A DNA stretch of 64,000 bases, from assembly GCA_018304465.1 (NCBI GenBank), contig JAGVWC010000009.1:125696-189695 (forward strand), written 5' to 3'. This DNA is from Candidatus Iainarchaeum sp. (GTDB lineage Archaea > Iainarchaeota > Iainarchaeia > Iainarchaeales > JAGVWC01). Positions 1 to 64,000 of the stretch are shown here, one piece after another. The notes below the pieces were generated by a model. That model had not been told where the DNA came from and did not search any database. It saw nothing but the letters and a program-made list of their open reading frames with translations. Within the stretch, counting starts at the first letter, position 1. Each line of letters starts with the position of its first letter. The position numbers were made by a program, and so were the translations under genes.

Positions 1-3000
1 TCCACGCAAACCGCGATGGAAATCAACGATTTAAGCGTGCTTGAAAACGTCGAGCGAAAAGCCCGCATTTATTTCAAACCAGTCCAGGACGGCCCCGCGA
101 CGATTCACATGGAGTTTTTGGGCGAGGACGTCATCGTCAAAGAGGATTTCTTTTTCAATGTCGGCGAGGACAAAACCTTGTTCGTGGCGGTGGAACCCGG
201 AATCGTTAATCTGGGTTCTTCATTCAAAGTCATCGTAACGGACGACAAGAACAAAGGAGTCGAAAACGCCACGGTGCACATCCGCGATAATCTTAACGCG
301 ATCGCGTCAAGCATTGTCGGCAGTTCGTCGTTTGGAATGGGTCGCGGCGGAGAATACGGTTTTGGAACCACGATGGGCGCGGGAGAATTCACCGCTGAGG
401 TATCCGCGCCGGGTTACGAGCCGAAAACGGTTTCGTTTAGCATCAGCGCCAATGACGCGCTCAGATTGCCGGAAGAAATTATTTTGAAGATTCCGATGGG
501 ACAGCCCACCGCCAATATGGCCGTTGATTTGGAGAATATTTCCGCGGGAGTCATCCGCGATATTTCAACCGAAGTCCAGCAAAACGGTAGCTGGCCGTAC
601 GAGTTGTCCTTAAACGCGGGAACGGTTTCGAGTTTGCGCCAAGGACAAAAAGGAAAACTGGATGTCACGGGAACGTTTGCCGGGGACAGCAATCGCGTGG
701 TGCAAGGCGAAGCCGACGTAATCGTGAAAGGATACGTCACGGGCAAATATCCGGCGATCGCGTCCACGCACGTGATTGTGTCGTATAACCAGCCGTTGGA
801 TCCGCATTGTCTGGTGTTCGAACCCAAGGAATTGACCGTGTATTTGGCCGCCAACGCGCCGTATCCCGGCGTGGATGGTCTCTTAAGCCCGAACAAGTTT
901 TACTCGGATTACTCGAAATACAGCGCGTCGTACGCGCCGTATTATTCGAATACCCAGGACCAGTCGAATTACAATTCCCAGTTAAACCAAGGCCAATACG
1001 GCGCGTTGTATGACCAGTACAACACCAATGGCCAGATCAATTCGCAGATGGATCCGCGGTATTCACAGTACAACGATCCGGGATATACTCAAAACGGATC
1101 GCAGTTGTACGGCGGATCGTATTCCCAGCCCAGTAATTATTACGCGCCGTATTCGAACGTGTACGAGGATTACGATAACCAGCAAAAAGAACTGGAAATT
1201 CAGGTCAAAAACAATTGCGGCGTGGCACTGAACCTGACCGGCAAAGTTGTGGCCAAGCAAGGCGGAAACACGGACCCGTTTATTCAGGTAACGGCGCCGC
1301 CGCTGGTGTTGCAACCCAATGAATCCACGACCACGACGATTTCTGTTAGAAACCTGCGCGATCGTATCGTCAGCCGTCAGGAAACCCGAAACTTCGACAT
1401 AACGTATGCTTCGAACGCGAACCTCGCGACGCTTCCCTTGCATGTCGTGCTGTGGGATTCGCGATACGCCTTGGCGATGCGCGACAACATCGTCATGTAT
1501 TTGTCCCAAGGCGCCAAAGGCGAGCCCGTGATTTCGGCCGAACCGATTTTCGTTCGCAACGTGGGGCTTCAGGACATTGAAAACTTTAATATTTTCCTTT
1601 CCGGCGACACGTATCAAAATGGCGTGGACGTGCGGATCACACCCAGCGGAGACGTTCCGATCCTAGGACGAAACCAGGTGATTTTTCCCCCCAAGATGCT
1701 GGTCGCGGAACTGCGCGGCGGAACCGACAAAGGCCGCTTGATCCGCGCGCAAATCATCGCCACGGGAATGATTAACGGAAAAGAAATGGAACTTCGGCGC
1801 GCCAATGTGTGGATCAATGTCAGTGCGTACGAATGCCTGCGGATTTCGCCGGCGGAATCCCTTGATTTCGTCAGTCAGGAATCGCGCATCGGAACCATTG
1901 ACAAGAAAATCAAGGTGCGAAACACCTGCGAAGAAGCCGTGCGCGTCGCCGACATCCAACCCAACAAATTGGGCGCCAACGAGGTTTCGATTGTTCCGAT
2001 CGCAAGCGATATTCTCGCTCCTGACGCCGAAGCGGAGTTTTTGGTGCGCGTCGTCAAACGCCAGGATTACAAGAGCCAGAACCTGAATTTTTCGGTTGTT
2101 GGTCTCACCACGGTGTCGCGAAAATTCATCGGGTCCAATCGTCTTCATGCGCTCGTGGAACTCGGTCAAACCGCGGTGTCCACGGGGGTCTCGACCGAAG
2201 CCTACACGATCAACGTGTGCAAGGAAGACGGAACGATTTCCGCGGAAACCCGTCAAGTCAAATTCCCCAAAGTCGCGTCTACCGCCAATTGTGACAAGGC
2301 ATATTGTGACGCGGAACTTGCTGCCGAATACTTGTTGAAAAAACTGGATACCAAAATCGCCCAGGCGCGCAGCGCGATCGGATACGGAAACGGTGAAGTC
2401 ATGAATTTTTCGGATAACTGCATCGTGACCGCACAAAACCCCGTGTGTTCGTTCGGACAACTGGACCCAAAGATTCCGGAAACGTTTGACTTGTACCTGC
2501 AAAATGACCGCTTGTCCACGGACCTGTTGCAAAAAACGATTTCGGAAAAAGGAAGCGGAGAAATCAAGAATTATCAGGTGAATTATTGCGCCGGAAGCCG
2601 CTGTGACGCCCAGGCGATCGCCGCCACGGGCTACCCCAATTTGTTGATGGTAAGCGACAATATTCAGGGCTGCGGTCACTTTCGGGTTTCCATTGACGGC
2701 GCCGCGTTTGTGAACCAGAACCAGATTCGAACGGATGGATTCACGTTGGCCATTAACGTGTCGAATTACGCGGTGACCCCGGAGTGCGTGAACAAGATCC
2801 AAAACGTGCATAATTTCCTGCCGATCGACAAAACCCTGACCGCAAACAACGCGTACGGAACAATGATGGGAATGGCGGAAGCCGAAACCAAATTGCTGCC
2901 GCTTGCGGAATCGTTTGCCAAGGAGTTTTACGGAACAAGCGACGGACGTTTTTCGGAAAACAGCCAGGGAAACAAAGTACACATTGAAACCGGCGAAGTT

Positions 3001-4110
3001 CCCGGCGGAATTGTTAAAATCGGTTTGGACCCGCAGGGAACCGCAACCGATCCCAAAACGATTACCGCGACGATTAACCGCAGCATCGAAGGCGTGGATT
3101 TGACTCAAAACAACCAAAACGCGTTGTTCAAGGAAGCCGCGAACGCGTTTTCGGCTCTCAAAAGCCGCCAGATTCCGCTTGGAAAAGGATGTATTTCCCC
3201 CAACGAGGATTATTTCGTGTTGGGTTCCGCGGCCAAACTCGGGGACTTGACCGTTACCGGTCCTGACAAAATCGATGTGTTGCCGCAGTACGAAGCCTGC
3301 ATTGATCTGATCGTGAATTCCGAAATCCGAGAACAAGTGCGCTTGGAAACGAACGCCGAAGAATTGCTGCAATCAAGCAATGCGTTTGCGGAAATACTGT
3401 TAAAGAAAAAAACCGATCAGTCCTTGATAAAACCCAGCGACGACATCGTATTGGATGAGAATCCTGCGAGCAAAAAATACACGCAAGCGTTCCAATTGTG
3501 CGTCAAAGGAAGCGAATACTTCCAGTTTTCGGAATCCGCGTCCAAGATCAAGGTTTTGGCGCAATCCACCTTGGATACCGTGCGCAGAAGCAAGGAAAAA
3601 GAAATCGGCTTTCAGGCCTGCGGAATTCATCCGTATGATTTGGTGAACAAGCTGAACACGCTGGAACCCGGAAAAGAATATTACGCGACCGTGGGCTGGA
3701 AAGGCGATCCCAATGCCGTGACCTTGTCCGCCGTGATCAACGGAATGGCCGAAAAGAAATTGTTATCCAAAGAAAACACGTTGACCGGTTCCGGCGTGGA
3801 TGTCGCCAAGCAGGTTCCGGTTCAGGATGAAATCAAAAAACAAAACCTCGCGTCGATTCTCGGTTACTGGCCGGGCGGCGGCACCAAGGTGGCTAGCGCG
3901 TATCTTCCGACGTGTGTAGCCGTTTCCGCGGTCTGCAATGGTTTTAGAACCCTGGGACTCGGCGGATGGCTATGGGGCCCCATGTTTGACTGCGGATTAC
4001 CCGCGTTGTGGGCGATTTCCCCGCAAATCGGTTTGGAAGGCGCGCGCAACATGATTGAAAACGCGTTTGGTTCCTGCTGGGTCCAAGCACCACGCCAACG
4101 GACCCGTTAA
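1..4110 (+). CDS. Giant surface/envelope protein, paralog 1 (5' end outside the window; probably continues into 4134..5453)
   Basis: The frame is open from base 1. It has carboxypeptidase-regulatory/Ig-like segments (VTDDKNKGVENATVHI...EVSAPGYEP), a Y/Q/N-rich insert, and Cys motifs shared with the other giants (VKNNCG, YCDAELA..LLKK, YLQNDRLS). Confidence 0.85.
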   Translation, partial: STQTAMEINDLSVLENVERKARIYFKPVQDGPATIHMEFLGEDVIVKEDFFFNVGEDKTLFVAVEPGIVNLGSSFKVIVTDDKNKGVENATVHIRDNLNAIASSIVGSSSFGMGRGGEYGFGTTMGAGEFTAEVSAPGYEPKTVSFSISANDALRLPEEIILKIPMGQPTANMAVDLENISAGVIRDISTEVQQNGSWPYELSLNAGTVSSLRQGQKGKLDVTGTFAGDSNRVVQGEADVIVKGYVTGKYPAIASTHVIVSYNQPLDPHCLVFEPKELTVYLAANAPYPGVDGLLSPNKFYSDYSKYSASYAPYYSNTQDQSNYNSQLNQGQYGALYDQYNTNGQINSQMDPRYSQYNDPGYTQNGSQLYGGSYSQPSNYYAPYSNVYEDYDNQQKELEIQVKNNCGVALNLTGKVVAKQGGNTDPFIQVTAPPLVLQPNESTTTTISVRNLRDRIVSRQETRNFDITYASNANLATLPLHVVLWDSRYALAMRDNIVMYLSQGAKGEPVISAEPIFVRNVGLQDIENFNIFLSGDTYQNGVDVRITPSGDVPILGRNQVIFPPKMLVAELRGGTDKGRLIRAQIIATGMINGKEMELRRANVWINVSAYECLRISPAESLDFVSQESRIGTIDKKIKVRNTCEEAVRVADIQPNKLGANEVSIVPIASDILAPDAEAEFLVRVVKRQDYKSQNLNFSVVGLTTVSRKFIGSNRLHALVELGQTAVSTGVSTEAYTINVCKEDGTISAETRQVKFPKVASTANCDKAYCDAELAAEYLLKKLDTKIAQARSAIGYGNGEVMNFSDNCIVTAQNPVCSFGQLDPKIPETFDLYLQNDRLSTDLLQKTISEKGSGEIKNYQVNYCAGSRCDAQAIAATGYPNLLMVSDNIQGCGHFRVSIDGAAFVNQNQIRTDGFTLAINVSNYAVTPECVNKIQNVHNFLPIDKTLTANNAYGTMMGMAEAETKLLPLAESFAKEFYGTSDGRFSENSQGNKVHIETGEVPGGIVKIGLDPQGTATDPKTITATINRSIEGVDLTQNNQNALFKEAANAFSALKSRQIPLGKGCISPNEDYFVLGSAAKLGDLTVTGPDKIDVLPQYEACIDLIVNSEIREQVRLETNAEELLQSSNAFAEILLKKKTDQSLIKPSDDIVLDENPASKKYTQAFQLCVKGSEYFQFSESASKIKVLAQSTLDTVRRSKEKEIGFQACGIHPYDLVNKLNTLEPGKEYYATVGWKGDPNAVTLSAVINGMAEKKLLSKENTLTGSGVDVAKQVPVQDEIKKQNLASILGYWPGGGTKVASAYLPTCVAVSAVCNGFRTLGLGGWLWGPMFDCGLPALWAISPQIGLEGARNMIENAFGSCWVQAPRQRTR

Positions 4111-4133
4111 AAGCCCAGGCGCAAGAAGACATC

Positions 4134-5453
4134 GTGAATGGCGCCGTGGTTTCGGTCGGAGCAAAAACCTTATTGGGCGCCAGTTCCGAATTGTATTACG
4201 GAAATTATCGTTCGCCACTGCCGATTAACAGCGCGGCCCGCCAAATCTCCAATGACATCATTGACCAGGTCGTCACGGAAAAACTCGCCCCGATCGGAAC
4301 CCCGATCAAGGATTCTTCCGGCGCCGTAATCGGAGCCGTCAAAGCCAGTGATCACGCGGAATTCCGAAACATCTTAAAAGACAAACTCGAACCCGCGATC
4401 AAGGACGCGTTGGAAGAAAAAGGCGTCAAGAACCGCGTTCCGATTCCGGGCGCCGACAAAGTGCGAATCGCGTTAAACGATGAAAAACTCATCAACGAAG
4501 CCACGAGCACGGCGATCACGAAAGCCTCCGCGGATCTGGAAAAACCGCTGTCCGATTGGACGGTGTCGCATTCGAGCGTCTTCCAGGATCCCGTCAAGCT
4601 CGCCAAGCAAAGAGAACTCGTTTCAAGCGTCGTGGATTTATTCGGACAGGATCTTCCGCAAACCGGAAACGTCGTGGACCGGACCACGCTTGAACAAGTG
4701 TGGAACCAGCGCATGCTCGACGACTTGAAGTCTTACGGTTTGAAAGAAACCGACTTGGTTGGAACCAAATCGGTACAGCGACTGGTCGAGGAAAAAGTCC
4801 GCGCCGGCGTGATCACGGAAGGAATGCCAGTCGGGAAAAAAGTCGCGATTCAGCCGGTGTACAAATTGTTGGATCCGAAGAAAACCTACGCGAGTGTCAT
4901 CGGAGAAATTTATTCTAACGCGGAATTAGCCAAAAAACTGGATACGGGCTTTAAGGACCGTGCCGGAAAATTCGCCAAGGGATTGCTCGAAGGAAAAACC
5001 GGCGAAATCGGCGGGTTCACCCGATTCAGAAAATTCCTCGGTTCGATGGCGCGGGGTCTTGCGTGCGGTTTCATTTCGAACGCCGCGGGTCTTTGGATGT
5101 ACAAACAAGGATTGGCGGAAAACCTGAATCTGCCCGATGATAAGATCTCGGTTAAGGGACCGGCGAAAGTCAGTCCGACCGGTGGGTTGGTCGTGGACGG
5201 AACCGGAAACATCAACACGGACGCGGAGCTCTTGCGCGGACACACCTACAAAATCGTGTCGAAAAAAACCGACGACAAAACGCGTTCGATTGAAATCACG
5301 AAAGTCGCGAATATTTCGGAGCTGTCAAAGGTCCCCAAAGACGCCTGGCTTAACACGGATTGCACCGGAAAATTCGGGCAAAAAGACTTAAGCGAAGTCC
5401 TCAACGCAAAGGCGCTTGTGGGCGTAAACCTCTCGTCCACGAGAGCGTCATAA
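4134..5453 (+). CDS. Probable C-terminal part of paralog 1 (frameshifted), or a separate hypothetical protein
   Basis: The -1 frame is open from 4059 and reads FLLGPSTTPTDPLKAQAQEDIVNG. The start is a weak GTG. It contains a hydrophobic Cys segment (LGSMARGLACGFISNAAGLW). Confidence 0.7.
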   Translation: MNGAVVSVGAKTLLGASSELYYGNYRSPLPINSAARQISNDIIDQVVTEKLAPIGTPIKDSSGAVIGAVKASDHAEFRNILKDKLEPAIKDALEEKGVKNRVPIPGADKVRIALNDEKLINEATSTAITKASADLEKPLSDWTVSHSSVFQDPVKLAKQRELVSSVVDLFGQDLPQTGNVVDRTTLEQVWNQRMLDDLKSYGLKETDLVGTKSVQRLVEEKVRAGVITEGMPVGKKVAIQPVYKLLDPKKTYASVIGEIYSNAELAKKLDTGFKDRAGKFAKGLLEGKTGEIGGFTRFRKFLGSMARGLACGFISNAAGLWMYKQGLAENLNLPDDKISVKGPAKVSPTGGLVVDGTGNINTDAELLRGHTYKIVSKKTDDKTRSIEITKVANISELSKVPKDAWLNTDCTGKFGQKDLSEVLNAKALVGVNLSSTRAS

Positions 5454-5463
5454 AAAAGAGGCA

Positions 5464-8400
5464 ATGGTTCAGGTCACTTGGGTGAACGCGATTGGAAAAA
5501 TACTTACGATTCCTTTTTTTGTATTAATCATTAGCGGCTTTTTGTTTTTTCTGGTTTCGCAAACCAATCTGCTTTCAAACCAAAATCCAATAATTGACCA
5601 AAATGAGCAAGTCTGTGGAAACCGTGTTTGTGAATCCAACGAAAACAGTTTTACTTGTTTGTTGGATTGTTTTGCATGTAACGAAAACGGAACCTGTGAA
5701 ACCGAGATTGAAGAAAACGATTACTCATGCGAAAAAGATTGTCCGATCAGGGTGTGCAATAATGACGGAAAATGCGATCCGAAAGAAAGCCCAACCGATT
5801 GTCCAATCGACTGCGAACCAAAAACCGGCCCGTGCATCAAAGACGGATTCTGCAACAAAATCATTGGCGAAACAGTGGAAATGTGCCCGGAAGATTGCAC
5901 GGTCTTGCCCCCGGCATGCGGAGACGCAAAATGCAACGGTTCCGAAACCTGCTTTGGTTGCCAAACCGATTGCGGTTCCTGTCCCTTCAATCCAACATGC
6001 GGAAACAACATTCCTGAAGGAACCGAAGTGTGTGACGGAACCGCATTAAACGGTCAATCCTGTCAAACCAAAGGATTCGCAAGCGGAATTCTAACCTGCT
6101 TTTCCTCTTGCGATGATTTTAACACCGTCAACTGCGCGACACCGCTTCCACCTTGCGATGAAAACTGGAGCTGTGGACAATGGTCTACTTGCTCGAGCAG
6201 AGTACAAAACCGAACCTGTACTGACACCAACGGATGCAGCACCACCATTGAACAACCCGCCTTAACCCAAACCTGCAATAACGCGGTATGCGGAAACAAC
6301 TTTCGCGAAGAAGCGGAAATCTGTGACGGAACCGATTTGAATGGGCAAACCTGTCAAAGTCAAGGATTCGCCAATGGCAACGTGGCTTGCGCAACCAACT
6401 GCCAGTCATTCAACATGACAAACTGCGTCGGCGCTTCAAACGTCGAATGCGGAAATGGACTCATTGAAACCAACGAAGCTTGCGACGATTCCGACACCTC
6501 GTCCGGAGACGGTTGCAGTTCGAGTTGTCAAGTCGAATCCGGATACTGGTGCACCCGTCAACCGAGTATTTGTCAAGCCGGCGCCTGGGCCGCGCCCATC
6601 GGAATTCCAACCCCCGGATTCGGAATCGAAGAAACCTACCGAATCTACGACGACCCAACCCACCGGAATCCGGGCGTACACTACACTCAAAACGAAGAAG
6701 GGGGATACTACACGCATTACATCGATGCGACGCGTTTGACAGCAACGGATGTGGACAACCCGTTTGGATCCGTTTCAAAGCCCCGCAAAACTATTCCAAG
6801 AAACCTGTCGGCTGGAAGCGTCGTCGAGATCCATACCAGTACGCTTGCGAACTATCAAAGCAGGATCGTCGTGTCCGGTGAAGGAACGCCGCTGCAACCG
6901 ATTTTTATTCGAGGACCCGATTCTTTGCACAAACCGGTTTTGAACAACACGGTGGAAGTCGGATTTATCGATCGAAACGGAAGGTACATCATCATTGAAA
7001 ACCTGGACGCCCCTCACATTTCGATTCGGTCAAGAGGCGTAGACGATTACAAGGCCGATCACATCGCTGTTCGGCATTCCGAGATTCATCATGGCTCGGG
7101 AACAAGTGCAAATGCCTATTCTTCCGACATCGTGATTTTCAATAACCATATTCACGATGGGGGCGATTGGACTGCGGATTATGAAAGCAACGTGTCCGGT
7201 GTTTCGGCGGGTTCAAACACCCTGCGAGTCTGGATTTTGGATAATGACATTCATCATTTCGGAAGCGATTCCATGATCATCAGCGGTGCGGGGGTGTTGT
7301 ACGAAAACGCCGCTCGTTTCATTTACATTGGACGGAACAATTTGCATCACAACGGCGAGAACGCGGTTGATGTCAAACGTGCGCGTGATGTCATCATTTC
7401 CCAGAACACGATCCATGATTTTCGCGAACCATACGCGGTCGGCGGAAGCGCGGCGAGCCGCCCGGGAATTGTTATTCACGATCGTCCGGAAAACGTTTGG
7501 ATTTTGTTCAATCGTTTTTACAATATTGGAAACGCGGTGACCGCAGCAACCGAACGGGGAACGTTGGCCATGATTGGAAACGTGGTGCAAGAAGGGGGCG
7601 ATAACCGACCCATTGTCCAGCTGAGCGCCGGCGATAGTGACCTGGGTTACAAGAGCAAGATCATTTTTGCGCACAATACGTTGTTCAATGTGGCCAACGG
7701 GCTGTCCTTAGGAGGAAACGACACGATTTCCGTTGGCGGAAACATCATTGACGGCATCAGTCAAAATTCTAGCAGCCAGCACATCCGATTCTCGGGGCCC
7801 GTGGACAGTCCGTGGAACCTGAATTACTCTTTGTTCGGCGGCCCCGGCACGAAAGCCAAGATCGGCTGGGGAACCTCGGTTTCTCGCGATGTTGTAACAC
7901 TTGGACAGGATTATTCCGGACAATGCGCCGGCTGTCTGGAAACCAGCCCCCAATTCGTCAATGCTCCGTTTTCCAGTGTTTGGGTGGATACGTTTTTCAA
8001 AGCAACGTATTCGAATGCGGAAATGACCGAAATCAATCGCACCGGTGTCCCGGATTCCGCCCGCATCCGAACCACACTGCGAGTGCCAGGGCAGGATTTT
8101 TCCGCGGTGGGAATTCGAATCGGAGATCATGTGAAAATGAACAGCGGAACGGGCGTGGTTACCTCTTTACTTTCAACCGACAATCCCAACCTCAAGATTG
8201 GTGCAATCAATGGTGACACCCTTACGCTGAACCGAGACATTACCCTTTCGCCTTCCTCGGACGTATCGTTTTCGGTTTCGTATTATCCAACCACCCGAAC
8301 CGACGTGTATCTTGCGGACGTATCCGGTTTTGCTGTGGGGGACAAGGTAGAATTTGGAAACGACAACGTCGCACGCACCGTCTCTGCCATCACAGCGGAC

Positions 8401-8664
8401 AGCAAGGGATCAAAAATCGTTTTTTTCCCTCCCACTCCAGACCCCATTTATCCCTATCGTTTTTTATCCAACTGGAAGCAAAACACCCGTGTGGTGGAAG
8501 ATTTCCGAGTGAAGTCCGCTTCGCTTGCCGAAAACGCAAGCATCGAAGGCAACTACTACGCGTTATTCGAGTCACTGTACGGGATTGACATCCGAAAAGA
8601 TTTCGATGGAAAAATCCGTCCGCGGGGAAGCCAGTGGGACATCGGGGCATTCGAACGTTCGTAA
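5464..8664 (+). CDS. Membrane-anchored Cys-rich repeat protein with a right-handed beta-helix (pectin-lyase-like) domain
   Basis: N-terminal TM helix, then CGN..E.CD repeats (DUF4215-like CGNGLIETNEACDDSDTSSGDGCSSSC), a TSP1-like WSCGQWSTC motif, beta-helix repeats (IFNNHIHD, ILDNDIHH, ISQNTIHD) and a C-terminal DFDGKIRP...WDIGAFE motif. Confidence 0.8.
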   Translation: MVQVTWVNAIGKILTIPFFVLIISGFLFFLVSQTNLLSNQNPIIDQNEQVCGNRVCESNENSFTCLLDCFACNENGTCETEIEENDYSCEKDCPIRVCNNDGKCDPKESPTDCPIDCEPKTGPCIKDGFCNKIIGETVEMCPEDCTVLPPACGDAKCNGSETCFGCQTDCGSCPFNPTCGNNIPEGTEVCDGTALNGQSCQTKGFASGILTCFSSCDDFNTVNCATPLPPCDENWSCGQWSTCSSRVQNRTCTDTNGCSTTIEQPALTQTCNNAVCGNNFREEAEICDGTDLNGQTCQSQGFANGNVACATNCQSFNMTNCVGASNVECGNGLIETNEACDDSDTSSGDGCSSSCQVESGYWCTRQPSICQAGAWAAPIGIPTPGFGIEETYRIYDDPTHRNPGVHYTQNEEGGYYTHYIDATRLTATDVDNPFGSVSKPRKTIPRNLSAGSVVEIHTSTLANYQSRIVVSGEGTPLQPIFIRGPDSLHKPVLNNTVEVGFIDRNGRYIIIENLDAPHISIRSRGVDDYKADHIAVRHSEIHHGSGTSANAYSSDIVIFNNHIHDGGDWTADYESNVSGVSAGSNTLRVWILDNDIHHFGSDSMIISGAGVLYENAARFIYIGRNNLHHNGENAVDVKRARDVIISQNTIHDFREPYAVGGSAASRPGIVIHDRPENVWILFNRFYNIGNAVTAATERGTLAMIGNVVQEGGDNRPIVQLSAGDSDLGYKSKIIFAHNTLFNVANGLSLGGNDTISVGGNIIDGISQNSSSQHIRFSGPVDSPWNLNYSLFGGPGTKAKIGWGTSVSRDVVTLGQDYSGQCAGCLETSPQFVNAPFSSVWVDTFFKATYSNAEMTEINRTGVPDSARIRTTLRVPGQDFSAVGIRIGDHVKMNSGTGVVTSLLSTDNPNLKIGAINGDTLTLNRDITLSPSSDVSFSVSYYPTTRTDVYLADVSGFAVGDKVEFGNDNVARTVSAITADSKGSKIVFFPPTPDPIYPYRFLSNWKQNTRVVEDFRVKSASLAENASIEGNYYALFESLYGIDIRKDFDGKIRPRGSQWDIGAFERS

Positions 8665-8754
8665 CTTTTTCGGTCTTTTTTTCGGCAAAAAGATTTGGCG
8701 ACAATCAACCGCGGAAATTAAATACTTCTTTCTTGTTTTATCTTTCGAAAGCGT

Positions 8755-10257
8755 ATGAATCAGCGGGCGTTCAATTTATTCACGGCGTTGGTTTCGTTTG
8801 TCCTCATCATGCTGGCCGTGCTCATGGTCAACACCATGACGCGAACCGAAGAACGCGCCATCGCGACGGTCGCGGATCTGCAACAGCAATCCGAAATGCA
8901 GACGATTGCGGACCTGCGCCGCGGAGACGCGTTTCAGTACGTGGTGTTTCGGATCCGGCATTTGATGGAAGAATATTTTTTCCGCACTGACGTGTATATT
9001 CCCGTGCAAAAAGGGAGAACCTGGGACCAGATGGTCTATGACGATTTCGCGTGCGCGCGCATGGGCGTGAATTGCGGAAGCGATCCGGGAGACGCGGATC
9101 GGGTACAGTTGGCGAACTGGATTTCGGACGCGATCACGGGAATGCTTTATGAAGGCGAGTCGCGCGGACCGTATCTGGTTTCGTTGGAAGGATACGGCGC
9201 GGAAGGATTGATCGCAAAACCCAATTTCGAACGGGCCTTGACCGAAGCATTGCGATACGAGGATGCGACCGGAACGGATCCGCATCCGGTGTTCGAGCTC
9301 GTGGACTGCGCGTATGACGAAACGGATCCGAATTGGCGTCGCGATTGTCCCGGCGGAACGTTTTACATCAATTTGCGTTTTGACAAAATCGACAACGCGA
9401 CGTACGAAGCCTTGCCGCGCATCGTGGTGACGGATTACAACGTGACGGGCGCGGTACTCAAAACCAGCGTGTTGCCGCGTTCGAATCTGCGCGTGTTCGT
9501 TCCCTTGCGCGTATTCCAGACATTGGCGCGATCCAAGGAAATCGCGGACAAAACCTTGTTCACGCCGCACATGGAAACCACGTTGTCGAACATGCATATC
9601 GGCGTGTGCGATGTGAGCAGTTGTGCGATCGAACGCAGGTTGAGTTCTCCGCAGCCGTCGATTCCGATTCCGGCTGGAACTGGCTGCGCGGGAACCACGG
9701 ATACCGCGACGTATCATTTTGCCAAACCCGGCGCGCAGCCGCTGCCGTTGCCCACGGTTCCGGCGTCGATCATCAATTTTGATCCGAACTCTCCTGCGGA
9801 TATGGTGGAAAAACTCGCGGATTACGCGCGCCGATGGATTTGCGAAACCGCGCGGGTACCACTGGCCGCCGAACTTGTTTCGGATCCCGCGGAAAGAGAT
9901 TTGAAATTGTTGACGAATCCCGCCGACAACTGTGTGTTCGTGAACACGACGCTTCGCCCAAACGCCGAGTCGCGTCCGATTATGATGCGCTGGGGCGGTG
10001 TGAAACAATTCCCCGCAAACCAGGCGTTTTGCACGATGTTTGGCACCGCAGGCAGTTCCGCGTACCAGACGTACGCGAGTTTGTCGTTTTTGGAACAAAA
10101 CGAAAATTACAAAGTGCGGAAAAACTCGAGCGGAACCTACAACGTGCGGATTTATCCGTCGTGGCCGACCAAACCGAAACCGAACTTCGGAACGTGTTAT
10201 GACGACTGCGATCCGGATGATTTGACGATCTGCGGAAGCGTTTCGTGCAATCCTTAA
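8755..10257 (+). CDS. Secreted or membrane-anchored protein with a class III (pilin-like) signal sequence
   Basis: MNQRA|FNLFTALVSFVLIMLAVLMV is followed by a long helix and a Cys-rich globular domain. Confidence 0.65.
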   Translation: MNQRAFNLFTALVSFVLIMLAVLMVNTMTRTEERAIATVADLQQQSEMQTIADLRRGDAFQYVVFRIRHLMEEYFFRTDVYIPVQKGRTWDQMVYDDFACARMGVNCGSDPGDADRVQLANWISDAITGMLYEGESRGPYLVSLEGYGAEGLIAKPNFERALTEALRYEDATGTDPHPVFELVDCAYDETDPNWRRDCPGGTFYINLRFDKIDNATYEALPRIVVTDYNVTGAVLKTSVLPRSNLRVFVPLRVFQTLARSKEIADKTLFTPHMETTLSNMHIGVCDVSSCAIERRLSSPQPSIPIPAGTGCAGTTDTATYHFAKPGAQPLPLPTVPASIINFDPNSPADMVEKLADYARRWICETARVPLAAELVSDPAERDLKLLTNPADNCVFVNTTLRPNAESRPIMMRWGGVKQFPANQAFCTMFGTAGSSAYQTYASLSFLEQNENYKVRKNSSGTYNVRIYPSWPTKPKPNFGTCYDDCDPDDLTICGSVSCNP

Positions 10258-10364
10258 GCAAACCATTAAAAACGTTAAAACCCATGAAATTGCAGTTTTC
10301 CCGAGAATGGGCGGGAAAAAGATTAAAATACACCATTAATCTACTATAATGAGAAAGTGAGTCC

Positions 10365-13300
10365 ATGGGCCTTGGGGATTCGGTTAAAAGTTTTTACCTG
10401 TCATTGGAAGACAAATACTATTCGGGCCTTGATTGGCTGGACTCCAAAGGAGTTCCCGTGTACGGCGTGGTCGACGCGATCGAGTCGGCCAATATTCCAA
10501 GTTTTCCGATTTTCGCTTTGCTCGTGCTCGTGATTTTAGCCGGAATTGGATTCGTATTGATCGGCGGTTTTTCGCCGGCGGAATCAAACGTTTCTTTGTC
10601 GATTGTCGATGAAGAAAGCAACCCCGTGGCCGCGGCAACGGTGGCAGCCAAGATTCGTGATTCCACTGCGGATCCCAACTCGTTGATTTCGAATGTTGAA
10701 GGCGTAGTTACGTTTAAGGTTCCGTTCGGAACCATCGTGGATGTTACCGTCACCAAGGATGGTTTTGCCGAAGCCAAAGAATCGGTTTCTCCGAATACCG
10801 CGGAATTTTCGAAGACCATCGTGTTGTCCGAATCCCAATCGACGGACACGCGCGTGATCCGGATCGTGAACGCCGCGGATAACTCGGTGTACACGGCTCC
10901 CATTTCTTTGCGTTTTTCGTGCATCGGAAATTCGTCGTTTTCAAAAGAAGTGACGTCGCAAAACGGTCAGGTGACGGTGGATGGAATTCCAAAGAACTGC
11001 GGGTTGCTCGTGGCCGCGGTAAGCACTTCCGGTTTGTCGGTTGGAAGCGGTCAGATTGATTTGGCGGCGCCGTCGCCGGTCATTACGGTTTCGGAAGAAC
11101 AATTGATTACGGGAACCGTCAAAGTCGTGGTTGCCGGCGAAACCCAAAAAGCGCTTTCCAATATCAATGTGCGCTTGTTAAAACAAAACGGACAGTCCTT
11201 GGGTTCGCAGTCTACGGGAGAAACGGGGATTGTTTCGTTTGAAAAGGTTCCGATCGGAAAATATTTCGTGCGCGCAACGGATCTGGGTTCTCCCGCGCGT
11301 TTTGCCGAGTTTGATTCTTCCGTCAAAGGAACCATCAAAGACGTTTTGGAAAACCAGTCCACCGAATTCGCGGTGACGATGGAAGAAAAAGTCCTTGGAA
11401 AAATCAAGTTGTTGGTGCGCGATTCGGAGTCTTTGCAGCCGGTTTCGAATGTATCCGTCACGTTGTACAAGGACAAAACCGAATTGGATGTCAAAAGCAC
11501 GGGTAGCGACGGCAAAGTCGAATTTTCCGTGGGAGACACGGCGCCGGTATACGGATTGAAACTGGATCATCAGAGTTATTTGATTGCAACAAAAGCGTCT
11601 GTGGGCGCGTCCGATTCCGTGCAAGAAGTGTTGCTTGAAAAACTCACGAGCGAAAACGGGAACAGCACTGAAGTATCCGTGGTCGATCAGACGAACCAAC
11701 CGGTTGAAAACGTCAAGGTCGTGTTGAAGAAACTGGACGGAACGATCGCAAGCGAAGTACTCGTCACGGGTAGCACCGGAAAAGCGCGTTTTTCGCGTCT
11801 TGTTCCCGACACGTATTATGCGTTTGTTTCAAAAGAAGGAATCGGAGAAAACAATTCCGACAGTGTGGCGGTCACGGACCGGCAGTTATCCAAGATTTTG
11901 GTAGCGCTTGAAATCGGTTCGGGTGACTTTGAAGTCACGGTGCTCGACGCGGGGTTACAGCCGTTAAGCGGCGCGACCGTCAAAGCGATTGATCTTTATT
12001 CGCAAGCAGTGCTGGCCACGCAGTCTTCGCAGTCGGATGGAAAAGCGAAGTTTTCGATTCGAACCGACAAACGCGTGTTTTTTGAAGTGACCGCGCCTGG
12101 ATTTGCGTCGTTTTACACGGTCTCGTTGTCGCCGCAAAACGGAGCCACGCGTTTTGTGGTCAGCCAACTGGTCGCCGACATCGCCAAATTGGAAGTCCGC
12201 TGGCTTGGGCTTGCGGTTGGGGAAGAACAAGTGGCGGAAGACAGTTCCACGCCGCCGTTAAAAGCGGGTGAAAAATACACCGCACGATTGTTGCTATTGA
12301 TTCCAAAAGACACGCAACTGGACGAAGCCGGCGTGCATGTGCGCACCGGCAAAAGCGACGTTGAAGCCGTCAATGTGTTGGAAAGCGATTATTTGTTTAT
12401 TTCAAGAATCAATTCCGCGGCGACAGGCATGATTCGTGGAACCACGTTTTCGCCTCCCACGGGTTATGCGGAGGATTCGACGCATTTGACCACCGGAGAT
12501 TCGAAATGGGCGAACATGGTGTTTTCGCGTCCGAAAGGCGGCGCGTACCAAATCGAAGCCGAAATCGTGGTGCGCGACAATACGCCGCTTGGAACCACTT
12601 TGGAAATCAATTATCGCGGTTGGGGAAAAACCGGTTCGTACGTGCGGTTCCCGACGGATCGGGTGTTGGGCGAAAACGAATCCGCGCAGGGAAAACAAGC
12701 CTTGTACGCGGTGACGAACACCAAGCTTTACAGCGTGGGGCCTTCGAGTTTGTGCAGCGGAAGCTTTTGCACGGTCATTTCGATTCAGGATTTGTCCCAG
12801 GACCTGCAGACCGGTGTCTTTGATTCGTTTCCGGCAAAGCCTTTGACGGATTACAAATTGTTTTTTACCATTATCAACAATGGTTCCGCGGCGTTTGGAA
12901 ACGCGCAAGTCGAGGTTTCGACCCAGACCGGCGGATTGGTGTTTGACGAGTACCAGATCACGGATTCGGCGGGTCAACGCGCCAGCGGAAACGCAAGCGG
13001 CGCGGGTTCGTTTAGTGTTCCGGTGAACGATTTCACGCAAAGCTCGACGATTTTCGGAAACGTGGTTTTTTCCACGGCCAGCGAAGGCATCACGCGGTTG
13101 TTGATCACGGTCAAGAGTTCATCGTCCGGCGTGTTCCAAAAAGCGATCGATCTTGAAGTCGAACCCTTGCGCGACATGAACATCGACGTGTTGCCCAAGA
13201 ACATCGTTTCGTTCCTAAACAATGATTTGCTGGTGCGGGCAACCGACCGGAATTCCGAATCCGGCATTCCGAATGTTTCGATCGAAATTTTCCAAAACGA

Positions 13301-16300
13301 CTTTCGGATCGCGTCCGGTGTCACGGACGGAAGCGGCGTGTTTCGAAAAACCTTGCAGGCGCCGTCGCCGGGAAGCGTTTTCGTGCTGAAAGCCAAAAAA
13401 CCGGGGTACAAAACCGTGGAACAGCAATTGAAGGTGTCGCCTTCGATTTTGGACGTGGTTCCAAGTTCAATCGAGGAAACCCTGACGACCGTGGGATTGT
13501 TTAGCCTTCAAAAAGAATTGATTATCACGAATCGCACGGCGTTGGATTTGACGATTCGCGAAATTCGTTTCAACAACGATTTTAACCGCCTGGTGCGCGG
13601 ACGCTTAAGCCAGAATTACGCGGGCCAAAAACTTTCCCAGGGCATCGATTCGAACGTGTTCGTGATCATTGAATTGACGGACGACGGAAAACGCTTGTTG
13701 CAACGCCAAGACGTGCATGGAACCTTGACGATTTACGTGTCGGATGCCGAGAACACGGCGACGTGGGCCAATGAAATTCCCGTGACGGTTCACATCGGGT
13801 TTGGCGGCGAAGTCCTCGAACCCAAATGTTTGATTATTTCTCCCGATAAAACCGAAGTGTTTTCGTTTGGAAACGCGGTGACCACGCAGGTATTGGTCGC
13901 GAACAAGTGCCGCGCGGACGCGAGTTTCGTTCCGTTGCAAAACCTTGAAGCCAAAGTCTCGTGGAAAGGAACCGGAAACGAAATCGGGTTGTTCGGTCTT
14001 GCGTCGACCGGCGAAACATCGGCAAGCGAAGAAAGCGCTTCTTTTGCGGGACTTTCCCCAAGCAACGGCGCATACTTGTCCGGAGTCGCGCGTTTTGATG
14101 CCGGCGCCACGCTGTCCAAGATTTATCGTACCACGTTGGAAGCCTTGAATCCGAATACTGAAAACGCGTTTGATTTGACGTTTGCGCCAAAACCCGGAAT
14201 CGCGGGCGGTTCTGGCATTGCCGTGATCACGTTTCGAGCGCATCATCCCGCGAACAACGGCGAAGAACTCTTGTCGGGTTCGATCGAAGTACCAGTCAAT
14301 GTCAATGATTTGTTGCGTTGCATCGAAATCGACCGCACCCAGCGTTTAACGGTGCAGTCCACGCCGCCGGGAATCGGCTACGGAATTTACGATCAATTCG
14401 GATACGGCGGTTCCACGAACCAAGGATTCGGCCGGTTCGATTACCAAGGCGCTCAGAATTATTACGGCGGTTACAACAACGGAACCTTGGGAACCGGTGT
14501 GTACGGCGGCTATGGCCCCGGAAACGTAACGGTTCCGCCGGTCGGAGGCGCCAGCAACGCAAACCCGACGTTGGTGGATTATCCCGAACGCGTGCAGGCA
14601 TTCAATTATCCGTACGCGGGTTACTCCGAACCGTTTTACGATACCTTGTCCCCGTACCAGGGAACCTCGTTTGGAATGCCGTTCAATTACAGCAACGCGT
14701 GGAGAGGACAAACGAACTTTTTCACGGTGCGAAACAATTGTTCGATTCCGGTGCAAATCCAGTTGAGTCCGGATCCGGAATTGTTGGTGGACAACGCCAA
14801 GTTTTCGTTGTCGCCCGGAAACGATCAGCGCGTGGAGATCCAGAGTTCGAACTATTACGGCTCTTACCGGATTAATGTGGCCGGAAAAGCCGAAACCGGA
14901 ACCGATTTGCCGAGAAAAATCGCGTCGTTAAACGTGGACGTGATGCCCGCGGATGATCCGAGCCGTTACCGCGATTGCATCAAGCTTTCCACGACGCGAT
15001 TCATGTTCAATGATTTGGTGCAACGACCCGTGACCGCCAAAGTATTCAATTCGTGTTTTGGCCAAGGCGTGCGATTGGATTATGATTCCGTGACGTTTAG
15101 CAACCAAGCGTACGGAGAAATCCAGGCGCAATCCGAAGGCGTGAATGGTTTGATTCAAGGCGTGCAAGTCATTGATTTGAGCACGCGACGCATGAGCGGC
15201 AACCAGGCGCAGCAAGTGCTTGAATTCGAGATTTACAAGAATCTTTCGTATCGCACCCAACCGGGTTTTCCATATCAGCAAGCCCCGCAAGACGATTTGT
15301 ACGGTTTGCGCATCATGGCAACCCAAGCCTATAATCGCGTGCAGTCACCGGGAAGCCTCGTGGTCCGGTACATGACGCCGGAAGGAATGACGCAACAAAA
15401 AGCGTTTCGCGTGACACTCGAAGACCAATGGAACCTCCTCAACATGCTTCCGATGTTTTCGCTTGGAAACCCCTATATTCATCCCCAGCAATGCCTGGTT
15501 GAAAAAGCATTGGATTTCGGCAGTTGTTTGACGGATTCAGATTTTGCGGGAAAAAACACGTATTCATATAGTGCGCGCCGCGTTTTGAATGTCGGCGGTT
15601 CCCAAGGCGGCACGGGAACAGGCTATGGCGGCGTCGGTTCGATGTATCCGTATTCGCCGTACGCAAACCCCGCCATGGTCGGAAACCCGTCGTATGGATA
15701 CAATCCATATGGCACAAGCCCGATCGGTGGCTATTCGGGCGCTCAAGACCCGTATTTGGGGAACACGTTCCAGCCCAGCAACGCTCCCAATGCGCTGGTT
15801 CAACCGTATCCGTACTATAATCCGTCGCCAACGGTCTCCGGTTATCCGAATGGTCAATTCGGCGGACAAGCGAACATGTGCGGAAGCGTTGATTCTTTGA
15901 TCTTAAGCGGAAAAGAACAGGGATCCGTCATAACCAAGGATGGTTTGCGCGTCACCGTGGCGGTTGCAACCGAAGGCGGCGTCGGAGGCGCGAACGCCGT
16001 GCGCGTCACCGTGGACAGGTCCAATGTCAAGGCGGGTCGCATTGAAGTCAATGAAACCCTACGCGCCCAGGTACGGCGACAAACCCCGCTTGGAACGTAT
16101 GATATTTCTCTTCCGTTACGCGTATGCGTGGAATTTAAGCAAGGCGGAACTGGAACCGGTACGCCGACTCCTGGCGGTGGCGCGATTTTGGGTCCTGATG
16201 GAATCGTTCCGGGTTCAACGCCACCCGTGGCATGCGACGAGGCAAGCCAGCAAACCGGTCCGGGTGCGTTTGACAAGGCGCGTTTTTACATGCTAAAACT

Positions 16301-18179
16301 CGATTGGAAATACGATTCGATTGCGGCCGAACAATGCAATTATGTCAGCGGCCAGAAATCGGACAAACAAAACAACTTTTGCGACGGCGTACAGCATTTG
16401 GCGGCCTTGACCAAGAAAGTCAAAGCGATTCGCGAAACCGTGTCGGCGAACGAAGCCAAATTCAATTCTGAGGAAACCATGAAAAAAGTATACGGAATCA
16501 CGGAGGACACAAAGCTTTCCGAGTACAAGATTTCCAGTCGATTGCCGCAATGGATGATCGAACACGTGATCATCAATCAGGACGTCGTGTTTAATGCCGG
16601 CAAGTTCCAATGGGTATCCGACAAAACCAAAACGAAACCCATGGCGTACATGGTCAGCAAGAAATCGGACGAGTTGCTGGTGAAAGGCGCGGTCAGTTCC
16701 GAGATGTTTACGCGCGTGAAAGCATTGAACGAAGTCACGAACAAGACGCCGAATCCCGAGACCTTTGGCGTGATTGTGTCCAAAATGAGCGAAGCCTTGA
16801 CGGGTTTGGCCGCGCTTCCCGCGGATTCCGACAAAATCGTTTTGTTGTTTGAAAAAAAACCCGAATTGGATGGACTATTGCCAAAATTGGGAGCGGATTT
16901 GGTTTCGATCAAGGACACGCAGTTCTATGCCTTGACCCTAAACGAATACGGGTTGTTCCACCAGCAATTGGCCGCGGTTTTGGACCTGGATAAAAAACAA
17001 TCCGCGGACATCCAGATCGGAGACACCACGGTGAACGTGACGAACGCGGCAATGCAATCGATGCTGGCCAACATCAAGGTGTTGTCCGCGGTGGAAGAAG
17101 GCGAAGGATCCGAATACACGTATTTCGCGTACAAGAACGGAAAATTGCGAAAAGAGCTCGAAGGATCCAAGATCGACCTTGAAAAGTTTTTCGAAACCTT
17201 CGTATTGGCGCAGACATTGCTGATCAAGGATAATTATTCCCAGCAATTAAAGGATAATTTCCAGTCCGCTTACCAAGGCGCGTTCGGATCCGAGAAAGAC
17301 ACGGATTATTTGAACGTGAAAAACTGGGAGTTTGAATCCCCGCAATTAAGCCAAAGCGGCGTGTACATGACCATGATCGAATACAACTGGGCGGACAGCC
17401 AAAAGCCCCTCAAGATCGGAATCACCAAGGATACGAGCGCGGTTCCCCAAGACGTGGCGGACGCCGTGGCCAACAATCCGTTGTTTTCCATGCCATTTGA
17501 CGTTTTGACAGTTCCGGGAACGGATTTCGGAACGGGAACCAGCGAACAATTCTTGATCGCGGCGCAAACCCGCTCGAACGTGACGGGCCAAACCATGGTC
17601 GCAAGCCAAGTCAAGAAACTCGGGGACGCAAAACTGCACTCGGGCGTTTTGTTTGAATTAAACCAGAACAACCTCGTGTTCGCGCCTTCGGTAGCGTACG
17701 CGTTTTCACAGACCCAAGCCGGCGAAACCGGTTTGCTTTACGAAGTCAAGATGGGCGGCAATTCGGCTCCGGCGATTCGTTGGAGTTCAGGTGAAGGCGG
17801 ATTGGGAACGCCGAAAAGCATTTGCGGCATCACGGGCGACAATCAGTATTATCTGGTGAAAGGACAATCGACCGCCGGAACATTGTTTTTGCCAGCGGAA
17901 GCGACTCCGGCCAGCGTGCGATTGATTTGTACGCAAAACACGGCTTCGCTTTCCGGAAAAAAATTCGAGTTCAAGAACGGCATCGTGGCCCCTAGCGCAT
18001 TAACCGGTGTTTCGACGACCAAGGATTCGAAAGCCAATAACGCGATGGATTTGGGGTTGTCCAGCGCTTCCGCGGTTTCTTTGTACGACATGGTCCAGGG
18101 AATCCGGTCGGGTTACGTGTGCATTTCTTCTTCTGGCGGATCCATGACCATGCATTGGAACGCAAAGCAGATCAAGTAA
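10365..18179 (+). CDS. Giant (2604 aa) membrane-anchored surface protein, paralog 2
   Basis: N-terminal LEDKYY..LD.L.SKG.PVY.VVD.I motif plus a TM helix, repeated V.D....PV.N..V.L Ig-like domains, two Y/G/P-rich inserts, and conserved FCDGVQH and C-terminal GYVC...HWNAK motifs. Confidence 0.9.
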   Translation: MGLGDSVKSFYLSLEDKYYSGLDWLDSKGVPVYGVVDAIESANIPSFPIFALLVLVILAGIGFVLIGGFSPAESNVSLSIVDEESNPVAAATVAAKIRDSTADPNSLISNVEGVVTFKVPFGTIVDVTVTKDGFAEAKESVSPNTAEFSKTIVLSESQSTDTRVIRIVNAADNSVYTAPISLRFSCIGNSSFSKEVTSQNGQVTVDGIPKNCGLLVAAVSTSGLSVGSGQIDLAAPSPVITVSEEQLITGTVKVVVAGETQKALSNINVRLLKQNGQSLGSQSTGETGIVSFEKVPIGKYFVRATDLGSPARFAEFDSSVKGTIKDVLENQSTEFAVTMEEKVLGKIKLLVRDSESLQPVSNVSVTLYKDKTELDVKSTGSDGKVEFSVGDTAPVYGLKLDHQSYLIATKASVGASDSVQEVLLEKLTSENGNSTEVSVVDQTNQPVENVKVVLKKLDGTIASEVLVTGSTGKARFSRLVPDTYYAFVSKEGIGENNSDSVAVTDRQLSKILVALEIGSGDFEVTVLDAGLQPLSGATVKAIDLYSQAVLATQSSQSDGKAKFSIRTDKRVFFEVTAPGFASFYTVSLSPQNGATRFVVSQLVADIAKLEVRWLGLAVGEEQVAEDSSTPPLKAGEKYTARLLLLIPKDTQLDEAGVHVRTGKSDVEAVNVLESDYLFISRINSAATGMIRGTTFSPPTGYAEDSTHLTTGDSKWANMVFSRPKGGAYQIEAEIVVRDNTPLGTTLEINYRGWGKTGSYVRFPTDRVLGENESAQGKQALYAVTNTKLYSVGPSSLCSGSFCTVISIQDLSQDLQTGVFDSFPAKPLTDYKLFFTIINNGSAAFGNAQVEVSTQTGGLVFDEYQITDSAGQRASGNASGAGSFSVPVNDFTQSSTIFGNVVFSTASEGITRLLITVKSSSSGVFQKAIDLEVEPLRDMNIDVLPKNIVSFLNNDLLVRATDRNSESGIPNVSIEIFQNDFRIASGVTDGSGVFRKTLQAPSPGSVFVLKAKKPGYKTVEQQLKVSPSILDVVPSSIEETLTTVGLFSLQKELIITNRTALDLTIREIRFNNDFNRLVRGRLSQNYAGQKLSQGIDSNVFVIIELTDDGKRLLQRQDVHGTLTIYVSDAENTATWANEIPVTVHIGFGGEVLEPKCLIISPDKTEVFSFGNAVTTQVLVANKCRADASFVPLQNLEAKVSWKGTGNEIGLFGLASTGETSASEESASFAGLSPSNGAYLSGVARFDAGATLSKIYRTTLEALNPNTENAFDLTFAPKPGIAGGSGIAVITFRAHHPANNGEELLSGSIEVPVNVNDLLRCIEIDRTQRLTVQSTPPGIGYGIYDQFGYGGSTNQGFGRFDYQGAQNYYGGYNNGTLGTGVYGGYGPGNVTVPPVGGASNANPTLVDYPERVQAFNYPYAGYSEPFYDTLSPYQGTSFGMPFNYSNAWRGQTNFFTVRNNCSIPVQIQLSPDPELLVDNAKFSLSPGNDQRVEIQSSNYYGSYRINVAGKAETGTDLPRKIASLNVDVMPADDPSRYRDCIKLSTTRFMFNDLVQRPVTAKVFNSCFGQGVRLDYDSVTFSNQAYGEIQAQSEGVNGLIQGVQVIDLSTRRMSGNQAQQVLEFEIYKNLSYRTQPGFPYQQAPQDDLYGLRIMATQAYNRVQSPGSLVVRYMTPEGMTQQKAFRVTLEDQWNLLNMLPMFSLGNPYIHPQQCLVEKALDFGSCLTDSDFAGKNTYSYSARRVLNVGGSQGGTGTGYGGVGSMYPYSPYANPAMVGNPSYGYNPYGTSPIGGYSGAQDPYLGNTFQPSNAPNALVQPYPYYNPSPTVSGYPNGQFGGQANMCGSVDSLILSGKEQGSVITKDGLRVTVAVATEGGVGGANAVRVTVDRSNVKAGRIEVNETLRAQVRRQTPLGTYDISLPLRVCVEFKQGGTGTGTPTPGGGAILGPDGIVPGSTPPVACDEASQQTGPGAFDKARFYMLKLDWKYDSIAAEQCNYVSGQKSDKQNNFCDGVQHLAALTKKVKAIRETVSANEAKFNSEETMKKVYGITEDTKLSEYKISSRLPQWMIEHVIINQDVVFNAGKFQWVSDKTKTKPMAYMVSKKSDELLVKGAVSSEMFTRVKALNEVTNKTPNPETFGVIVSKMSEALTGLAALPADSDKIVLLFEKKPELDGLLPKLGADLVSIKDTQFYALTLNEYGLFHQQLAAVLDLDKKQSADIQIGDTTVNVTNAAMQSMLANIKVLSAVEEGEGSEYTYFAYKNGKLRKELEGSKIDLEKFFETFVLAQTLLIKDNYSQQLKDNFQSAYQGAFGSEKDTDYLNVKNWEFESPQLSQSGVYMTMIEYNWADSQKPLKIGITKDTSAVPQDVADAVANNPLFSMPFDVLTVPGTDFGTGTSEQFLIAAQTRSNVTGQTMVASQVKKLGDAKLHSGVLFELNQNNLVFAPSVAYAFSQTQAGETGLLYEVKMGGNSAPAIRWSSGEGGLGTPKSICGITGDNQYYLVKGQSTAGTLFLPAEATPASVRLICTQNTASLSGKKFEFKNGIVAPSALTGVSTTKDSKANNAMDLGLSSASAVSLYDMVQGIRSGYVCISSSGGSMTMHWNAKQIK

Positions 18180-18246
18180 GCCAACAGGCTTTTATAGTTC
18201 TTTTTGCCTTTATTTCCACACATACGCGTGTCCAAAAGGGTTTTTC

Positions 18247-18852
18247 ATGGTTGAACGATCGGATTTGATGGTTTCTTTTTTGGTGGCATTCGCGTTCTGG
18301 ATGGTGGCCCGCGTGGTTGCCGTTATCGGACATTGGGAATACTCCTTGTTTTCGATTTCCACTCCGACCATGATCGGATTGGTGTTGATGGGAATCGTTG
18401 CGGTTTTTTTCTCGTCGCTTTTGTTTGGCCGCACGGTGTTCTTGACGTTTTTTTTGCTTGGAGTCATGACCAGTCCTGTGATTGGTTATTCCTCGGTGTT
18501 TCTTAATATCGCAGTCGGCGTCGCCTTGTCATTGGCAGGAGTCGTGGGCGTGTTGCTGGGGCAAAAGATTTCCGCGGATTTGCAGGAAGACGACCCATTG
18601 AAATTCAAGGACAAAGGGTTGATTCTTTTGGTGGTTGCAAGCGTAGTGTTGTGTGTTGGCGTCGGATTTTTTTCCGAACACATTAATTCGTTTAATGAAA
18701 AATCCCTTTCCGTGGCACGCGATGTGCGAGACGGAAAAATCGATTGGGTCAGCGCGGTCGCGCGTTTGGCGGGAACGGATTATAACTCAGCCATGACCCC
18801 GGATCCGAATGGGGCGGCTTTTGATCCAAACCAACTTCCGGGGCGTTCCTGA
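18247..18852 (+). CDS. Integral membrane protein (about 5 TM), unknown function
   Basis: Several hydrophobic segments; lies co-oriented between two giant paralogs. Confidence 0.75.
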   Translation: MVERSDLMVSFLVAFAFWMVARVVAVIGHWEYSLFSISTPTMIGLVLMGIVAVFFSSLLFGRTVFLTFFLLGVMTSPVIGYSSVFLNIAVGVALSLAGVVGVLLGQKISADLQEDDPLKFKDKGLILLVVASVVLCVGVGFFSEHINSFNEKSLSVARDVRDGKIDWVSAVARLAGTDYNSAMTPDPNGAAFDPNQLPGRS

Positions 18853-18919
18853 GCCGAATTTTGAGCATATATTAATAAATACAAAAATCATAATTTCGTA
18901 GCGTTAGCGAGGGGACCGA

Positions 18920-21900
18920 ATGGGTATTGTGGATGGGATTCGCGGAGTCTACTTCTCGCTGGAAGATCGATATTATTCTTTTCTGGATGCATTGGAGTCC
19001 AAAGGAATTCCGGTGTACAAAGTCGTGGATCCAATTGATTCCGTGGTTCCGTCGTTTCCGTTATTTGTATTGATTGTTCTTTTGTTGCTGGGGGGATTGC
19101 TCTGGTTTTTGGTGTTGCCAAATCTTTCGTTTGGAAACGCGCAGTTAAACGTCAAGGTGCTGGATTTTTCGGATAGTCCGATTTCCGGGGCCTCGGTCAC
19201 CGTGATTCGAAACGGAACCCAGACCATTGGCGTATCCGACGCACTGGGAAAAACCGCGTTTGATTTTCCCAAAGGAAGCGAAATCGCCGTCTCGGTGTCG
19301 CGTGAAGGATTCGATAATTTTGAGGTGCCCGCTTTTGTTTTGTCCGAAAGCCGCGAAGTCACCGCGCGATTAAGCACGGCGGGAAGCGCTTCCGGCGAAG
19401 CCGTGATTCGAACGATTCGCCTGTTAAGCCAGTCCGGCCAGCCCTTGGTCGGCGAAGACATTACCGTTTCTTTTTCGTGTTCCAATTCCGCGGCAAATCC
19501 ACCGGCAGAAGTCACGGTGACGACCGGAGAAGTCAAAGTCACGGAACCCGGTAATTGCGGCGGTTTGGTGGCCCAAATTAGGTCCCGAAATTTCAAGGAA
19601 GTCGCGTCTTTTCCCGTGTCGCAACTGGTCAACACCGCGTATTTGATTTCGAATTCGGCGGCGTTGGAAGAAGACCGCGGAACCATTGAAGTGTTGGTGA
19701 CGGAAAACAATCAAGCCGTTTCCGATGGCTTGTCGATCGTATTGTATCCTTTTGAAAGCGATATTTCCGTGGACAGTGCGCCCGTGCAAAACGGAAAAGC
19801 CGTGTTTTCGAACGTGGCCTTCGGAAAGTACGTGGTGAAAAACCGCGGAACCAGTGATTTTGCTCCGACGTCGGCCACACTGACCTTGTCTTCCAAGCGT
19901 CAAACGGTTTCATTGGCATTGCAAAAAAACGTGGCCGGAAAAATTGTTGTCAAAGTGATTGATGCGGATACGCGAAAACCCGTTCCGAATTCGACGGTTT
20001 CCTTGCGCATCGGAAACGACGAAGTCGAGAAAAAAACCACGAGCGACGATGGAAATGGTTCGCTTGAGTTTTTCGTTCCGCGGGACACGACCTACAATGT
20101 GGGTGTGAGTCATCCGGATTATTGTTTCGAAACCAGATCGGACCTGGGAATCAACAAGAGTTATTCGATTGAATTGGAGCCGTTCACGGCGTCCTGCGGC
20201 GGAACCATTGTCGTAAAAGTCGTGGACCAGGAAGGCATTCCGGTACAAAACGCGTTGGTGTCATTGGCCAGCGAACAACAGTTTTTTCTTGGAGCGGGAC
20301 AAGAAATATCGGATTTGAACGGCGTCGCCCGTTTTGCGGGAATCAAAGCGGGAACCTACACCGCGTTTGCGTTTAAGGGAACCAGTTCCGGCTGGAGCGA
20401 TCCCAAGTTTTTCAACCGGAAAAAAGGCGAAACCGAACAAGTGGATTTGATTGCGACACTGCAGATTCCAAACGGAATCGTTCGAATCCAGGTCGTTGAC
20501 AAGGAAAACCGCCCGGTTCCGTTCGCGACGATTACGTTTGTGGACGCGTTTGACAATCAGATCGTAGGCGGAGGCGCAAAGCCGGCGGATTCCAACGGCG
20601 TGCTTTCATGGGAAACGCGCGCGGACAAAACCGTGTACGCCATTGTCGAAAAAGAAGGGTTCGCGTCCGTTGCATCCCAATGGATCGAAGTAAAGCCGTC
20701 CACGATCCAGGAAGAACAGGTTCAGTTGTTGCCCCCCATCACGCAGTTCGAAGTCGAGCTTGTGGGATTGTTTTCGGGAAATCTTTCCACGCCTCCCGCG
20801 GGAAGCCCGACCGCGAGTCTTGCGGCCGGACAGGAATACGTCGCGCGTTTTAGAATCAAGATTCCGTCGGATCGGTCGTTTTCTTCCGATCACCCGTTTA
20901 ACCAGGTCGGAATCCATGTGCGAACGGGAACCGAAGGCATCATGGAAAAAGATTTCATTTTCTTAAAAGAAACCAACGCGCCTTCGGCTTCCGTTGTGCG
21001 TTCCACGTCGTTTACCGGAAAATACGTTTCGGATCTTGCCGCGGTCACGAGTTCGGACGCCAAGTGGGCGAACATGACATGGACCCGACCGCGCGCCGAC
21101 GTCATCATGGCACAAATCGTGGTCAAAGTCAAGGAAAACGCGGCGCTTGGAAAAAAGCTCGATATTTTCTATCGTGCCTGGGGGGGCCAAAACGGCGATG
21201 TCGTGCGTGATCCCGCGGACCAGACGGGCGGCGGACAAGAATTGTATTCGGACGCCAAAGACGCGAGTTTTACGGTCGGCGTCGGCACGTTGTGCGACGA
21301 ACGGTTTTGTTTTGACGCAAGCATTTACGATCAGCGCGACGCGTTGCGCATGCCCGTGACGGATTCGTTCGCGGCGCGAAACCTAGAAAATTACACGTTA
21401 AGCTTCGCGATCGGAAACACGTCTAAAATGGATACGGATACGTACCGCAACGCGGAACTGCGGCTCGAAGCGATCGAGGAAAATTTGTTGTTTAAACAGT
21501 ACACGATTTTTGACGCGGCGTCCGAGGGAAGCAAACCGATTACGGGCACCGCGAATGCCGCGGCGTTGCCGCGAATTACGATTGGAGATCTTTCACCCGG
21601 CCGGCGGATTTCCGGAGACATCGCGTTTATGCCCAAAATCCCGGGAACACACACGATTGATTTTAGGATCGTGGACACGGATTTGGGCCAGATCGTGTTT
21701 TCCAAACAATTGTCGATTATTTCGATTGCGGACAACGATTTTGTCATCGTGGTTTCGCCGGAAAAGCTTTCGCCGGGAATCGAAAACCCGGTGATCATTA
21801 CCGTGACGGACAAAGTCACGGGTTTGCCGGTCAAAGACGCGTTTGTCCGGTTACGGGACAAATTCAAGAACATTTTGTCGACCAGCCAGACGAATTCGCT

Positions 21901-22942
21901 TGGAATTGTCGAAACACGGTTGCCCGCGCAGGCCCCGGGAGAAATCCTGGATATTGAAGTCGAACGCGTCGAATACAATACATTGATCAAGAAAGTCACG
22001 GTGGACGGAGAAATTCTCACGCTTTCCCCCGAACGACTGGGTTTTTCGGTTAATCCGAAGAGCAAACCAACGGACGCCAAAGAATTCAAGATTTCAAATG
22101 TCGCGCCGTTTGAGCTTGCGATCGAAAGCGTTTCGCTTTCGGGAAAATTTTCGGGTTTGCTTGATTTGGATTCCACCAATAACGCGTTGCATTCCTGGGC
22201 TGGCGCCAAAATCAAAGCCAATGATTTCGTTTCGATTTCGGTTCCCGTAAAAACATCCACACAGGCAACCGATCTGGAAGCCTTGACGGATTTAAGCGGT
22301 GTTTTGACGGTGCGGGTATCCAGCCAGGGTCATGCGTGGGATTTCGAGATTCCGGTTCAGATTACCGTTGGTCTTGGCGGCGAAGTGGATGATCCCGCGT
22401 GTTTGACGTTAAGCCAAACCGAATGGGTGTCAAGTTCCCAGGGAAAACCCATTGTCCTGGAATTTTCGATTCAAAACAATTGTTCGATCGCGGGAAAACC
22501 CGTGGACATTTCAAATGTCGAAACGCGCATCGCTTGGATCGGAAACCAAACCGGCGAGTTCGAATTATCCACGGATGTCAGCAATTCGATTTTGCGATCG
22601 GGTTATTTCTTGACGATTTTGCCCAAACTGGAAGCCGGAAAAAGCGTGGTCGCGCGATTGACGTTTACGCCTAATGCCCAGGTCATTGGATCCACGAAAG
22701 CAACAGTGGAATTCCAGGCCACGAACCCGACGGATTCGGCACCCCAGACTTTGTCCGCCCAGCTTTCCGCGGATTTGGATGTCGTGAATTTGTTGTCGTG
22801 TGTTTCGTACGACAAGGAATATATCGAAATGCAGGCGGAAGAAACATTTAATCCCAAGGTTTCGGCCGTGGGCTTTGGCGTGTCCCAAAGCATTAATCCG
22901 ATCACGGGTCGGGTCACGGCGGGAGACGATAATTCCGATTGA
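18920..22942 (+). CDS. Giant surface protein, paralog 3, N-terminal part
   Basis: The N-terminus is nearly identical to that of 10365 (FSLEDRYYSFLDALESKGIPVYKVVD..PSFP). It also shares GIHVRTG, DAKWANM, YRAWG and GLGGEV..P.CL motifs. Confidence 0.9.
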   Translation: MGIVDGIRGVYFSLEDRYYSFLDALESKGIPVYKVVDPIDSVVPSFPLFVLIVLLLLGGLLWFLVLPNLSFGNAQLNVKVLDFSDSPISGASVTVIRNGTQTIGVSDALGKTAFDFPKGSEIAVSVSREGFDNFEVPAFVLSESREVTARLSTAGSASGEAVIRTIRLLSQSGQPLVGEDITVSFSCSNSAANPPAEVTVTTGEVKVTEPGNCGGLVAQIRSRNFKEVASFPVSQLVNTAYLISNSAALEEDRGTIEVLVTENNQAVSDGLSIVLYPFESDISVDSAPVQNGKAVFSNVAFGKYVVKNRGTSDFAPTSATLTLSSKRQTVSLALQKNVAGKIVVKVIDADTRKPVPNSTVSLRIGNDEVEKKTTSDDGNGSLEFFVPRDTTYNVGVSHPDYCFETRSDLGINKSYSIELEPFTASCGGTIVVKVVDQEGIPVQNALVSLASEQQFFLGAGQEISDLNGVARFAGIKAGTYTAFAFKGTSSGWSDPKFFNRKKGETEQVDLIATLQIPNGIVRIQVVDKENRPVPFATITFVDAFDNQIVGGGAKPADSNGVLSWETRADKTVYAIVEKEGFASVASQWIEVKPSTIQEEQVQLLPPITQFEVELVGLFSGNLSTPPAGSPTASLAAGQEYVARFRIKIPSDRSFSSDHPFNQVGIHVRTGTEGIMEKDFIFLKETNAPSASVVRSTSFTGKYVSDLAAVTSSDAKWANMTWTRPRADVIMAQIVVKVKENAALGKKLDIFYRAWGGQNGDVVRDPADQTGGGQELYSDAKDASFTVGVGTLCDERFCFDASIYDQRDALRMPVTDSFAARNLENYTLSFAIGNTSKMDTDTYRNAELRLEAIEENLLFKQYTIFDAASEGSKPITGTANAAALPRITIGDLSPGRRISGDIAFMPKIPGTHTIDFRIVDTDLGQIVFSKQLSIISIADNDFVIVVSPEKLSPGIENPVIITVTDKVTGLPVKDAFVRLRDKFKNILSTSQTNSLGIVETRLPAQAPGEILDIEVERVEYNTLIKKVTVDGEILTLSPERLGFSVNPKSKPTDAKEFKISNVAPFELAIESVSLSGKFSGLLDLDSTNNALHSWAGAKIKANDFVSISVPVKTSTQATDLEALTDLSGVLTVRVSSQGHAWDFEIPVQITVGLGGEVDDPACLTLSQTEWVSSSQGKPIVLEFSIQNNCSIAGKPVDISNVETRIAWIGNQTGEFELSTDVSNSILRSGYFLTILPKLEAGKSVVARLTFTPNAQVIGSTKATVEFQATNPTDSAPQTLSAQLSADLDVVNLLSCVSYDKEYIEMQAEETFNPKVSAVGFGVSQSINPITGRVTAGDDNSD

Positions 22943-25900
22943 CGATTAAAACCGCGGATTGCGGCGGTGCCACGTCGTTTTCGCTTGAATCGGAACTCAA
23001 GTTGTCGCCAACCGAGTTTTCGCTTTCGGATAACGGCGCTCAGCAAATCGTGATTACGGCCGATGACCGCGTTCCGGGTCAGTACGGCGTCAAAGTGCTG
23101 GTCAAAGGCGCGGGAGCGGTCACGACCAAGCAAATCAAAACGATTCCGGTCGTATTGGCCCCCGCGCGCGATGAATGCGTGTTGTTGACCAAATTTGAAT
23201 ACAACGTGTTCCGAAACGAAGATGTTCCGGGATCCGGAATCGATACCGCGAAAGTCATTAATCAGTGTTATGACAAACCCGTGCAAGTCATGATTGATCG
23301 GCATTCGTTAGACGATGCCATGGCGGAAGGACAACGATGGGCGGCAATGGGGCTTGCCATGGGAATGATGGGCCAAATGAACCAGAATGGCGGGTTGTTT
23401 AGCGGTTTGTTTGGCGGGTCCAGCAATGATTCGAACGCATCTCCGGGGTCCGGCAGCAATTCGAACACGCCTCCGGCTTGGAAAGAGTTCAAGGACGCGG
23501 GAACCGTATTGGTCGCGAACGGAACCGGCGGATTTGTTTCGGCCAATGCCTATAAAGACAACGCGGGAAATGAGTTCGTGTTTGAAAACGGCATGTATTA
23601 TCCAGTACGGCAACGATCCGACGGAAGATATGAAAAGGTTCCAAACGGAGCCCCCGTTGCCTCAAACGGATCCGTGGGTTCGACGGCCACCGGTCCGAAC
23701 GCAAGCGTCATTGCGCAAAAAGAATCCGAAATCGCGCAGTTGAACAGTCAGATTTCATCCGAACAAGCGAGCGCGACGAGTCTGGGTTGCCCCAATGGAA
23801 AGCCCGAGTGCCAAACCAGTATCGATCGCATTCATAGTCTGAACGTTCGGATCAGTTCTTTGGAGTCCGAAATCAGTGGATTGCAAACCACACCGCTCAC
23901 GGGACGGTTTTCATTGACGGGTTATCAGTTCTTGCCGTTTGCAGGCCAGGGTTTCTTCGGTTCCGGTTCAACGAATTCGGACGCGGAAAACGAATGTAGT
24001 TTTGTGGATTCGGATGGAACGCTTTCCAAGAGCCGGCAAGACGCGGACAGCGAAATTTCGTCTTTGCAAACGTTACCGATGTTCGCGAGTCTTTTGGGCG
24101 GCGGAAACATGGGCAATGCGTTTTCGCAGGCCATGATGATGTATGCCATGGGAACCGCGCAAGCCTACAATGCCCAAACCGATGTTTGCATCTGGACCGT
24201 GCAACGCGACGTTCAATTGGGTTCCGGTGGACTAGGCGGTGTACTGGATAATTTGGCGAGTTTTTTCACCGGAAACCAGGCCAAAGGCGTTTACAAATTA
24301 TTGGATTCCACGGGAATTGACGACCGGGTGTTTTCCGGCGTCAGTGTGGAAGAATACCGAAAACCCATTGTGTCGCCGCGCAAAGACAATCAGGAATTAA
24401 GCACGGAAACGCGGTTCATCAAGGTTTCAAACGACGACGGTTTGGTCCAGGCAGACGCCTTGAATCCGTTGTTTGCCATGCTGGCGATTAACGGCGTTCG
24501 CCACGTGTATTTGCCTGAACAAATCTACGAAAGCCAAAAGCCCAGCGTGTTAAAGGAAGGCCCCAGTCAAAAGCTTTCATCGAAGTTTCATATTCAATTG
24601 AATTCGTATAAGCCCGAACCGGATTCCGTGATTTCTCCAGAGATCGGCAACTGCCAGATCGGACAAAAAATCGGTAGCACGGGTCCGAACGCGGTTCCAC
24701 GCCTCAAATTCGCGTGGGGTTGGAACGAAATCAATTTCGATTCGTGCGATTCGGATAATCCGGAGTATATTTATTGTGACGCCACGCAGTTTTCGATCGC
24801 GTTATTGAAAAAAATGGAAGTGTTACGCGAATTCACGACCGTGAACGCCTTGACGTTCGAGTGTCCATCCGCAGTCAGCTCCGTGACCCCGACCGAACAG
24901 GCGTTGTCCAAAACGGGTCTTGACATCGGCGTGACCAAACTTGAAATCGTGCGAAACCAATTGGATGCAAACATGGTGGCCACGGTTGAAAATTCGAACA
25001 ATGTATCGGGTTCCGCGGAATTGACCACGATTATTACGAATACCGCCAATGGAAAAGTCGAAAAAACCTGTATCGAAACGGTTTCGTTTCTATCGAAAAC
25101 CACGTCCGGTTGTCTGGTGCAAAATCTGGCCCCGGGCGAATACCGCGTCAAAGCGCTGTTGGGCGCCGTGTCATGCACGGGCTGCCAAAACGCCGTGAGC
25201 TTTAACGATTCTTTGGAAGACACGTTTACCACGGGCTTTGAAGGACTTGCGTGCGCCGCCAACTGGACCAATACGAGTCATTTGGAAGAAATCATCGCGG
25301 CTACCGAAGGCGCGTCCAAATCATTGGTGTATCCGGCGGGCTTTGACAAGGAAAAAATCGTCAAACTTGCCAGTTTTAGGGCGCACTTGATGAAAGACGG
25401 GTATTCAACCGGTTTTCGAAAAGATTTCCATTCGTATGCTTTGACGCAATCCTTGTTCCAGACGCCTGAGTTTTATTCGCAACCCGATGGGTTAGGCGAA
25501 TATTTCTCGGATCCCGCCAAAATGCAGTTTGAATACTTCGGCAGTCCGAATGGAACGCTTTCAGAACCCGGCATTTACCAAGTGGACCTCGACGTGAATT
25601 TTTCGGATCAGCACATGGCATGGTTCGAGAACTCGACCCCCGTCGCCACGATTTTGGTGACCATGGAAAAAACCGGGGACGCAAAGCCCGCGAGCCCGTT
25701 TTATTATTATCCATTGGACGGCGCATTGGGATTGCAAAACGGCCGCGTGGGATACGGAACCAACTTCGAGTTGGAAACCCCGGACAAACCCATCGTGATT
25801 GCGGCAACGGTTGACCGCGCGTTGTTGTCGCAATCGATTCCGGGAAGCATTCCGGCGGCAACCGTCAAAGCATATAAAATCACGGACTTTGCGACGTTGA

Positions 25901-26571
25901 ATGTTTCAAACCGTGGATTGTTGTTTTCCATTGATTCGCAAACCGATGAATGGAAACTCGCGCCAAGCCTCGCGACCCCGGTGATCATGAAAGTATCCGC
26001 GACCAGTACCGCGGACGCGTTTGGATTTTATTCTTTGGAAGTGGATTCTCAACCGCAAACGAATCTTCCGTTCTTGTCGCGCTGGAGCGGAATCTCGCCG
26101 TCTTGCAAGGACTTTGCCGGAGACGGTTTGGATAAGTATTCGGAAACCCCGGATATTTCGGGGGTCAATGCCCATTGTTCGGCGTTGGGTCCCAACAGCG
26201 CGGTGTCATACGGATTCGAATGGTGTAACCGCAAGTTGCCGGGAACGGTTTCGTTGCAATCCGTGTTTTTTACGCCCACTGAAAGCAGCGCGGTATTGCG
26301 TTTGACGGGTCAAAACGAATCCGTTTCGTTTATCGGTTTACAGGGAAGCGGTCAAAACGTGGAATTGGCCGGAGTCCCCGGAATGGCATTCAATAGTCAT
26401 TCGAACGCGATTTCTTCGGTTCAGGATGTATTAGACCTGGTAGCGGAAGGCCAAGTGTGTGTCACGGGATCGGAAAACGCGGTTCGAACCGAGTTTTTCT
26501 GGAACCCCAAAGTGGTGTTGGATGGCTTAGCGCAGGTACGCGACGCGACCACGCAGGCATGCATCCAATAA
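22939..26571 (+). CDS. Giant surface protein, paralog 3, C-terminal part (likely joined to 18920..22942 by a -1 frameshift)
   Basis: Collinear with the C-terminal half of 10365..18179 (TGP.A, YCDATQF..LLKK, LMKDGYS, GQVC...FFWNPK). It has a TTG start and no signal peptide. Confidence 0.85.
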   Translation: MTIKTADCGGATSFSLESELKLSPTEFSLSDNGAQQIVITADDRVPGQYGVKVLVKGAGAVTTKQIKTIPVVLAPARDECVLLTKFEYNVFRNEDVPGSGIDTAKVINQCYDKPVQVMIDRHSLDDAMAEGQRWAAMGLAMGMMGQMNQNGGLFSGLFGGSSNDSNASPGSGSNSNTPPAWKEFKDAGTVLVANGTGGFVSANAYKDNAGNEFVFENGMYYPVRQRSDGRYEKVPNGAPVASNGSVGSTATGPNASVIAQKESEIAQLNSQISSEQASATSLGCPNGKPECQTSIDRIHSLNVRISSLESEISGLQTTPLTGRFSLTGYQFLPFAGQGFFGSGSTNSDAENECSFVDSDGTLSKSRQDADSEISSLQTLPMFASLLGGGNMGNAFSQAMMMYAMGTAQAYNAQTDVCIWTVQRDVQLGSGGLGGVLDNLASFFTGNQAKGVYKLLDSTGIDDRVFSGVSVEEYRKPIVSPRKDNQELSTETRFIKVSNDDGLVQADALNPLFAMLAINGVRHVYLPEQIYESQKPSVLKEGPSQKLSSKFHIQLNSYKPEPDSVISPEIGNCQIGQKIGSTGPNAVPRLKFAWGWNEINFDSCDSDNPEYIYCDATQFSIALLKKMEVLREFTTVNALTFECPSAVSSVTPTEQALSKTGLDIGVTKLEIVRNQLDANMVATVENSNNVSGSAELTTIITNTANGKVEKTCIETVSFLSKTTSGCLVQNLAPGEYRVKALLGAVSCTGCQNAVSFNDSLEDTFTTGFEGLACAANWTNTSHLEEIIAATEGASKSLVYPAGFDKEKIVKLASFRAHLMKDGYSTGFRKDFHSYALTQSLFQTPEFYSQPDGLGEYFSDPAKMQFEYFGSPNGTLSEPGIYQVDLDVNFSDQHMAWFENSTPVATILVTMEKTGDAKPASPFYYYPLDGALGLQNGRVGYGTNFELETPDKPIVIAATVDRALLSQSIPGSIPAATVKAYKITDFATLNVSNRGLLFSIDSQTDEWKLAPSLATPVIMKVSATSTADAFGFYSLEVDSQPQTNLPFLSRWSGISPSCKDFAGDGLDKYSETPDISGVNAHCSALGPNSAVSYGFEWCNRKLPGTVSLQSVFFTPTESSAVLRLTGQNESVSFIGLQGSGQNVELAGVPGMAFNSHSNAISSVQDVLDLVAEGQVCVTGSENAVRTEFFWNPKVVLDGLAQVRDATTQACIQ

Positions 26572-26618
26572 GGCTTCTTTTTGAAAGCGGTAAAGATTTA
26601 TTAATTTGAAACACCCTA

Positions 26619-27038
26619 ATGGTGCCTATGATCACGGGTTTTGACATTATGGCCGTTTTTGCGGACTTTAACCTGATCCTAAAACTATTTGTTTTGATCA
26701 TGATTATTTCGTTTGTCAAAAGCCATTTGGGCGGAGGCCCTTTGGCGACCATGGTCATGGTGTTCATTGCTTTTTTCGTTATTTTCGACGCGTGGAAGAT
26801 TTTTGGCGGAATTTATCTTTTGTACGCCATTATCACGTTAGGGTTTTCCGGGTTATTGATTGATTTTTTCTTTGTTACGCCGCCGTTGGCCAATCAGCGG
26901 GAAAATCCCGAATCGGATGCGGGAGAAGGCATCAACAGTCAGGATGTCAAGGAACGGATTAACCGTTTGCATATGGCCGGGGGTCGCGCAGGCCATCATG
27001 GCGGTCGCCCGCCGGGTCCGCCGCCCATGATGGGATAA
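26619..27038 (+). CDS. Small membrane protein, family A member 1
   Basis: 3-4 TM segments, motif FVKSHLGGGPLATMVMVFIAFFVIF, C-terminal GPPPMMG. Confidence 0.8.
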   Translation: MVPMITGFDIMAVFADFNLILKLFVLIMIISFVKSHLGGGPLATMVMVFIAFFVIFDAWKIFGGIYLLYAIITLGFSGLLIDFFFVTPPLANQRENPESDAGEGINSQDVKERINRLHMAGGRAGHHGGRPPGPPPMMG

Positions 27039-27050
27039 TGGGTTGAGAAA

Positions 27051-27371
27051 ATGAATCAAAAAGGAAACCTTGTACTGTTTGGACTGCTGGGACTGGTACT
27101 CGTCGGCGTGGTGTCTTTCCTTATTATCATGTTTGTTCCGCAAGCCGCGATTCTGATGCGCATCGTCCTGGTTTTTGCGATTTTCATGACGGTGCGCGGC
27201 GCGATCGGAGACGGTACTCCAACGTTGTTGATTTCCGCGATTTTGATTTATTTTTTGGCATTCAAGTATTTTGAATTGGCGGCCGCGGGCTATGTGGTGT
27301 ATTTCATGGTCGCGTATACGGGTACGACGTTGTTTAGTTTTGGATTGCGTTTTTTCTTCGGAAAGCATTGA
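27051..27371 (+). CDS. Small membrane protein, family A member 2
   Basis: Motif TVRGAIGDGTPTLLISAILIYFLAFKY. The N-terminus MNQKG|NLVLF resembles a class III signal. Confidence 0.8.
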   Translation: MNQKGNLVLFGLLGLVLVGVVSFLIIMFVPQAAILMRIVLVFAIFMTVRGAIGDGTPTLLISAILIYFLAFKYFELAAAGYVVYFMVAYTGTTLFSFGLRFFFGKH

Positions 27372-27381
27372 GGGATGAAAC

Positions 27382-27627
27382 ATGGTGTCAAGCGTTTGGT
27401 TGGATTCGTTGTTTGGAAACCTGGAGATCGCCTTGATTTTGTTTTTTTTCGTATGGCTTTTTTCGTGGGCCAAAGGAAGTCTTGGAAGCGAAAAACTCGC
27501 GGTTTTTTTCGCGATCCTGATCATTTACTTGACGGTGTTCCAGTATCGGGAATTGATTTGGATTGCCGTGGCGTTGTTTTTGTTGTCGACGTTTGGAAAA
27601 GAGTTGTTTTCGAAATTGTCAAAGTGA
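27382..27627 (+). CDS. Small membrane protein, family A member 3
   Basis: Motif WAKGSLGSEKLAVFFAILIIYLTVFQY; purine-rich RBS upstream. Confidence 0.8.
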   Translation: MVSSVWLDSLFGNLEIALILFFFVWLFSWAKGSLGSEKLAVFFAILIIYLTVFQYRELIWIAVALFLLSTFGKELFSKLSK

Positions 27628-27639
27628 AACACAGAGGGA

Positions 27640-27954
27640 TTGTCGTTGGAAACCATGAATTTGTTGATCGCGGTGGTGCTCATGCTCCTCGGAGCCACGT
27701 ACAGCGAGTTTTGGATCGTAATCGGAATCGCGGCCATCATGGTGTTAACAGAGCGGAATCTTTCGACGTTTGTCATGATGACGTTGGCGATTGTCTTAAT
27801 TTACGGGTTTAAAGGCGTGCTATCCGACTACATTCCCCATATCCTGCTCGGAATGATTATTTTGGCGTTGGTGTTCAACAAGCCCGCGCAGCAACCCCAG
27901 GGAATGGATATGGGCGGATTGGAAGGATTATACGGTCCGCCGCCCATGGGGTAA
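27640..27954 (+). CDS. Small membrane protein, family B member 1
   Basis: IAVVLMLLGATYSEFW motif, about 4 short TM segments, C-terminal GPPPMG. Confidence 0.75.
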   Translation: MSLETMNLLIAVVLMLLGATYSEFWIVIGIAAIMVLTERNLSTFVMMTLAIVLIYGFKGVLSDYIPHILLGMIILALVFNKPAQQPQGMDMGGLEGLYGPPPMG

Positions 27955-27966
27955 CGAGGCGGTTTT

Positions 27967-28542
27967 GTGGATATCGATATTTTCGGGATTGTCATCGCGT
28001 TTTGCCTGATTTTGTTGGGGGCCGTGTCCGAGCGCTGGTGGTTTGTTTTTCTTTCGGCGCTCGTGTTTTTCGCGTTGTTTCCGACCATTACCACGTTTTG
28101 GATCCTGGTAGGCGCCATTATCCTCAGTTACATTTGGGCGAATTCGTTTGACGAGTTGTCGTCCCAGGGATTTTTGCTGATCATTGTTTTGATCGGAAGC
28201 GCGGTCATCGCGATTTCGCTGGGTGAAGTGTTCATTGGATTGTTGTTGTCCTTGGCGTTGGTGTTCTTGTTTTTGTTAACGCCAAGCGTGAAATTAAGCA
28301 AGAAAGTGTCGCGAAAAGCGCGTGAAGAATTCGACGATATTCACGCGGGTTTGAAAAAAACCAAGGGACAGCATCCGGATTTGTTCGGAACCGTGGAAAA
28401 TCTTTCCAAGGACACCGGAGCGATTGCGGGAGAAGCGTGGGTCACGAATCCGAATCAAAAACTGGTTTCAAACGATTTGGTGACCCGGATTTCTCAGGGA
28501 TCGAAAAACCTGTTGGACGGATTGGGAAAACTGTTCAAATAG
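27967..28542 (+). CDS. Membrane protein, family B member 2, with a soluble C-terminal tail
   Basis: IAFCLILLGAVSERWW motif, multiple TM segments, amphipathic C-terminus (NLLDGLGKLFK). Confidence 0.8.
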   Translation: MDIDIFGIVIAFCLILLGAVSERWWFVFLSALVFFALFPTITTFWILVGAIILSYIWANSFDELSSQGFLLIIVLIGSAVIAISLGEVFIGLLLSLALVFLFLLTPSVKLSKKVSRKAREEFDDIHAGLKKTKGQHPDLFGTVENLSKDTGAIAGEAWVTNPNQKLVSNDLVTRISQGSKNLLDGLGKLFK

Positions 28543-29073
28543 TTATTTTCGTTCTTGTAGTTCGGTAACGATTTGGCGGTTGGTGTCCAGCAATTTGTCC
28601 ATGATGGTTTTGTAGGCGGCCATTTGGGTTTTCATGTCGTTGATTTCGTTTTCGAATCCGGCGATCCGGTTTTCGACGCGCGTGATGGAATCGCTTAATT
28701 GCAAGGCCGGCAATTCCGATATTTTGGCGAGTTTGGCGTCAAGGGATCGGAATTCTTCCAAAAGATTTTGAATCTGTTCGCTTTGTTCTTCGAGTACCAC
28801 GTGCGTGGTCGCGTGCAAGGCTTCATCGTGGCTGGATTGGGGGGTTTGCGGCAATCCGGGTTCTTCGTCGTCTTCGGTTTCAAAATCGTCCGTTTCATCC
28901 GAAGAATTGGTTGAAACGGAGGGAGTAGACGCGGTTTGTCCGCCTTGGAGGTATTCGTTTACTTCGTCTTTGCTTAAACCGATGTCTTGTAACGTGGATT
29001 CGATGACGTGGTCGCTGATGCCAGACGATCGCATGCGCTGGATTGTTTCCATGACGACTTGTTTGTCCACCAT
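28543..29073 (-). CDS. Acidic coiled-coil protein
   Basis: Small N-terminal helical domain, D/E-rich linker and a heptad-repeat C-terminus. Confidence 0.8.
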   Translation of the reverse strand: MVDKQVVMETIQRMRSSGISDHVIESTLQDIGLSKDEVNEYLQGGQTASTPSVSTNSSDETDDFETEDDEEPGLPQTPQSSHDEALHATTHVVLEEQSEQIQNLLEEFRSLDAKLAKISELPALQLSDSITRVENRIAGFENEINDMKTQMAAYKTIMDKLLDTNRQIVTELQERK

Positions 29074-29205
29074 CGGGATTCACCCAGAATTCGTTAATAA
29101 TAGGTTTTTGGGGTTTAAATTGGTTTACCTTCCAAAAAACGTGTTTTGAAAGGTCGGTAGTTTTTTTAACTTGAAAAACCTTATTTTCTCAAAAAAGGTG
29201 CGATT

Positions 29206-30717
29206 TTGAAGACGCCGGGCGGTCCGTGGGAAACGGTGTTTGCGGCCCAACAACCCGATGTGGATATTCGGGTGGAATTCAATGAAGAATCCCTGTTGCT
29301 GGTCAGCGTAACCGAAAAAAAGGACGGGAAAAACACAGGAGTCGTGTTGGATTTATTTCGGGCGTTTGTTTCCGAGACCAATCCCCAGACCTTGATTGAA
29401 AAGCTTCCGTTTCCCTGCATCGAATTCGGATTGCATACGGATGGATCCACGACGTACTGGATCGTGCTCGTGGACAGCGGAACGGTTTTTTCCGAACCGG
29501 ATGAAGGAAAAATTTCGCGCTTGTTTTCCGAACAGAAAAAAAAACTGGAATCGATCGAAGAACAATTAAAACCCAGCGTGTTGGCGTTGGACCACAAATT
29601 CGAGTGGCTTAGTCACGCGCCGATGGATGTGCGAAGCGCGTTTTTCGGATCGCTTTTGGTGCCTCCGATGATTGTTTCGCGAACAAAAACGGGTCCCGCG
29701 CAACAGGCCCCGGTTGCGGTTTCGGGAACGATCATGCGTTTTGGGGAAATGAAAGTCGGCAAGACAAAAGACGGCGCCTTGGTACGCGAACCATTGGTGT
29801 TGCTGAAAAAAACGATTATCGTTGGCGGGACTCCAAAAGACCGTTCACGCGTACTGCGCGTCTTGATCGAAAGCGTGTTGTTATCCGGATCGGCGGCTGT
29901 GATCGTTGACTCGCAGAATTCGTTTTCGGGTTTGCGCGAACCCAATCCGAATGCCGCGGAAGTCGCGGAAAGCGGTTTTGAATTGACTCCGATCGGTTTT
30001 CCAACCGAAGAATTCGAGGTTCCGAACAAGTTATGGGTGAATTTTTCGAACTTGGACATCGAATCGATGCTGGAATTGTATCGCGTCGGAAAAACTCCCG
30101 CGGCCAAAGTAATCAAAATGGTGTTTGATTTAGGCGTTGCCGCAAACTGGCGACAGCTGGTTGACACGATCAAGATTCAGTCCCCGGCCGCGGACGTGAC
30201 GCGTTTTCATTTGAACAAGGCGATGCGTCTTGCCGCGCTAATCGATAACAGTTATCCGGGTTCTTTTAACGGTCCGAATAATATGTCGAATATCGCGCGT
30301 TCGCTTGAAACCGGTTTGGGCCGAGCGGCGATCGTTCATACGGACAAGATGGATAATCGATTGCGGTTGCTTGTTTTGCACGGGCTTGTGCGCGAATTAC
30401 GGCATTTTTTCGAACAATCGCCGAATCGTCAACCCTTGTCGTGCATGCTTTTTTTGCCGCAGGCCTCCGAGTTTTTTCCGTTTCGCGAAACCGCGCGAAT
30501 TTCAAGGGTAATCGAGGAAGACCTCAACGCGATGGTGAACTTCGGCGTAGGCGTCACCGTGGTCGCGGAAAAAGGAATGGATTTGCACGAAACGATTCCG
30601 CGACAGATGGATTCGGAGTTTTCGATTGTTTCGGGAAAAGACGTGGGGCTTCGGATCGAAAAAAGAAAACCGTATCGCGTGATCATCCGAAATCCGCTGA
30701 GCCGATTGTCCGAATAA
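29206..30717 (+). CDS. HerA/FtsK/VirB4-superfamily (DUF87/DUF853-like) P-loop protein with degenerate motifs
   Basis: TIIVGGTPKDRS sits at the Walker A position, AVIVDSQNSFSGL matches hhhhDxxGE(Y/F), MLFLPQASEF sits at Walker B, and NFGVGVTVVAE matches (R)K(F/Y)GhGhhhxxQ. Confidence 0.65.
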   Translation: MKTPGGPWETVFAAQQPDVDIRVEFNEESLLLVSVTEKKDGKNTGVVLDLFRAFVSETNPQTLIEKLPFPCIEFGLHTDGSTTYWIVLVDSGTVFSEPDEGKISRLFSEQKKKLESIEEQLKPSVLALDHKFEWLSHAPMDVRSAFFGSLLVPPMIVSRTKTGPAQQAPVAVSGTIMRFGEMKVGKTKDGALVREPLVLLKKTIIVGGTPKDRSRVLRVLIESVLLSGSAAVIVDSQNSFSGLREPNPNAAEVAESGFELTPIGFPTEEFEVPNKLWVNFSNLDIESMLELYRVGKTPAAKVIKMVFDLGVAANWRQLVDTIKIQSPAADVTRFHLNKAMRLAALIDNSYPGSFNGPNNMSNIARSLETGLGRAAIVHTDKMDNRLRLLVLHGLVRELRHFFEQSPNRQPLSCMLFLPQASEFFPFRETARISRVIEEDLNAMVNFGVGVTVVAEKGMDLHETIPRQMDSEFSIVSGKDVGLRIEKRKPYRVIIRNPLSRLSE

Positions 30718-30720
30718 GAT

Positions 30721-31233
30721 TTATTTCCGTTTTTTCATTTTTTGTTCGAATAATTCGTCGAATTGTTTTAAGGTAATAAAATCCATGGGATTGATCGTGT
30801 CAATCACGTATTTCATTTCTTTGAGCGCTTCGATTTTGGCGTAATGTTCTTTGACGTCGGATAATTCGTTTTGGAGTTCGAGCATTTTTTGGGCTTGGGT
30901 TTCGACTTTTGCGGACAAATCTTTGAGCAGAACCGCGGTTTCGACGGAAACGCCGGAATTTTGTCCGCCGCCAATGCCGTTCGATTCGATTTCGCGGATG
31001 CGCTTGGATAAAACAATCAGGTTTCGGCCCAGGATTTTTTCATTGCGCACGAGGTACTGCATTTTTTGGCTTAAAATCAATACGCTGGAATTTAAGGCGC
31101 GGATGTCGGCTTGAAGTTGAGAAAAAACCGTGGCGGTTTGGGTTTGGGACGGCATTGAAGCGGGTCGACTGGTTTGGCCCGCAGACGCCGGTTGGCTGGG
31201 GGGCGCGGTTTGGACTCGTCGTTCGTGCACCAT
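30721..31233 (-). CDS. Coiled-coil protein of unknown function
   Basis: Heptad repeats; C-terminal KEMKYVIDTINPMDFIT motif. Confidence 0.75.
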   Translation of the reverse strand: MVHERRVQTAPPSQPASAGQTSRPASMPSQTQTATVFSQLQADIRALNSSVLILSQKMQYLVRNEKILGRNLIVLSKRIREIESNGIGGGQNSGVSVETAVLLKDLSAKVETQAQKMLELQNELSDVKEHYAKIEALKEMKYVIDTINPMDFITLKQFDELFEQKMKKRK

Positions 31234-31319
31234 AGGCAAAAAAACCCTTCGTTGTGCAAGAATAAACGCAGTCCATACTTAAAAAGATTTGTTTGCATAT
31301 TCGAATCGGACGGGGTTTA

Positions 31320-33734
31320 ATGGCCAAAACGGATGGTTTTCTGGTCGATGTCGATTACGAGTCCAATTCGTTGGGGGACTCGGTCATATCAGGTTTTTTC
31401 CGCACACCCGACGGGCTTGAACAGTTTTTCTTTCCGGAGTTCAAACCGTATTTGTTTGCGGCCTCTTTGAATTCGAATGCGTTGGAAGCGATTCGGGAAA
31501 AAAAGTTTGGACCGGATGGTTTTTCGGTTTTAAAAATCGAGGAAACCAAAAAATCCGGAAAAACCCTGATGAAGCTTTTTTTTAAAAGTACCAAAGAACT
31601 TGTGATCGCCCGCGACGAATTACGCAACATGGGCATATCCATTTTTGAATTTGACATCCCGTTTGGAAAACGGTTTTTGGTGGATCATCCTATTGAACCC
31701 TATTGCGAATTCGACATCGAGTTCATCGAGGAAGCGGGAAAAAAAAACATGGTGAGTTTCAAACCCAAAAAAGAACAGCATGTGTTTGCCCCGAAAATGG
31801 CAGCCATCGATATCGAAACGTATTCTCCGGGCCGGTTTCCAACGCCGCAAAAAGACGCGATTCTCATGATTTGCACGGCGTTACGCGATAAGAGCATCGT
31901 GTATACTACACATCAAAAGGGAAGCGGACTGCCCGGCACGAAAGTGTTTGCAACAGAAAAAGAAATGCTTTCGGGGTTTTTTTCGGATTTGCGGGAAATG
32001 GATCTTGATGTGCTGATTACGTATAACGGGGATTCGTTTGACATGCCGTATTTGACGGAGCGCGCCAAATTGTTCGGACTCAAAGCGGATTTCGGGTTCG
32101 ATGGTTCGGAGATTCAATTGAAGCGCAAAGGACTTGAAAACGCGGCGAAGCTCAAAGGCGTGCAGCACGTGGACGCGTATCAGACGATTTCGCTGTTGAG
32201 CCGATTTGGCGCCGTGAGTCTGGTGAAAAAAGACCTGGAGTCCGTGGTCGCCGAATTGTTCGGTTACGCCAAGAAAAAAGTCCCGCCGGCCAAGATCAAC
32301 GAAATTTGGGATTCGGGAAACGGGTTCGAAGAACTGGTCATGTATAACCGCGAAGACGCGGAGTACACGCTGCGAATCATTTTGGAGTATTATCCGATGC
32401 TGCTTGAGTTGTCCAAAATTGTTCGGTTTTCCTTGTTTGACGTGTGCCGAAGCTCGGCGTCGCAGATCGTGGAAGGATTACTCTTGATCAAAAGTCAGGA
32501 AGAATCCGCGTTTGTTCCAAACAAGCCGGATGAAAGCGAAGTGCATCAGCGCTTGTTGCAGTCCGTGATCGGCGGATACGTCAAGGAACCCGTGCCGGGG
32601 CTGCATGAAAACATCGCAGTGCTGGACTTCCGGTCGCTGTATCCGAGCATCATCGTGAGTCATAATATTTCGCCGGATACCTACAAGGGAATCGCCCCCA
32701 AGGGAACGAAAGGAAAAAATATTTCTCCGGAAGGGGATTGGTTTGCGGAGGACCGCGAGGGTTTTTTTGTCAGCATCGTGTCGAGTCTGTTGACGTTGCG
32801 AAGCAAGTACAAAAAAGAATACCAAAAAATCGATAAAAAAGATCCGAAAGCCCGTTTGATGTTTGGCCGGCAATGGGCGTTGAAAATTATTTTGAATTCG
32901 TTTTACGGAACCATGGGATTCGCGTCGTTTCGCTGGTATTCGCGGGAATGCGCGCGAGCCGTCACCGCGTTTGCAAGACATTATATTCAAGATGTAAACG
33001 CCGAAGCCGAAAAAGACGGATTTCAGGCGCTTTACACGGATACAGATTCGGCGTTTCTGAAGATTCCCCGCGACAAGACTCATGAAAATGTCAGGGAATT
33101 CGTCAAAAAAGTCAACGCCAAACTGCCGGAGTCCATGGAACTTGAACTTGAGAATTTTTACCGTCGCGGAATTTTTGTGACGAAAAAAGACCCCAAAGGC
33201 GGCGCGGCCAAAAAGCGGTATGCATTGATCGATTACAACAACAATCTCAAGATCGTGGGTTTCGAATACGTACGGCGTGACTGGTCGACGATTGCCAAGC
33301 GCACGCAAAAAGACGTGATCGAGGCGCTGTTAAAGGAAGGAGATCCCCAAAAAAGCGTAGCGATCGTGCGCGAGGCGATTCGACGTTTAAAAGAAGGAAA
33401 AGTACCGAAAAAAGAACTGGTGGTCTTGACGCAGATCAAGCGAAAACTCAACAAGTATGATTCGATCGGTCCGCATGTGGCGGCGGCAACGAAAGCGGTG
33501 GCGCGCGGTCGGGAAATCGAGGTTGGAAGCGTGATCGGTTTTGTGATCACGAAAGGAAACGGAAAAAGCATCTCGGAGAAAGCGGAACTGGAAGAGTATG
33601 TCAAGGAAGGAAATTACGACGCGGATTATTACATCAGCCACCAGGTCGTTCCGGCGGTCATCCGAATTTTGAACGAACTGGGATATTCCGAACAGGATTT
33701 GCTTGAAGGCGGAAAACAAAGCAAGTTGTTTTAG
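31320..33734 (+). CDS. polB: Family B DNA polymerase (archaeal type)
   Basis: ExoI DIET, ExoII YNGDSFDMPYL and ExoIII YNREDA; polymerase motifs DFRSLYPSII, KIILNSFYG and YTDTDS. Confidence 0.97.
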   Translation: MAKTDGFLVDVDYESNSLGDSVISGFFRTPDGLEQFFFPEFKPYLFAASLNSNALEAIREKKFGPDGFSVLKIEETKKSGKTLMKLFFKSTKELVIARDELRNMGISIFEFDIPFGKRFLVDHPIEPYCEFDIEFIEEAGKKNMVSFKPKKEQHVFAPKMAAIDIETYSPGRFPTPQKDAILMICTALRDKSIVYTTHQKGSGLPGTKVFATEKEMLSGFFSDLREMDLDVLITYNGDSFDMPYLTERAKLFGLKADFGFDGSEIQLKRKGLENAAKLKGVQHVDAYQTISLLSRFGAVSLVKKDLESVVAELFGYAKKKVPPAKINEIWDSGNGFEELVMYNREDAEYTLRIILEYYPMLLELSKIVRFSLFDVCRSSASQIVEGLLLIKSQEESAFVPNKPDESEVHQRLLQSVIGGYVKEPVPGLHENIAVLDFRSLYPSIIVSHNISPDTYKGIAPKGTKGKNISPEGDWFAEDREGFFVSIVSSLLTLRSKYKKEYQKIDKKDPKARLMFGRQWALKIILNSFYGTMGFASFRWYSRECARAVTAFARHYIQDVNAEAEKDGFQALYTDTDSAFLKIPRDKTHENVREFVKKVNAKLPESMELELENFYRRGIFVTKKDPKGGAAKKRYALIDYNNNLKIVGFEYVRRDWSTIAKRTQKDVIEALLKEGDPQKSVAIVREAIRRLKEGKVPKKELVVLTQIKRKLNKYDSIGPHVAAATKAVARGREIEVGSVIGFVITKGNGKSISEKAELEEYVKEGNYDADYYISHQVVPAVIRILNELGYSEQDLLEGGKQSKLF

Positions 33735-33842
33735 GTGTATTGAAACAAAAAAAAAGAGCGTTCTTCTACATAACTTGTTTTCGATTTTGCCTTTTTTCCC
33801 CTCGCACCGTGTTTTTAATTATTTTTATGGAAAAGTAATGGT

Positions 33843-34754
33843 ATGGATTATTCTGTTCGCAAGAATTACGAGTTGGCCGGCAAGATTCACAAAGCCGCGA
33901 TGAAAAAAGCCGAAAAAAACGTGCAACCGGAAAAAAAGCTGCTTAATATCGCCGAAGAACTGGAACAGTTTTTGCTTGAACAGGTCGCTGAAACCAAAAA
34001 AGAAGGCGGGCTTGCGTTCCCCGTGAATTTGTCGGTGAATCACGAGGCCGCGCACGCGACGCCGGGGATTTCCGACGAAACCGTTTTGCTGCAAACGGAT
34101 CTGCTTAAAGTCGACATCGGAGTGCACATCGATGGATTCATTGCGGATGGCGCGAAATCGTTTAATTTTTCGAATGACCATGCCAAGCAAATCGAAGCCA
34201 ACGAAGCGGCGTTGGAAGCCGCGTTGTCGATGGTAAAACCCGGTGCGGAAATCAAAAAGGTCGGCGAAGTCGTGGAGCCGTTATTGGAAAAAGCGGGTTT
34301 CAAAGTCGTGTCCAACCTGACGGGTCACGGGGTTGCCGAGTACGTGCAGCACGCGCCGCCGTCGGTTCCAAACGTGCGGAATAATTCGTTCGGAAAATTC
34401 GAGGACGGCATGGCGATTGCGATCGAACCGTTTGCGACCACGGGACGCGGAACGATTGCGGACTCAAGTCAAATCGAGATTTTTTCAGTGGAAGAAGAAC
34501 GAAGCGTGCGGGACCCGCATGCGCGAAAAATCCTTGAATTCGCGAAAGCGAATTTTGCGTCGTTGCCTTTTGCGGAGCGACAACTGGCCGAATTAAAGCT
34601 GTCGGAATTTAGCCGTAAAGTGGGTTTACGCGAACTGGTAAAAGCAGGGGTCTTGCATTCGTATCCCGTGCTGGTGGAACAAAAAGGCGCGTTTGTTTCC
34701 CAGGCCGAAAAAACCGTAATCATTGACGGAAACGAAGCGATTATCATCAATTAA
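33843..34754 (+). CDS. map: Methionine aminopeptidase type II
   Basis: AFPVNLSVNHEAAH, KVDIGVHIDGFIAD, NLTGHG and AIEPFATTG motifs, the type II helical insert, and VSQAEKTV. Confidence 0.96.
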   Translation: MDYSVRKNYELAGKIHKAAMKKAEKNVQPEKKLLNIAEELEQFLLEQVAETKKEGGLAFPVNLSVNHEAAHATPGISDETVLLQTDLLKVDIGVHIDGFIADGAKSFNFSNDHAKQIEANEAALEAALSMVKPGAEIKKVGEVVEPLLEKAGFKVVSNLTGHGVAEYVQHAPPSVPNVRNNSFGKFEDGMAIAIEPFATTGRGTIADSSQIEIFSVEEERSVRDPHARKILEFAKANFASLPFAERQLAELKLSEFSRKVGLRELVKAGVLHSYPVLVEQKGAFVSQAEKTVIIDGNEAIIIN

Positions 34755-34780
34755 TCCGGTTTGTCAGCGGTTGTTTCCAG

Positions 34781-34854
34781 GACCCCGTAGTATAGCCTGG
34801 ATAGTACTCAGGGTTCCGGACCCTGTAACCTGGGTTCGAATCCCAGCGGGGTCG
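34781..34854 (+). tRNA. tRNA-Arg (CCG)
   Basis: Acceptor stem GACCCCG/CGGGGTC, anticodon arm CAGGG-TTCCGGA-CCCTG, T loop TTCGAAT; no encoded CCA. Confidence 0.95.
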
Positions 34855-34954
34855 ATTTTCCATCAGGATCTTTTTGCCGCCGAACAGGTGGGTTGCGATT
34901 GTCGGATCTTTCAATGAATCATCGGATGTTTGATATTCTTTTGTTAAAAAAAAT

Positions 34955-35416
34955 TCAGTCGTTTTGGATTTGGTCCAGCGTCACATACAGTACGGTGTTT
35001 TTGTTCTGGGAAAGCGCGAACTCGAGCCGAGTTCCGTTTTGGATGCAAAAAAGAAAATACGGCGAAAGTTCGGGCCCGTGCGGAGTCGGCGGCAGGTATT
35101 CCAACGCCGGAAACCGCAGGTATACTTCCGGTTGTCGGATTGAAAAATCCGGTGAAAGAAAAAGAATCAACCGCCCTCCGACGGACTGGTGAACGGATTG
35201 TCTTAGTTCGGCGGAAAGAAACATTTTTTCAAACGGGCTTTTTTCAAAGGTGGCGACCCAAGTTCCGAAATGATCGTTTTCGGATACTTTTTTGAATTGG
35301 GTTGCCAATTGGTCTTCGATTTTTTGTCGTTTTAATGGCGGAATGCTAAAACCCAAAATCAAATTGAAAAAACTGGTTTTGGTCAGCGACACGCCGCTTT
35401 CTTTGGTATAGTTCAT
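34955..35416 (-). CDS. Hypothetical protein between two tRNA-Arg genes
   Basis: A 153-codon ORF filling the spacer; no recognised motif. Confidence 0.5.
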   Translation of the reverse strand: MNYTKESGVSLTKTSFFNLILGFSIPPLKRQKIEDQLATQFKKVSENDHFGTWVATFEKSPFEKMFLSAELRQSVHQSVGGRLILFLSPDFSIRQPEVYLRFPALEYLPPTPHGPELSPYFLFCIQNGTRLEFALSQNKNTVLYVTLDQIQND

Positions 35417-35687
35417 CAAAAAGCCTTCGGTTTGGTATTCTAACGGATTTTTTTAATAAAAAGCTTTTCGGAGACCGGAAAAAGCACGGCCAATCTTTAA
35501 AAACCGATTTTTGCAGTAATTGTGTACTGATTCGACCGGTTGGATGCTTTGTGCTTTATCCGAAAGCACCGGTATTTCGGCACCTGCGGTCGAAAACGCG
35601 GGCCCATTGGGCCGACTGGCAGCCTTTTGAAAAAGGCTGACGAAAAGTAAATAATTCTTTTCCCAGGTTTTCTTGTAAAGAAAAGCT

Positions 35688-35761
35688 GGCCCCGTAGTAT
35701 AGCCTGGATAGTATGAAAGCTTGCGGAGCTTTTGACCTGGGTTCAAATCCCAGCGGGGTCA
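35688..35761 (+). tRNA. tRNA-Arg (GCG)
   Basis: Acceptor stem GGCCCCG/CGGGGTC, anticodon arm AAAGC-TTGCGGA-GCTTT, T loop TTCAAAT. Confidence 0.95.
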
Positions 35762-35825
35762 CTTATTCAAACCCAAAGAAAAACAATATTTACCTCCGAT
35801 TCGAATGGAATGTGGAGGAGTTCCA

Positions 35826-36137
35826 ATGGGTTTGTTTGACAAGTTGAATAAAACGATTAGTTCCGCGAATCAGATTTCTAACGCCGCGAACCGCACGATT
35901 GATACCACGGAAAGCTCCAAGCGCACCGTGGATCGCGTGGGAGAAAAAACCGCGCAAGTCGGAAAAACGCTGGCCCCAAAATGCAAGTTTTGCAACGCCG
36001 AATTGAAATCGGACGCGGAAAAAAACAAAGGCGTTTGGTCAATTGCGCGTTGTCCAGAATGTGACCGGTCAAGAAAAAATCGTTTCAGCCGGCTTTTTTT
36101 TGTTCAAGGAAACCGCCGAATAAAAAAGAACATTTAA
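35826..36137 (+). CDS. Small zinc-ribbon protein (3' end uncertain; may end at 36064)
   Basis: GGAGGAG RBS, MGLFDKL start, and CKFC plus a second CxxC. Confidence 0.6.
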   Translation: MGLFDKLNKTISSANQISNAANRTIDTTESSKRTVDRVGEKTAQVGKTLAPKCKFCNAELKSDAEKNKGVWSIARCPECDRSRKNRFSRLFFVQGNRRIKKNI

Positions 36138-36164
36138 ATAGCACATATCTGCTTACTTGCGTAC

Positions 36165-37514
36165 ATGTTTTCCGCAAAAGGACTTGCGATTTTTTTCGTC
36201 TTGGTTTTGTCGATGTCGGTTTTTGCCGACGGAATGATCGTGAACCCGGATATGATGCCGGTGCGACAAGACCGGCAAGAAGCCTTTATTGTCCACGAAA
36301 ACGGAATCCAATCCATGGTCCTGATGGTTAATCTGCAAGAAGCCATTAACACGACGGAGTCGCACGTGTGGATTTTTCCGGTTCCCGCAAAACCCGAGGA
36401 TATTTCCATCGCGAATCTGAAAGGTTTTCCCGCGATGACGGGAAAAGACGTCAAAACTCAGTTGACCGACAATCTTTTTTTCCTTGAAGCCTACATGACG
36501 ACAGCGGCGTTTCCGCCGTTTGTCATTTTCCCGCTGTTGATGATCGCGACCCCGATGAATTCGTACAGCAACGGAATGCCGATGGCCGACCTTAGAACGA
36601 CCCAAGATTCGTACGGAGTCGATATTTACCAGCACATCGACAAGTACGGTTTGGCAACCGAAGTCATCAAAGCGGATGACGTAGTCCGCTTTGAAAGCTA
36701 CTTAAATGCCCGAGGAACCAATCTGTCGGATGAAGCCGAAAGTTTTTTGACGGAGTATATGGGAAAAGATTACTCGTTTGTCGTCAGTTGGATCAGCGAC
36801 CCGGAAGAAGCGCGTGAAGTGACCGGCAATAACGATTATTATTATCGTCAGACGAATCCGATCGGAGTGTTCGTCCGGTTTCCGTCCGAAAATGTTTTTT
36901 TTCCGTTAAAACCCACCGCGTATTACGGAACCGATTCGTTTCCGGTGATCGTCAACGTGAAAGGTTTTTTTAATCCCGAAATTTACCAAAACGTCAAGGA
37001 ATCCACCACGATTTCGCATCATCAAGTGGATTTTTGGCGGCGAACGATTTCCGAGGAAGAATCCTTGCGGCAAGTGTTTGGAGAAAACATTCCTTCTTCC
37101 TTGCTTTTCACGCGAATCCAGATCAATTCGCAAGCCCAATATTTTACGGAGGACTTGTCGTTTACGCGGTCCGAAGCGTGGTCTCCGCATATCATGAATT
37201 TTTTCAATCAAACGTGGATTTTTTGGTTTGTGGTGCTGTTTGCTTTATCCGGATTGGTTTCGGCTTCGTTAACCAAGCGGGTTTTGAAATTGAACTGGAC
37301 GCATTTGGATGTCGTCGAGCTTTCCGTCGCGAATTTCTTTTCGATCATCGGCGCGGGAATCGTCATGGCCGTGATTCCAAAAAACCGGTTTAACGTGGAA
37401 GAAAAATCCTCGTTCGAAAAACGCCTTTTGTCGCTTGCGGTGTTTGAAGGATTTTTTCTGGTCGCAACCGTCATCTTGTTTTTGGTGACGTTGCTGATGC
37501 TCGCGGTCAAATAA
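36165..37514 (+). CDS. Secreted/membrane protein, DUF2330-like
   Basis: Signal peptide ending FA|DG, motifs QEAFI, WIFPVPAKP and FPSENVFFPLK, and three C-terminal TM helices. Confidence 0.65.
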   Translation: MFSAKGLAIFFVLVLSMSVFADGMIVNPDMMPVRQDRQEAFIVHENGIQSMVLMVNLQEAINTTESHVWIFPVPAKPEDISIANLKGFPAMTGKDVKTQLTDNLFFLEAYMTTAAFPPFVIFPLLMIATPMNSYSNGMPMADLRTTQDSYGVDIYQHIDKYGLATEVIKADDVVRFESYLNARGTNLSDEAESFLTEYMGKDYSFVVSWISDPEEAREVTGNNDYYYRQTNPIGVFVRFPSENVFFPLKPTAYYGTDSFPVIVNVKGFFNPEIYQNVKESTTISHHQVDFWRRTISEEESLRQVFGENIPSSLLFTRIQINSQAQYFTEDLSFTRSEAWSPHIMNFFNQTWIFWFVVLFALSGLVSASLTKRVLKLNWTHLDVVELSVANFFSIIGAGIVMAVIPKNRFNVEEKSSFEKRLLSLAVFEGFFLVATVILFLVTLLMLAVK

Positions 37515-37516
37515 AA

Positions 37517-38191
37517 TCAGATTTCTTTTTCCGGAATATGAACCGCGATTCCGGCTTTTTCCGCGAACGAAACCGCGTCTTGTTTGGTTCCGACGATGCT
37601 TCCAAAATGCATCGGGATCACGAGCCGCGGATTGATGGTACGCGCGGCTTTTACTGCTTCGTCCACCGTCATGACGTAGGTCCCGGAGATCGGCAGAAAC
37701 GCCACGTGGATTTTCTTTATTTTTTTCATTTCCGGAATGAAATCGGTGTCTCCGGCAAAGTAATAGCGGATATCATCCATTTCGAATACGAATCCGAGTT
37801 TTTGATCTTCTTTGGGATGAAACGGAACGCCTTGTGAACGAAACTTGTTGGTGTTGTACGCCGGAATTCCCGTGATCTGGAGTCCTTCGACTTCGAGGGA
37901 TTCGTCCGGATGCAGGACTTGAACGTTTCCGGTGAGCGCTTTGACGGCTTGAACGGAAGCAACAATTCGGGTCTCTTTTCCCGAAACTTTTTCGATGTCT
38001 TTGGGGCTGCAGTGATCGCGGTGTTCGTGGGAAATCAAAACAACGTCGGCTTTTTTTGAAAAAGAACCGATGTCATACGGGTCAATCACGATTTTTTTGG
38101 AGCCCGTGATAAAAAATCCGTCGTGTCCCAGCCAATCAATGGAATGCACCAAATCGTCAATATCCCTGGTTGGTTCGATCGTGCTGGTCAT
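37517..38191 (-). CDS. Metallo-beta-lactamase-fold hydrolase (UPF0173/UlaG-like)
   Basis: WLGHDGF, IDPY, SHEHRDH (HxHxDH), FAGDT and PMHFG motifs. Confidence 0.9.
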   Translation of the reverse strand: MTSTIEPTRDIDDLVHSIDWLGHDGFFITGSKKIVIDPYDIGSFSKKADVVLISHEHRDHCSPKDIEKVSGKETRIVASVQAVKALTGNVQVLHPDESLEVEGLQITGIPAYNTNKFRSQGVPFHPKEDQKLGFVFEMDDIRYYFAGDTDFIPEMKKIKKIHVAFLPISGTYVMTVDEAVKAARTINPRLVIPMHFGSIVGTKQDAVSFAEKAGIAVHIPEKEI

Positions 38192-38315
38192 AGTAGGATA
38201 ATGAAACGAAATGGTTTTATGGGTAACGAAAACCTGTTTTTGCAAAGAGTTTTTTGGCGTTTTTGAAAAAGAAAAAATGACTATCTTGCGACGTTACTTT
38301 TTCGGATCAAAAAAA

Positions 38316-38436
38316 TGCAGGGAGGCGGATTCGAACCGCCGAACGCACTAAGCGGCCGGCTCGTTCCAATTTTTCGCAGAATATTTCACGAAAAACTGCC
38401 TGAAGCCGGGAGGTTTGACCGCTCCCCAATCCCTGC
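38316..38436 (-). tRNA. tRNA-Leu (CAG) with a 37-nt intron at position 37/38
   Basis: Acceptor stem GCAGGGA/TCCCTGC, anticodon arm CCGGC-TTCAGG|A-GCCGG, long variable arm, T loop TTCGAAT. Confidence 0.93.
38362..38398 (-). other. tRNA intron with a relaxed bulge-helix-bulge motif
   Basis: Intron stem AGTTTTTCG/CGAAAAATT, central helix TTCA/GGAA with one mismatch, and 3-nt bulges GGC and CGA. Confidence 0.85.
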
Positions 38437-39462
38437 AAGGGAAAACAAGAGGTTTAAACGATCCTCTCGTTTGGGCAAATAATTCGCTACCAGAACATCT
38501 TTTAACCTTTTTATCTGGGATTTTGGGATCGAAAAGTCATTTTGGATATATTTGCCGTTCTTTAAGTGGGTTCCGTAATATTTGGCTTCAACTCCGTTTT
38601 TCTCCAGAAGAATGAGCAAGTCGTCTATGAGTCGCTTGCTTCTGAACGTGCATCCCATTCCACGGCCATGTTTTCCGATATCGCTGTCGATTAAGCCGGA
38701 AATAAATGGAATCTGCTCTCGCACAGGCAATTGTTTAATTGTGTCCGGGATGCATGCTTTTTCGCTTTTTTTTCCACTTGGAATTCCAATAATGTTTACA
38801 AAGAATCTGTAGAGCGCCTTGTTTGCCTTGCGCAGATCCCACGAAGGCCAATGGCTGTCCTTATATTGAAATGAAATTCGATTAATCTCAAACAATTTGA
38901 AAAAAATTGGCGATACTTTGTCCTGTAAAAACTCTTTTTGGCTACTTGTAAGAATTACAACAAAAGCATTGTTTCCATCCCGCCCATATTTTTTAACCGA
39001 AAAACAGCCGTCGCCCATAAGAATTCCAGTTAAATAAAGCAAGTCCGGAGAAAGCTCCTTTGGAATTCGAATAACCTCCTGAGTCGTGCTCGAAACATAG
39101 TCAATCTGCTCAGCTAGTTCAGTCAGTTCCTTTTCTTCAATGAAAAATTTCAGCTTTTCGATTGCAATCAAAGGGATTGAAGCCCTTCCGCAGAACCAGT
39201 CTTTGAAAACACATTGCTTAATCGGATATCCTATTTTTTCGGCCCATTTTTTTCGCCACGAGAATCCAGTTTTTTTAACCAGTCTTTGATCGATATTCCG
39301 AATCTTTTGAACAATCGGGATCGCTTTGGTATTTCGGATCGTCGGGTTTTTGCAGTACTTTGGCAATATTGTATATACCCTCAGACACCTGCGCAGAGTG
39401 GTGTCTTCCGCAGGAACATGTAAACGAAATATATCCAAAGTCATGCAAAAAATACAGTTCAT
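38386..39462 (-). CDS. Free-standing two-motif LAGLIDADG homing-endonuclease-like protein (start uncertain)
   Basis: LLYLTGILMGDGCF and IPFISGLIDSDIG motifs with GIPSGKKS between them. The gene is AT-rich and its 3' end overlaps tRNA-Leu. Confidence 0.85.
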   Translation of the reverse strand: MNCIFCMTLDIFRLHVPAEDTTLRRCLRVYTILPKYCKNPTIRNTKAIPIVQKIRNIDQRLVKKTGFSWRKKWAEKIGYPIKQCVFKDWFCGRASIPLIAIEKLKFFIEEKELTELAEQIDYVSSTTQEVIRIPKELSPDLLYLTGILMGDGCFSVKKYGRDGNNAFVVILTSSQKEFLQDKVSPIFFKLFEINRISFQYKDSHWPSWDLRKANKALYRFFVNIIGIPSGKKSEKACIPDTIKQLPVREQIPFISGLIDSDIGKHGRGMGCTFRSKRLIDDLLILLEKNGVEAKYYGTHLKNGKYIQNDFSIPKSQIKRLKDVLVANYLPKREDRLNLLFSLAGIGERSNLPASGSFS

Positions 39463-39535
39463 CGCATAATAAGGGAAAGGAGGCCGCTCTGCCAGTGATT
39501 CACAGTCTGGCGGGCATAAAGGCTTTTATGCGTTT

Positions 39536-40711
39536 TCAGATGCGCAAGAGTTTGTTGATTGCGAGTTCCCATTTTTCAGGATCTGAAACTGAATAGAATT
39601 CCGGTTTTTGTTTGTTAGCCCGGCTGATTTGGAGTCCGTCTTTTTCCGCGGTGGCGCTCACGACTTTTGGCAGGTCGGTCGAAACGGTCCGTAGACTTCC
39701 GACATAGACCAGACGTTTATTCGTCAAATACAGGTCTCCGCCGTCTATTTTTCTCCATTCCAAGTGTGATTCGGATTGACCCATGTGGATTCTGACGCCT
39801 TTGGCAACGCGAAAGCTTCCGCCACCATAGTTTCGAATCGATCTTGGTTCAAAAAATGCGACAGGTTCTGAAAAATGAAGAACTTCGCCTTTTTGTAATT
39901 GTAATGAGTCCGTGTCTGTAAGGATAGGGAGGTTTCCCTTTTCGATGTTTGAAAGCGTGTTTTCGCGTACCGTTTTTCCCGTATCCCGAATCCACTCCAG
40001 ATCTTGGGTGGTGAGAACGGAACCGTTGAAGCGCTGGTTTGAATCGCGCAAGTCGGTCGAGATTACAAACTGGTTTTCTCCTTTTGAAGTGAATAACGAC
40101 AAGCAATTAGAACATTGGATATTGCGGGAACGCAGCAGGCCGAAAAGGCTCTGGTGTTCGATTATATTCAAACCGGCCTTTTTGCAAAACGGGCACGTTC
40201 CCAATTCAGTGACCAAATCATGCTCTGGACCGGCCAAAATTTCAACTGGCGGGGGGAGTTGATTTTGAGTTTTTTTTGGAGCGATTGGTTTTTGTTCGAA
40301 TTCTTTTGGAACCAGGGGGACCAGTTTTTCTGGTAAGACATTTTTAATTGGTGCTGGCGTCGTGGGTTTTCTTGATTTATACCATCCGATTGCAAAACCA
40401 AGTACAACCAAGAGCCCGATGCCACCAGCAATCAGCATCAACAGAAAATAGAGGGCGCCTGGAACGACCCACCACCAGGAAATCTTTTCTTCCGCGCGGT
40501 TCTTGTAAAGCAGGTGTGAGGAGTATCCCAAGAGAGGCAAAAAAATCAGCAAAAGCAGGCCAAAAAAACCAACCAATATCGAGTTTTTATTGTAAGAATA
40601 AACAATTAGACCCACGACTACAAGAAAGAAATTTGCAACGAGCCAAAATTTGTATTTGCCGGCAGGGGACAGCGAATCAAGCTTTTGCATCAATCTCTCA
40701 AGTTGGTTCAT
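39536..40711 (-). CDS. Membrane protein with a zinc ribbon and a C-terminal PH-like domain
   Basis: Three N-terminal TM helices, CPFC...CSNC, and LQKGEVL...GGSFRVAKGVRI...DGGDLYLTNKRLVYVG. Confidence 0.75.
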   Translation of the reverse strand: MNQLERLMQKLDSLSPAGKYKFWLVANFFLVVVGLIVYSYNKNSILVGFFGLLLLIFLPLLGYSSHLLYKNRAEEKISWWWVVPGALYFLLMLIAGGIGLLVVLGFAIGWYKSRKPTTPAPIKNVLPEKLVPLVPKEFEQKPIAPKKTQNQLPPPVEILAGPEHDLVTELGTCPFCKKAGLNIIEHQSLFGLLRSRNIQCSNCLSLFTSKGENQFVISTDLRDSNQRFNGSVLTTQDLEWIRDTGKTVRENTLSNIEKGNLPILTDTDSLQLQKGEVLHFSEPVAFFEPRSIRNYGGGSFRVAKGVRIHMGQSESHLEWRKIDGGDLYLTNKRLVYVGSLRTVSTDLPKVVSATAEKDGLQISRANKQKPEFYSVSDPEKWELAINKLLRI

Positions 40712-40780
40712 TGACCCACCAAAAACCCGATTGTAAGTATGCTACAAGGTATTTTAATTGGGTTTCGACTCATGCAATCT

Positions 40781-41860
40781 ATGCTTTTGCAAAAACGTTT
40801 TTCACAGGATAAAATCGGCCAGGACGACTGGGTTAAGCATGGGTCCGGTGATTGGCAGGTTTTGCTGAGTTGCTATTTTGGCCATCAATACACGCAAACG
40901 TTGAAAGAAACGCTTGGCATGCAAATGGGCAAAACAATCCTAATCACGAGAAACGGGTATACGTCGACCAATACAGAAAAAGAAGCGCTCTCCAAGTTCG
41001 GAAATCATTTGGTCGACTTGGTGAAAAAAGACCCAACAATCGTGGCAAGTTGGTGTTCAGAGCTTAAAAAACAGGCCGATATTGTTGAACGCGTAATCAA
41101 GGACTTGAGAAAAGATCCTTTTGGAGAAAGACAATTCAAGACCTACGTGGACTGCTTGTATCCGTATGTTACTCCGCATCAGGCGATCAAGCAAGTCGTG
41201 AATTATCTTCCGCTTCCCTTGCTTGAAAAATATATGCCACAATTCCAAGAAGCGCGGCAATACGCAGAAAAAGCATACGAAGAAGCACGAGTGTATGCGT
41301 ATGAATTCGCGAACGGATTTGAAAAAGAAACAAAATATCCCGCCAAATGCCTTTTGTGTCTGACCGAAAAAGAAATCAAAAATTATTTCAAGACAGGAAA
41401 GCTTATTCCGAAAAAGAAACTGGAAGAACGACTGAAGGCCGGTGCGGTGCTATTCGAGGATGGAAAATACTTCGTGGTTTCAGGGTCCGAAACCGATGCA
41501 ATCGAAGCGGCCATGCATTCGCACGAGAAAAAAGGCGAAATATCAGGCACCTCCGCATACCCTGGAAAAGTCACAGGAATTGTGAAAATCGTGTTCAAGC
41601 CCGAAGAAGGAGAAAAATTCAACGAAGGAGACATTTTGGTTTCTGGAAATACCCGCCCGTTTCTGTTGCCCGTGATGGCCAAATCCAAAGCGATTGTGAC
41701 CGAAGCAGGTGGCCTGTTGAGCCATGCCGCAATCACGGCACGCGAATACAAAAAACCCACTATTGTGGGCGCGGTTGGAGTCACAACTGTTTTCAAAGAT
41801 GGAGACTTGGTCGAAGTAGACGCGACAAAAGGAATCATCCGAAAAATATCTAAACGCTAG
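40781..41860 (+). CDS. Protein containing a PEP-utilising enzyme mobile (phosphohistidine) domain
   Basis: GDILVSGNTRP...AIVTEAGGLLSHAAITAREYKKPTIVG...GDLVEVDATKG; no ATP-grasp or PEP-binding barrel is evident. Confidence 0.88.
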   Translation: MLLQKRFSQDKIGQDDWVKHGSGDWQVLLSCYFGHQYTQTLKETLGMQMGKTILITRNGYTSTNTEKEALSKFGNHLVDLVKKDPTIVASWCSELKKQADIVERVIKDLRKDPFGERQFKTYVDCLYPYVTPHQAIKQVVNYLPLPLLEKYMPQFQEARQYAEKAYEEARVYAYEFANGFEKETKYPAKCLLCLTEKEIKNYFKTGKLIPKKKLEERLKAGAVLFEDGKYFVVSGSETDAIEAAMHSHEKKGEISGTSAYPGKVTGIVKIVFKPEEGEKFNEGDILVSGNTRPFLLPVMAKSKAIVTEAGGLLSHAAITAREYKKPTIVGAVGVTTVFKDGDLVEVDATKGIIRKISKR

Positions 41861-42771
41861 TGCCGAATGGTCTTGTTTTTCTTCAGGACAACGGTCTTTA
41901 TGCTTCCGTCGCTGAACAAGAGTTGTGAAACGCTTTCGCCCCTGGCAATCAACCCGCCCATTTTTTCGCGTTCCATGCCAGTCAATGCGCGCGCTTCGGC
42001 ATCAATATCACCTGCGATTCCAGGGACGCCGCCGTGACCAAAGTACCCTAAGAAGATGACCGGGTCTTTTGCGCCAAAGCGTTTGTTCCGGATATTCTCT
42101 AGAATAGTTTCCTTCATTTTCCGGACTGTGAGGGCTCTTTTAAGAAAATCTTTTCGGAGCTCCCAGCCTTTGACCGGTTCTCCTTTGGTCCAACGCGTAA
42201 ACTCATCCACTACGGCAGAAACCTCTTGCTTAGTCTTTGGATAATAACTCAAATGCGCTGGCGCACGCAGGATATGAAGATCAGGCGTAGTATGAGCAAA
42301 CTGGCCGACGAGCGGAATCTTTTTGTCCCGAAAACGCATCGACAACCCCTGTCGAACGAATTCGCCGGTTTCGATCGCGCGGACTAGTGGCGAATACACC
42401 CCATTGAATACAACGCCCCTGTTTTGAAGATCACGCGAAACTTGTTTTGACCGCATGAGCTCGTTCGCAATCCGCTCGCCTTGGGCCATCGATTTCGCTT
42501 CCCCAGGCAGATCAAGACCATACAAGTGCTCTTGTCGATGCTTCGCTGGATAGTGACCACCCTTCAACGGAACAATTCCGAATCGTGACGCTACATCCGT
42601 TCGAGGCGTATTACCGACGGATTCGTGGCGCATGACACTCATCACAGCGACTAATCGAGGAGACGTTTTCCGATGCAGTGCGGTCGGGTTCAAGCCGACA
42701 CGGGATGAGTTAGGAGGTTGACGACGACCTGCAGGTATTCGGGTACGTGCTGACTTTGACTGCAACTTCAT
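41857..42771 (-). CDS. Histidine phosphatase (phosphoglycerate mutase-like) superfamily protein with a basic N-terminal extension
   Basis: VMRHE (RHG-like), YSPLVRAIETG and FGHGG motifs. Confidence 0.7.
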   Translation of the reverse strand: MKLQSKSARTRIPAGRRQPPNSSRVGLNPTALHRKTSPRLVAVMSVMRHESVGNTPRTDVASRFGIVPLKGGHYPAKHRQEHLYGLDLPGEAKSMAQGERIANELMRSKQVSRDLQNRGVVFNGVYSPLVRAIETGEFVRQGLSMRFRDKKIPLVGQFAHTTPDLHILRAPAHLSYYPKTKQEVSAVVDEFTRWTKGEPVKGWELRKDFLKRALTVRKMKETILENIRNKRFGAKDPVIFLGYFGHGGVPGIAGDIDAEARALTGMEREKMGGLIARGESVSQLLFSDGSIKTVVLKKNKTIRH

Positions 42772-42841
42772 CAATTAAGCATCTTCTTTAAAGTATTTAA
42801 ATATATTTTGACTGGTTTTTTGAAAACTGGTACGCACGTGT

Positions 42842-43603
42842 TCAAGGCATTTTTTCTCTTTGCAAGTGGTCAATTATCGCTATGAGTTCTCGATCTTTGG
42901 CTTTCTCGGCGGCTTCTTCGGCGAGAAACAAAAAACCAAGCGGGTCTGTCGAAGCAGTTCTTGCGTTTTTTATTGCCATTGCTATCCATCCAACGCTTAC
43001 TTGCTTCCAGTCTGCTCTTGTTTTGGCTTTTCTTGCGAACGCAGTAATAAGTCGTTGTGCTTCTGCAAAGTCCTTGCGCAGTATTTTATTCCACAGATTT
43101 GGAATTAGGACTTCTTCTGTGCGAACGGGGACTTTTGGAACTCCGCTTGGCAAGCCCTTTTTTTTGACCAGTTGTTCAAGAAGACCATGAAAATCAGTTC
43201 CGCCTCCGATTCGAATCTTTGGCGCCCCTTTCGAATTACCTTTTCGACCAGAGACTGACTGTTGCCTCTCCGATGTACGGCTCTTTACTCTAGTCGGGGT
43301 TTTCGAAGCCATCCTTCGTTTATCTAACACGCGAGTTATACGCTTCGTTACCGCTGCCCGCGTTTTGGGATTCGCTGCTTGTCTGGCCAAGTCTATCAAT
43401 AGATTTGCGTGGTGTTCACGACTAAACTCGCGGCCCATTCCGCTTTGAAGAAAGCGTGATAGTCGGTCTGCGACTCGTTGTACATCTTTTGGGTTTGAAT
43501 ATCGTGCTGTTTTCAGTCTTTTTCTGTACGGTATTTGAGGCAAGAAATCCCTTTCGGAAGTGTATGCTGTTTTGTCTATAAATAGGTTTCGTTCAGTATT
43601 CAT
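42842..43603 (-). CDS. Highly basic hypothetical protein
   Basis: R/K-rich 253-aa ORF with a helical-repeat-like C-terminus; its start codon lies at the IS end. Confidence 0.6.
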   Translation of the reverse strand: MNTERNLFIDKTAYTSERDFLPQIPYRKRLKTARYSNPKDVQRVADRLSRFLQSGMGREFSREHHANLLIDLARQAANPKTRAAVTKRITRVLDKRRMASKTPTRVKSRTSERQQSVSGRKGNSKGAPKIRIGGGTDFHGLLEQLVKKKGLPSGVPKVPVRTEEVLIPNLWNKILRKDFAEAQRLITAFARKAKTRADWKQVSVGWIAMAIKNARTASTDPLGFLFLAEEAAEKAKDRELIAIIDHLQREKMP

Positions 43604-44580
43604 GGCTGTTCAGGGTGTTGAATAGTTTTAAATGATGCTGGTCACGCTCCTTGCGTTGTAAGGTTGGTTGTGTTGGTGTGCGGCTAGTGCCAGCACCAGC
43701 ATGCTGGTGCAGCACAACAAACAGTGTTGGGTGACTTTGGGTAGGCCGCGGACTGTGAGACTGTCGAGGTTGAACGAGAGTTTGCTTCGGCTGAAGCATC
43801 GTTCTACGCTTGTTCGTTCGTTGTACTTTTTTGGGAGTGCGTGTGTTCGGTTTCTGGAGGCGGTAATGGGTTTTGCTCCGTAGTGGATGATGCGGTTGTA
43901 AAAGTCGGTGGTGTAGTAGGCGGCGTCTCCGAGCATTGTGCGCAGTTTGGTTCGGATCACCAGTAGCGACTTGTCAAGGAGCGGGACTGCGTGTTTGGCG
44001 TCGTTGTCTTTTCCAGTCGAGACCAAGACGGCAACGGGTAGTTCGGTTTTGGTGTCGCAGAGTATGTGTTCTTTGTACCCGTAAAACACTTTCTTTTTGG
44101 TTTTATGCCCAAAACTCGCGTCTCGATCGGATTGCACGTGTCGGTTGGAGTACGCTTTGAGATGGGTGGAGTCGATGGCTAAAGTGTCGGCGGAGACGAT
44201 GTTTTTGTGAACGAGTTCAGTCACGAGTGGGTGGAATATGTCTTCTGTTTTGTCACCGAGTCGTTTGCGGAAAACGCGAAACGTGGAGTGGTCGGGTACG
44301 CGCGGCAAGCCGCAGGCGCGCACCCAATAGGGCCGTTTGTGTAACTCGCGTTCAAGTTCCCGTTCTGACCGGATGCGTTCGATTCGTTGGAGTATTAAGG
44401 CTTTCAGCAAGCCAAGCGGAGGCAGTCGAAACTCCGAAACCTGCGTCAGCAGGTGCTCCAGCACCTGCACAGGTATTTTAACAGCCTCCAAAACCATAGA
44501 TATTGGGAGCATGGTTTGGTCACCTCAATGAACAAACCACTCCCAACAATAAAAAACAAAACTCCCTATTCAACAGCCAT
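43602..44580 (-). mobile_element. Insertion sequence, IS5/IS1182-like (DDE_Tnp_1)
   Basis: Inverted repeats GGGTGTTGAATAG (43613-43625) and CTATTCAACAGCC (44566-44578). An outer perfect 9-bp IR ATGGCTGTT (43602-43610 / 44572-44580) is flanked by TTC on both sides, a possible 3-bp TSD. Confidence 0.8.
43628..44512 (-). CDS. DDE transposase
   Basis: CGLPRVPDHSTFRVFRKRL (DUF772-like), AIDST, FYGYKEH, GDAAY and RTSVERCFSRSK motifs. Confidence 0.93.
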   Translation of the reverse strand: MLPISMVLEAVKIPVQVLEHLLTQVSEFRLPPLGLLKALILQRIERIRSERELERELHKRPYWVRACGLPRVPDHSTFRVFRKRLGDKTEDIFHPLVTELVHKNIVSADTLAIDSTHLKAYSNRHVQSDRDASFGHKTKKKVFYGYKEHILCDTKTELPVAVLVSTGKDNDAKHAVPLLDKSLLVIRTKLRTMLGDAAYYTTDFYNRIIHYGAKPITASRNRTHALPKKYNERTSVERCFSRSKLSFNLDSLTVRGLPKVTQHCLLCCTSMLVLALAAHQHNQPYNARSVTSII

Positions 44581-44626
44581 TTCCGATAACCGTTAGGCTT
44601 AAATAATTTCAAGCCCTGTTGTTGGC

Positions 44627-45640
44627 ATGCAAAAGAATAATGCCGGTCCGATGCTATTGGGGATTGGCGTTTTGGTTTGCGTTGTGATCGCGGGTTTTTT
44701 TCTCAATCAAACAGAGCTTAACGTGGATGATTTGTCGTCTTTTTCATTTGAGGTCACGATGGCCAAAATTCTTACCGTGAAGTTTGTTTTGTTCTTGGTG
44801 TTTCTTGGAATGGTCGGAGGAATCACGGGCGGAGCCATCGGAGTGTTGCCAAAGAATGCGATTCATGCGGGAACCCTTATCGGCGGTTTGGTCGGAGCGC
44901 TCATTGCGCACATCGCGTTTGATTTTTCGTTTTTTTTGATTCCCATCGTTGCGATGCTTTGGGGTCTTGCGGCGGGAATCGAAGCCGGTGTTTCCAAACG
45001 CGAAGAATACAAATCGTTTGTTCCGGCGCGAACGGCCATGTCGGTCGCAGGCACGATGGGAACGTTTATCGCCGTAGGTTTGTTGCTGTGGGGAATTGTC
45101 GCGCTTTCCCCGATTCAAAACCAGTTATCCGACCGGTTTATCGGTTCGGTGCTGAACATGGGCCTTGGAAACATGGGACCGGATTCGGAAGTGGATCAGC
45201 TAAAAACCGCGTTGGCTAAAAACTCGGCCCGGGTTTCGGTTCAGAGTCAAACGATGCTGTTGACTCAAATCATGTCGACGCCGGCGTTTAATGATTTGCG
45301 TTCGAACCAGGACCAGAAATCCCGCGTGTTCGTGGCCACCATGGAAGGGACATTGGATCAGGTATCGTCTTCGGAATATTTGCAACGCTTTGAGGAAGAA
45401 TTCGTGAAAGATGCCCAGAAAATCGAAGTGGAGGTTCCGCAGGTAAAAAGCACGGTCGTGGACCTGTTTAATCAGAATCCTTTTTTCAAAGCCATGATGG
45501 ATCATTTGGCTTTGGTGGTTTCCATCAGTTTGTTGATCTTGTTTTTGACTTTGAATTCCCTGATTATTCGTCCGGTGGGAGCGCTTTCCGGCTGGGTTTT
45601 CAACCAGGCGTTTGAATCCCTAAAAAATGCCCCAAAGTAA
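44627..45640 (+). CDS. Multi-pass membrane protein, unknown function
   Basis: About 6 TM segments with a large helical loop. Confidence 0.75.
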   Translation: MQKNNAGPMLLGIGVLVCVVIAGFFLNQTELNVDDLSSFSFEVTMAKILTVKFVLFLVFLGMVGGITGGAIGVLPKNAIHAGTLIGGLVGALIAHIAFDFSFFLIPIVAMLWGLAAGIEAGVSKREEYKSFVPARTAMSVAGTMGTFIAVGLLLWGIVALSPIQNQLSDRFIGSVLNMGLGNMGPDSEVDQLKTALAKNSARVSVQSQTMLLTQIMSTPAFNDLRSNQDQKSRVFVATMEGTLDQVSSSEYLQRFEEEFVKDAQKIEVEVPQVKSTVVDLFNQNPFFKAMMDHLALVVSISLLILFLTLNSLIIRPVGALSGWVFNQAFESLKNAPK

Positions 45641-45685
45641 AAACCCAAAACAATTAAAAACAACAAATTCCTTTTCTTGACTGGT

Positions 45686-47155
45686 ATGGCGTTCCCTTTT
45701 TCCGGTGCGGATTTTAGAATCGTTTTCCGCGATGTTGGAAACTTGTTGCAGGTGTTGGCGTTGGGGTTTTTGTTCCCGGCAGCCATCGGCGTTCTGTTGG
45801 AAGAACCCGCGTTCAATATCATTTCGTTCGTCTTGGCGGGGGTTGTTTGTTTTACCATCGGACGCGCCTTGTTTGAGTGGGTCAAATCAAGCGGCGAAAC
45901 CACGTTGCGGCATGCATTGGTGATCTCCGCGGTGGTTTTCGGTTTGTACACTTTTTTGGCGGCCGTGCCGATCATGTGGGTTTTGCGGGTTTCGTTTTCA
46001 AACGCTTTTTTTGAAGCCATGTCCGCAGTGACCACCACGGGTTTGTCGGTATTGGGAAATCCCGAGATTCTTCCGCAAAGCGTGTTGTTTTGGAGAAGCT
46101 TTTTGGGTTGGATCGGAGGAATCGCCGTTGTTTTGATGGCAATGATTGGTATTTTTTCGACGTATTCGCGTGCCACCCGGTTGCTTAAGACAACGAACCG
46201 CGAGGAGCGGGTGAAATACAATTTTCGTCAGACGTTTGCCAGCATGTGGAAAACGTATCTTTCCTTGACCGCGCTTGGAATCATCCTGCTTTTGCTTTTC
46301 GGAATGGGTTTGTTTGACGCGGTGAATTATTCAATGAATGCGATTTCGACCACGGGTTTTGACTCGACCTTGGCGGGCGTCGCGGGGTTTGACAGCCGCT
46401 GGATCGAATCGACTTTGATTTTGCTCTCGTTGCTGGGTGCCACGAGTTTTTTCGTGCATTATGCGGTGCTGAACAAGAAAATGCTGGATGGGTACGGCGA
46501 GGATACCCAGTTCAAAGGAATGCTTTTGCTTGGGATCGCCGGGTCATTGTTGTTGTTTTCGGGTTTGAGTTCGGTTTCGTTTTCGTTTAAGCAAGCCGTG
46601 GAGTATTCGCTTTTTTCGGCCGGAAGCGCCGTGACCACCGCGGGTTTTTCGGTGGTGCGACCGATTGCTTCGCTTGGAGAGTTTTCAAAACTTGTGTTGA
46701 TCGGGCTCATGCTGATCGGAGGAAGCGCGGTTTCGACGGCGGGTGGAATCAAGGTGAACCGGGTGTTGATTTCGCTTCGGTCGTTCTGGGATCGTTTGGT
46801 TTTGCGGATGCGCGGAACACGCAAAGAGGGTTCGGTTCATTTGGATCATCATTTGGTGTCGGAATCCGAAGTCGGCGAGGTCAACCAATTCATTATCTTA
46901 TATATACTGGTGGCGTTGGCGGGCGCGATTCTCCTCGTTCTTGCCGGAAACACTTTTGACGATTCCTTGTTCGAAGCCGTTTCGGCCCAAGGAAACGTCG
47001 GTCTTTCAAGCGGAATCACCCATGCTGCAATGCCGTTGTTTTCCAAGATCGTTTTGGTGCTTTTGATGTGGATCGGCCGTCTTGAGATTATTCCTTTGTT
47101 TGCAGGGGTCGGCGTATTGGTATGGGCCGCGACAAACCGGAAGGAAAGAAAATGA
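45686..47155 (+). CDS. trkH: Trk-type potassium uptake membrane subunit
   Basis: Four pore-loop motifs (FEAMSAVTTTGLS, AISTTGF, SAVTTAGF, SAQGNVGLS), plus GGSAVSTAGGIK and MWIGRLEI. Confidence 0.93.
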   Translation: MAFPFSGADFRIVFRDVGNLLQVLALGFLFPAAIGVLLEEPAFNIISFVLAGVVCFTIGRALFEWVKSSGETTLRHALVISAVVFGLYTFLAAVPIMWVLRVSFSNAFFEAMSAVTTTGLSVLGNPEILPQSVLFWRSFLGWIGGIAVVLMAMIGIFSTYSRATRLLKTTNREERVKYNFRQTFASMWKTYLSLTALGIILLLLFGMGLFDAVNYSMNAISTTGFDSTLAGVAGFDSRWIESTLILLSLLGATSFFVHYAVLNKKMLDGYGEDTQFKGMLLLGIAGSLLLFSGLSSVSFSFKQAVEYSLFSAGSAVTTAGFSVVRPIASLGEFSKLVLIGLMLIGGSAVSTAGGIKVNRVLISLRSFWDRLVLRMRGTRKEGSVHLDHHLVSESEVGEVNQFIILYILVALAGAILLVLAGNTFDDSLFEAVSAQGNVGLSSGITHAAMPLFSKIVLVLLMWIGRLEIIPLFAGVGVLVWAATNRKERK

Positions 47156-47853
47156 AAAAAAAAGGTGGCCGATCAAAGTCCCGTTCCAATAGCCGGAAAA
47201 AAACGGTTTCGTCTTCTGGGCAAAAGCGAAAAAAATTTAGGCAAAAAGCCGTTGTCCGTGCGCTAATTTCTACCCCTGAAATTCAAAAGACCTTGGCGCT
47301 TCCATCCGGATTCGTTCCGTGGATCAAAAGACTGGAAAACGGTTTGAAAGAAGCCGAGCACAACAACCGGTTTGATTTTTTGCGCCCAATGCCCAAAATA
47401 AAGCTTCATTCGCAAGTGTTTCTTGGCGAAATCGTTTGGGCGACGCACGAAGAATCGATTCGCTTCGGGAATTTTCCGCCTGATCCCAAATTGGTGTATG
47501 AAGGGCGTTCGCTTTCGCGTTTGCCGGTTTCGTTTTCCATGCTTCAAACCCTAAAATCCGATGGATTGGTGTCGGATCAGGACATCAACCGGTTTTTGCT
47601 CGGGCCCGCATCAAAACAAACCGTTGGAGATTATTGCCGGATTCGTTCGGCGTGGTATCGCCACGCGTATGACGAGTTATCCAAAAAAGATTTTTTTGGG
47701 GATTTACCGATTGATGGACAGCGCGATTTGTTGATTGCCGCGTCGCGAAACGAACAAAGCCTTTTGGAAGTGTTGAGTCAAAACGAAAAATTACCCATCC
47801 AGCTGGATCGCTATGTGTCCAGCATTAAAAATTATTCGCAATGGTTTGATTAA
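47152..47853 (+). CDS. Hypothetical protein with a very basic N-terminus
   Basis: ATGA overlap with trkH; begins MKKKGGRSKSRSNSRKK. Confidence 0.65.
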   Translation: MKKKGGRSKSRSNSRKKTVSSSGQKRKKFRQKAVVRALISTPEIQKTLALPSGFVPWIKRLENGLKEAEHNNRFDFLRPMPKIKLHSQVFLGEIVWATHEESIRFGNFPPDPKLVYEGRSLSRLPVSFSMLQTLKSDGLVSDQDINRFLLGPASKQTVGDYCRIRSAWYRHAYDELSKKDFFGDLPIDGQRDLLIAASRNEQSLLEVLSQNEKLPIQLDRYVSSIKNYSQWFD

Positions 47854-47866
47854 GAGCGGATTTGAA

Positions 47867-48715
47867 ATGACGAAACCGGTTTCACGCAGAGGGTTGTTCA
47901 AAAGAGCCGTCGCGGTCGGAGCGGGATTTTTTTTGGGAAAAAAAGCGTTGAATGCCAAGCAGCCCAAAAAAGAACAGCCGCGCCAACCAGTTCAAACCAA
48001 ACGCCGCGAACAGCAAAAAACCGCTCGTCCAACAGCCGCGCGACCGGCCACGCGTCCGGTCAGAAGACCGTCGCGCATTTTGCCAAGACGCGAAATTGAG
48101 CGGTTAATCGACCAACACTCACAATTTGTTCCGGCGGGTTATCCGCGGGAGCTTTTGATTCGACAGATTTTTACCGAAACCAACCGCGGAGACGCCCATG
48201 CCTATGGAAGCGCGGGAGAAATCGGTTTGATGCAGATCAAGCCGTCTGTTCTGGCGGATTTGCAAAGAGCGAATATGCTTCCCCGGCGCGGAATTACAGC
48301 GGAGGATTTGTTTGATCCGGCCGTGAACATTCAAGTGGGCACATCGTATATCGGGTGGATTTGGAGATATGTTCGTCCGATGGGAAAGCGGGAGAATTTT
48401 ACCCAAGCGACTCCCGATGAGCAGATTGATTTTGTGTTGGGTGCCTATAACCAGGGGATCGGAAGGATTGAACGGAAAGGCATCACGCCTTTGGCTGCCG
48501 AATATATTCGTCGCGTGCGGCAAACCACCCGATTACCGCCGTTAGAGGCTCCAACCAACCAATCGGCACCCGCTACGGGATCACGCCCTGCTCCCCAAAC
48601 GAGGCCCGCCACGCGACCGGCGCCTTCAAGCGGCCGGTTGGTTCAACCCCGAATTGCGAGTAAAACAGGCGCAAACGCCCCTAGAAAAGGGTTTTTAAAA
48701 CAAGAACGTGCTTAA
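47867..48715 (+). CDS. Soluble lytic transglycosylase (SLT/GH23) domain protein with a twin-arginine-like N-terminus
   Basis: QIFTET (catalytic Glu), GEIGLMQIKP, DLFDPAVNIQVGTSYI and LGAYNQGIGRI motifs; N-terminal SRRGLFK followed by AVAVGAGFFLG. Confidence 0.88.
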   Translation: MTKPVSRRGLFKRAVAVGAGFFLGKKALNAKQPKKEQPRQPVQTKRREQQKTARPTAARPATRPVRRPSRILPRREIERLIDQHSQFVPAGYPRELLIRQIFTETNRGDAHAYGSAGEIGLMQIKPSVLADLQRANMLPRRGITAEDLFDPAVNIQVGTSYIGWIWRYVRPMGKRENFTQATPDEQIDFVLGAYNQGIGRIERKGITPLAAEYIRRVRQTTRLPPLEAPTNQSAPATGSRPAPQTRPATRPAPSSGRLVQPRIASKTGANAPRKGFLKQERA

Positions 48716-48849
48716 TTTTATTGATTTACGATGGCGCGGGATTTAGTTCATCTCAGTTGAAATGCTGCTTGAAAACGAGAGCGATCCGTCGGTTAAAAGT
48801 CTTGGTTTTAATCCTTTTTCCCCTGAAAAATACCTATCCGATTTTGAAT

Positions 48850-48921
48850 GGCGGCCATGGTGTAATGGTAGCATCGAAGCCTGTGGAGCTTTGGGACCGG
48901 GTTCGATCCCCGGTGGCGGCC
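48850..48921 (+). tRNA. tRNA-His (GTG) with encoded G-1
   Basis: Anticodon arm GAAGC-CTGTGGA-GCTTT, T arm CCGGG-TTCGATC-CCCGG, G-1:C73 pair, and one G3.G70 acceptor mismatch. Confidence 0.9.
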
Positions 48922-48973
48922 CTTTTGATTCAAACCCAAGAAATATTAATGGGAAAAAGAACAAGTGATTCAC

Positions 48974-50224
48974 ATGGCTTCGAAATTTCAAACGGTTCGC
49001 GGAATGCGGGATTTTTTGCCTGCGGATTGCCGGAAAAAAAAACAAGTGGAAGCGGTTTGCCGCGAAGTATTCGCGTCTTTTGGTTTTGAACCGCTTCAAA
49101 CTCCGGTAGTGGAGCCGTTCGAATTGCTTTCGGCCAAAGGCAGCGCCGGAGAAGCCATCAAAGACGAAGTGTACTGGTTTAAGGACAAAGGAGACCGAGA
49201 AGTGGGTTTGCGGTTTGATTTGACGGTTCCGCTGGGTCGCGTGGTCGCGTCGAATCCCCAGTTGCCAAAGCCGTTCAAGCGGTATCAAATCGGAACGGTG
49301 TACCGTTATGATCGCCCGCAAGCCAAGCGGTACCGCGAGTTTACGCAGGCGGATGTCGATATTGTCGGAGTGTCGGATGTAACCGCGGAGTTTGAGATTA
49401 TTGCGATCGCGGTTAAAATCATGCAGCGGTTGGAACTGGATTTTTTCATCAAATTGAATTCGCGTCCGGTGCTCGAGCGAATCGCATTGAAATGCAACGT
49501 GAAAAAAGAGCAGATTCCAGATTGTTTTCGTTTGATTGATAAGCAGGACAAGTCGGATTGGAAAACGATTGACGCGGAATTAAAACAAAAAGGAATCGAC
49601 CCGAAGATCGCCAAGGTTTTGCAGGAAAATAATCTTGTTGAAATCGAAAAACTGGTGGGACGCGATCCGTCGTTCGAATCGTTGTTGGGTTTGATGGAAT
49701 TGCTTTCCGAAAGTGGGTTGGATAAATTTGTCAAGCTTGATTTCGCCTTGGCGCGCGGACTGGATTATTATACCGGAACCGTGTTCGAGGTGTCATCCGA
49801 AAACACGACGGTTGCGGCGGGCGGGCGATACGACAAACTTGTGGAACAATACGGAGGACCCGCGACTCCGTGCGTTGGAATTTCGTTTGGCGTGGACCGG
49901 TTGTTTGATTTGGTGTCGCAGCGATGGGTGTTGCCAGCCGTTTCCCGAGTGCTGGTCGTGTGTCTTGATTCCAAGCAACAAGGCTATGCGTTCAAAGTGG
50001 CGGAATCGCTTCGAAAAGCGGGAGTCAACGTGGAATCGGATTTGCTTTTCCGAAACATCGGGAAAAACATTGAGTATGCCGTCAAAAAAGGCATTCCGAT
50101 GTTGGCGATTGTGGGAGAAAACGAAGCCAAAGAACAAAAGGTGACTCTCAAAAATTTGGCGAAAAAAACCCAGTTTTTGGTTCCTTTATCCCAAGCGGGG
50201 TCGTTTTTGGCGAATTCCAATTAA
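48974..50224 (+). CDS. hisS: Histidyl-tRNA synthetase
   Basis: RGMRDF, LRFDLT, YRYDRPQAKRYREFTQAD, RGLDYYTG and GGRYD motifs, plus a C-terminal anticodon-binding domain. Confidence 0.97.
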   Translation: MASKFQTVRGMRDFLPADCRKKKQVEAVCREVFASFGFEPLQTPVVEPFELLSAKGSAGEAIKDEVYWFKDKGDREVGLRFDLTVPLGRVVASNPQLPKPFKRYQIGTVYRYDRPQAKRYREFTQADVDIVGVSDVTAEFEIIAIAVKIMQRLELDFFIKLNSRPVLERIALKCNVKKEQIPDCFRLIDKQDKSDWKTIDAELKQKGIDPKIAKVLQENNLVEIEKLVGRDPSFESLLGLMELLSESGLDKFVKLDFALARGLDYYTGTVFEVSSENTTVAAGGRYDKLVEQYGGPATPCVGISFGVDRLFDLVSQRWVLPAVSRVLVVCLDSKQQGYAFKVAESLRKAGVNVESDLLFRNIGKNIEYAVKKGIPMLAIVGENEAKEQKVTLKNLAKKTQFLVPLSQAGSFLANSN

Positions 50225-50282
50225 AAGCTTTTCTTTGGCCAAATTGGTTGGTAAATGGTTCTTTTCGATTAAAGACTTTTGG

Positions 50283-50356
50283 GCCACAGTAGCACAACCT
50301 GGTGGTGTTCGGCATTGGTAATGCCGAGGTTGGGGGTTCAAATCCCCCCTGTGGCT
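50283..50356 (+). tRNA. tRNA-Thr (GGT)
   Basis: Acceptor stem GCCACAG/CTGTGGC, anticodon arm CGGCA-TTGGTAA-TGCCG, T loop TTCAAAT. Confidence 0.95.
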
Positions 50357-51075
50357 TTCCATTCAGTAATTTTTTGAATGTTTTTGGGGTTTGAAAATCC
50401 GATCAATCGCTCCCACCGTGAAAAATTTTTCGCCCCATAAAGAAAGATTCTCCATGTTTCACAAGGGGTGTTCGTCAGATAGTGATTTTGCAATTGGCGC
50501 GTGATTGAAAAAGTAAATCCGTTCACTTTCAATACTTCGCCAACTTTGTAAATCAATTTTTTACTCTTACTGGTAATGTCCAAGCGGGGATACGGACGCG
50601 CTTTTTTGTTTCGATTAACAAATCGTAGGTACCCATCTGTATCGAAGAGACCTCGCAGGAAATCAAAAATATACGGACTTCCAAAAAGCATTCCCGAAAT
50701 CTGAATATTGTCCTTTCGGCCAATCGGAAAACCGATTGATCGTTTAAACTCGCATAATCCTTTGGACGTGGCATAACACCCAAGACAACTATGACCATTC
50801 CGAATATGCAGGTTAAGGTTGTATATTTTTTTGTACAAAGGAACAAGTATATTATCGATATAGTCGCGTTCCTTTTTACTTGAAGCAATTTCGTAAATGT
50901 ATTTTGTTCCCCAAATCGATTTTTTAATACTCAGATATCCATCGCCCGTATGAATTCCCATTTCTTCTGCCAACTCGTGTGTCATGAATTCGGGAACAGA
51001 AAGTCCTTTTTCAATATCTGTTCGAGAGAGATTCACGGTAATCGTTTGATTCTGTGAATTTAATATCGGAAACAT
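50338..51075 (-). CDS. Free-standing two-motif LAGLIDADG homing-endonuclease-like protein
   Basis: LAEEMGIHTGDGYL and FDFLRGLFDTDGYL motifs, GFPIGRK and IGFSNPK. The stop codon lies in the antisense T loop of tRNA-Thr. Confidence 0.9.
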   Translation of the reverse strand: MFPILNSQNQTITVNLSRTDIEKGLSVPEFMTHELAEEMGIHTGDGYLSIKKSIWGTKYIYEIASSKKERDYIDNILVPLYKKIYNLNLHIRNGHSCLGCYATSKGLCEFKRSIGFPIGRKDNIQISGMLFGSPYIFDFLRGLFDTDGYLRFVNRNKKARPYPRLDITSKSKKLIYKVGEVLKVNGFTFSITRQLQNHYLTNTPCETWRIFLYGAKNFSRWERLIGFSNPKNIQKITEWKATGGI

Positions 51076-51216
51076 GATGAGATAACCCGGTTCCTGCGAT
51101 TAATCTTTGCAGGCACTCTTCATTGCCGGTGATTTGACAAGGATATGCTGGAGTATCTGTGTTTTTCGGGACACCAACCTTTTTATTGGAAAAACTCCTT
51201 CTATTAACCGATCTTC

Positions 51217-52746
51217 ATGGTTGTGGGTTTGGGCGCGTTAACCGAAGTCGGAGTGATTTTGGGGTTTGGCCTGATTTTAAGCATTTTTTTCAAGCGCATG
51301 GGCCAGAGTCCCGTGCTTGGATTTATTTTGTCGGGTTTTTTGCTTGGGCCTTTTTTGTTGAATTATATCCAACCGGGAAGCGAATTGCTCTCTGCGTTTG
51401 CCGAATTGGGTTTGTTCGTTTTGTTGTTTTATCTTGGAATCGAATTGTCGTTTAAGGATTTTATCAAAGCGGGGGTTCCGACGTTGGGACTCGCGTTGGT
51501 GGATATGCTTTTTTCCGTGATCGGTGGCGTGATTCTGGCTTTAGTACTGGGGTTTTCGTTTTTGTTTTCCGTGATCGTCGGAATGATGTTGTTTTCAACC
51601 AGTTCCGCGATTGTCGGAAAGTTTTTGCTTGATCGGGGAATGATGAAAGAAAAAACCGCGCAATTGGCCATGGCGATTTTGATTTTGCAGGATTTTTTGG
51701 GTATTTTGCTGTTGGTTTTCATTTCGAGTCTGTCGAGTTCGGGTTCCGCGGTTTCTCTCGGTGTCACGGCGGTCGTGTTCGCGGCGGTCGCGTTTTACGC
51801 GGTGCATCGTTTATCCGGAGTCGCGGAAAAGATTTTTGAAAAATTCGATTTGTCCGCAACGGAAATGACTTTGTACGCGCTTGGGATCGGATTGATCGTC
51901 GCGACATTGGGCAGTTTTTTGGGTTTGTCATCCGCATTGGGCGCGTATTTTGCGGGGTTTGCGTTGTCCGAGTTCAAAGCCGGCGAGCACGTCAAAAAAG
52001 AATTGAATTTTTTGCGCGAATTTTTTCTCTTGTTTTTCTTTGTCGCGTTTGGAGCCACGTTGTTTTTCGACGCGGAACTAGGCGCCGTGGTTGTTCCCGA
52101 GTTTTCCCAGTTGATTTTCGTGACCGGGTTTACGGTAGGGCTTACCATTGTCGCGATGATTGCGCACGGGGCTTCTTTGACGATGTTTGGTCCTTTGTTT
52201 GGTTTGACGAATCGGGCGTCAAGCGAAGTCGCGATTTTGTTGGGGCCCTTGGGTGAGTTTGTCATCATCATTGCCCTTGCGGCAATTCCGTTGTTGAGTA
52301 AAAGCGAAGCGACGTTGCTCTCACCCATCGCGTTTTTGCTGATTTTGTTGACGTTGTTCTTGTTCCAACCGGTATACAGACGTTTGGATTGGCATGATCG
52401 TCTCACGACCCGAATTCCCGCGTTTGCGCCGCGACCTTTGGTGGAAGAACCTGTCAAACAGTATTCGGATGAAGGTCGAGATGCCTTGCATTCATTTGGA
52501 ATCAATTTGTTGATTATTATTTTGCTGGCTTGGATTACGATCCAGTTGTATTCCGCGGTTCCTGAGTTAGGGATTCCGATTCCGTACGGCCGCTTGATTT
52601 CAACCGTGATTTTATTCGCTTTTTTCGCGGTGGTTCCTTTTTTTAGGGTGATTCGCGCCAGTCGCAAGTTGTTTCATTATTCGATGAACCGACAAGATCC
52701 AAAATCCCCGGAAAGGCCTCGAAACAATAGTTTTTTAAGCCGTTAA
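51217..52746 (+). CDS. Cation:proton antiporter (CPA2/Kef-like)
   Basis: ELGLFVLLFYLGIEL, STSSAIV, ILILQD, LGAYFAG and PLGEF motifs; more than 12 TM segments. Confidence 0.9.
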   Translation: MVVGLGALTEVGVILGFGLILSIFFKRMGQSPVLGFILSGFLLGPFLLNYIQPGSELLSAFAELGLFVLLFYLGIELSFKDFIKAGVPTLGLALVDMLFSVIGGVILALVLGFSFLFSVIVGMMLFSTSSAIVGKFLLDRGMMKEKTAQLAMAILILQDFLGILLLVFISSLSSSGSAVSLGVTAVVFAAVAFYAVHRLSGVAEKIFEKFDLSATEMTLYALGIGLIVATLGSFLGLSSALGAYFAGFALSEFKAGEHVKKELNFLREFFLLFFFVAFGATLFFDAELGAVVVPEFSQLIFVTGFTVGLTIVAMIAHGASLTMFGPLFGLTNRASSEVAILLGPLGEFVIIIALAAIPLLSKSEATLLSPIAFLLILLTLFLFQPVYRRLDWHDRLTTRIPAFAPRPLVEEPVKQYSDEGRDALHSFGINLLIIILLAWITIQLYSAVPELGIPIPYGRLISTVILFAFFAVVPFFRVIRASRKLFHYSMNRQDPKSPERPRNNSFLSR

Positions 52747-52761
52747 TGGTGTTTCTTCGGT

Positions 52762-53589
52762 ATGTGGGGCATTGCGTTTTTGCTTTTCCTGGTGTTAACG
52801 GTACTTGGTTTTTTGGTTCACCCCGCGATCGGAATCGTTTTGGTTATCGTTGACTTGGTGTTTATTCTCGTTTCGATTCGCGTGATTATGGAGTATCAGC
52901 GCGGAGTGGTTTTTACCTTCGGAAAGTTTACGGGTAATCTTTCGCCGGGTTTTAATCTGGTTGTGCCCGGAGTCCAGCGTATTGCCATGGTGGATTTGCG
53001 CGTTCGCGTGGACGATGTTCCGGAACAATCTCCAATCACCAAAGACAACGTGTCGCTAAAAGTCGATGCCGTGATTTATTACAAGATTCTTGAGGAAAAA
53101 GCTCAGGATGCCATTATTGAAGTCGAGGATTACCGGTACGCGGTAAGCCAGTTGGCGCAAACCACGATGCGAAACGTGATCGGAAACATGCTGTTGGATG
53201 AAGTGTTAAGCAAACGAGACGAAGTCGCGAACAAGATTCGTGAAGTCGTCGAAGTCGCGTCCGGAAAATGGGGCGTAGACGTGGAAGCCGTAAAGCTTCG
53301 ATTGATCGAATTGCCGGAAGAAATGAAACGCGTCATGGCGCGTGCCGCGGAAGCCGAGCGAATCAAGCGCGCGGCGATTATCAAGGCGTCCGGTGAAGCC
53401 CAGGCGGCTCAGATTGTTTCCAAAGCCGCGGAAACGATTGCAAGCGTCGAAGGCGGATTGAATTTGCGTACGATTCAAGGATTACAACAGATTTCTTCGG
53501 ATCCGTCCAATGAAGTCGTGTTCTTTGTTCCCATTGATACGATTAAGCCGCTCGAAGGATATCCCGAAGCCAAGGAGGGAAAAAAATGA
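52762..53589 (+). CDS. SPFH/stomatin (band 7) protein
   Basis: N-terminal TM, EYQRGVVF.FGK, ITKDNVSL.VDAV, AQTTMRNVIG and AEAER motifs. Confidence 0.93.
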   Translation: MWGIAFLLFLVLTVLGFLVHPAIGIVLVIVDLVFILVSIRVIMEYQRGVVFTFGKFTGNLSPGFNLVVPGVQRIAMVDLRVRVDDVPEQSPITKDNVSLKVDAVIYYKILEEKAQDAIIEVEDYRYAVSQLAQTTMRNVIGNMLLDEVLSKRDEVANKIREVVEVASGKWGVDVEAVKLRLIELPEEMKRVMARAAEAERIKRAAIIKASGEAQAAQIVSKAAETIASVEGGLNLRTIQGLQQISSDPSNEVVFFVPIDTIKPLEGYPEAKEGKK

Positions 53590-54365
53590 TTGTCGAAACC
53601 CTTCTTTGGATCATTGTCTTTATCATCGTTTTCTTTTTGTTTGGTTCGCTAAAAATCGTGAACCAGTACGAACGCGGAATAAAATTTACATTGGGTCGTT
53701 ATGCGGGCATTATGGAACCGGGAATCAATTGGGTGGTTCCGATTTTCCAATCCTGGATCCGAGTGGACATGCGAACCATTGTTCGCGATGTTCCGCGTCA
53801 AGACATCATGACCCAGGACAACGTTTCCGCGATCATTAACGCGGTCGTGTATTACAAAGTCGTCAAAGCGGATTTAGCGGTTTTGAAGGTTCAGGATTAT
53901 CATTTCGCGATTTCACAATTGGGTCAAACCTCCATGCGCGACGTGATCGGCGAAGTGAGTTTGGACGAATTATTGGCCAAACGCGAGTTAGTTGCCGGAA
54001 AAATCCGCGAGATTTTGGACAAAGCGTCCGATCCGTGGGGAATCAAGGTTGAAGCCGTGGAATTAAAAGAAATCATTTTGCCCGAAAGCCTGATCCGCGT
54101 GATTTCGCTGGAAGCCGAAGCCGAGCGCGACAAGCGCGCCATCGTGATCAAGGCGTCGGGAGAATTCGAGTCCGCCAAGAACCTCGCGCAAGCCGCCAAG
54201 GAATTGACGCGCGTCAAAGGCGGAATCCATTTGCGCACCCTGCAAACGATTAATTCGCTTTCAACCGAAAAAAGCAAAACCGTCGTGTACGCGATTCCAA
54301 GCGAATTGCTCAAGAGCATCGATATTCGCGTATTGGATTTTTTCAAGGAAATGAAGAAAAAATGA
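53586..54365 (+). CDS. SPFH/stomatin (band 7) protein, second paralog
   Basis: QYERGIKFTLGR, MTQDNVS, GQTSMRDVIG, DPWGIKV and LRTLQT motifs; ATGA overlap with the upstream gene. Confidence 0.93.
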   Translation: MIVETLLWIIVFIIVFFLFGSLKIVNQYERGIKFTLGRYAGIMEPGINWVVPIFQSWIRVDMRTIVRDVPRQDIMTQDNVSAIINAVVYYKVVKADLAVLKVQDYHFAISQLGQTSMRDVIGEVSLDELLAKRELVAGKIREILDKASDPWGIKVEAVELKEIILPESLIRVISLEAEAERDKRAIVIKASGEFESAKNLAQAAKELTRVKGGIHLRTLQTINSLSTEKSKTVVYAIPSELLKSIDIRVLDFFKEMKKK

Positions 54366-54407
54366 TTTTTTCTTTTTCGAAAAACCCGGAAAAAGGGTTC
54401 GGTCAAG

Positions 54408-55065
54408 CGGTTGAAATCCTGATTTTTGTATTTTTGTCAAGTGCGGTTGATTACTCGTTAATTCTTTGGGTTTTTTTTATCGCTTGCTGGAAAATAATTG
54501 TGAGGTACGGTAGCATGGAAGTATTCTAAAATGCTCCATATCCCAGGAAGTTTTTCTGGGTCAATGGATTTTCCGTTCAGAGTGACTTTTCCATCTGGTT
54601 CGATTTTTAGCCCTGTTGGATGAAGTCTGGAATTAATAAAAGCAAGGTCGCCTTTTCGCTCCGTAATCCCTCGATACTGTGTATAGGTATCTCTTGAAAC
54701 CGTTCTACTGTTGAGATCAGGGGTATTCAGTATGGGCTTAAGAGGTCTTTGCTGGTAAGAAGGAGCACGATCTGTTCTTTTTCGCTCTCTTTCAGAGGTA
54801 AAATGAATGCGCGTAACTTTAAGAACGCCTTCATCGTTTTGTAACATTAATCTCAATTGACCCCCTAAGTTTCTTGTTCTTAAAGCGGGGCTTCGTGGAA
54901 TCACAGCGGTGGGGCGACTTCTGGGTTTTTTCGTTGGTTTTGGTCTCGGTATTTTATCACCAAAAGAATTTAGTGTTTTCCCCTTAAAAATCATTTCGCT
55001 TGGGGGTTCTGTCTAATCCTCGGTTGAAATCTTGATTTGTGGATTTTTGTCAAGTGTGGTTGATT
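54408..55065 (+). repeat. Two 45-bp direct repeats (54408-54452 and 55021-55065), subterminal element ends
   Basis: Consensus CGGTTGAAATCyTGATTTkTGkATTTTTGTCAAGTGyGGTTGATT with 41/45 identity. Related motifs occur inverted at about 55596-55645. Confidence 0.9.
54458..54994 (-). CDS. Passenger hypothetical protein, basic and Pro-rich N-terminus
   Basis: 178-aa ORF between the two left ends, AT-richer than the core genes. Confidence 0.6.
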   Translation of the reverse strand: MIFKGKTLNSFGDKIPRPKPTKKPRSRPTAVIPRSPALRTRNLGGQLRLMLQNDEGVLKVTRIHFTSERERKRTDRAPSYQQRPLKPILNTPDLNSRTVSRDTYTQYRGITERKGDLAFINSRLHPTGLKIEPDGKVTLNGKSIDPEKLPGIWSILEYFHATVPHNYFPASDKKNPKN

Positions 55066-55069
55066 TTCC

Positions 55070-55318
55070 TTAAATTAGGCAAATTGGCATTTCAATAGTA
55101 CTGCCCGATAGTTTGCCAGATAAATACATCATCCCGCCGGAGGGAAAAGTAGTAGCACCTGATATTGGTCTATTTCCTATCTCGGTGGGAGTTATCCATG
55201 TGTGACCGTGTGGTTCAATGTGTGAGTAACCATAGTAAATGTCGAGTCGGTCATCAACTTTATATCCAGAGGCAAAAAGGGCATTATCAGGTATCCAACG
55301 GATGTGTTTCATGTTCAA
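55070..55318 (-). CDS. Small passenger hypothetical protein
   Basis: 82-aa ORF overlapping the 3' end of the transposase remnant; contains an H..PHGH motif. Confidence 0.5.
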   Translation of the reverse strand: MNMKHIRWIPDNALFASGYKVDDRLDIYYGYSHIEPHGHTWITPTEIGNRPISGATTFPSGGMMYLSGKLSGSTIEMPICLI

Positions 55319-55530
55319 ATTTTTTGTTGCTTTGTTTAATTAAACTTATCCACCGATTTTGTCCTAATTCGATTTGGATTCTGGCTTTTTGTGCGAGTGT
55401 TTCTCGGTTTAGTGCTTGGTGGGGGCGCACGAAGTTGTAGAATGTCCGATAATCGTTTGAATGACGGAGCAGGCTTTTTTGGTCGGCTAATCCACGCATG
55501 ACTTTGAGGCACCCGAGCTGGTTTCAAAAT
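55287..55530 (-). pseudogene. C-terminal remnant of an IS6-like DDE transposase
   Basis: MRGL...YNFVRPHQALNRETLAQKARIQIELGQNRWISLI matches the YNFhRPHxxLxxxTPAxxAG terminus; the catalytic core is deleted. Confidence 0.8.
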
Positions 55531-55692
55531 CAGTCGTTACGACTGAAACCAAAAAGGTGCTGAGGGACGTTCGAAAAATCAAGTCCAAATAATCAAATCA
55601 ACCGGTCTTGACACGTACTCCATCAACCGATTACTTGACAGAACCGGAAAAAGAAATATTTAAATAGTAGAAAGCTGCACGTAGGATCATTG

Positions 55693-58600
55693 ATGAATCA
55701 CCGCGCCTTATTTGGAGTCTTGTTATTAATGGGGATAATCAGCCCCACGGTTTTCGGCACGTACATTACGCTTTCCGCGGTCGGCGGACCGTTCTCCACA
55801 GATTCAAATATTCTCATCATCGGAAAAGTGTTCGACAACAACGGGTACGCAAGAGGCTATGTCGATGTTAACTCGTATGTCGTCAGTGATTCGAATGTGG
55901 CCAGTGATTTGAATTATCATGGAAGTGTTTCGGGAACGTTTATTCGAACGCTTCTGCCGGGCGATTTGGCTGCGGGAGATTATAACATCGTTGCCGTGGA
56001 TCTCAATCGCAATATCCGCACCAGCGTACGCATTTCCGTGCGAAGCGTCAAAGGCGGCGCTATTACGTTTAACACGCATAATCCCCCGTTCAACAAGAGC
56101 ACCGGCGAAGATATCAATTTTACTTTGCTGGGAAAAGGCGCGGGAAATGCGGATACCAATGTCATGGTTCAGGTACGCTTGATTTCGGACGCCAACAATT
56201 CGCAGGCATCGCCGTACATCGACGTGAATGCCAATGGATTGGACCAAAATGTGATTGGCACTTCGGGTCTCTCCCAGGGACTATATTATATTGATGTGAA
56301 TAATGGACTGGCCTTGTTCCCGGTTCCGGTGTTCCAATTCAAGGGATTTTTGGACATCAAGGACGACCAGAACAACGCGACGAACGTGTTCGGTCCCGGC
56401 AAAACCGTGTATGTCACGGCCAAAGCTGTGAATTTCGATGGGAACATCAACCAGACAATTACCGCGATCGACGTGACGGTACGAAACCCCAGTGGCGTGA
56501 GCACGACGGTCACCTGTACCGGAACCGCCCAAAAAACATGCCCGTATGCGATTCCCGCGGATGCAAATTCCGGCGAATACCTCGTGTCCGCAACGATCAC
56601 GGTGGGAAGCGATCCGTTGCGTGTACGCAGGTCGTTTTTCGTTCAGGCATACCAGTTGAAATTTTTTCCGCAGACCTTTATCGGCGGCGATGCGGGCCGC
56701 GAAAAGATGCCCAGCGTTTTCCCAAGCGGTGCAACGGTGAATTTCGAGATGCGTATGGTCAACACCGCAACCGGGACCGAGTTGTCGGGATCCAACGACC
56801 TTAATTACCGATTTTGCCAGGACCAGAACGTGCAGACCTTCATTTCGCTGGCAGGCGCAACCGACCGTAACCGTACCACGGCCACGATGGTTTACGCTTC
56901 GGCGACGCCCAATTACTGCGTGGTAGCCATCACGGCGCCCCAAACACAGGGAACCTATCAGGTCACGGCCGAAGTCCAAAACGGGACCGAAACCATGCGC
57001 CGGACATCGGTTCTCGTCGTGCAGAATTACATGATTTTCTCGAGCCCCGTTTCACCAGACACCTTTGATCCTTCGTCCCCCACGGGCAAATTCACGTTCT
57101 ACAAAGGCGAAAGCGTGGGTTTCAACCCGAGTTACGTGGACCTCAACGGAAGCCTTAATCCCAAGATTTCCGCGGTGCGCCAGATTCGCGTCCTGGAGGA
57201 CGGCGGAGCAAAAACCTTCACGGCGGCCGGCGACATTACTTGGAATTCAGACAAGAACATTTTGACACTGAGCGCCGCCGCGGTCAACACCTTAAGCGGC
57301 GGGTTCAAGCAGGTCGAGATGCTTGTCGATGTGAACGCGGCGGATGCCAACGCCTCCAATATCACCGCCTTTGGCATGTTTAAACTCCAGTTGTTGAACC
57401 TGTCCGCAACGCTTTGGAGCGGATCCAGCGCGGACGCGAACAGCGCCAAAAGCGGCCAATTCGGACCGCCATCGGTCGGATTGGACGAAAACATTTTTAT
57501 TCGAGTGTCCGCCACCACCGGTAGCAGCACGGGAATTTCCGGCGCGACCGTCCAACTGCGATCGATGCGCAATGTGGATACGTGGGAAGAAATGACCACC
57601 AGCGCAGTGTCTTCGCGCGTCACGGACGCCAACGGAAACGCGGTGCTGGATATCGGAACCCTGATCGGCCTTGGGAAAGGAAGCGGCGGATACATGGTCG
57701 AAGTAGCGGTCACCACTTCGGACGGCAATTCGGATACCACTGAAATGTTTTTCGACTCGCGGCGCTTTTCGGTTTTCCTTCAGCCGCTGGATCGGACCTC
57801 GGGCACCCAATGTCAATTCGCCCAGGGATTCCGAAAAGACGAGAACGCCTCTTTTATCATCCGCGCGTTCGACCCGCAAAGCGGTTTCGGAGCAGGCGAC
57901 ATCAATCTCATTGTTGCCGACAGCGGCGCGCTCAAACTGATGTATTTCGGGTCGCCCACCAAGCCCCAGTTCCCGCCGCTCGTGGACACCAACGTGTATT
58001 ACGACGTGAATGCCGCATATCCCTGCATGGCCCAGGGCGGATCCGGCGGAGGGGAACCCGGCTCGCCGACCAACTTGATCATGATCACGCTACGAAAACC
58101 AAATGACACCAACTGGACCACTGGATTTTTTGACGTCTCGCTTCAAACCGATGCGAACGGGGGCCGATTCGATGGCAATCGCGAGACCGGCCGCGGATTC
58201 ATGCGTATCCAATCCTTTAGTTTCACCGCCAACCCGAACGAAGTCGGCCAATACGGCGCGCCGACTGCCAAACCTGGCGCGGTTTTCGACGTCAATACCG
58301 TCATCTTTGGCACCACGGGGGATGTTAACATCACGGCCCAACTGGTGGACATGATGGGCGGCGGCAAGATGGATTTTGGCGAAGCCGCAGGCTCGGACCT
58401 TAATATCGGCCTACGAAACCCAGGGCTTAACGGAGACTGCAACGCGACGAGCTGTCCCTTGAAATATCTGCAAAAATCAAGCGATTCCAACTCGCAAGAT
58501 GTCAACGTCATCAGAGTATTCATTCCATCCGGCACGAAACTGCAGGACTATCTCATCATGCTGACCGCGACCGACAGCGCCGGAAACACTGCCGAAGCAG

Positions 58601-60129
58601 AGGTATTCGTGAACATGAAGTTGTTCAAACTCGTGAACTTCGGCTGGTACAATTCCCTGTTCGGCACGCAGGGACAGGATAACCCGCAAGTGGATTGGAA
58701 TGTAGCCGGCCAGACCTATGACCAAGTGTACTGGGCGCAGAACATGAACCAGCCGCCTGGAGCGCCTCCGCAGCTCGATTTCAATTTCCTCATTAATTAC
58801 TCCGCACGCACACTAAAGGTAGACACCAATCGCGACCGCAACTTTGGGGACAATCCCACGCTGGCACCCGGAGCAGACATCAATAACATGTATCGGATCA
58901 CGGATATTTCCCGGATCGGAAGCCAAAAACAGGGAATCAAATTCATCCGCACCAGTTCCTTTTCCACTACGGAGAGCAGCTTCGGTTACATCGGCGAGTA
59001 TCCCGCCGATATCAATTTCATGGTTCCGCTCATGGTCAAGGACGTAAATGGCTCGGCCATTGACGCGAACGTGATTGTCTCAAACGTTGCCAGGTTTAGG
59101 TCCGGAAGCTTTTATCCGGAAAACCTTGCGATCCGCAGTTGTTCTTCTTTGTCCGAGCTTCAATCGTGCACGATCAGCAATGACTTCAATTCGTGGCGTC
59201 GGCAAACAGACGGAAACGGATTCGTATTGCTGCCCGTGCGGATCGCCAAGGCCGGAAGCCGGATCATGCTGGAGATCACGGTGTATACGAACACGGGAAC
59301 CGCAGTGATTTCCACGCAGAAACTCCAACCGTTCGAAGGTCCCACCCTCGACGTCCTCAAGTACACTGTGACCACCAAAATCGCGGGTGCGACGTTTACT
59401 GTTAACTTTGACCAGAATTACCTGGACACCACCACGTATCCATGGCTGTCCGACCTTAATATCACCTATCCGTCCGACGTGAACGTGTTCATCGGACAGA
59501 TCACCGGAACTGGAGGCAACAACGGTCCCGCCGGAAGCTTGGGAAGCGATCGCAACTGGTATTTCATCAGGACACTCGACGGAAACCTGATTATCGACGA
59601 CGACCGCAATATCAGCCCGCCCGTGACGCCGTTTGACCCGGGCAATTACCTGGATGGGAACGCGGCGGAAGCCGGAGCCATCAGCGAGATGCTTTGTACG
59701 GATCTAAACACGAACTGCCAGGTCGTATATGATGACGGCATCGGGTCACCAAGCAGGTATCTCGACGCGAACGCAACGGATGCCAATATTTTTGATGGAA
59801 ACGTGATTTTTTACTCCGTGTACTCGGACTCCTACGGATCCAACTCGCCAAAAGCGGATTCGAACGTCCAGATATACGTCTTGCCTTCGACGCTCGCCGG
59901 TGTTCCGGTAACCGACACCTATTCGATAACGAATATACGCCTCGAGAATTTCGGAAGCTGGTCCACGAGCGCGGTGAGCTGTACCAATTGCTCCAACCGC
60001 ACGGGGCCCCTATTGCTTAACATCGGGAACCTTTCGACCGCGGGCGGATACAACGTGACATTCAACCTCGGCGTTGGCAGCGAAGAAGCCACTGAGAACC
60101 GGGTTTTCTTCAATCTGGGAGGCTCTTAA
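55693..60129 (+). CDS. Large secreted surface protein (S-layer/adhesin-like) rich in D-x-N motifs
   Basis: Sec signal peptide, beta-rich Ig-like sequence, and about 60 D-x-N tripeptides by hand count. Confidence 0.85.
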   Translation: MNHRALFGVLLLMGIISPTVFGTYITLSAVGGPFSTDSNILIIGKVFDNNGYARGYVDVNSYVVSDSNVASDLNYHGSVSGTFIRTLLPGDLAAGDYNIVAVDLNRNIRTSVRISVRSVKGGAITFNTHNPPFNKSTGEDINFTLLGKGAGNADTNVMVQVRLISDANNSQASPYIDVNANGLDQNVIGTSGLSQGLYYIDVNNGLALFPVPVFQFKGFLDIKDDQNNATNVFGPGKTVYVTAKAVNFDGNINQTITAIDVTVRNPSGVSTTVTCTGTAQKTCPYAIPADANSGEYLVSATITVGSDPLRVRRSFFVQAYQLKFFPQTFIGGDAGREKMPSVFPSGATVNFEMRMVNTATGTELSGSNDLNYRFCQDQNVQTFISLAGATDRNRTTATMVYASATPNYCVVAITAPQTQGTYQVTAEVQNGTETMRRTSVLVVQNYMIFSSPVSPDTFDPSSPTGKFTFYKGESVGFNPSYVDLNGSLNPKISAVRQIRVLEDGGAKTFTAAGDITWNSDKNILTLSAAAVNTLSGGFKQVEMLVDVNAADANASNITAFGMFKLQLLNLSATLWSGSSADANSAKSGQFGPPSVGLDENIFIRVSATTGSSTGISGATVQLRSMRNVDTWEEMTTSAVSSRVTDANGNAVLDIGTLIGLGKGSGGYMVEVAVTTSDGNSDTTEMFFDSRRFSVFLQPLDRTSGTQCQFAQGFRKDENASFIIRAFDPQSGFGAGDINLIVADSGALKLMYFGSPTKPQFPPLVDTNVYYDVNAAYPCMAQGGSGGGEPGSPTNLIMITLRKPNDTNWTTGFFDVSLQTDANGGRFDGNRETGRGFMRIQSFSFTANPNEVGQYGAPTAKPGAVFDVNTVIFGTTGDVNITAQLVDMMGGGKMDFGEAAGSDLNIGLRNPGLNGDCNATSCPLKYLQKSSDSNSQDVNVIRVFIPSGTKLQDYLIMLTATDSAGNTAEAEVFVNMKLFKLVNFGWYNSLFGTQGQDNPQVDWNVAGQTYDQVYWAQNMNQPPGAPPQLDFNFLINYSARTLKVDTNRDRNFGDNPTLAPGADINNMYRITDISRIGSQKQGIKFIRTSSFSTTESSFGYIGEYPADINFMVPLMVKDVNGSAIDANVIVSNVARFRSGSFYPENLAIRSCSSLSELQSCTISNDFNSWRRQTDGNGFVLLPVRIAKAGSRIMLEITVYTNTGTAVISTQKLQPFEGPTLDVLKYTVTTKIAGATFTVNFDQNYLDTTTYPWLSDLNITYPSDVNVFIGQITGTGGNNGPAGSLGSDRNWYFIRTLDGNLIIDDDRNISPPVTPFDPGNYLDGNAAEAGAISEMLCTDLNTNCQVVYDDGIGSPSRYLDANATDANIFDGNVIFYSVYSDSYGSNSPKADSNVQIYVLPSTLAGVPVTDTYSITNIRLENFGSWSTSAVSCTNCSNRTGPLLLNIGNLSTAGGYNVTFNLGVGSEEATENRVFFNLGGS

Positions 60130-61338
60130 ATGCGCTTTATCTGGCTGACGAGTCTCGCGTTTGTATTGCTGGTTGCCCCCGTGTTTGCGACTGGAAGTCT
60201 TTCGATTTCTCTTAATTCGCTCGACGCCATCAACGCGGGCGATTCCACGTCCTTGGTGGCCACGGTTTCGGCTTCCGGCGACTCGGTGTCAAACGTACAG
60301 GTCAGCATTTCGCTTCCATCCGGACTGACGACTTCCGATTCAACCACGCAGACCGCAGGAACACTTTCAGCCGGCCAAAGCACGACCAAATCATGGACGA
60401 TAACAGGTAACTCCGCCGGAACCTATACGATCACCGTTACCACGACCGGCACCAGCGTGACCACGCAGACTGCCAATGCCACTCTGACCGTCAACAGCCC
60501 CGGGTTTGTCACGGTAAGCGCCCAACAGTCGCCAGCTTCCACACTGGCCGCCAGCGCGATCACGACGCTGCAACTGTTATACGCCAACACCGGCGGAAGC
60601 AGTACAACCGTCTCGACAACGATCACGCCTTCATCAGGCTTGACGGTTTCAAGCGGTTCCGCCACCCAATCCTTCGATCTTAACGCGGGACAATCCACCT
60701 CCATCAGCTGGACTTTTTCGATGACCGGCACCGGAACCCAGACCATTTCAGCGGCGATTTCGAGCACAGCCAACAATCCAGACGACTTGTCTTATTCCAT
60801 CACTGGACCTGCGGCCGCCGTCCCTGACAACGGCGGAACAAACCCTTTACCCCCTGCCAATCCGACCACAGCACCGGGAGGAGAAACGAATTCGCCGGGT
60901 TCCAGCGGATCTTCCCCACCGTTAGAAGAAACCGGTCTTTGCACCACCGGAGAGACGCAGGTTTGCCGGACCGGAAAAGAAGGAATTTGCAGTATTGGAA
61001 CCCAGACCTGCTCGAACGAAACTTGGAGTGCATGCGTCCAAAAAAACCAGCCGCGAACCGAAGACTGTTTCAATACCATTGACGACGATTGCGACGGTGC
61101 AGCCGATGCAAATGATTCCGACTGTGATACGACCCCTGGAAGAACAGATGATACGGGTCCGTCAGCGGATCTGATCACTCCACCTCCCTCGGAACCGGGC
61201 TTTCCGATTGAAGTGGCACTTGGCGGGTTGGCGCTTATCGTCTTGGTTGGCGCAGGGTACCTATATTACAAAAATCAAAAGCTCATCAAGCCGCCGCAAG
61301 GCAAGAACCGCATGGTTTTAAAGTCAAAACCCGAATAA
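60130..61338 (+). CDS. Surface protein with two CARDB-like Ig domains, a Cys-rich metal-binding motif and a C-terminal TM anchor
   Basis: Signal peptide, duplicated L.AGQST..SWT motif, EDCFNTIDDDCDG motif, and a TM helix with a basic tail. Confidence 0.8.
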   Translation: MRFIWLTSLAFVLLVAPVFATGSLSISLNSLDAINAGDSTSLVATVSASGDSVSNVQVSISLPSGLTTSDSTTQTAGTLSAGQSTTKSWTITGNSAGTYTITVTTTGTSVTTQTANATLTVNSPGFVTVSAQQSPASTLAASAITTLQLLYANTGGSSTTVSTTITPSSGLTVSSGSATQSFDLNAGQSTSISWTFSMTGTGTQTISAAISSTANNPDDLSYSITGPAAAVPDNGGTNPLPPANPTTAPGGETNSPGSSGSSPPLEETGLCTTGETQVCRTGKEGICSIGTQTCSNETWSACVQKNQPRTEDCFNTIDDDCDGAADANDSDCDTTPGRTDDTGPSADLITPPPSEPGFPIEVALGGLALIVLVGAGYLYYKNQKLIKPPQGKNRMVLKSKPE

Positions 61339-61390
61339 ACCGTGGAAAATCTATTTATAGAAGGGTGCTGTTGTACATACGGATTCATCC

Positions 61391-62065
61391 ATGCACGAAC
61401 AAACCATCGAAGAACTCGTCGCCAAGTATATTCCGGCGGATTCAGTGGTCGCCTTGGGCACGAGTCACTTGGCGGAAATTTTTTTGAAAAAACTGGCGTT
61501 TCGAACCCTTACGGAAAACGAGTCGTTTCAACTGGTTCCGACTTCGATGCGTTTGGCCGCGCTTGCCGCTGAACTGCATATCCCCATCACGTCCATTGAC
61601 GAGCATGAAATTGATGTGGCGATTGATTTTGTGGATTTGATCGACCGCGATTACAATTTTTTGAAAAGCGATTCGCATTCCTTGATTCGCGACAAAATGA
61701 TTTGTCAAAGCGCAACCGATTTTATCGCGATTTCGGAACGAAAAAACCTGGTGACAAAATTATCCGGAAAAGTCGGGTTTGAAATCGCTCAATTCGGCCA
61801 CCGCCACACCTTGACGGAATTGTCCCGATTCGGAAAAACGGAAATGAAAAAAGAAGGAAAAAAAGACTTCAAAACCGAGTCCGGCAACCTGCTTGCGTTT
61901 TGCCAGGTGGACGCCATTTTTTCGTTGGATGATCTTGAATTCCAGTCCAAGCAGATCCCCGGCGTGATTGAAACCGGTTTGTTTATCGGGTATGCGGACC
62001 GGATGATTTTGTATAACCCGGGGCTTGAAGCATTAAGTCGGATTCGAGTCACGCAAAAGAGGTGA
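61391..62065 (+). CDS. rpiA: Ribose-5-phosphate isomerase A homolog with divergent active-site motifs
   Basis: Recognisable layout: VALGT, VPTS, IDVAID, KTESGN and IPGVIETGLF. The catalytic motifs are altered. Confidence 0.8.
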   Translation: MHEQTIEELVAKYIPADSVVALGTSHLAEIFLKKLAFRTLTENESFQLVPTSMRLAALAAELHIPITSIDEHEIDVAIDFVDLIDRDYNFLKSDSHSLIRDKMICQSATDFIAISERKNLVTKLSGKVGFEIAQFGHRHTLTELSRFGKTEMKKEGKKDFKTESGNLLAFCQVDAIFSLDDLEFQSKQIPGVIETGLFIGYADRMILYNPGLEALSRIRVTQKR

Positions 62066-62249
62066 TTCAAATGACGGCACGATCAAGTTTCTTTGCATCG
62101 ACAATCAAGAGACAGAAACCGAAAGCGAAAAAAGAAGGAAAAAAAATTACCAACTACACCCAAAGAATGTGATGAACAAGAACCATTCAACCGGTTGACC
62201 TCGGATAAAAACAGAAATTCTTGTTGCTAACCCATAGTTTTTATCAATT

Positions 62250-62281
62250 AACCAAACGTATATTTTAATATAAGTTTGGTT
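62250..62281. promoter_or_regulatory. Palindromic operator upstream of the AbiE operon
   Basis: AACCAAAC-G-TATATT-TT-AATATA-A-GTTTGGTT ends 13 bp before the ATG and overlaps an AT-rich TATA-like region. Confidence 0.7.
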
Positions 62282-62294
62282 GTTTTAGTAGTAT

Positions 62295-62939
62295 ATGCTG
62301 ATCCCACTTGAAAACCGCCTCAAAAAACAAACGCACCGCGATATCGCTCGCTTGCAGGACGAGGCCATGGAAATCCTGTACCAGACGGATTCCAGTTTGG
62401 TATTTCACGGAGGCACCGCTATCTGGCGCTGCTTTGGAGGAAACCGGTTTTCCGAAGACCTGGATTTGTACGGAAAAAACATCTCAAAACTCGCCAAAAC
62501 CCTGCCGGAGATTTTTTCGCAACACGGACTTGACACCACCAAAATGAAGGCGACCGACTCCACGTTGTTCGCCAAGATTTCGGACAAAAAAACCGAGATC
62601 CGCGTCGAAATCAGTTCACTGAGTCATGCAGAACCCGTGGCCGCCGCTTTTGAGAAAGTCGACGGGCAATTCATGGAAATCCTCACAGTATCCGCACGCG
62701 ACTTGCTGGCCGAAAAAATCGGAGCGTACCAGAACCGCCGGCGAATCCGGGACCTTTATGACATTTTGCATTTAAGCGGCCAAATCACCGCAGACGATCA
62801 AATCAAGAAAGCAGCCGCGAAACTGCTGACGAACCCGCCCAAGCCCGTGGACGAACCCAACCTTAAGACGATCCTGTTTTCGGGCGCAGTCCCGACTTTT
62901 GCGCAAATGATCGAAGCGATCCAGAGGCGATTACGATGA
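62295..62939 (+). CDS. abiEii: Type IV TA toxin, AbiEii nucleotidyltransferase
   Basis: FHGGTA, RFSEDLD, EKIGA and RDLYD motifs. Confidence 0.9.
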   Translation: MLIPLENRLKKQTHRDIARLQDEAMEILYQTDSSLVFHGGTAIWRCFGGNRFSEDLDLYGKNISKLAKTLPEIFSQHGLDTTKMKATDSTLFAKISDKKTEIRVEISSLSHAEPVAAAFEKVDGQFMEILTVSARDLLAEKIGAYQNRRRIRDLYDILHLSGQITADDQIKKAAAKLLTNPPKPVDEPNLKTILFSGAVPTFAQMIEAIQRRLR

Positions 62940-63538
62940 AATACATGGCGGATGTTCGTCGCCGCTTTGGGAACCGTTCCGGCTTCACCTTATCGGATTT
63001 ACGGGTTTTTCTCCAACAAAAAAAAATTCCGCCCGCATACCTGTACCAACTAGTGCACCACTTGACCGCGCGCGGCGAACTACACCGGATTTCCAAAAGC
63101 GTGTATTCGTTTTCGGAAGAATTAAACGTGGTCGGCGAAGCGTTTCACCCAAGTTATCATGGCTTACAAGACGCGTTGTCTTTGCACGGCTTGTGGGAAC
63201 AAGAAACCGTCCCCGTGATTCTCACGCCGCGAAAAGTACGCACCGGCATCCGAACGTTTTTGGGACAGAACTATTTGGTGCGCCGGATTTCGCGAAAAAT
63301 GTTTTTCGGATTTCGATCGATAAAATGCGGAAACCTGTGGCTGACCGTTTCCGACATTGAAAAAACCCTGATTGACCTCGCGTATTTCCGACAGCCGCTT
63401 GAGAAGGACGCTCTGGCCGAAATCAAGGCGAGATTGGATGGGACGAAATTGCGGAAGTATCTCAACCAATGCGATTCCAAAACCAGGCAACGAGTCGAAA
63501 AATGGCTCCAAACCGGAGCCAAAAACAAATCTGGATAG
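62936..63538 (+). CDS. abiEi: Type IV TA antitoxin, AbiEi-like transcriptional regulator
   Basis: Winged HTH (LTARGELHRISKSVY), SYHGLQDALSLHGL and SDIEKTLID motifs; ATGA overlap with the toxin gene. Confidence 0.85.
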   Translation: MKYMADVRRRFGNRSGFTLSDLRVFLQQKKIPPAYLYQLVHHLTARGELHRISKSVYSFSEELNVVGEAFHPSYHGLQDALSLHGLWEQETVPVILTPRKVRTGIRTFLGQNYLVRRISRKMFFGFRSIKCGNLWLTVSDIEKTLIDLAYFRQPLEKDALAEIKARLDGTKLRKYLNQCDSKTRQRVEKWLQTGAKNKSG

Positions 63539-63675
63539 CCGAAAGCGAATAGACATGAATCCCGAAGTCAAACCGTACATGTTTTTCCCGGATAAAACCG
63601 GGCAAAACCCTTTTTTCCGACCCTTTTTCAATGATTTTGAGCAAGTCTTAAATAGCACCCTACGCTTTTTCTTGC

Positions 63676-63912
63676 ATGAAACTTGTTGACCGCGGTCAAG
63701 GCGGAATTGAATATATTCTTGGCATCGCCGCCGCCTTAGTCATTGCCGTGACCGTGGTTTCCATGGTGGGCGTTTTACCCCAGGGTCCTTCCGAAACCAT
63801 CAAACAAAACATTCTTTCTATACCCACCATCGACGATGTGCTGAACAAGAACCATTCAACCGGGCCCGACTCCGAAAAAAAAGAAGAATCACAAGGAAAA
63901 GGGCTTAGTTGA
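63676..63912 (+). CDS. Archaeal type IV pilin-like protein (class III signal peptide)
   Basis: DRG|QGGIEYILGIAAALVIAVTVV matches the [KR]G|QxxxEY motif followed by a hydrophobic helix. Confidence 0.85.
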   Translation: MKLVDRGQGGIEYILGIAAALVIAVTVVSMVGVLPQGPSETIKQNILSIPTIDDVLNKNHSTGPDSEKKEESQGKGLS

Positions 63913-64000
63913 AAATCTCTATTTTTGGAATCAATTTTAGGTTGTGTACTATGAAGCGGGCGAATATTTCTGCCCGCGCGCCGCGGGCAGTGTGAGAAGC

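Follow-up and report, generated by a model that had tools for sequence, protein, structure and literature searches.

The Ced DNA importer of crenarchaea consists of CedA, CedA1, CedA2 and CedB, and in it, as in the inner-membrane complex of type IV secretion systems (T4SS; VirB3/VirB4, 4ag5, 8rtd), small hydrophobic proteins are encoded beside a protein of the HerA/VirB4 fold. The archaellum scaffold includes the RecA-like protein FlaH and the coiled-coil proteins FlaX/FlaCDE, and the degenerate ATPase domains of the type VII proteins EccC/EssC bind substrate signals. HerA itself is a hexameric DNA translocase (Sulfolobus solfataricus HerA, 4d2i; also 7wrw, 9x1m). As to the lineage considered here, a 2018 paper covers the giant cluster of Diapherotrites/Iainarchaeota in one sentence. 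The passage concerned has in common with our data the lineage, the clustering of giant membrane-anchored proteins and the guess at cell-cell interaction; however, it mentions neither the tail motif nor any of the five tiny membrane proteins or the coiled-coil genes described below, and the words "pili" and "HerA" are absent from the main text.

In the DPANN phylum Iainarchaeota a cell-surface gene block is conserved, and most of it lies in the window (the whole stretch of 64,000 nucleotides analysed). It consists of two linked modules. The block is a cell-envelope gene set undescribed in print, its giant cluster alone being mentioned in the 2018 paper. To module A we assign the putative giant surface fibres, a 500-aa pilin-like protein, a four-TM protein and the small membrane proteins F0a and F0b, and to module B the small membrane proteins F0c, F1 and F2, two coiled-coil proteins and a HerA-fold protein without ATP-hydrolysis residues.

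Gene content of the block and its giant proteins

Every element listed in a preliminary description of this DNA was found in its place on the gene map: the run of about 28.5 kb of co-oriented genes (plus-strand ORFs over positions 1 to 28542, separated by -4 to 107 nt) and, downstream of it, the HerA-fold gene set between two antisense coiled-coil genes. Since the identical gene order recurs in relatives, the block is more than a chance assemblage; since g13 and g15 lie on the strand opposite to the rest, the set is not one operon. The features are as follows.

1..4110, plus strand: giant 1 (g01), the last 1,369 of its 2,237 residues
4134..5453, plus strand: g02, 439 aa, detached C-terminal piece of giant 1, in a frame differing from that of g01
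5464..8664, plus strand: g03, 1,066 aa, N-terminally anchored cysteine-rich-repeat surface protein
8755..10257, plus strand: g04, 500 aa, large type-IV-pilin-like protein with a class III signal-like N-terminus
10365..18179, plus strand: giant 2 (g05), 2,604 aa, assigned by paralogy, tail motif and Pfam
18247..18852, plus strand: g06, 201 aa, four-TM protein between giants 2 and 3
18920..22942, plus strand: N-terminal half of giant 3 (g07), 1,340 aa, assigned by similarity to g05 and Pfam
22939..26571, plus strand: C-terminal half of giant 3 (g08), 1,210 aa, collinear with residues 1467-2603 of g05
26619..27038, plus strand: F0a (g09), 139 aa, first of the trio, three TM helices and a Gly/Pro-rich tail
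27051..27371, plus strand: F0b (g10), 106 aa, second of the trio
27382..27627, plus strand: F0c, 81 aa, third of the trio
27640..27954, plus strand: F1 (g11), 104 aa, three TM helices and a Gly/Met-rich tail
27967..28542, plus strand: F2 (g12), 191 aa, TM helices and a conserved soluble C-terminal region of about 70 aa
28543..29073, minus strand: g13, 176 aa, small conserved N-terminal domain, acidic linker and coiled coil
29206..30717, plus strand: g14, 503 aa, HerA-fold pseudo-ATPase (about 178-503) with a separate alpha/beta N-terminal domain (1 to about 130)
30721..31239, minus strand: g15, 172 aa, coiled-coil protein with an invariant helix motif (consensus QKxKYxVRNEKILGRN)

The three giants are indeed paralogues, as noticed earlier (two of about 2500 aa), with some corrections: the first is 2,237 aa in full, its ORF starting 2,603 nt upstream of the window, the second is 2,604 aa, and the third is split in this assembly into 1,340 and 1,210 aa. 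By BLASTP, g05 and g07 are 27% identical over 1,373 aa (E 2e-114), and g01 matches g05 and g07 with E 2e-27 and 2e-14, respectively. Giant 2 begins with a conserved tail of 45 residues and has a single TM helix, a stalk of Ig-like repeats and a C-terminal half that contains cysteines, with Pfam matches to CarboxypepD_reg (1e-26), bMG3, SpaA and SdrD_B. CarboxypepD_reg is matched by g07 as well (1e-23) and, below the cut-off, by g01, which also carries the tail motif, one TM helix and Ig-like repeats. Orthologues of giant 1 (2,252-3,444 aa) occupy the same position in 8 of the 9 extended relatives, and two of them identify g02, for which no family was found in Pfam or NCBIfam: residues 299-425 of g02 correspond to 2786-2918 in the 3,444-aa giant 1 of G017 and to 2553-2665 in that of G027. 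Giant 3 is represented in relatives by single ORFs of 2,206-3,253 aa; here the stop of g07 overlaps the start of g08, and it is just at this junction that contigs from other runs deviate, those of X3 and X4 by 45 extra letters at position 22936 and X5 by a loose end. Probably, g07 and g08 are one gene in other samples.

The tail motif is common to 34 aligned giants, with Y11, E15 and P45 invariant, and was found in all five genomes of other orders on ORFs of 1,021-2,769 aa (nine matches, one of them weak, E 0.003). From topology alone, we infer that the tail is cytoplasmic. Throughout the class every genome has giants, and more than one copy of them; this genome has three at the locus and four more on contig C11.

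Two genes among the giants are less constant. For g03, which contains the TIGR02232 cysteine-rich repeat (E 8.5e-13) and a TM helix at 13-31, paralogues are found on contigs C14, C15, C7 and C1 and no counterpart at this locus in the relatives examined; it is an insertion specific to this genome, outside the conserved block. The slot of g06 holds a multi-TM ORF of 154-170 aa in five relatives, the sequence similarity of these ORFs to g06 being not significant.

The class III-signal protein mentioned in the preliminary description is g04, whose N-terminus, [KR][GA]-F-[NT]-L-F-[TS]-A-L followed by a hydrophobic helix, is the same in all seven relatives compared. No Pfam family matches g04; it lies between giants 1 and 2 in 7 of the 9 extended loci. 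Its obvious candidate partner is a divergent type IV pilus ATPase/platform/pilin operon directly upstream of the window, with a T2SSE gene (containing an intein) and a T2SSF gene; a T2SSF homologue is located upstream in 5 of the 7 loci that reach far enough, and two prepilin peptidase genes are present in the genome. In this set (prepilin-like protein, T2SSE ATPase, T2SSF platform, prepilin peptidases) the locus resembles archaeal type IV pili, but the globular part of g04, about 450 aa, sets it apart from them. This upstream operon had been overlooked in the preliminary description.

Small membrane proteins and the HerA-fold protein

The grouping of the tiny membrane proteins into families of three and two, proposed earlier, agrees with profile comparisons. 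Hhalign probabilities within the trio are 97.9% (F0a-F0b), 95.2% (F0a-F0c) and 72%, and F1 and F2 are related with 73% (E 3e-5). A 145-aa ORF at 27375-27812, overlapping F0c, was rejected as spurious in favor of the 81-aa ORF at 27382-27627. The F1 family is found in 19 of the 20 relatives' loci, and a homologue of g13 occupies the same place in all 20. PDB matches of g13 are coiled-coil ones only. The alignment of the g15 family has a mean column identity of 40%, and the Atlas clusters of g15 are confined to Iainarchaeota; a FlaC_arch cluster (score 0.81) is a lead only.

The preliminary description took g14 for a HerA/VirB4-like P-loop protein. The fold part of this assignment holds. In Foldseek searches with the AF2 model (pLDDT 85) the top matches are all HerA (E 2.5e-14), and the core superimposes on HerA 4d2i with a VIA Z of 26.2 (rmsd 3.0 over 282 residues) and on VirB4 4ag5 with a Z of 22.4; the relation to HerA by sequence profile against PDB is weak (E 1.5e-5). 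A working P-loop, however, is absent, both Walker motifs being degenerate. When the family profile is aligned to a canonical ATPase from the same genome, "ggekkdRk" falls on the GSTGTGKS loop and "lPeae" on the IDEAH motif; hence, unlike in HerA, arginine stands in place of the Walker A lysine, within a glycine-free loop, and proline in place of the Walker B aspartate. Of 20 sequences compared, at least 90% retain R213 and at least 90% retain P418. Other differences from HerA are the N-terminal domain, for which the searches made gave no match to HerA N-domains, and the neighbors, which are membrane proteins, no NurA, Mre11 or Rad50 genes being found beside g14. Judging by its sequence, g14 lacks the residues for ATP hydrolysis and is not a motor of the T4SS/Ced type but a putative scaffold.

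The model of the N-terminal domain (1 to about 130) resembles class I type III secretion chaperones and YbjN over the whole domain (six of the nine best chains; chains of this fold are 4h5b, 3epu, 5fr7, 1s28, 9uwz, 1xkp, 3kxy, 4g6t and 1jyo) with Z of 5.7-7.0, that is, below 8, the level where the structure tool warns of common arrangements. Foldseek with this domain returned nothing at E <= 0.001. There is no sequence similarity to these proteins, and in g14 the domain is fused to a HerA-like core.

Conservation and linkage of the modules

The preliminary description could match the system to none with a name, and for the small-membrane, coiled-coil and HerA-like proteins we likewise found no named family in Pfam, NCBIfam or PADLOC. 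The co-conservation and linkage of these families across Iainarchaeota are evident, contrary to the lack of both that the preliminary description named as refuting its view. The single-copy core genes g14 and g15 of these very small genomes are present in 191 and 184 of 201 genomes of the phylum, respectively, or in 58 and 56 of the 58 high-quality ones. In 17 of 20 loci, g13-g14-g15 are immediately preceded by two tandem giants and small membrane genes; in one more the giants and small membrane genes are inverted, and two do not have this arrangement. Of 42 public loci extending 4.5 kb or more past g13, 33 have F0a/F0b and 31 have a giant. The source archaeon itself is a tiny-genome DPANN in which the block is kept together.

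The comparison also showed that the set is no single inseparable unit. The modules are 130-300 kb apart in two single-contig genomes (G005 and G032) and non-adjacent in 9 of the 42 public loci. At the split loci the giants and two small membrane genes are elsewhere, while three small membrane genes stay by the HerA-like gene: F0a and F0b travel with the giants (F0a adjoins the last giant in G032 and G005), and F0c stays beside g13-g14 in G029, G032 and G005. In general, small membrane genes remain by g13-g14 where the giants, g15 or PolB have moved (G005, G029, G032, G046). On the other side of the block, PolB follows g15 in 17 of 20 loci and in 61 of the 63 loci with room, and an M24 peptidase gene comes after PolB in 13 of 20. 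Unrelated genes are thus at least as steady in their order here as the giants. Because the PolB neighbor is more constant than the giants (61/63 vs. 31/42), gene order is in these archaea weak evidence of shared function, and synteny alone cannot prove one machine.

Possible roles of the block

We tentatively favor, as the best reading, a non-motor membrane base that organizes giant surface fibers. Every giant of module A carries the N-terminal tail of 45 residues and a single membrane helix, together with an Ig-like stalk and an outer half that contains cysteines. Module B might form the membrane-attached base of these fibers, in which a non-motor HerA-like ring would be held by the coiled-coil proteins on a platform of small membrane proteins. 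The base could be linked to the fibers via the paralogous F0 proteins and possibly via the giants' cytoplasmic tails, and its task may be to position or assemble, at the envelope, both the giants and the pilin-like protein. In function its counterparts would be the scaffold components, not the motors, of the archaellum or the T4SS inner-membrane complex. The hetero-oligomer formation and host contact suggested in the preliminary description are likewise hypothetical.

A somewhat unlikely alternative is that two unrelated systems share an inherited gene order only, module A being an adhesin/fiber cluster and module B a housekeeping, cell-cycle-linked complex (e.g., for chromosome anchoring, segregation or division) built on a dead FtsK/HerA-type ring and co-regulated with the replicative polymerase. 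It would accommodate the separation of the modules, the single-copy core status of g14 and g15 and the steadiness of the divergently adjoining PolB; moreover, the solved relatives of the g14 core are all DNA translocases or coupling proteins. However, the ATP site of g14 is dead, hence g14 cannot pump DNA; module B contains, in F0c, a paralogue of the module A proteins F0a and F0b; small membrane genes stay by g13-g14 when PolB or g15 leave (G005 and the inversion in G029); and the PolB-M24 adjacency is itself an order kept without obvious shared function. The possibility that the giants are simply a cell coat, i.e., an S-layer-like envelope with the tiny membrane proteins as anchors or insertion helpers and with no contact apparatus, we consider improbable. 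The giants are universal and multicopy, Ig-like repeats are reported to be frequent in archaeal S-layer proteins (10.1101/2024.05.28.596244), and the Methanosarcina-type S-layer domain PF07752 was not found in this genome (91.9% complete), so that no other coat protein is evident; yet N-terminally anchored proteins of 2,200-2,600 aa with three to seven divergent paralogues (about 25% identity) suit fibers better than a lattice, and a pilin-like protein sits among them.

A T4SS- or Ced-like conduit, moving DNA or other cargo between the archaeon and its host through a channel of small hydrophobic proteins with a HerA/VirB4-like energizer, was the analogy drawn in the preliminary description and appears highly improbable. 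The gene arrangement behind it does exist, with small membrane proteins encoded next to a HerA/VirB4-fold protein, VirB4 is structurally almost as near to g14 as HerA, and the upstream type IV pilus ATPase could in principle supply energy. But such systems need an active VirB4/CedB-type motor, and with the Walker A lysine and Walker B aspartate lost across the g14 family, this protein cannot be the pump of a conduit. Besides, the 13 proteins scanned contain no Pfam or NCBIfam family of T4SS or Ced, the small proteins could not be related by sequence to VirB or Ced families, the block is devoid of genes for a relaxase, a coupling protein or any other transfer function, and g14 belongs to a core chromosomal gene set of the whole phylum, not to a mobile element.

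For the favored membrane base, the archaellum offers a parallel in that a RecA-fold protein and coiled-coil partners make a possible non-motor scaffold, although g14 is not a KaiC/FlaH relative and archaellin genes are absent. Type VII secretion offers another one. The degenerate FtsK-like domain of EccC/EssC (5fv0) is a distant relative of g14 (Z 15.2), and g14, in contrast to it, is neither fused to an active domain nor itself membrane-anchored; by analogy with this FtsK/HerA-superfamily domain without catalysis, g14 could recognize a short conserved signal, perhaps the giants' tail, on exported proteins.

Layout and distribution of the block

On contig C13 of the source genome (1.25 Mb in 15 contigs, about 48% G+C) we find two linked modules, which between them encode a dead HerA-fold protein, giant proteins that all carry one conserved tail, and a pilin-like protein located near pilus machinery. 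The window spans positions 125696-189695 of this contig, and matches to its proteins bear the labels Candidatus Diapherotrites or Iainarchaeum. Module A comprises the giants, the pilin-like protein g04, a four-TM protein and the small membrane proteins F0a and F0b; module B comprises three further small membrane proteins (F0c, F1 and F2), the HerA-like protein g14 and the coiled-coil proteins g13 and g15.

Main features of the block and of the DNA that follows it
1-28542, plus strand: thirteen ORFs in series, with spacers of -4 to 107 nt
28543-29073, minus strand: g13, coiled-coil protein
29206-30717, plus strand: g14, HerA-like protein
30721-31239, minus strand: g15, coiled-coil protein
31293-33734: family-B DNA polymerase, PolB (Pfam, 1e-62)
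beyond the polymerase: M24 peptidase

The preliminary description had noted about 28.5 kb of co-oriented, closely spaced genes and two coiled-coil genes flanking the HerA-like gene, and both features are confirmed by this map. The block occupies about 5% of the genome, is kept across the phylum and includes at least seven protein families without named relatives, in addition to a core, single-copy HerA-type protein without catalysis. As a separate observation, a 1,479-aa ORF (55690-60129, plus strand) occurs towards the window's far end, where the G+C content is higher (0.54-0.55).

The HerA-like protein was found in 38 of the 41 relatives and in 191 of the 201 sampled genomes of the phylum, with all 58 high-quality ones possessing it; the corresponding figures for g15 are 184/201 and 56/58. 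A search of 1.84 billion representatives placed 183 proteins in the g14 family at E <= 1e-30 and 605 at E <= 0.001. The protein homologue search with the g14 alignment returned only five proteins, all unnamed or "hypothetical", and a related-loci search using the single g14 protein found no relative. Public records carrying the block include CP010424.1 and CP064981.1. Three contigs among the public loci are labelled Micrarchaeota, these being the depositors' labels only. Five more loci with the g15-g14-PolB block (L067, L107, L123, L129 and L130) were deposited as Thaumarchaeota, Falkowbacteria or Chloroflexi bins, and are probably mis-binned Iainarchaeota.

We know of no culture and no structure from the Iainarchaeota. 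In the parts of the literature available to us we found a single printed mention: PMC5905446 devotes one sentence to a 42-kbp region of Candidatus Forterrea that encodes five proteins of >1,800 aa; such clustering of membrane-anchored proteins of >1,800 aa, described there for Diapherotrites, is present here too. The accessible portions of the literature on Diapherotrites/Iainarchaeota surface proteins, HerA and DPANN gene clusters contained no description of the block, and the available text of PMC5498576, PMC9938205, PMC8561730, PMC9258230 and 10.1101/2024.05.28.596244 had nothing on it.

The giants, the pilin-like protein and the upstream pilus genes

The three giants measure 2,237 (giant 1), 2,604 (giant 2) and 1,340+1,210 aa (giant 3, encoded by g07 and g08), with one N-terminal TM helix apiece. 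Giant 2 (g05) and g07 share 27% identity across 1,373 aa (E 2e-114), and g01, the main part of giant 1, resembles g05 and g07 with E-values of 2e-27 and 2e-14, respectively. As g08 is collinear with residues 1467-2603 of g05, g07 and g08 together represent one giant of about 2,550 aa; the occurrence of three giant paralogs, two of them of about 2500 aa, which had been proposed from the sequence alone, is therefore upheld. In each giant a conserved N-terminal tail (about 45 residues) is accompanied by a single hydrophobic helix and by Ig-like repeats, and Pfam assigned to them CarboxypepD_reg (1e-26 and 1e-23), bMG3 and SpaA domains. In the tail alignment (n=34) Y11, E15 and P45 are invariant. 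The tail profile detected giants in all five genomes of other orders, while a query with the 723-aa head domain recovered them in two and missed them in three. A run of four giants is present in 6 of the 9 extended relatives. The source genome itself harbors a second array of four paralogues (contig C11, 14.6-42.7 kb), where neither the small membrane genes nor g13-g15 are duplicated.

Two of the giants are interrupted in this assembly. The start of giant 1 lies outside the window, 2,603 nt upstream. Its detached piece is g02 (439 aa, in a different frame), since g02 resembles the C-terminal region of giant 1 of the relatives; the break lies at 4108-4134 of the window. In giant 3 the stop codon of g07 overlaps the start of g08 (TTGA), and the g08 frame has a stop at 22930; the relatives have single ORFs of 2,206-3,253 aa in this slot. 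Contigs of sequencing runs X3 and X4 contain 45 extra letters at 22936 compared with the window, the X5 contig has at the junction a 28-letter loose end that reads as open in the g08 frame, and the X7 pieces, among those listed, start only at 22956, so that none of the listed contig pieces from other runs reproduces the junction of the window. Because these contigs differ exactly at the junction, the split of giant 3 probably reflects either a strain indel or faulty assembly. The split (window 22930-22942) may be absent from the population.

A cysteine-rich-repeat surface protein, g03 (window 5464-8664; TIGR02232, 8.5e-13), is inserted in the block only in this genome, and its paralogues are scattered over contigs C14, C15, C7, C1, C12 and C4.

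The gene of the pilin-like protein g04 is situated between giants 1 and 2 in 7 of the 9 extended loci. Its N-terminus, MNQRAFNLFTALVSFVLIML, contains a basic residue, Gly/Ala, a cleavage-site-like motif and a hydrophobic helix, as expected of a class III signal, and the hydropathy peak falls at residues 7-25. The motif [KR][GA]F[NT]LF[TS]AL occupies the same position in all seven relatives' proteins, which substantiates the earlier assignment of a class III-signal pilin-like protein. With sequence models, no Pfam or NCBIfam family, and hence no pilin family, was matched by g04. The cognate machinery of type IV pilins, i.e., prepilin peptidase, T2SSE ATPase and T2SSF platform protein, is present in the genome. 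The peptidase family PF01478 was detected twice on contig C6, over the cut-off. A divergent pilus operon, 6.5-16.6 kb upstream of the window start, comprises five small ORFs that resemble pilins, the gene of a T2SSF platform protein (789 aa) and that of a T2SSE ATPase (1,286 aa), the latter two within 6.5-12.7 kb. The ATPase (L056:9617-13477, minus strand, 6.5-10.4 kb upstream) owes its length to an intein that contains a LAGLIDADG endonuclease (Intein_splicing 1e-22, LAGLIDADG_3 3e-17); orthologues of the ATPase in the relatives have 759-765 aa. Of the 7 relatives for which the fetched DNA reaches far enough, 5 have a T2SSF homologue upstream of the giants.

Two other upstream loci deserve mention. 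A second type IV filament gene set, about 24-28 kb upstream (L057:1824-5817, plus strand), consists of a T2SSE ATPase (Pfam 4e-34) and two T2SSF genes, followed by a PAC2-family gene. Closer to the window, 2.6-5.4 kb upstream (L056:14554-17373, plus strand), a 176-aa membrane protein with a sub-threshold match to Exosortase_EpsH (E 0.038, 13.8 bits) directly precedes a 748-aa cysteine-rich secreted protein, at whose C-terminus a Pro-Glu-Thr motif is combined with a hydrophobic helix and a basic tail. These two could be an archaeosortase/substrate pair.

The HerA-like protein and its small partners

The HerA-like protein g14 matched no Pfam family at E <= 0.01, DUF87/HerA_C included, and no NCBIfam family; HerA was reached by profile searches only, the family profile giving E 1.5e-5 with Sulfolobus HerA (4d2i). 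The AlphaFold model (mean pLDDT 85) retrieved in Foldseek exclusively HerA entries in its top 15 (E 2.5e-14 to 9e-11), and the nearest Atlas clusters are DUF87/HerA_C. VIA aligned the model with chain 4d2i_B at Z 26.2 (rmsd 3.0, 282 residues), and the rows that follow are all HerA or HerA-like (Z 24.7-22); VirB4 (4ag5) scored 22.4 and TrwB about 17. The catalytic motifs are degenerate. At the position of Walker A (GxxxxGK[ST]), the family consensus "ggekkdRk" stands opposite GSTGTGKS of a canonical DUF87-type ATPase of the same genome, with no conserved glycine loop and no lysine, Arg213 being near-invariant. At Walker B (hhhhDE), "lPeae" stands opposite IDEAH, Pro418 taking the position of the Asp, with Gln after it in this genome. 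Arg213 is retained in at least 90% of 20 sequences, as is Pro418, and distant family members exhibit the same pattern. Judging by these motifs, g14 is a pseudo-ATPase. Thus, of the HerA/VirB4-like P-loop protein that had been proposed, the fold stands, while the P-loop and the ATPase function have to be given up.

The N-terminal 130 residues of g14 form a separate alpha/beta domain (modelled alone, pLDDT 86, pTM 0.81), for which Foldseek gave nothing at E <= 0.001. In the exhaustive VIA comparison the top places went to chains of the YbjN family and of class I type III secretion chaperones (4h5b, Z 7.0; 3epu, 6.8; 5fr7, 6.7; 1s28, 6.3; 9uwz, 5.8; 1xkp, 5.7), all below the Z of 8 that the tool considers meaningful, so we treat this possible likeness as a lead only. 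As to a HAS-barrel, no HerA N-domain appeared among the rows shown, the top Z being 7.0 or less. Prediction of a complex of g14 with the giants' tail (residues 1-48) scored 0.00 and gave no answer, which speaks neither for nor against a contact.

Downstream of the last giant come five ORFs of 81-191 aa. Profile comparison shows F0a, F0b and F0c to be paralogous (97.9, 95.2 and 72% probability) and F1 and F2 to be weakly related (73%, E 3e-5), in agreement with the previously suggested "3+2" set of small membrane paralogues. Their order, F0a-F0b-F0c-F1-F2, is retained in 17 of the 20 relatives' loci, and F0c, F1 and F2 are located directly upstream of g13-g14 both here and in the relatives. No Pfam or NCBIfam family was matched by the five at E <= 0.01, and at a threshold of 0.05 F0c gave a single, chance-level permease match (E 0.021). 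Homology to VirB2, VirB3, VirB6 or CedA was addressed by sequence searches, which are weak at 80-190 aa, and no family was matched. A 145-aa Arg-rich ORF (27375-27812) was discarded, as conserved ORFs of 81 and 104 aa occupy other frames there.

Conservation within the set is highest in the coiled-coil protein g15 (40% mean column identity, an invariant helix motif); the other coiled-coil protein, g13, consists of a coiled coil and a small conserved N-terminal domain. Profile searches of the PDB with either returned generic coiled coils only. We set aside as coiled-coil noise the sub-threshold NCBIfam matches to ASRP, IcmG/DotF, TraP and LafA, which reached 16-19 bits where the cut-offs are 135-365, and the FlaC_arch identity for g15 was rejected, the Atlas row (0.81) being under the accepted level.

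Linkage of the modules and possible functions

Comparison of 20 of the 38 relatives' loci, with long contigs preferred, revealed two tandem giants, the small membrane genes, g13, g14 and g15 in the order of the window in 17. In G029 the stretch from F0c to g15 is inverted between its flanks. In G032 and G005 no giant occurs within 14 kb of the g14 locus; the giants are 130 kb and 300 kb distant, respectively, with F0a directly after the last of them. As for other orders of the class, G041 keeps giants, small membrane genes, g13-g15 and PolB together, and in G046 a pilin-like gene (751 aa) is accompanied by F0a, F0b, two further membrane genes, g13-g15 and PolB, the tail-bearing giants of this genome being on other contigs. 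With g15 as the anchor we also compared the best 80 of 152 public loci, which overlap the relatives' genomes and are mutually related, i.e., not independent; among these 80, g14 adjoins g15 in all 69 loci with room, and where at least 4.5 kb is available beyond g13 (42 loci), 33 contain F0a/F0b and 31 a giant. Hence the linkage anticipated in the preliminary description is real (17/20; giants, 31/42), but the block is not one inseparable unit, as G032 and G005 demonstrate.

Moreover, PolB follows g15 in 17 of the 20 loci (inverted in one more), and M24 follows PolB in 13. The order of these functionally unrelated genes is at least as constant as that of the giants, so synteny alone cannot show a single machine. 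In keeping with this, module B might be a scaffold in its own right, linked to the cell cycle or to DNA and co-regulated with PolB, which adjoins g15 in 61 of the 63 public loci with room (best 80 of 152); we consider this unlikely, though worth keeping in view. It is opposed by the paralogy of F0c to F0a and F0b across the module boundary and by the constancy of the small membrane genes, which remain beside g13-g14 where PolB, g15 or giants have moved (G005, G029); both observations favour a link to the membrane proteins. We tentatively prefer, at somewhat less than even chances, to regard module B as a non-motor membrane base that positions or assembles fibres. The HerA-like protein would form a ring braced by the two coiled-coil proteins, with F0c, F1 and F2 underneath, and the F0 paralogues, perhaps together with the giants' tails, would be the route by which the base acts on the fibres. 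Resemblances may be noted to FlaH/FlaX, EccC and Ced. A further possibility, to which we give a low probability, is a new archaeal envelope assembly machine. Its dead HerA/VirB4-like ring would recognise the conserved 45-residue N-terminal signal of the giants through the fused secretion-chaperone-like domain and pass the giants on to the five tiny membrane proteins, which would form a hetero-oligomeric platform; energy would come from the adjacent type IV pilus ATPase alone, and the giants with the large pilin would make up a host-contact organelle of the Iainarchaeota.

The giants may also be a plain cell coat, a rather improbable explanation that is compatible with the others. PF07752, the domain of archaeal S-layer proteins of the MSTP/DUF1608 type, was not found genome-wide at E <= 0.01, the control being positive in Methanosarcina acetivorans. 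The conduit of the type IV secretion or Ced kind, initially put forward on the grounds of its layout, seems to us very improbable. The small hydrophobic genes do adjoin an ATPase-fold gene, and its product is close to VirB4 in fold; however, those systems rely on an active VirB4/CedB-type ATPase, whereas both Walker motifs of g14 are lost. Anti-phage defence of the SIR2-HerA or DUF4297-HerA type was rejected, as g13, g14, g15, F2 and F0a matched no PADLOC families and g14 is a single-copy core protein; a defence island or prophage was likewise rejected in view of the absence of PADLOC matches and the core status of g14 and g15.

The block bears on the question of how DPANN archaea construct their surfaces and adhere to other cells. 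If the modules cooperate, the block would give access to the contact apparatus of an entire archaeal phylum and exemplify a motor ATPase turned scaffold. If they are independent, these minimal cells still possess an unexplained core component in the dead HerA ring with its membrane and coiled-coil partners.

Finally, the neighbouring PolB ORFs vary in length, being about 1,200-1,270 aa in G015 (sup 56183-59950), L111, L114, L119 and L135 and about 800 aa elsewhere, which suggests inteins or insertions in some of the relatives.

Follow-up and report, generated by a model that had tools for sequence, protein, structure and literature searches.

Three anciently separated small membrane proteins encoded between giant surface proteins and a HerA-fold protein in Iainarchaeota

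The Ced system of crenarchaea, which imports DNA, combines the small membrane proteins CedA1 and CedA2 with the polytopic protein CedA and the HerA-like ATPase CedB. Pilins of the VirB2/TraA/CedA1 type are, in their mature form, essentially two hydrophobic helices with a short loop. The type III export gate, FliP/FliQ/FliR or SctR/S/T, is a hetero-oligomeric core of paralogous small helical-hairpin subunits with a cytoplasmic ring ATPase; most of the gate lies outside the bilayer, and the ATPase with which it works is active and F1-like. In Nanohaloarchaeota, giant membrane-anchored surface proteins called SPEARE include an ATPase domain of the VirB4/TraG-like type, and another ATPase of this type is encoded downstream (PMC10266531). 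In this study, we analyzed a 64,000-nucleotide stretch of DNA (the window) from Candidatus Iainarchaeum sp. (contig JAGVWC010000009.1, positions 125,696 to 189,695), in which three small membrane proteins, A, B, and C, are encoded between giant surface proteins and a protein with the HerA fold (Table 1). The host is a tiny groundwater archaeon.

The locus resembles each of these systems in part. Like Ced, it is archaeal, it encodes small hydrophobic proteins together with a HerA-superfamily protein, and the small proteins contain a hairpin with a basic loop. However, the trio has a third helix, cytoplasmic tails, and three conserved paralogs and is nearly universal in one phylum, whereas the cluster lacks a polytopic CedA-like gene, has a degenerate P-loop, includes giants, and shows no convincing sequence or structure similarity to Ced. 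The likeness to the type III export gate is one of analogy only: the gate chain 8axk_K came up at Z 5.4, which is within the noise, there is no sequence similarity to the trio, and nothing here indicates a secretion channel. Judging from its predicted model, the 503-aa neighbor has the same overall fold as the HerA proteins of HerA-NurA, SIR2-HerA, and DUF4297-HerA (4d2i, 9x1l, 7wrw, and 8xav), but it is ~10-12% identical to them and is partnered with membrane and coiled-coil proteins instead of a nuclease. With SPEARE, the locus shares its setting in DPANN archaea with small genomes, giant surface proteins of the Ig-like kind encoded next to members of the FtsK-HerA-VirB4 superfamily, and a proposed envelope-spanning apparatus of unsolved function (PMC10266531). 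The differences from the published description of SPEARE are that the Iainarchaeum giants have no ATPase domain by Pfam and carry an N-terminal helix anchor with a conserved cytoplasmic peptide, and that the HerA fold resides in a soluble protein of its own without catalytic motifs, with five small membrane proteins lying between.

Table 1. Features of the cluster, with positions counted from the first nucleotide of the window
Feature	Position	Strand	Length (aa)	Description
g4	8755..10257	+	500	N-terminal hydrophobic helix; relatives precede giants
g5	10365..18179	+	2604	Giant surface protein; orthologous to giant 1 of the tandem array of three in relatives
g6	18247..18852	+	201	Hydrophobic ORF between giants; membership uncertain
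g7	18920..22942	+	1340	N-terminal half of giant 2 ortholog
g8	22939..26571	+	1210	C-terminal half of giant 2 ortholog; its frame in the window differs from that of g7
A	26619..27038	+	139	Three membrane helices and a charged, low-complexity cytoplasmic tail
B	27051..27371	+	106	Three-helix core preceded by one extra N-terminal membrane helix
C	27382..27627	+	81	Minimal three-helix core; most conserved of the trio
D	27640..27954	+	104	Four-helix membrane protein with Gly/Pro/Tyr/Met-rich tail; unrelated to A, B, and C
E	27967..28542	+	191	Membrane helices and a conserved soluble C-terminal domain
cc1	28543..29073	-	176	Conserved 42-residue N-terminal domain, acidic linker, coiled coil
HerA-fold protein	29206..30717	+	503	Degenerate Walker A and B motifs
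cc2	30721..31239	-	172	Strongly conserved coiled-coil protein

Comparison of their sequence profiles indicates that A, B, and C are real paralogs of one small integral-membrane family. A preliminary description of this DNA had reported three ORFs with stretches that align without gaps, and we found the ORFs to be present and the quoted stretches to align in that way. In pairwise BLASTP, the sole significant pair is B and C (E 1e-4, 15/53 identical); neither A and B (E 65) nor A and C (E 2.5) reach significance. Because pairwise BLAST of A was uninformative, establishing its paralogy to B and C needed profiles, which were built from 19, 19, and 20 orthologs of A, B, and C, respectively, taken from syntenic loci. 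Their comparison with hhalign gave a probability of 97.7% for A and B (E 1.8e-12, 73 columns), 95.6% for A and C (E 1.2e-8, 70 columns), and 72% for B and C (E 3.3e-5, 44 columns). The profile-profile similarity, whose absence the preliminary description had named as a refutation, is thus significant for all three pairs, and each of these alignments keeps the register quoted there. The real scores of the three pairs were 71, 47, and 31, compared with 12-15 for reversed targets, and the highest score among column shuffles (30 per pair) was 16.7. When A, B, or C was compared with the neighboring membrane-protein families D and E as a control, hhalign probabilities were 0.3-10.6%, and those involving D were at most 1.2%.

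What the three proteins have in common is a unit of ~70 residues with three membrane helices and a (K/R)xxLGxG loop that is predicted to be cytoplasmic. When the 58 A, B, and C sequences are aligned together with MAFFT, this core is free of gaps. The motif Gly is found in 56/58 of them, preceded directly by a hydrophobic residue in 57/58 and, four residues ahead, by Lys or Arg in 50/58; in B, the loop Arg and the Gly are both present in 19/19 sequences. Hydropathy profiles by family have three hydrophobic segments in A and C and four in B, and the AF2 model of A (pLDDT 77.5) has helices at residues 4-37, 41-55, and 59-86 and a tail helix at residues 107-120. The unit common to the three proteins is thus longer than the hairpin described previously, and B has one more helix at its N-terminus. 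In the trio, lysine and arginine cluster in loop 1 and at the C-terminus, and acidic residues at the N-terminus and in loop 2. From this charge distribution and the positive-inside rule only, we infer a topology in which the loop and the tails are cytoplasmic.

The A/B/C family is confined to archaea labeled Iainarchaeum or Diapherotrites. C is found in 182/201 genomes of the phylum and in 58/58 good-quality genomes; the 19 genomes in which a match is absent are all 68-89% complete. Among 20 syntenic loci, A and B are each present in 18 and C in 19, and the three genes are contiguous in 18. A search of 10 further genomes with a merged profile gave exactly three copies in 8, and the remaining two hold 2 copies (at a contig end) and 1 copy. 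Within these 10, the count is exactly three in 5/5 further families of the same order, and it is 3, 3, 3, 2, and 1 in the five genomes that belong to other orders. One sister-order locus (L063) has C alone, with A and B not detected. In a phylogenetic tree, the B clade and the C clade each have an SH-aLRT of 99 and both take in members from another order; the A sequences do not resolve into a single clade. On the basis of these sequences, the triplication is old, and the copies have remained distinct from a time before the divergence of the orders. A search of the ESM Atlas with C returned only unnamed archaeal clusters, the best (0.92) being commonest in Candidatus Iainarchaeota; clusters at 0.88 and 0.85 are labeled Microcaldota, and we treat these as leads only. 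Twelve sequencing runs, all of DNA and from soil and groundwater metagenomes, contain this stretch of DNA, with no RNA run among those listed. Two matches from a representative library were rejected: P0205 proved to be a spurious hit to a 3878-aa cadherin-like repeat protein, and P0174, in which an HerA-like N-terminal part is joined to a B C-terminal part, was kept out as evidence for a fusion because it consists of one 2.6-kb contig only and is probably a chimera of the assembly.

The HerA-like protein is present in 38/41 related genomes. Its AF2 model (pLDDT 84.4) combines an N-terminal beta domain with a RecA-like core, as expected of the HerA fold. Foldseek placed 4d2i_B first (E 5e-14, TM 0.46/0.50), and all matches listed were HerA; HerA 4d2i was also the profile match in the PDB (E 9.4e-5), and Pfam DUF87 matched 5/21 members of the family (best E 3.8e-5). 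The catalytic motifs, on the other hand, are degenerate. GK[ST] of Walker A occurs in 0/21 sequences, Arg replaces the Lys in 21/21, and the Gly before the Lys position has given way to Asp or Glu in 16/21, the commonest form being GxxxxDR instead of GxxxxGK[ST]. In Walker B, the Asp is kept in 18/21 and followed by Glu in 0/21. These substitutions suggest that the HerA-fold ring protein probably cannot hydrolyze ATP. The genome carries two canonical DUF87/HerA genes elsewhere.

The preliminary description raised the possibility of a VirB2/CedA1-like pilus. In a fuller form of this reading, the trio would supply VirB2/TraA/CedA1-like pilins to a pilus for conjugation or DNA exchange that is assembled with the HerA/VirB4-superfamily neighbor. 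TM1, the basic loop, and TM2 do form a helical hairpin, a HerA-superfamily protein is encoded nearby, and a wide structural search with the A model retrieved the Aeropyrum pernix conjugation pilus chain 8dfu_B (Z 5.8, rmsd 5.0, 59 residues, rank 12). However, the rows of that search range from Z 5.4 to 6.3, with none reaching 8, and dozens of unrelated helical hairpins tie with 8dfu_B. Foldseek of the A model found no PDB match at an E of <=0.001, and the 58-sequence profile, searched against all PDB chains with E up to 10, matched only a choline transporter-like protein (E 0.027) and no solved pilin. Because pilins are short and divergent, the profile miss alone does not exclude kinship with them. 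The architecture of the trio nevertheless departs from that of a two-helix pilin: each member has one more membrane helix beyond the hairpin, with a predicted cytoplasmic tail in A, and three distinct paralogs are maintained as opposed to one major pilin. Instead of an active VirB4/CedB-type ATPase, the neighbor has HerA-type rather than VirB4-type best matches and a P-loop that is degenerate throughout the family. There is no polytopic protein (at least six helices) of the VirB6/CedA type between the giants and cc2, and no relaxase, VirD4, or integrase was seen among the window ORFs scanned with Pfam and NCBIfam. The cluster is chromosomal and nearly universal in the phylum and not part of a mobile element. 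Taken together, these features make a pilus of this kind very improbable.

Searches of Pfam and NCBIfam at an E of <=0.01 assigned none of A, B, and C to a family. When the 58 members were searched singly against Pfam, 0/58 reached a curated cutoff; the best scattered match had an E of 0.007, and the commonest match below the cutoff was MNHE (6 members, E of at least 0.14). A match to a known transporter subunit, which the preliminary description had named as the outcome that would speak against it, was thus not obtained from the curated families of either collection. These searches also bear on whether the trio could be an ion or small-solute channel or, by analogy with stators, an energizer that powers the surface proteins by ion flow and replaces the dead ATPase. 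Lys22 and Asp82 of A, at or in membrane helices, are invariant in 19/19 sequences, and an active process served by a HerA-like protein without catalytic motifs would need another source of energy. Yet no transporter, channel, or stator family in Pfam was matched at its curated cutoff, the sole PDB sequence match was the choline transporter-like protein mentioned above, and B and C lack an equivalent of the charged pair. We consider a channel or stator, which is a matter of analogy alone, improbable.

The trio is followed by two further membrane proteins, and the HerA-like gene is flanked by the genes of a coiled-coil pair. D is found in 19/20 syntenic loci. The copy of E in the window has an extra D-like N-terminal part, the usual form being 115-130 aa long with two helices; the E family has 18 members after jackhmmer. 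By tblastn, each of the 20 genomes examined (37 locus rows) has cc1 at the same site and on the same strand relative to its neighbors. Relatives of cc2, 34-52% identical, occupy the same position in 18/19 relatives' loci that cover the downstream flank (L005-L023), and 15 columns of this protein are invariant. Both cc1 and cc2 are present in 4/4 sister-order loci, and the PDB matches of both are coiled coils only.

The giants of the window number two, as judged by comparison with relatives: g5, and a second giant of which g7 and g8 are halves of one gene. The best BLAST match of g5 is giant 1 in 6/8 genomes, that of g7 is giant 2 in 7/8, and that of g8 is the C-terminal part of giant 2 in 7/8. 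g5 and g7 are paralogs (27% identity over 1373 residues), and g8 is not a paralog of g7; contigs from three sequencing runs (X2, X3, and X7) have 46 extra letters at about position 22936, and with these the frames of g7 and g8 would be continuous. Pfam domains of g5 are CarboxypepD_reg, Ig-like, and MG. Both g5 and g7 begin with a conserved cytoplasmic signature, a peptide of ~45 residues that is followed by a membrane helix and is also found in the giants of relatives. There are three giants in 8/8 relatives from other families of the order, and the sister-order loci have only one giant with the common N-terminal signature. The three giant paralogs of the preliminary description are therefore two in the window, and the equality that it saw between three giants and three small proteins breaks down both there and in the sister orders. 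Because there are anywhere from 1 to 3 giants beside an unchanging trio, we rejected a simple one-to-one pairing of each giant with one small paralog. Upstream of the giants, BLAST relatives of g4 (490-555 aa) lie just before the first giant in 3/8 extended loci; the other 5/8 begin inside or right at the first giant. The N-terminus of g4 is, we assume, pilin-like in look (class III signal). For g6, Pfam and NCBIfam gave no match, and BLAST found no relative in the 8 extended loci. Together, g5, g7, and g8 take up about 15 kb of the 1.25-Mb genome.

The order giants, A, B, C, D, E, cc1 (reverse), HerA-like, cc2 (reverse) is conserved in 8/8 extended loci, and the trio genes form one tight same-strand run. 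Conservation within the order runs past the cluster, with PolB after cc2 in 8/8 loci and an M24 peptidase in 5/8. Since gene order there is conserved well beyond the cluster, within-order synteny alone is weak evidence, and the argument for an association rests on the sister-order loci and on three genomes in which the cluster is split. A to E, cc1, the HerA-like protein, and cc2 are kept in 3/4 loci of other orders, where PolB was not seen. In the three split genomes (G032, G005, and G029), the break falls every time between B and C: the signature-bearing giants stay with A and B, and D, cc1, and the HerA-like protein stay with C in 3/3. E was seen with C in two of these genomes and cc2 in one, the scanned stretch elsewhere missing the place where cc2 is expected. 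The modules are 138 kb apart in G032 and 310 kb apart in G005, and neither is lost. Such breaks, together with the order-wide conservation of gene order past the cluster, would also fit two separate systems, in which A and B are membrane partners of the giants (insertion helpers or co-anchors), C belongs to a HerA-like/coiled-coil system, the paralogs make no contact, and adjacency is merely inherited. However, the large majority of genomes have the modules side by side, also in other orders where the PolB linkage is gone, and no copy is missing from 8/10 genomes in the merged-profile search. The same cytoplasmic loop motif in all paralogs also suggests a common partner or mutual contact. Two independent systems therefore seem unlikely to us.

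Our results are consistent with a model, to which we assign a probability of about 45%, in which A, B, and C, with D and E, form the heteromeric membrane core or adaptor of an Iainarchaeota-specific envelope apparatus. Each giant would have one N-terminal helix in the membrane, with its conserved peptide facing the cytoplasm, and the HerA-fold ring protein, probably without ATP hydrolysis, would form a cytoplasmic hub with the two coiled-coil proteins. A and B would be on the giant side and C on the hub side, and their homologous cores would give contact between the two sides; these physical contacts and the stoichiometry are inferred. An old triplication, three copies that are usually kept, and a tight same-strand run of genes are what one would expect of nonredundant subunits of one complex. 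The same points (with three copies in 8/10 genomes) lend indirect support to the hetero-oligomer of the preliminary description, although not to the ring that it envisaged. A prediction of an A + B + C complex, with an alignment for each protein, gave a score of 0.00 with uncertain folds of the partners and counts neither way on binding. As to the role of the apparatus, our guess is anchoring, organization, or turnover of surface proteins rather than ATP-driven export. A more specific version of the adaptor model, which we put forward as a doubtful possibility, is a trans-envelope organelle in which the A/B/C(/D/E) adaptor docks the N-terminally anchored giants to a HerA-like ring that has no catalytic activity and is braced by the coiled-coil pair. 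If this is true, the organelle would be a "split" counterpart of the fusion proteins of surface stalk, membrane helix, and HerA motor that have been noted in other DPANN lineages, and the trio would let separately encoded outer and inner modules recognize each other.

We found no description of the cluster or of the A/B/C family in the openly accessible full-text literature; the parts consulted of PMC5498576, PMC6393860, PMC4158269, PMC10936187, 10.1101/2024.05.28.596244, and PMC5898192 contain no analogue of the cluster. No Pfam, PDB, or literature counterpart of the family was found, and the retention of the trio in nearly all relatives, beside the giants and a degenerate HerA-fold protein, points to a cell-envelope machine that has not been described before. 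The HerA-like protein adds a case of strict conservation of a HerA-fold protein despite the loss of its catalytic motifs. Although the genomes of DPANN archaea are tiny, tens of kilobases in them are devoted to giant surface proteins. The five-protein membrane set encoded between the giants and the HerA-fold protein is a testable candidate for a machine that anchors or organizes the cell surface.

The source genome is archaeal and 1.25 Mb in size, in 15 contigs with a completeness of 92%, and the window is a 64-kb piece of it. Positions 10365-31239 form a long run of genes on one strand, excepting two coiled-coil genes, cc1 and cc2, and PolB and an M24 peptidase are encoded downstream. Within this run, five small membrane-protein ORFs, A to E, lie 9-12 bases apart between very large secreted proteins (the giants) and a HerA-like protein of 503 residues. 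At E <= 0.01, neither Pfam nor NCBIfam had a family matching any of A to E. Surface proteins are unusually abundant in the window: large secreted proteins with cysteine-rich acidic repeats are also encoded at 5464-8664, 55690-60129 and 60130-61338, the last with a weak NF033662 match, and g3 among them matches TIGR02232 (E 8.5e-13). Downstream of the cluster are a LAGLIDADG-domain ORF at 38386-39462 (-) and an IS5/IS1182-type transposase at 43628-44512 (-).

Features of the cluster in the window
Feature	Position	Strand	Length	Description
g5			2604 aa	very large secreted protein
g7			1340 aa	very large secreted protein, g8 directly after
g8			1210 aa	comes after g7
A	26619-27038			small hydrophobic ORF
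B	27051-27371			small hydrophobic ORF
C	27382-27627			small hydrophobic ORF
D	27640-27954			small hydrophobic ORF
E	27967-28542			small hydrophobic ORF
cc1	28543-29073	opposite		coiled-coil gene
503-aa ORF	29206-30717			HerA-like protein
cc2	30721-31239	reverse		second coiled-coil gene

The preliminary description took A, B and C for tandem paralogs, and the stretches it quoted are present in the three ORFs and align without gaps. BLASTP on the single sequences related B to C (E 1e-4) and found no significant similarity of A to B (E 65) or to C (E 2.5). Because the case from three sequences alone was thin, orthologs were gathered from the cluster-side flank of the 503-aa gene, up to 8 kb, in 20 related genomes; at one locus (L035) the contig ends after 2.5 kb. 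The small hydrophobic ORFs at these loci represent five families, arranged as in the window (A, B and E at 18 of 20 loci, C and D at 19), the missing members belonging to L035 and to genome G029, in which A and B are located elsewhere. Profile-profile comparison matched A to B with a probability of 97.7% (E 1.8e-12, 73 columns), A to C with 95.6% (E 1.2e-8, 70 columns) and B to C with 72% (E 3.3e-5, 44 columns), each in the register first proposed. Since membrane proteins may match by composition alone, three controls were run: the equally hydrophobic D and E families reached only 0.3-10.6% against A, B or C; reversed targets scored 12-15 against 71, 47 and 31 for the real ones; and the highest score among column shuffles (30 per pair) was 16.7. 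In a MAFFT alignment of 58 A, B and C sequences the core is free of gaps, the motif glycine is present in 56, a hydrophobic residue precedes it in 57 and K/R stands four residues ahead of it in 50. With significant profile similarity and clean controls, the paralogy of A, B and C is confirmed at the level of sequence and is statistically solid.

The motif proposed for the three proteins is indeed common to them, but the common unit is larger than a simple hairpin, about 70 residues forming a three-helix core. Three helices (4-37, 41-55 and 59-86) and a further one in the tail (107-120) were modelled for A by AF2 (pLDDT 77.5). By the family profiles, A and C each have three hydrophobic segments, to which B adds a fourth at its N-terminus. 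The profiles also show a concentration of K/R residues at the C-terminal end and in the loop that follows core helix 1, with acidic residues gathered in loop 2 and at the N-terminal end. Positively charged segments of membrane proteins tend to stay inside the cell (the positive-inside rule), which would place the (K/R)xxLGxG loop and the tails in the cytoplasm and leave very little outside. Asp16, Lys22 and Asp82 are invariant in A, and longer A-type members elsewhere are extended by a charged, low-complexity tail only. By analogy the trio could be a channel or a stator-like energiser; no family match was found for such a role, and we regard it as improbable. The C-terminal tails of A (26900-27038) and D (27880-27954) are rich in Pro, Gly, Tyr and Met, and both end in a PPPM-G motif; in a sister order (L060:14287-14733; L062:14797-15249) C bears such a tail instead, so that it seems to move between subunits. 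E has 191 residues in the window versus 115-130 in most relatives; its extra N-terminal part is D-like, and jackhmmer from E draws in the whole D family. This long form was otherwise seen only at L025, the locus of the closest relative.

The family spans the phylum. Among the candidates scored, 346 proteins matched the C profile at E <= 0.001; the 120 listed carry no Pfam domain, and those named are hypothetical proteins of Candidatus Diapherotrites or Micrarchaeota archaea. A scan with one genome per species gave 66 loci, nearly all labelled Candidatus Iainarchaeum, Diapherotrites or 'archaeon'; three C-bearing bins labelled Chloroflexi, Falkowbacteria and Thaumarchaeota (L078, L097, L103) are likely mis-binned Iainarchaeota contigs. 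C was found in 182 of the 201 genomes of the phylum and in all 58 of those with a completeness of 90% or more; the 19 genomes with no C match are 68-89% complete. Against 1.84 billion representative proteins, the merged A/B/C profile matched only 193 at E <= 0.001, one of which, a eukaryote-type repeat protein, was spurious. The same profile gave exactly three matches in each of five genomes from further families of the order; among five genomes from other orders of the class, three had 3 matches, one had 2 (at a contig end) and one had 1. In a tree of 68 sequences and 90 columns, the B and C clades each have an SH-aLRT of 99 and A forms no single resolved clade. As members from the other orders lie inside the B and C clades, the triplication is dated by this tree to before the split of these orders, all three copies apparently having been retained since. 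Another of the 193 matches, a predicted protein of 348 residues (P0174), joins a HerA-like homolog (the first ~270 residues) to a B homolog (the last ~75); since its sole context is a single 2.6-kb contig, this fusion is probably an assembly chimera or a deletion.

The 503-aa protein is present in 38 of 41 related genomes. Eight loci, extended 20 kb upstream and 6 kb downstream, all have the order giants, A, B, C, D, cc1 (reverse), 503-aa gene, cc2 (reverse), PolB. M24 peptidase follows PolB in five of them, a protein like g4 (an ORF upstream of the giants) precedes the giants in three, and E was detected in three by BLAST versus 18 of 20 loci by profile. This synteny continues into housekeeping genes, so gene order within this order is weak evidence of function; the loci of other orders and the genomes with a broken cluster carry more weight. 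In three of four other-order loci the block A-B-C-D-E-cc1-503aa-cc2 is intact, the fourth having only C, an E-like ORF, cc1, the 503-aa gene and cc2; PolB had no match in the 1.0-2.8 kb behind cc2 at any of the four. Three genomes have a broken cluster, each time between B and C. The giants, A and B lie 138 kb from C, D, E, cc1, the 503-aa gene and cc2 in G032, and 310 kb from C, D, cc1 and the 503-aa gene in G005, where E and cc2 were not seen beside this group; in G029 giants-A-B are inverted just past the 503-aa gene, with C-D-E remaining upstream of it. The shared breakpoint means that the locus is composed of two modules: the giants share one with A and B, and the other unites C, D, E, the HerA-like protein and both coiled-coil genes, so that each contains members of one small family. 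The split genomes could also suggest two unrelated modules merely side by side, an unlikely reading given that they adjoin across orders and that the copy number is constant. In G015 the PolB beside cc2 has 1255 residues versus about 800 elsewhere, with 620 aligning; the extra length may reflect an insertion such as an intein.

The giants (g5, g7 and those of relatives) begin with a conserved ~45-residue signature and one hydrophobic helix, followed by Ig-like, CarboxypepD_reg and MG domains and, at the end, a conserved Trp-rich, Cys-containing motif. A profile of the signature picks out the giants beside A-B in the split genomes (E 7.6e-4 to 1e-26), and we infer that these proteins cross the membrane once, with the N-terminus in the cell and most of the chain outside it. 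The preliminary description had matched the trio to three giant paralogs. Three tandem giants of 2083-3253 residues are indeed found in other families of the order (8/8 extended loci). In the window, best matches identify g5 as the ortholog of the first giant (6/8 genomes) and g7 and g8 as two halves of the second (each 7/8), and the third is absent; in other orders just one upstream protein bears the signature. Giant number thus varies, and its agreement with the trio is not a rule. The g7/g8 split (22930-22945; different frames, 4-base overlap) probably reflects a deletion or faulty assembly in this record: at about 22936, contigs of three public sequencing runs (X2, X3, X7) have 46 additional letters that would put g8 in the frame of g7, giving one giant of about 2565 residues, and a loose end in a further run (X5) shows 28 letters, open in the g8 frame. 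Proteins of 500-750 residues also lie upstream of the giants (g4 at 8755-10257; relatives in L060 at 10739-12469, L061 and L062); their N-termini, a short basic stretch, Gly/Ala-Phe and a long hydrophobic helix, resemble class III (type IV pilin-like) signals of archaea. Elsewhere the genome encodes two A24 prepilin peptidases and several ATPases of the FlaI/PilB type.

A 21-sequence profile of the 503-aa protein matches HerA (4d2i, E 9.4e-5), and Pfam DUF87 matches five of the 21 members. Its AF2 model (pLDDT 84.4) retrieved only HerA among the structures listed (best E 5e-14, TM 0.46-0.50). At the structurally aligned P-loop, GK[ST] occurs in none of the 21 members; the Lys position is invariably Arg, preceded in 16 by Asp or Glu instead of Gly. 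The Walker B Asp is kept in 18 and in none is followed by Glu. In P-loop NTPases these motifs underlie hydrolysis, and their degeneracy makes ATP hydrolysis by this protein unlikely. A GK[T] 20 residues upstream in the window protein is present in only 2/21 and lies in a beta strand. Two canonical DUF87 genes are found elsewhere in the genome. The proposal that A, B and C are pilins of a Ced/VirB2-type pilus gains from their hairpin with a basic loop, but the third helix and tails, the lack of a convincing structural or sequence match, the partner devoid of catalytic motifs and the core chromosomal genes leave it unsupported and very improbable.

A, B and C look like distinct subunits, not interchangeable, of a single membrane assembly, because the copies are equally old, are always kept together in number, have a cytoplasmic loop motif in common and are divided between the modules. 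The earlier idea of a hetero-oligomer is thus plausible and is sharpened by the two modules. We propose, at a probability of about 0.45 and with every contact inferred, that A, B and C would form a heteromeric adaptor in the membrane, through which the giants, by their N-terminal anchors and cytoplasmic peptides, would be coupled to a hub in the cytoplasm made of a non-catalytic HerA-like ring and the two coiled-coil proteins. The role of such an assembly would be the anchoring, arrangement or turnover of the surface coat. The nearest published theme found is that of nanohaloarchaea (PMC10266531), in which giant membrane-anchored surface proteins include an ATPase domain of the VirB4/TraG-like type and another such ATPase comes after them. 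The Iainarchaeum cluster would be a variant of this theme, differing from that account by separate coding of the outer and inner parts, by a HerA-like part with degenerate catalytic motifs and by a triplicated new small-protein family lying between them. The open full-text literature searched contained no account of either the family or the cluster. A, B and C represent a phylum-wide membrane family, undescribed in that literature, in a conserved envelope locus.

What the first reader, a model, noticed from the sequence alone, without database searches (positions are those of the whole stretch)
38307..39462. LAGLIDADG gene reads through the tRNA-Leu 5' exon and stops inside the tRNA intron
Seen: the same-strand ORF encodes its last residues (AGIGERSNLPASGSFS) from the tRNA 5' exon and intron, and its TGA (38386-38388) lies in the intron. 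Removing the intron deletes the stop, and the frame stays open across the 3' exon to a TGA at 38307-38309 (GAGRLVRSAVRIRLPAFF). RNase P cleavage would leave a stop-less mRNA, and any tRNA promoter must lie inside the CDS. Inference: tRNA processing may gate nuclease expression, and the intron might protect the target site as in intron-less or collaborative homing.
Basis: partly seen in the sequence, partly recalled or inferred. Interest (0 to 1): 0.7.

Follow-up and report, generated by a model that had tools for sequence, protein, structure and literature searches.

The report
Homing nuclease gene welded onto tRNA-Leu
A selfish DNA-cutting enzyme gene in a tiny groundwater archaeon sits so tightly against a leucine tRNA gene that it has no stop codon of its own and borrows one from inside the tRNA, and its relatives appear to drag the tRNA's front part and its intron along when they move between genomes.

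Summary
tRNA-Leu(CAG) lies at 38316-38436 (-) with a 37-nt intron (38362-38398). The same-strand LAGLIDADG frame ends at TGA 38386-38388, inside that intron. It is not chance: among the 196 genomes held for this Iainarchaeota/Diapherotrites order, all 21 uninterrupted orthologous frames with a tRNA in the locus abut a tRNA-Leu(CAG/TAG) and stop inside it. The stop position is not conserved: 9 in the 5' exon, 2 at the TAG anticodon, 9 in the intron, 1 in the 3' exon. So splicing-dependent gating is not supported.

The AlphaFold2 model is I-DmoI-like. Its last helix ends at the tRNA's first base, and the tRNA-coded tail is disordered. In one genus, syntenic alleles with and without the gene place the ~1.1-kb element 0-14 nt upstream of the tRNA. 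They also show mosaic tRNAs: a donor-like 5' two-thirds and a resident T arm. This points to homing with co-conversion.

The gene is strongly linked to intron-bearing tRNA-Leu alleles (20/34 against 13/140; family-stratified odds ratio about 13). I read this as the intron hitch-hiking with the gene. Intron-based immunity remains a live rival. Six of seven free-standing LAGLIDADG genes in this genome lie beside tRNA genes. My literature searches found no prior description.

The parts
38386..39444 (-). LAGLIDADG homing endonuclease CDS (352 aa from M7; the longest ORF starts at 39462). It has an N-terminal ~125-aa helical domain with no Pfam match, followed by an I-DmoI-like two-motif core. The last 16 codons and the stop are read from the tRNA gene.
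   Evidence: D145/G146 invariant and D255 nearly invariant, counted from M7; pLDDT 90.6, pTM 0.89; I-DmoI E 6e-8, TM 0.76-0.78 on the target; N-terminal 126 aa: no Pfam family
38316..38436 (-). tRNA-Leu(CAG) gene including its intron. It is the only CAG isoacceptor found in the genome.
38362..38398 (-). 37-nt intron between tRNA positions 37 and 38. It holds the ORF's stop codon TGA at 38386-38388.
38309..38315 (-). Run of seven T directly after the tRNA. It looks like an archaeal terminator, which would make it the likely 3' end of both a HEG-tRNA co-transcript and the tRNA transcript (inferred).
   Evidence: read from the sequence; the terminator function is recalled knowledge
38498..38505 (-). 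TATA-like box (TTAAAAGA) 62-69 nt upstream of the tRNA, inside codons ..RLKD.. of the HEG. It is my candidate for the tRNA's own promoter. Other A/T boxes lie at 38477-38484 and 38453-38458.
   Evidence: the box is present in all long-subfamily members printed; strong DNA conservation with G020 and G021; kept in the C15 stub; other tRNAs of this genome carry such boxes mostly 30-50 nt upstream
39466..39498 (-). HEG promoter region and left end of the element. A TATA-like box at 39466-39473 lies ~26 nt before ATG 39444, which suggests a leaderless mRNA (inferred). A ~17-nt motif at 39481-39498 is conserved in all 19 aligned loci, and no similarity is left upstream of it.
   Evidence: the promoter geometry is recalled knowledge
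50338..51075 (-). Second free-standing LAGLIDADG ORF in the window (245 aa, another subfamily). Its 3' end overlaps tRNA-Thr(GGT) 50282-50357 (+) by 20 nt in antisense.
   Evidence: LAGLIDADG_3, 34.1 bits

Best explanation
The ORF encodes a real and probably active I-DmoI-like LAGLIDADG homing endonuclease. It belongs to a family of selfish, free-standing genes in one order of Iainarchaeota (DPANN archaea). The family always lands 0-14 nt upstream of a tRNA-Leu(CAG/TAG) gene, on the same strand.

The element is about 1.05-1.1 kb. It brings its own promoter, namely a conserved motif plus a TATA box ~26 nt before the ATG. The last helix of its folded protein is encoded by the bases that touch the tRNA. 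There is therefore no room for a stop codon of its own. Translation runs into the tRNA and ends at whichever in-frame stop the tRNA or its intron offers. The tRNA-coded tail is a disordered appendix.

The insertion cuts the tRNA off from its resident TATA box. The tRNA must then be expressed either from A/T boxes inside the HEG's 3' codons or from the HEG-tRNA co-transcript. This would explain why loci that lost the gene keep its last ~100 nt (inferred).

Spread is by homing (inferred). The enzyme cuts an empty allele near the tRNA 5' junction. Repair copies the element together with the 5' two-thirds of the donor's tRNA, including any anticodon-loop intron, and the exchange ends before the T arm. 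Carrier alleles are immune because the insertion breaks the site. Intron-bearing tRNA-Leu alleles thus hitch-hike with the nuclease.

Shown here: the anatomy, its conservation, the presence/absence alleles, the mosaic tRNAs and the link to the intron. Inferred: cleavage activity, the target site, the promoters and the transcripts.
For: (1) Family and fold. Pfam LAGLIDADG_3 scores above its cut-off. The AF2 model has pLDDT 90.6 and pTM 0.89, and its best solved matches are intein homing-endonuclease domains and I-DmoI. Both catalytic acidic positions are kept in 17 of 17 aligned orthologs, one of them as E.

(2) Conserved architecture. There are 31 family-level matches (E<1e-50) in 30 of 196 genomes of the order. 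No family-level match was found in the 19 other genomes of the phylum that are held. All 21 uninterrupted frames with a tRNA in the locus end 10-66 nt inside a tRNA-Leu(CAG/TAG).

(3) No room for a stop. The model's helix 327-336 ends at the codon before the tRNA, and residues 343-352 have pLDDT below 50.

(4) Mobility. The distribution is patchy. Broken copies occur in G020, G085, G096, G106, G149 and G034. 3' stubs occur in G021, G125 and this genome's own tRNA-Leu(TAG) at C15. In genus g36 the flanks of three HEG+ genomes align with two HEG- genomes on both sides at 69-79% identity. The ~1.1-kb difference ends 0-14 nt before the tRNA.

(5) Co-conversion. G051 (HEG+) against its genus-mate G052 (HEG-) scores 24/38 in the 5' exon, 15/22 in the next 22 nt and 24/24 in the last 24 nt. 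G051 against G003 (another family, HEG+) scores 33/38, 19/22 and 20/24. G050 shows the same mosaic pattern. The two HEG- genomes score 37/38, 20/22 and 22/24 against each other. G051's acceptor stem has a T.T mismatch at pair 6:67.

(6) Link to the intron. A family HEG in any state lies next to 20 of 34 intron-bearing tRNA-Leu(YAG) loci, against 13 of 140 intron-less ones. The Fisher test gives p 3e-9. Stratified by GTDB family, the odds ratio is 13 and p is 2e-6. In 8 of 9 genomes that hold one gene of each kind, the HEG sits on the intron-bearing one.

(7) Generality. 6 of 7 free-standing LAGLIDADG ORFs of this genome lie within 80 nt of a tRNA gene. 8 of 10 distant free-standing relatives in sister genomes have a tRNA within ~300 nt.
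Against: No cleavage, target site, transcript start or transcript end has been observed. No RNA run was available.

The insertion point rests on alignments of A/T-rich spacers in one genus, and two comparisons give different answers (-14 and about 0).

G100 and G101, of one genus, share the intron-bearing tRNA but have unrelated upstream DNA. That pair therefore shows no clean empty site.

Mosaic tRNAs were examined in one genus only. Non-Watson-Crick acceptor pairs (5 of 24 HEG+ against 1 of 31 HEG-) are only suggestive, and I ran no test on them.

The intron statistics count related genomes. They use pattern matches that miss variant tRNAs and introns outside about 17-47 nt. Some rows were classed by eye.

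Hitch-hiking does not by itself explain why about 40% of intron-bearing alleles lack the gene. Later loss of the gene would explain it.

The promoter assignments are consensus-like boxes only.
Confidence: 0.62

Rival explanations
1. Intron-based immunity, an archaeal form of collaborative homing. The enzyme's target spans the intron insertion site in the anticodon loop of intron-less tRNA-Leu. The intron splits that site and so protects carrier alleles. The HEG and the intron then spread as a cooperating pair.
For: There is a strong link between the HEG and the intron that holds up under family stratification, and 8 of 9 within-genome pairs agree. The closest solved relative, I-DmoI, is titled an intron-encoded endonuclease in its PDB entry. 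About 40% of intron-bearing alleles lack the gene, which would fit resistant alleles.
Against: Five uninterrupted HEGs sit on intron-less tRNA-Leu genes (G007, G050, G121, G128, G160), as do G107, G174 and G087. The insertion 0-14 nt upstream of the tRNA already offers the classical kind of immunity, by breaking the site. Co-conversion tracts run through the intron position, so plain linkage explains the association. No cleavage data exist.
Confidence: 0.2
2. Expression gating by tRNA processing. The nuclease is made only from unprocessed HEG-tRNA transcripts. RNase P cleavage, or intron removal, takes away the stop codon and so throttles a toxic enzyme.
For: None of 21 orthologs has a stop before the tRNA, so every full-length reading frame needs RNA that reaches into the tRNA. 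The only T run of seven near the 3' end follows the tRNA. A stop-less message after RNase P cleavage follows logically; what happens to it rests on recalled knowledge of non-stop mRNA rescue.
Against: The stop position varies among 5' exon, anticodon, intron and 3' exon, so splicing cannot be the common switch. The tail is predicted to be disordered, so a product released from a stop-less message would still hold the whole fold. Tight abutment alone explains the missing stop. There are no RNA data.
Confidence: 0.12
3. Domesticated LAGLIDADG DNA-binding protein (WhiA-like) that regulates tRNA-Leu transcription. On this reading it is not a mobile nuclease.
For: It always lies next to the same kind of gene. 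It carries an extra N-terminal helical domain. A conserved motif lies upstream of its own promoter. WhiA appears among the structural matches at rank 49.
Against: It is present in only 32 of 215 genomes at E<=1e-40. There are pseudogenes and stubs. There are presence/absence alleles in one genus. Both catalytic acidic residues are conserved. The best structural matches are active nucleases.
Confidence: 0.04
4. Chance overlap of an unrelated or spurious ORF with a tRNA gene.
For: In a compact genome an ORF can run on to the next stop by accident.
Against: 21 of 21 orthologs show the same arrangement. The fold prediction is confident. 6 of 7 free-standing LAGLIDADG ORFs of this genome lie by tRNAs, with a binomial estimate of about 5e-11.
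Confidence: 0.02

Closest known systems
I-DmoI and other archaeal monomeric two-motif LAGLIDADG homing endonucleases
   Same: The predicted fold is the same (Foldseek E 6e-8, target TM 0.76-0.78 over ~200 columns). There are two LAGLIDADG motifs with acidic residues in one chain. The host is archaeal.
   Different: I-DmoI is encoded inside an intron, according to its PDB title. This gene is free-standing, lies upstream of the intron-bearing gene, carries an extra ~125-aa N-terminal domain with no Pfam family, and has no stop codon of its own.
Phage T4 SegB, a free-standing GIY-YIG homing endonuclease in the tRNA gene cluster
   Same: It is a free-standing nuclease gene placed between tRNA genes. 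Its target is in the tRNA region, and it gives preferred inheritance of that region (PMC2988022, Table 1 and reference title; passages read). In seven relatives' loci ARAGORN calls a tRNA-Arg(GCG) just upstream of the HEG and tRNA-Leu downstream of it.
   Different: The nuclease family differs (GIY-YIG against LAGLIDADG). SegB is in a phage, not a cellular archaeal chromosome. It has no ORF-tRNA overlap and no intron.
Collaborative homing and trans homing in phages (a free-standing HEG that targets the insertion site of an ORF-less intron; mobE with the defunct I-TevIII)
   Same: A free-standing HEG lies next to a gene with an ORF-less intron, and the two are statistically linked. PMC2988022 (passage read) describes the scenario and the related trans homing by mobE. 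PMC2790892 and PMC6083498 were seen only in the search listing.
   Different: Those introns are self-splicing group I introns in protein-coding genes of phages. Here the intron is removed by a protein enzyme and sits in an archaeal tRNA. The target site is unknown, and intron-less carriers exist.
T4 homing endonuclease genes with embedded promoters of neighbouring host genes
   Same: PMC2988022 (passage read) states that promoters embedded in endonuclease genes favour retention, because a deletion would remove an essential host promoter. Here TATA-like boxes for the tRNA lie in the HEG's 3' codons, and HEG-less loci keep that stub.
   Different: The promoter function is not shown here. The downstream gene is a tRNA that overlaps the ORF.
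WhiA-type domesticated LAGLIDADG regulators
   Same: A LAGLIDADG scaffold joined to a helical DNA-binding-like domain (rank 49).
   Different: The family here keeps the catalytic acidic residues, is patchy in distribution, and decays into pseudogenes.

Membership tests
LAGLIDADG endonuclease superfamily | Sequence match to a LAGLIDADG profile above its curated cut-off | tested here: met
   PF14528 LAGLIDADG_3, 30.5 bits against a cut-off of 22.5, E 4e-7
LAGLIDADG endonuclease superfamily | Two LAGLIDADG helices, each ending in a catalytic acidic residue (single-chain type) | tested here: met
   D145/G146 are invariant and D255 is nearly invariant (one E) in 17 orthologs, counted from M7
LAGLIDADG endonuclease superfamily | Pseudo-dimeric alpha-beta-beta-alpha-beta-beta-alpha fold | tested here: met
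   AF2 pLDDT 90.6; Foldseek to I-DmoI with TM 0.76-0.78 on the target
LAGLIDADG endonuclease superfamily | Site-specific double-strand DNA cleavage | not testable with these tools
   Needs a biochemical assay
Homing endonuclease gene (mobile selfish element) | Patchy distribution, with decayed copies, among close relatives | tested here: met
   32 of 215 genomes at E<=1e-40; pseudogenes, truncations and 3' stubs
Homing endonuclease gene (mobile selfish element) | Presence/absence alleles at one syntenic site | tested here: met
   Genus g36: G048, G050 and G051 against G035 and G052, with both flanks aligned. One genus only; the pair G100/G101 is not clean
Homing endonuclease gene (mobile selfish element) | Co-conversion of flanking markers | tested here: met
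   Mosaic tRNA-Leu in G050 and G051; T.T mismatch in G051's acceptor stem
Homing endonuclease gene (mobile selfish element) | The enzyme cuts the empty allele and not the occupied one | not testable with these tools
   Needs an assay
Collaborative homing pair (free-standing HEG plus ORF-less intron) | HEG adjacent to a gene carrying an ORF-less intron, and the two co-occur | tested here: met
   20/34 against 13/140; stratified odds ratio 13
Collaborative homing pair (free-standing HEG plus ORF-less intron) | The target site is the intron insertion site, and the intron-bearing allele is immune | not testable with these tools
   Indirect evidence leans against strict dependence: 5 uninterrupted HEGs lie on intron-less tRNAs
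Archaeal bulge-helix-bulge (BHB) tRNA intron | Intron at the canonical 37/38 position, whose removal leaves a cloverleaf | tested here: met
Archaeal bulge-helix-bulge (BHB) tRNA intron | Canonical 3-nt bulge, 4-bp helix, 3-nt bulge at the splice sites | tested here: inconclusive
   The minimum-energy fold gives a 4x4 internal loop between the anticodon stem and an intron hairpin. By eye a relaxed motif with a 4-bp central helix can be drawn. The abstract of PMC5829648 (search listing) says some archaeal splicing endonuclease types accept non-canonical introns

The most novel reading that the evidence does not exclude
Free-standing LAGLIDADG genes parked against tRNA genes are the vehicle by which protein-spliced tRNA introns move between DPANN archaeal genomes. 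Each homing event copies the nuclease gene plus the 5' part of the donor tRNA with its intron. The intron may in turn shield the allele from the enzyme. The nuclease is translated from what is, in effect, the 5' leader of a pre-tRNA, so RNase P processing competes with its synthesis. This would be the first mechanistic route for lateral gain of archaeal tRNA introns. It would also be an archaeal counterpart of collaborative homing.
Probability: 0.3. Interest if true: 0.85.

Novelty: new variant of a known kind. Interest (0 to 1): 0.72.

Why it matters
How archaeal tRNA introns are gained, why they cluster at position 37/38, and whether they interact with mobile DNA are old open questions. The idea that introns guard tRNA genes against integrating elements is recalled from the literature, not read here.

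This locus and its roughly 30 relatives make those questions testable. They give natural alleles in all four combinations of HEG and intron. They give syntenic empty sites and mosaic tRNAs that mark recombination tracts.

The family also shows an unusual gene layout: a protein gene with no stop codon of its own, which in two genomes uses the tRNA's TAG anticodon triplet as its stop. The layout couples a selfish gene to an essential single-copy tRNA, both through an embedded promoter and through shared RNA.

On the practical side, the family is a set of compact, diverse I-DmoI-like enzymes with probable tRNA-gene targets. The finding also warns annotators that tRNA finders run without intron mode miss or misname these genes. 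Three of this genome's four tRNA-Leu genes were either missed in bacterial mode or called tRNA-Val with introns allowed.

Tried and rejected
Rfam scan of 37500-40500: only sub-threshold matches, because the intron breaks the tRNA model. I used ARAGORN with introns instead.

ARAGORN's three very long 'introns' (658-1447 nt) cover ordinary protein genes and are false.

The C5 LAGLIDADG ORF (419 aa) has no tRNA beside it. It is the one exception among the seven.

The look-up of sequencing runs: no RNA holder listed. There were ten DNA metagenome runs, four of them possible sources of this DNA.

Read laying on four DNA runs: contigs only. The joints at the tRNA are other tRNA-Leu genes (the CAA paralogue and other organisms' intron-less copies), not alleles of this locus. 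Nothing was learned about transcripts or about HEG-less variants.

Protein atlas search with the N-terminal 126 aa: best score 0.85, below the level that means anything, with an HTH family on 29% of one cluster. Pfam on that part gives nothing. NCBIfam gives only a far sub-threshold intein-region match.

G100 against G101: I hoped for a clean empty site, but the upstream DNA is unrelated.

I looked by eye for anticodon-arm differences between intron-less HEG+ and HEG- tRNAs in the rows. I found no clear pattern.

In the few other LAGLIDADG subfamilies seen, introns are not visibly enriched at HEG-flanked tRNAs. There are too few cases to judge.

Literature searches used these terms: LAGLIDADG, tRNA gene, archaea, free-standing, homing endonuclease, tRNA intron, bulge-helix-bulge, DPANN, collaborative homing, Diapherotrites, Iainarchaeota. 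No listed paper describes tRNA-flanking LAGLIDADG genes in archaea. Subscription journals and supplementary files were not searchable, so a prior report cannot be excluded.

I did not use the search for homologous proteins, the search of protein representatives, complex prediction or covariance models.
Full report
THE OBSERVATION

On the minus strand of the window, ARAGORN run with introns allowed finds a tRNA-Leu(CAG) at window 38315-38437 with a 37-nt intron. The default bacterial run missed it. Rfam gives only a sub-threshold tRNA-clan match with a 41-nt insertion in the anticodon loop.

Removing 38362-38398 leaves an 84-nt RNA that folds as a cloverleaf. The intron lies between tRNA positions 37 and 38.

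The ORF 38386-39462 (358 aa) matches Pfam LAGLIDADG_3 above its cut-off. Its last 16 residues are read from the tRNA 5' exon and the intron. Its TGA at 38386-38388 is inside the intron. After in-silico splicing the frame runs to TGA 38307-38309.

The likely true start is ATG 39442-39444. All 16 other orthologs aligned begin at that column. In 19 aligned loci a TATA-like box sits about 26 nt before that ATG. By recalled archaeal promoter geometry, this suggests a leaderless mRNA.

WHAT THE ORGANISM IS

The genome has 1.25 Mb in 15 contigs, about 47% G+C, and many intron-bearing tRNAs. Record titles of the closest loci name Diapherotrites / Iainarchaeum MAGs, which are DPANN archaea. DNA runs holding the stretch are labelled groundwater and soil metagenomes.

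THE OVERLAP IS A FAMILY TRAIT

A profile of four orthologs was searched against the 196 genomes held for the order. It gave 31 family-level matches (E<1e-50) in 30 genomes. A 17-sequence profile searched against the 215 genomes of the phylum found matches at E<=1e-40 in 32 genomes, all of them in this one order.

I examined the 30 fetched loci plus L035, which is the second copy in G108. Of these, 21 have an uninterrupted frame of at least 300 codons and a tRNA in the locus.
- All 21 lie directly upstream of a tRNA-Leu(CAG or TAG), on the same strand.
- All 21 frames end 10-66 nt inside the tRNA. None stops before it.
- The stop lies in the 5' exon in 9, in the intron in 9, and in the variable arm of an intron-less tRNA in 1 (G007).
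- In 2 (G050, G097) the stop is the tRNA's own TAG anticodon triplet.

Three further loci have one in-frame stop at or near the start of the match (G107, G174, G122) and also end inside the tRNA. The rest are cut by contig ends (G133, G105, and the tRNA of G087) or are broken or truncated (G096, G085, G106, G149).

But a stop in the intron is only one of several outcomes.

WHY THERE IS NO STOP

AlphaFold2 on the 17-sequence alignment gives a confident model (pLDDT 90.6, pTM 0.89). It has three parts:
- an N-terminal helical domain of about 125 residues with no Pfam family;
- a two-motif LAGLIDADG core, whose best solved matches are intein homing-endonuclease domains and I-DmoI (E 6e-8, TM 0.76-0.78 on the target);
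- two C-terminal helices, the last of which (model residues 327-336) ends exactly at the codon before the tRNA.

The tRNA-coded residues are low-confidence, with 343-352 below 50. The folded protein's coding sequence thus touches the tRNA. The frame simply runs on to the first stop the tRNA offers. Both catalytic acidic positions are conserved in the alignment.

A MOBILE ELEMENT

Distribution is patchy. Broken copies and stubs occur as follows:
- G020 has a pseudogene.
- G021 keeps only the last ~110 nt, directly after a tRNA-Arg(GCG).
- G125 keeps a 33-codon stub.
- This genome's own tRNA-Leu(TAG) at C15 41440-41556, which ARAGORN miscalls as Val, keeps a ~100-nt stub with 53-56% identity to residues 311-344.

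Genus g36 gives clean alleles. The flanks of three HEG+ genomes (G048, G050, G051) align with two HEG- genomes (G035, G052) on both sides at 69-79% identity. The extra ~1.1 kb begins at a ~17-nt motif conserved in all 19 aligned loci, followed by the TATA box. It ends at the tRNA. The resident spacer is kept at the left junction up to a point that corresponds to 14 nt (G048 against G052) or about 0 nt (G050 against G035) before the tRNA. These comparisons are alignments of A/T-rich DNA made by eye.

The insertion therefore lies between the resident TATA-like box (about -38 to -30 in G052) and the tRNA.

MOSAIC tRNAs

Within that genus the two HEG- tRNAs are nearly identical. They score 37/38 in the 5' exon, 20/22 in the first 22 nt of the 3' exon, and 22/24 in the last 24 nt.

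HEG+ G051 against G052 scores 24/38, 15/22 and 24/24. G051 against the HEG+ G003 of another family scores 33/38, 19/22 and 20/24. G050 against G052 scores 23/38, 12/22 and 24/24.

G051's acceptor stem carries a T.T mismatch at pair 6:67. This is expected if its 5' strand came from a donor and its 3' strand is resident. Non-Watson-Crick acceptor pairs occur in 5 of 24 HEG+ loci and 1 of 31 HEG- loci, which is suggestive only.

I read this as gene conversion that copied the element together with the 5' two-thirds of the tRNA and ended before the T arm.

THE INTRON LINK

Two pattern searches over the same 196 genomes listed intron-less tRNA-Leu(YAG) genes and genes with an intron of about 17-47 nt.
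- Intron-less: 140 rows by my count, 3 of them judged false.
- Intron-bearing: 45 rows. Five were shown false, two were left unresolved, and four were judged false by eye. That leaves 34.

A family-level HEG in any state (intact, broken or stub) lies next to 20 of the 34 intron-bearing loci, against 13 of 140 intron-less loci. Fisher's test gives p 3e-9. Counting intact copies only, the figures are 14 of 34 against 8 of 140 (that test was run with 35 as the first denominator).

Stratified by GTDB family in ten strata, the Mantel-Haenszel odds ratio is 13 with p 2e-6. Nine genomes hold one intron-bearing and one intron-less gene with the HEG on exactly one of them. In eight of the nine the HEG is on the intron-bearing gene; G087 is the exception.

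Caveats:
- Genomes within a family are still related.
- Variant tRNAs (G173, G097, G088) escape the patterns.
- HEG absence at loci I did not fetch rests on the absence of a family-level match on that contig.

Five uninterrupted HEGs sit on intron-less tRNAs. The intron is therefore not required.

PROMOTERS (FROM SEQUENCE ONLY)

In this genome TATA-like boxes lie mostly 30-50 nt upstream of tRNA genes. Upstream of tRNA-Leu(CAG) such boxes lie at -69..-62, -48..-41 and -22..-17, all inside the HEG's last 25 codons.

The -69 box is present in every long-subfamily member printed. It is strongly conserved at the DNA level with G020 and G021, and it is retained in both ~100-nt stubs.

This parallels the embedded promoters of T4 endonuclease genes, which are said to favour retention of the endonuclease (PMC2988022, passage read).

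GENERALITY

In this genome 6 of 7 free-standing LAGLIDADG ORFs lie within 80 nt of a tRNA gene. The tRNAs are Leu-CAG, Glu-CTC, Thr-GGT, Leu-CAA, Val-GAC and Ala. The C5 ORF is the exception. A rough binomial estimate is 5e-11.

One of these lies in the window: ORF 50338-51075 (-) overlaps tRNA-Thr(GGT) 50282-50357 (+) by 20 nt. The other LAGLIDADG matches lie in open frames of 700-1650 codons and are presumably inteins.

Of 10 more distant free-standing relatives in sister genomes, 8 have a tRNA within about 300 nt.

MECHANISM AND RIVALS

The best-supported reading is classical homing at the tRNA 5' junction. The insertion itself gives immunity, the intron hitch-hikes in the co-conversion tract, and the missing stop is a by-product of tight abutment.

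Intron-based immunity (collaborative homing) fits the statistics. It is not needed, and the intron-less carriers strain it.

Gating by tRNA processing remains logically possible, because any full-length frame needs RNA that reaches into the tRNA. But the variable stop position and the disordered tail argue that nothing depends on the tail or on splicing.

A domesticated regulator is unlikely, given the decay, the patchiness and the conserved catalytic residues.

COMPARISON WITH WHAT IS KNOWN

The closest known systems are these:
- I-DmoI-type archaeal LAGLIDADG enzymes (same fold);
- T4 SegB (a free-standing nuclease gene between tRNA genes);
- collaborative and trans homing (a free-standing HEG plus an ORF-less intron);
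- T4's embedded promoters.

None of them combines a cellular archaeal chromosome, a tRNA gene used as the stop-codon donor, and a protein-spliced tRNA intron. Four literature searches listed no paper that describes this. Supplements and subscription journals could not be searched.

VERDICT

The finding is a new variant of a known kind. Interest is 0.72.

Noticed in passing
window 50282-51075: A second free-standing LAGLIDADG ORF (50338-51075, minus strand, 245 aa, another subfamily) ends 20 nt inside tRNA-Thr(GGT) 50282-50357 on the opposite strand. The two genes converge.
   Followed up: partly
G000 C15:41440-41653 (outside the window): ARAGORN calls this gene tRNA-Val(tac) with an intron, but it is a tRNA-Leu(TAG) with a ~33-nt intron. 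Upstream of it lies a ~100-nt stub of the same HEG family (53-56% identity to residues 311-344). The tRNA-Leu(TAA) at C11 ~93320 is likewise miscalled as Val.
   Followed up: yes
L048 (G050) and L047 (G097): In these two relatives the nuclease frame's stop codon is the tRNA's own TAG anticodon triplet (tRNA nt 35-37).
   Followed up: yes
window 39481-39498, and the same place in 18 other loci (alignment A4): A ~17-nt motif, with two G and one A invariant, lies 8-12 nt upstream of the HEG's TATA box in all 19 aligned loci and marks the left end of the element. Its role is unknown. It could be an operator for the N-terminal domain, part of a promoter, or a relic of the target site.
   Followed up: partly
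window 34781-35762; loci L010, L015, L020, L050, L061, L063, L064: In seven relatives' loci ARAGORN calls a tRNA-Arg(GCG) on the same strand just upstream of the HEG or its remnant, so two tRNA genes flank the element. In this window tRNA-Arg(GCG) (35688-35762, +) lies 2.5 kb away on the other strand, which suggests a local rearrangement.
   Followed up: no
G000, e.g. C6:140540-140833, C15:284642-284899, C15:293514-295553, C13:116518-117000: Many LAGLIDADG_3 matches lie inside open frames of 700-1650 codons. These are presumably inteins in large host proteins, and the C15 frame of 1643 codons holds several matches.
   Followed up: no
tRNA-Leu(TAG) introns in L038, L040, L042, L046, L049, L053, L056, L057, L104, L117: The TAG-type introns share a conserved core and a hairpin with compensatory changes across at least five GTDB families. 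Between genus-mates G100 and G101 the intron is better conserved than the anticodon and D stems.
   Followed up: partly
window 38900-38910 (minus strand, inside the HEG CDS): A run of seven T lies on the coding strand within the nuclease ORF. By the recalled archaeal oligo-T termination rule it could end some transcripts early.
   Followed up: no
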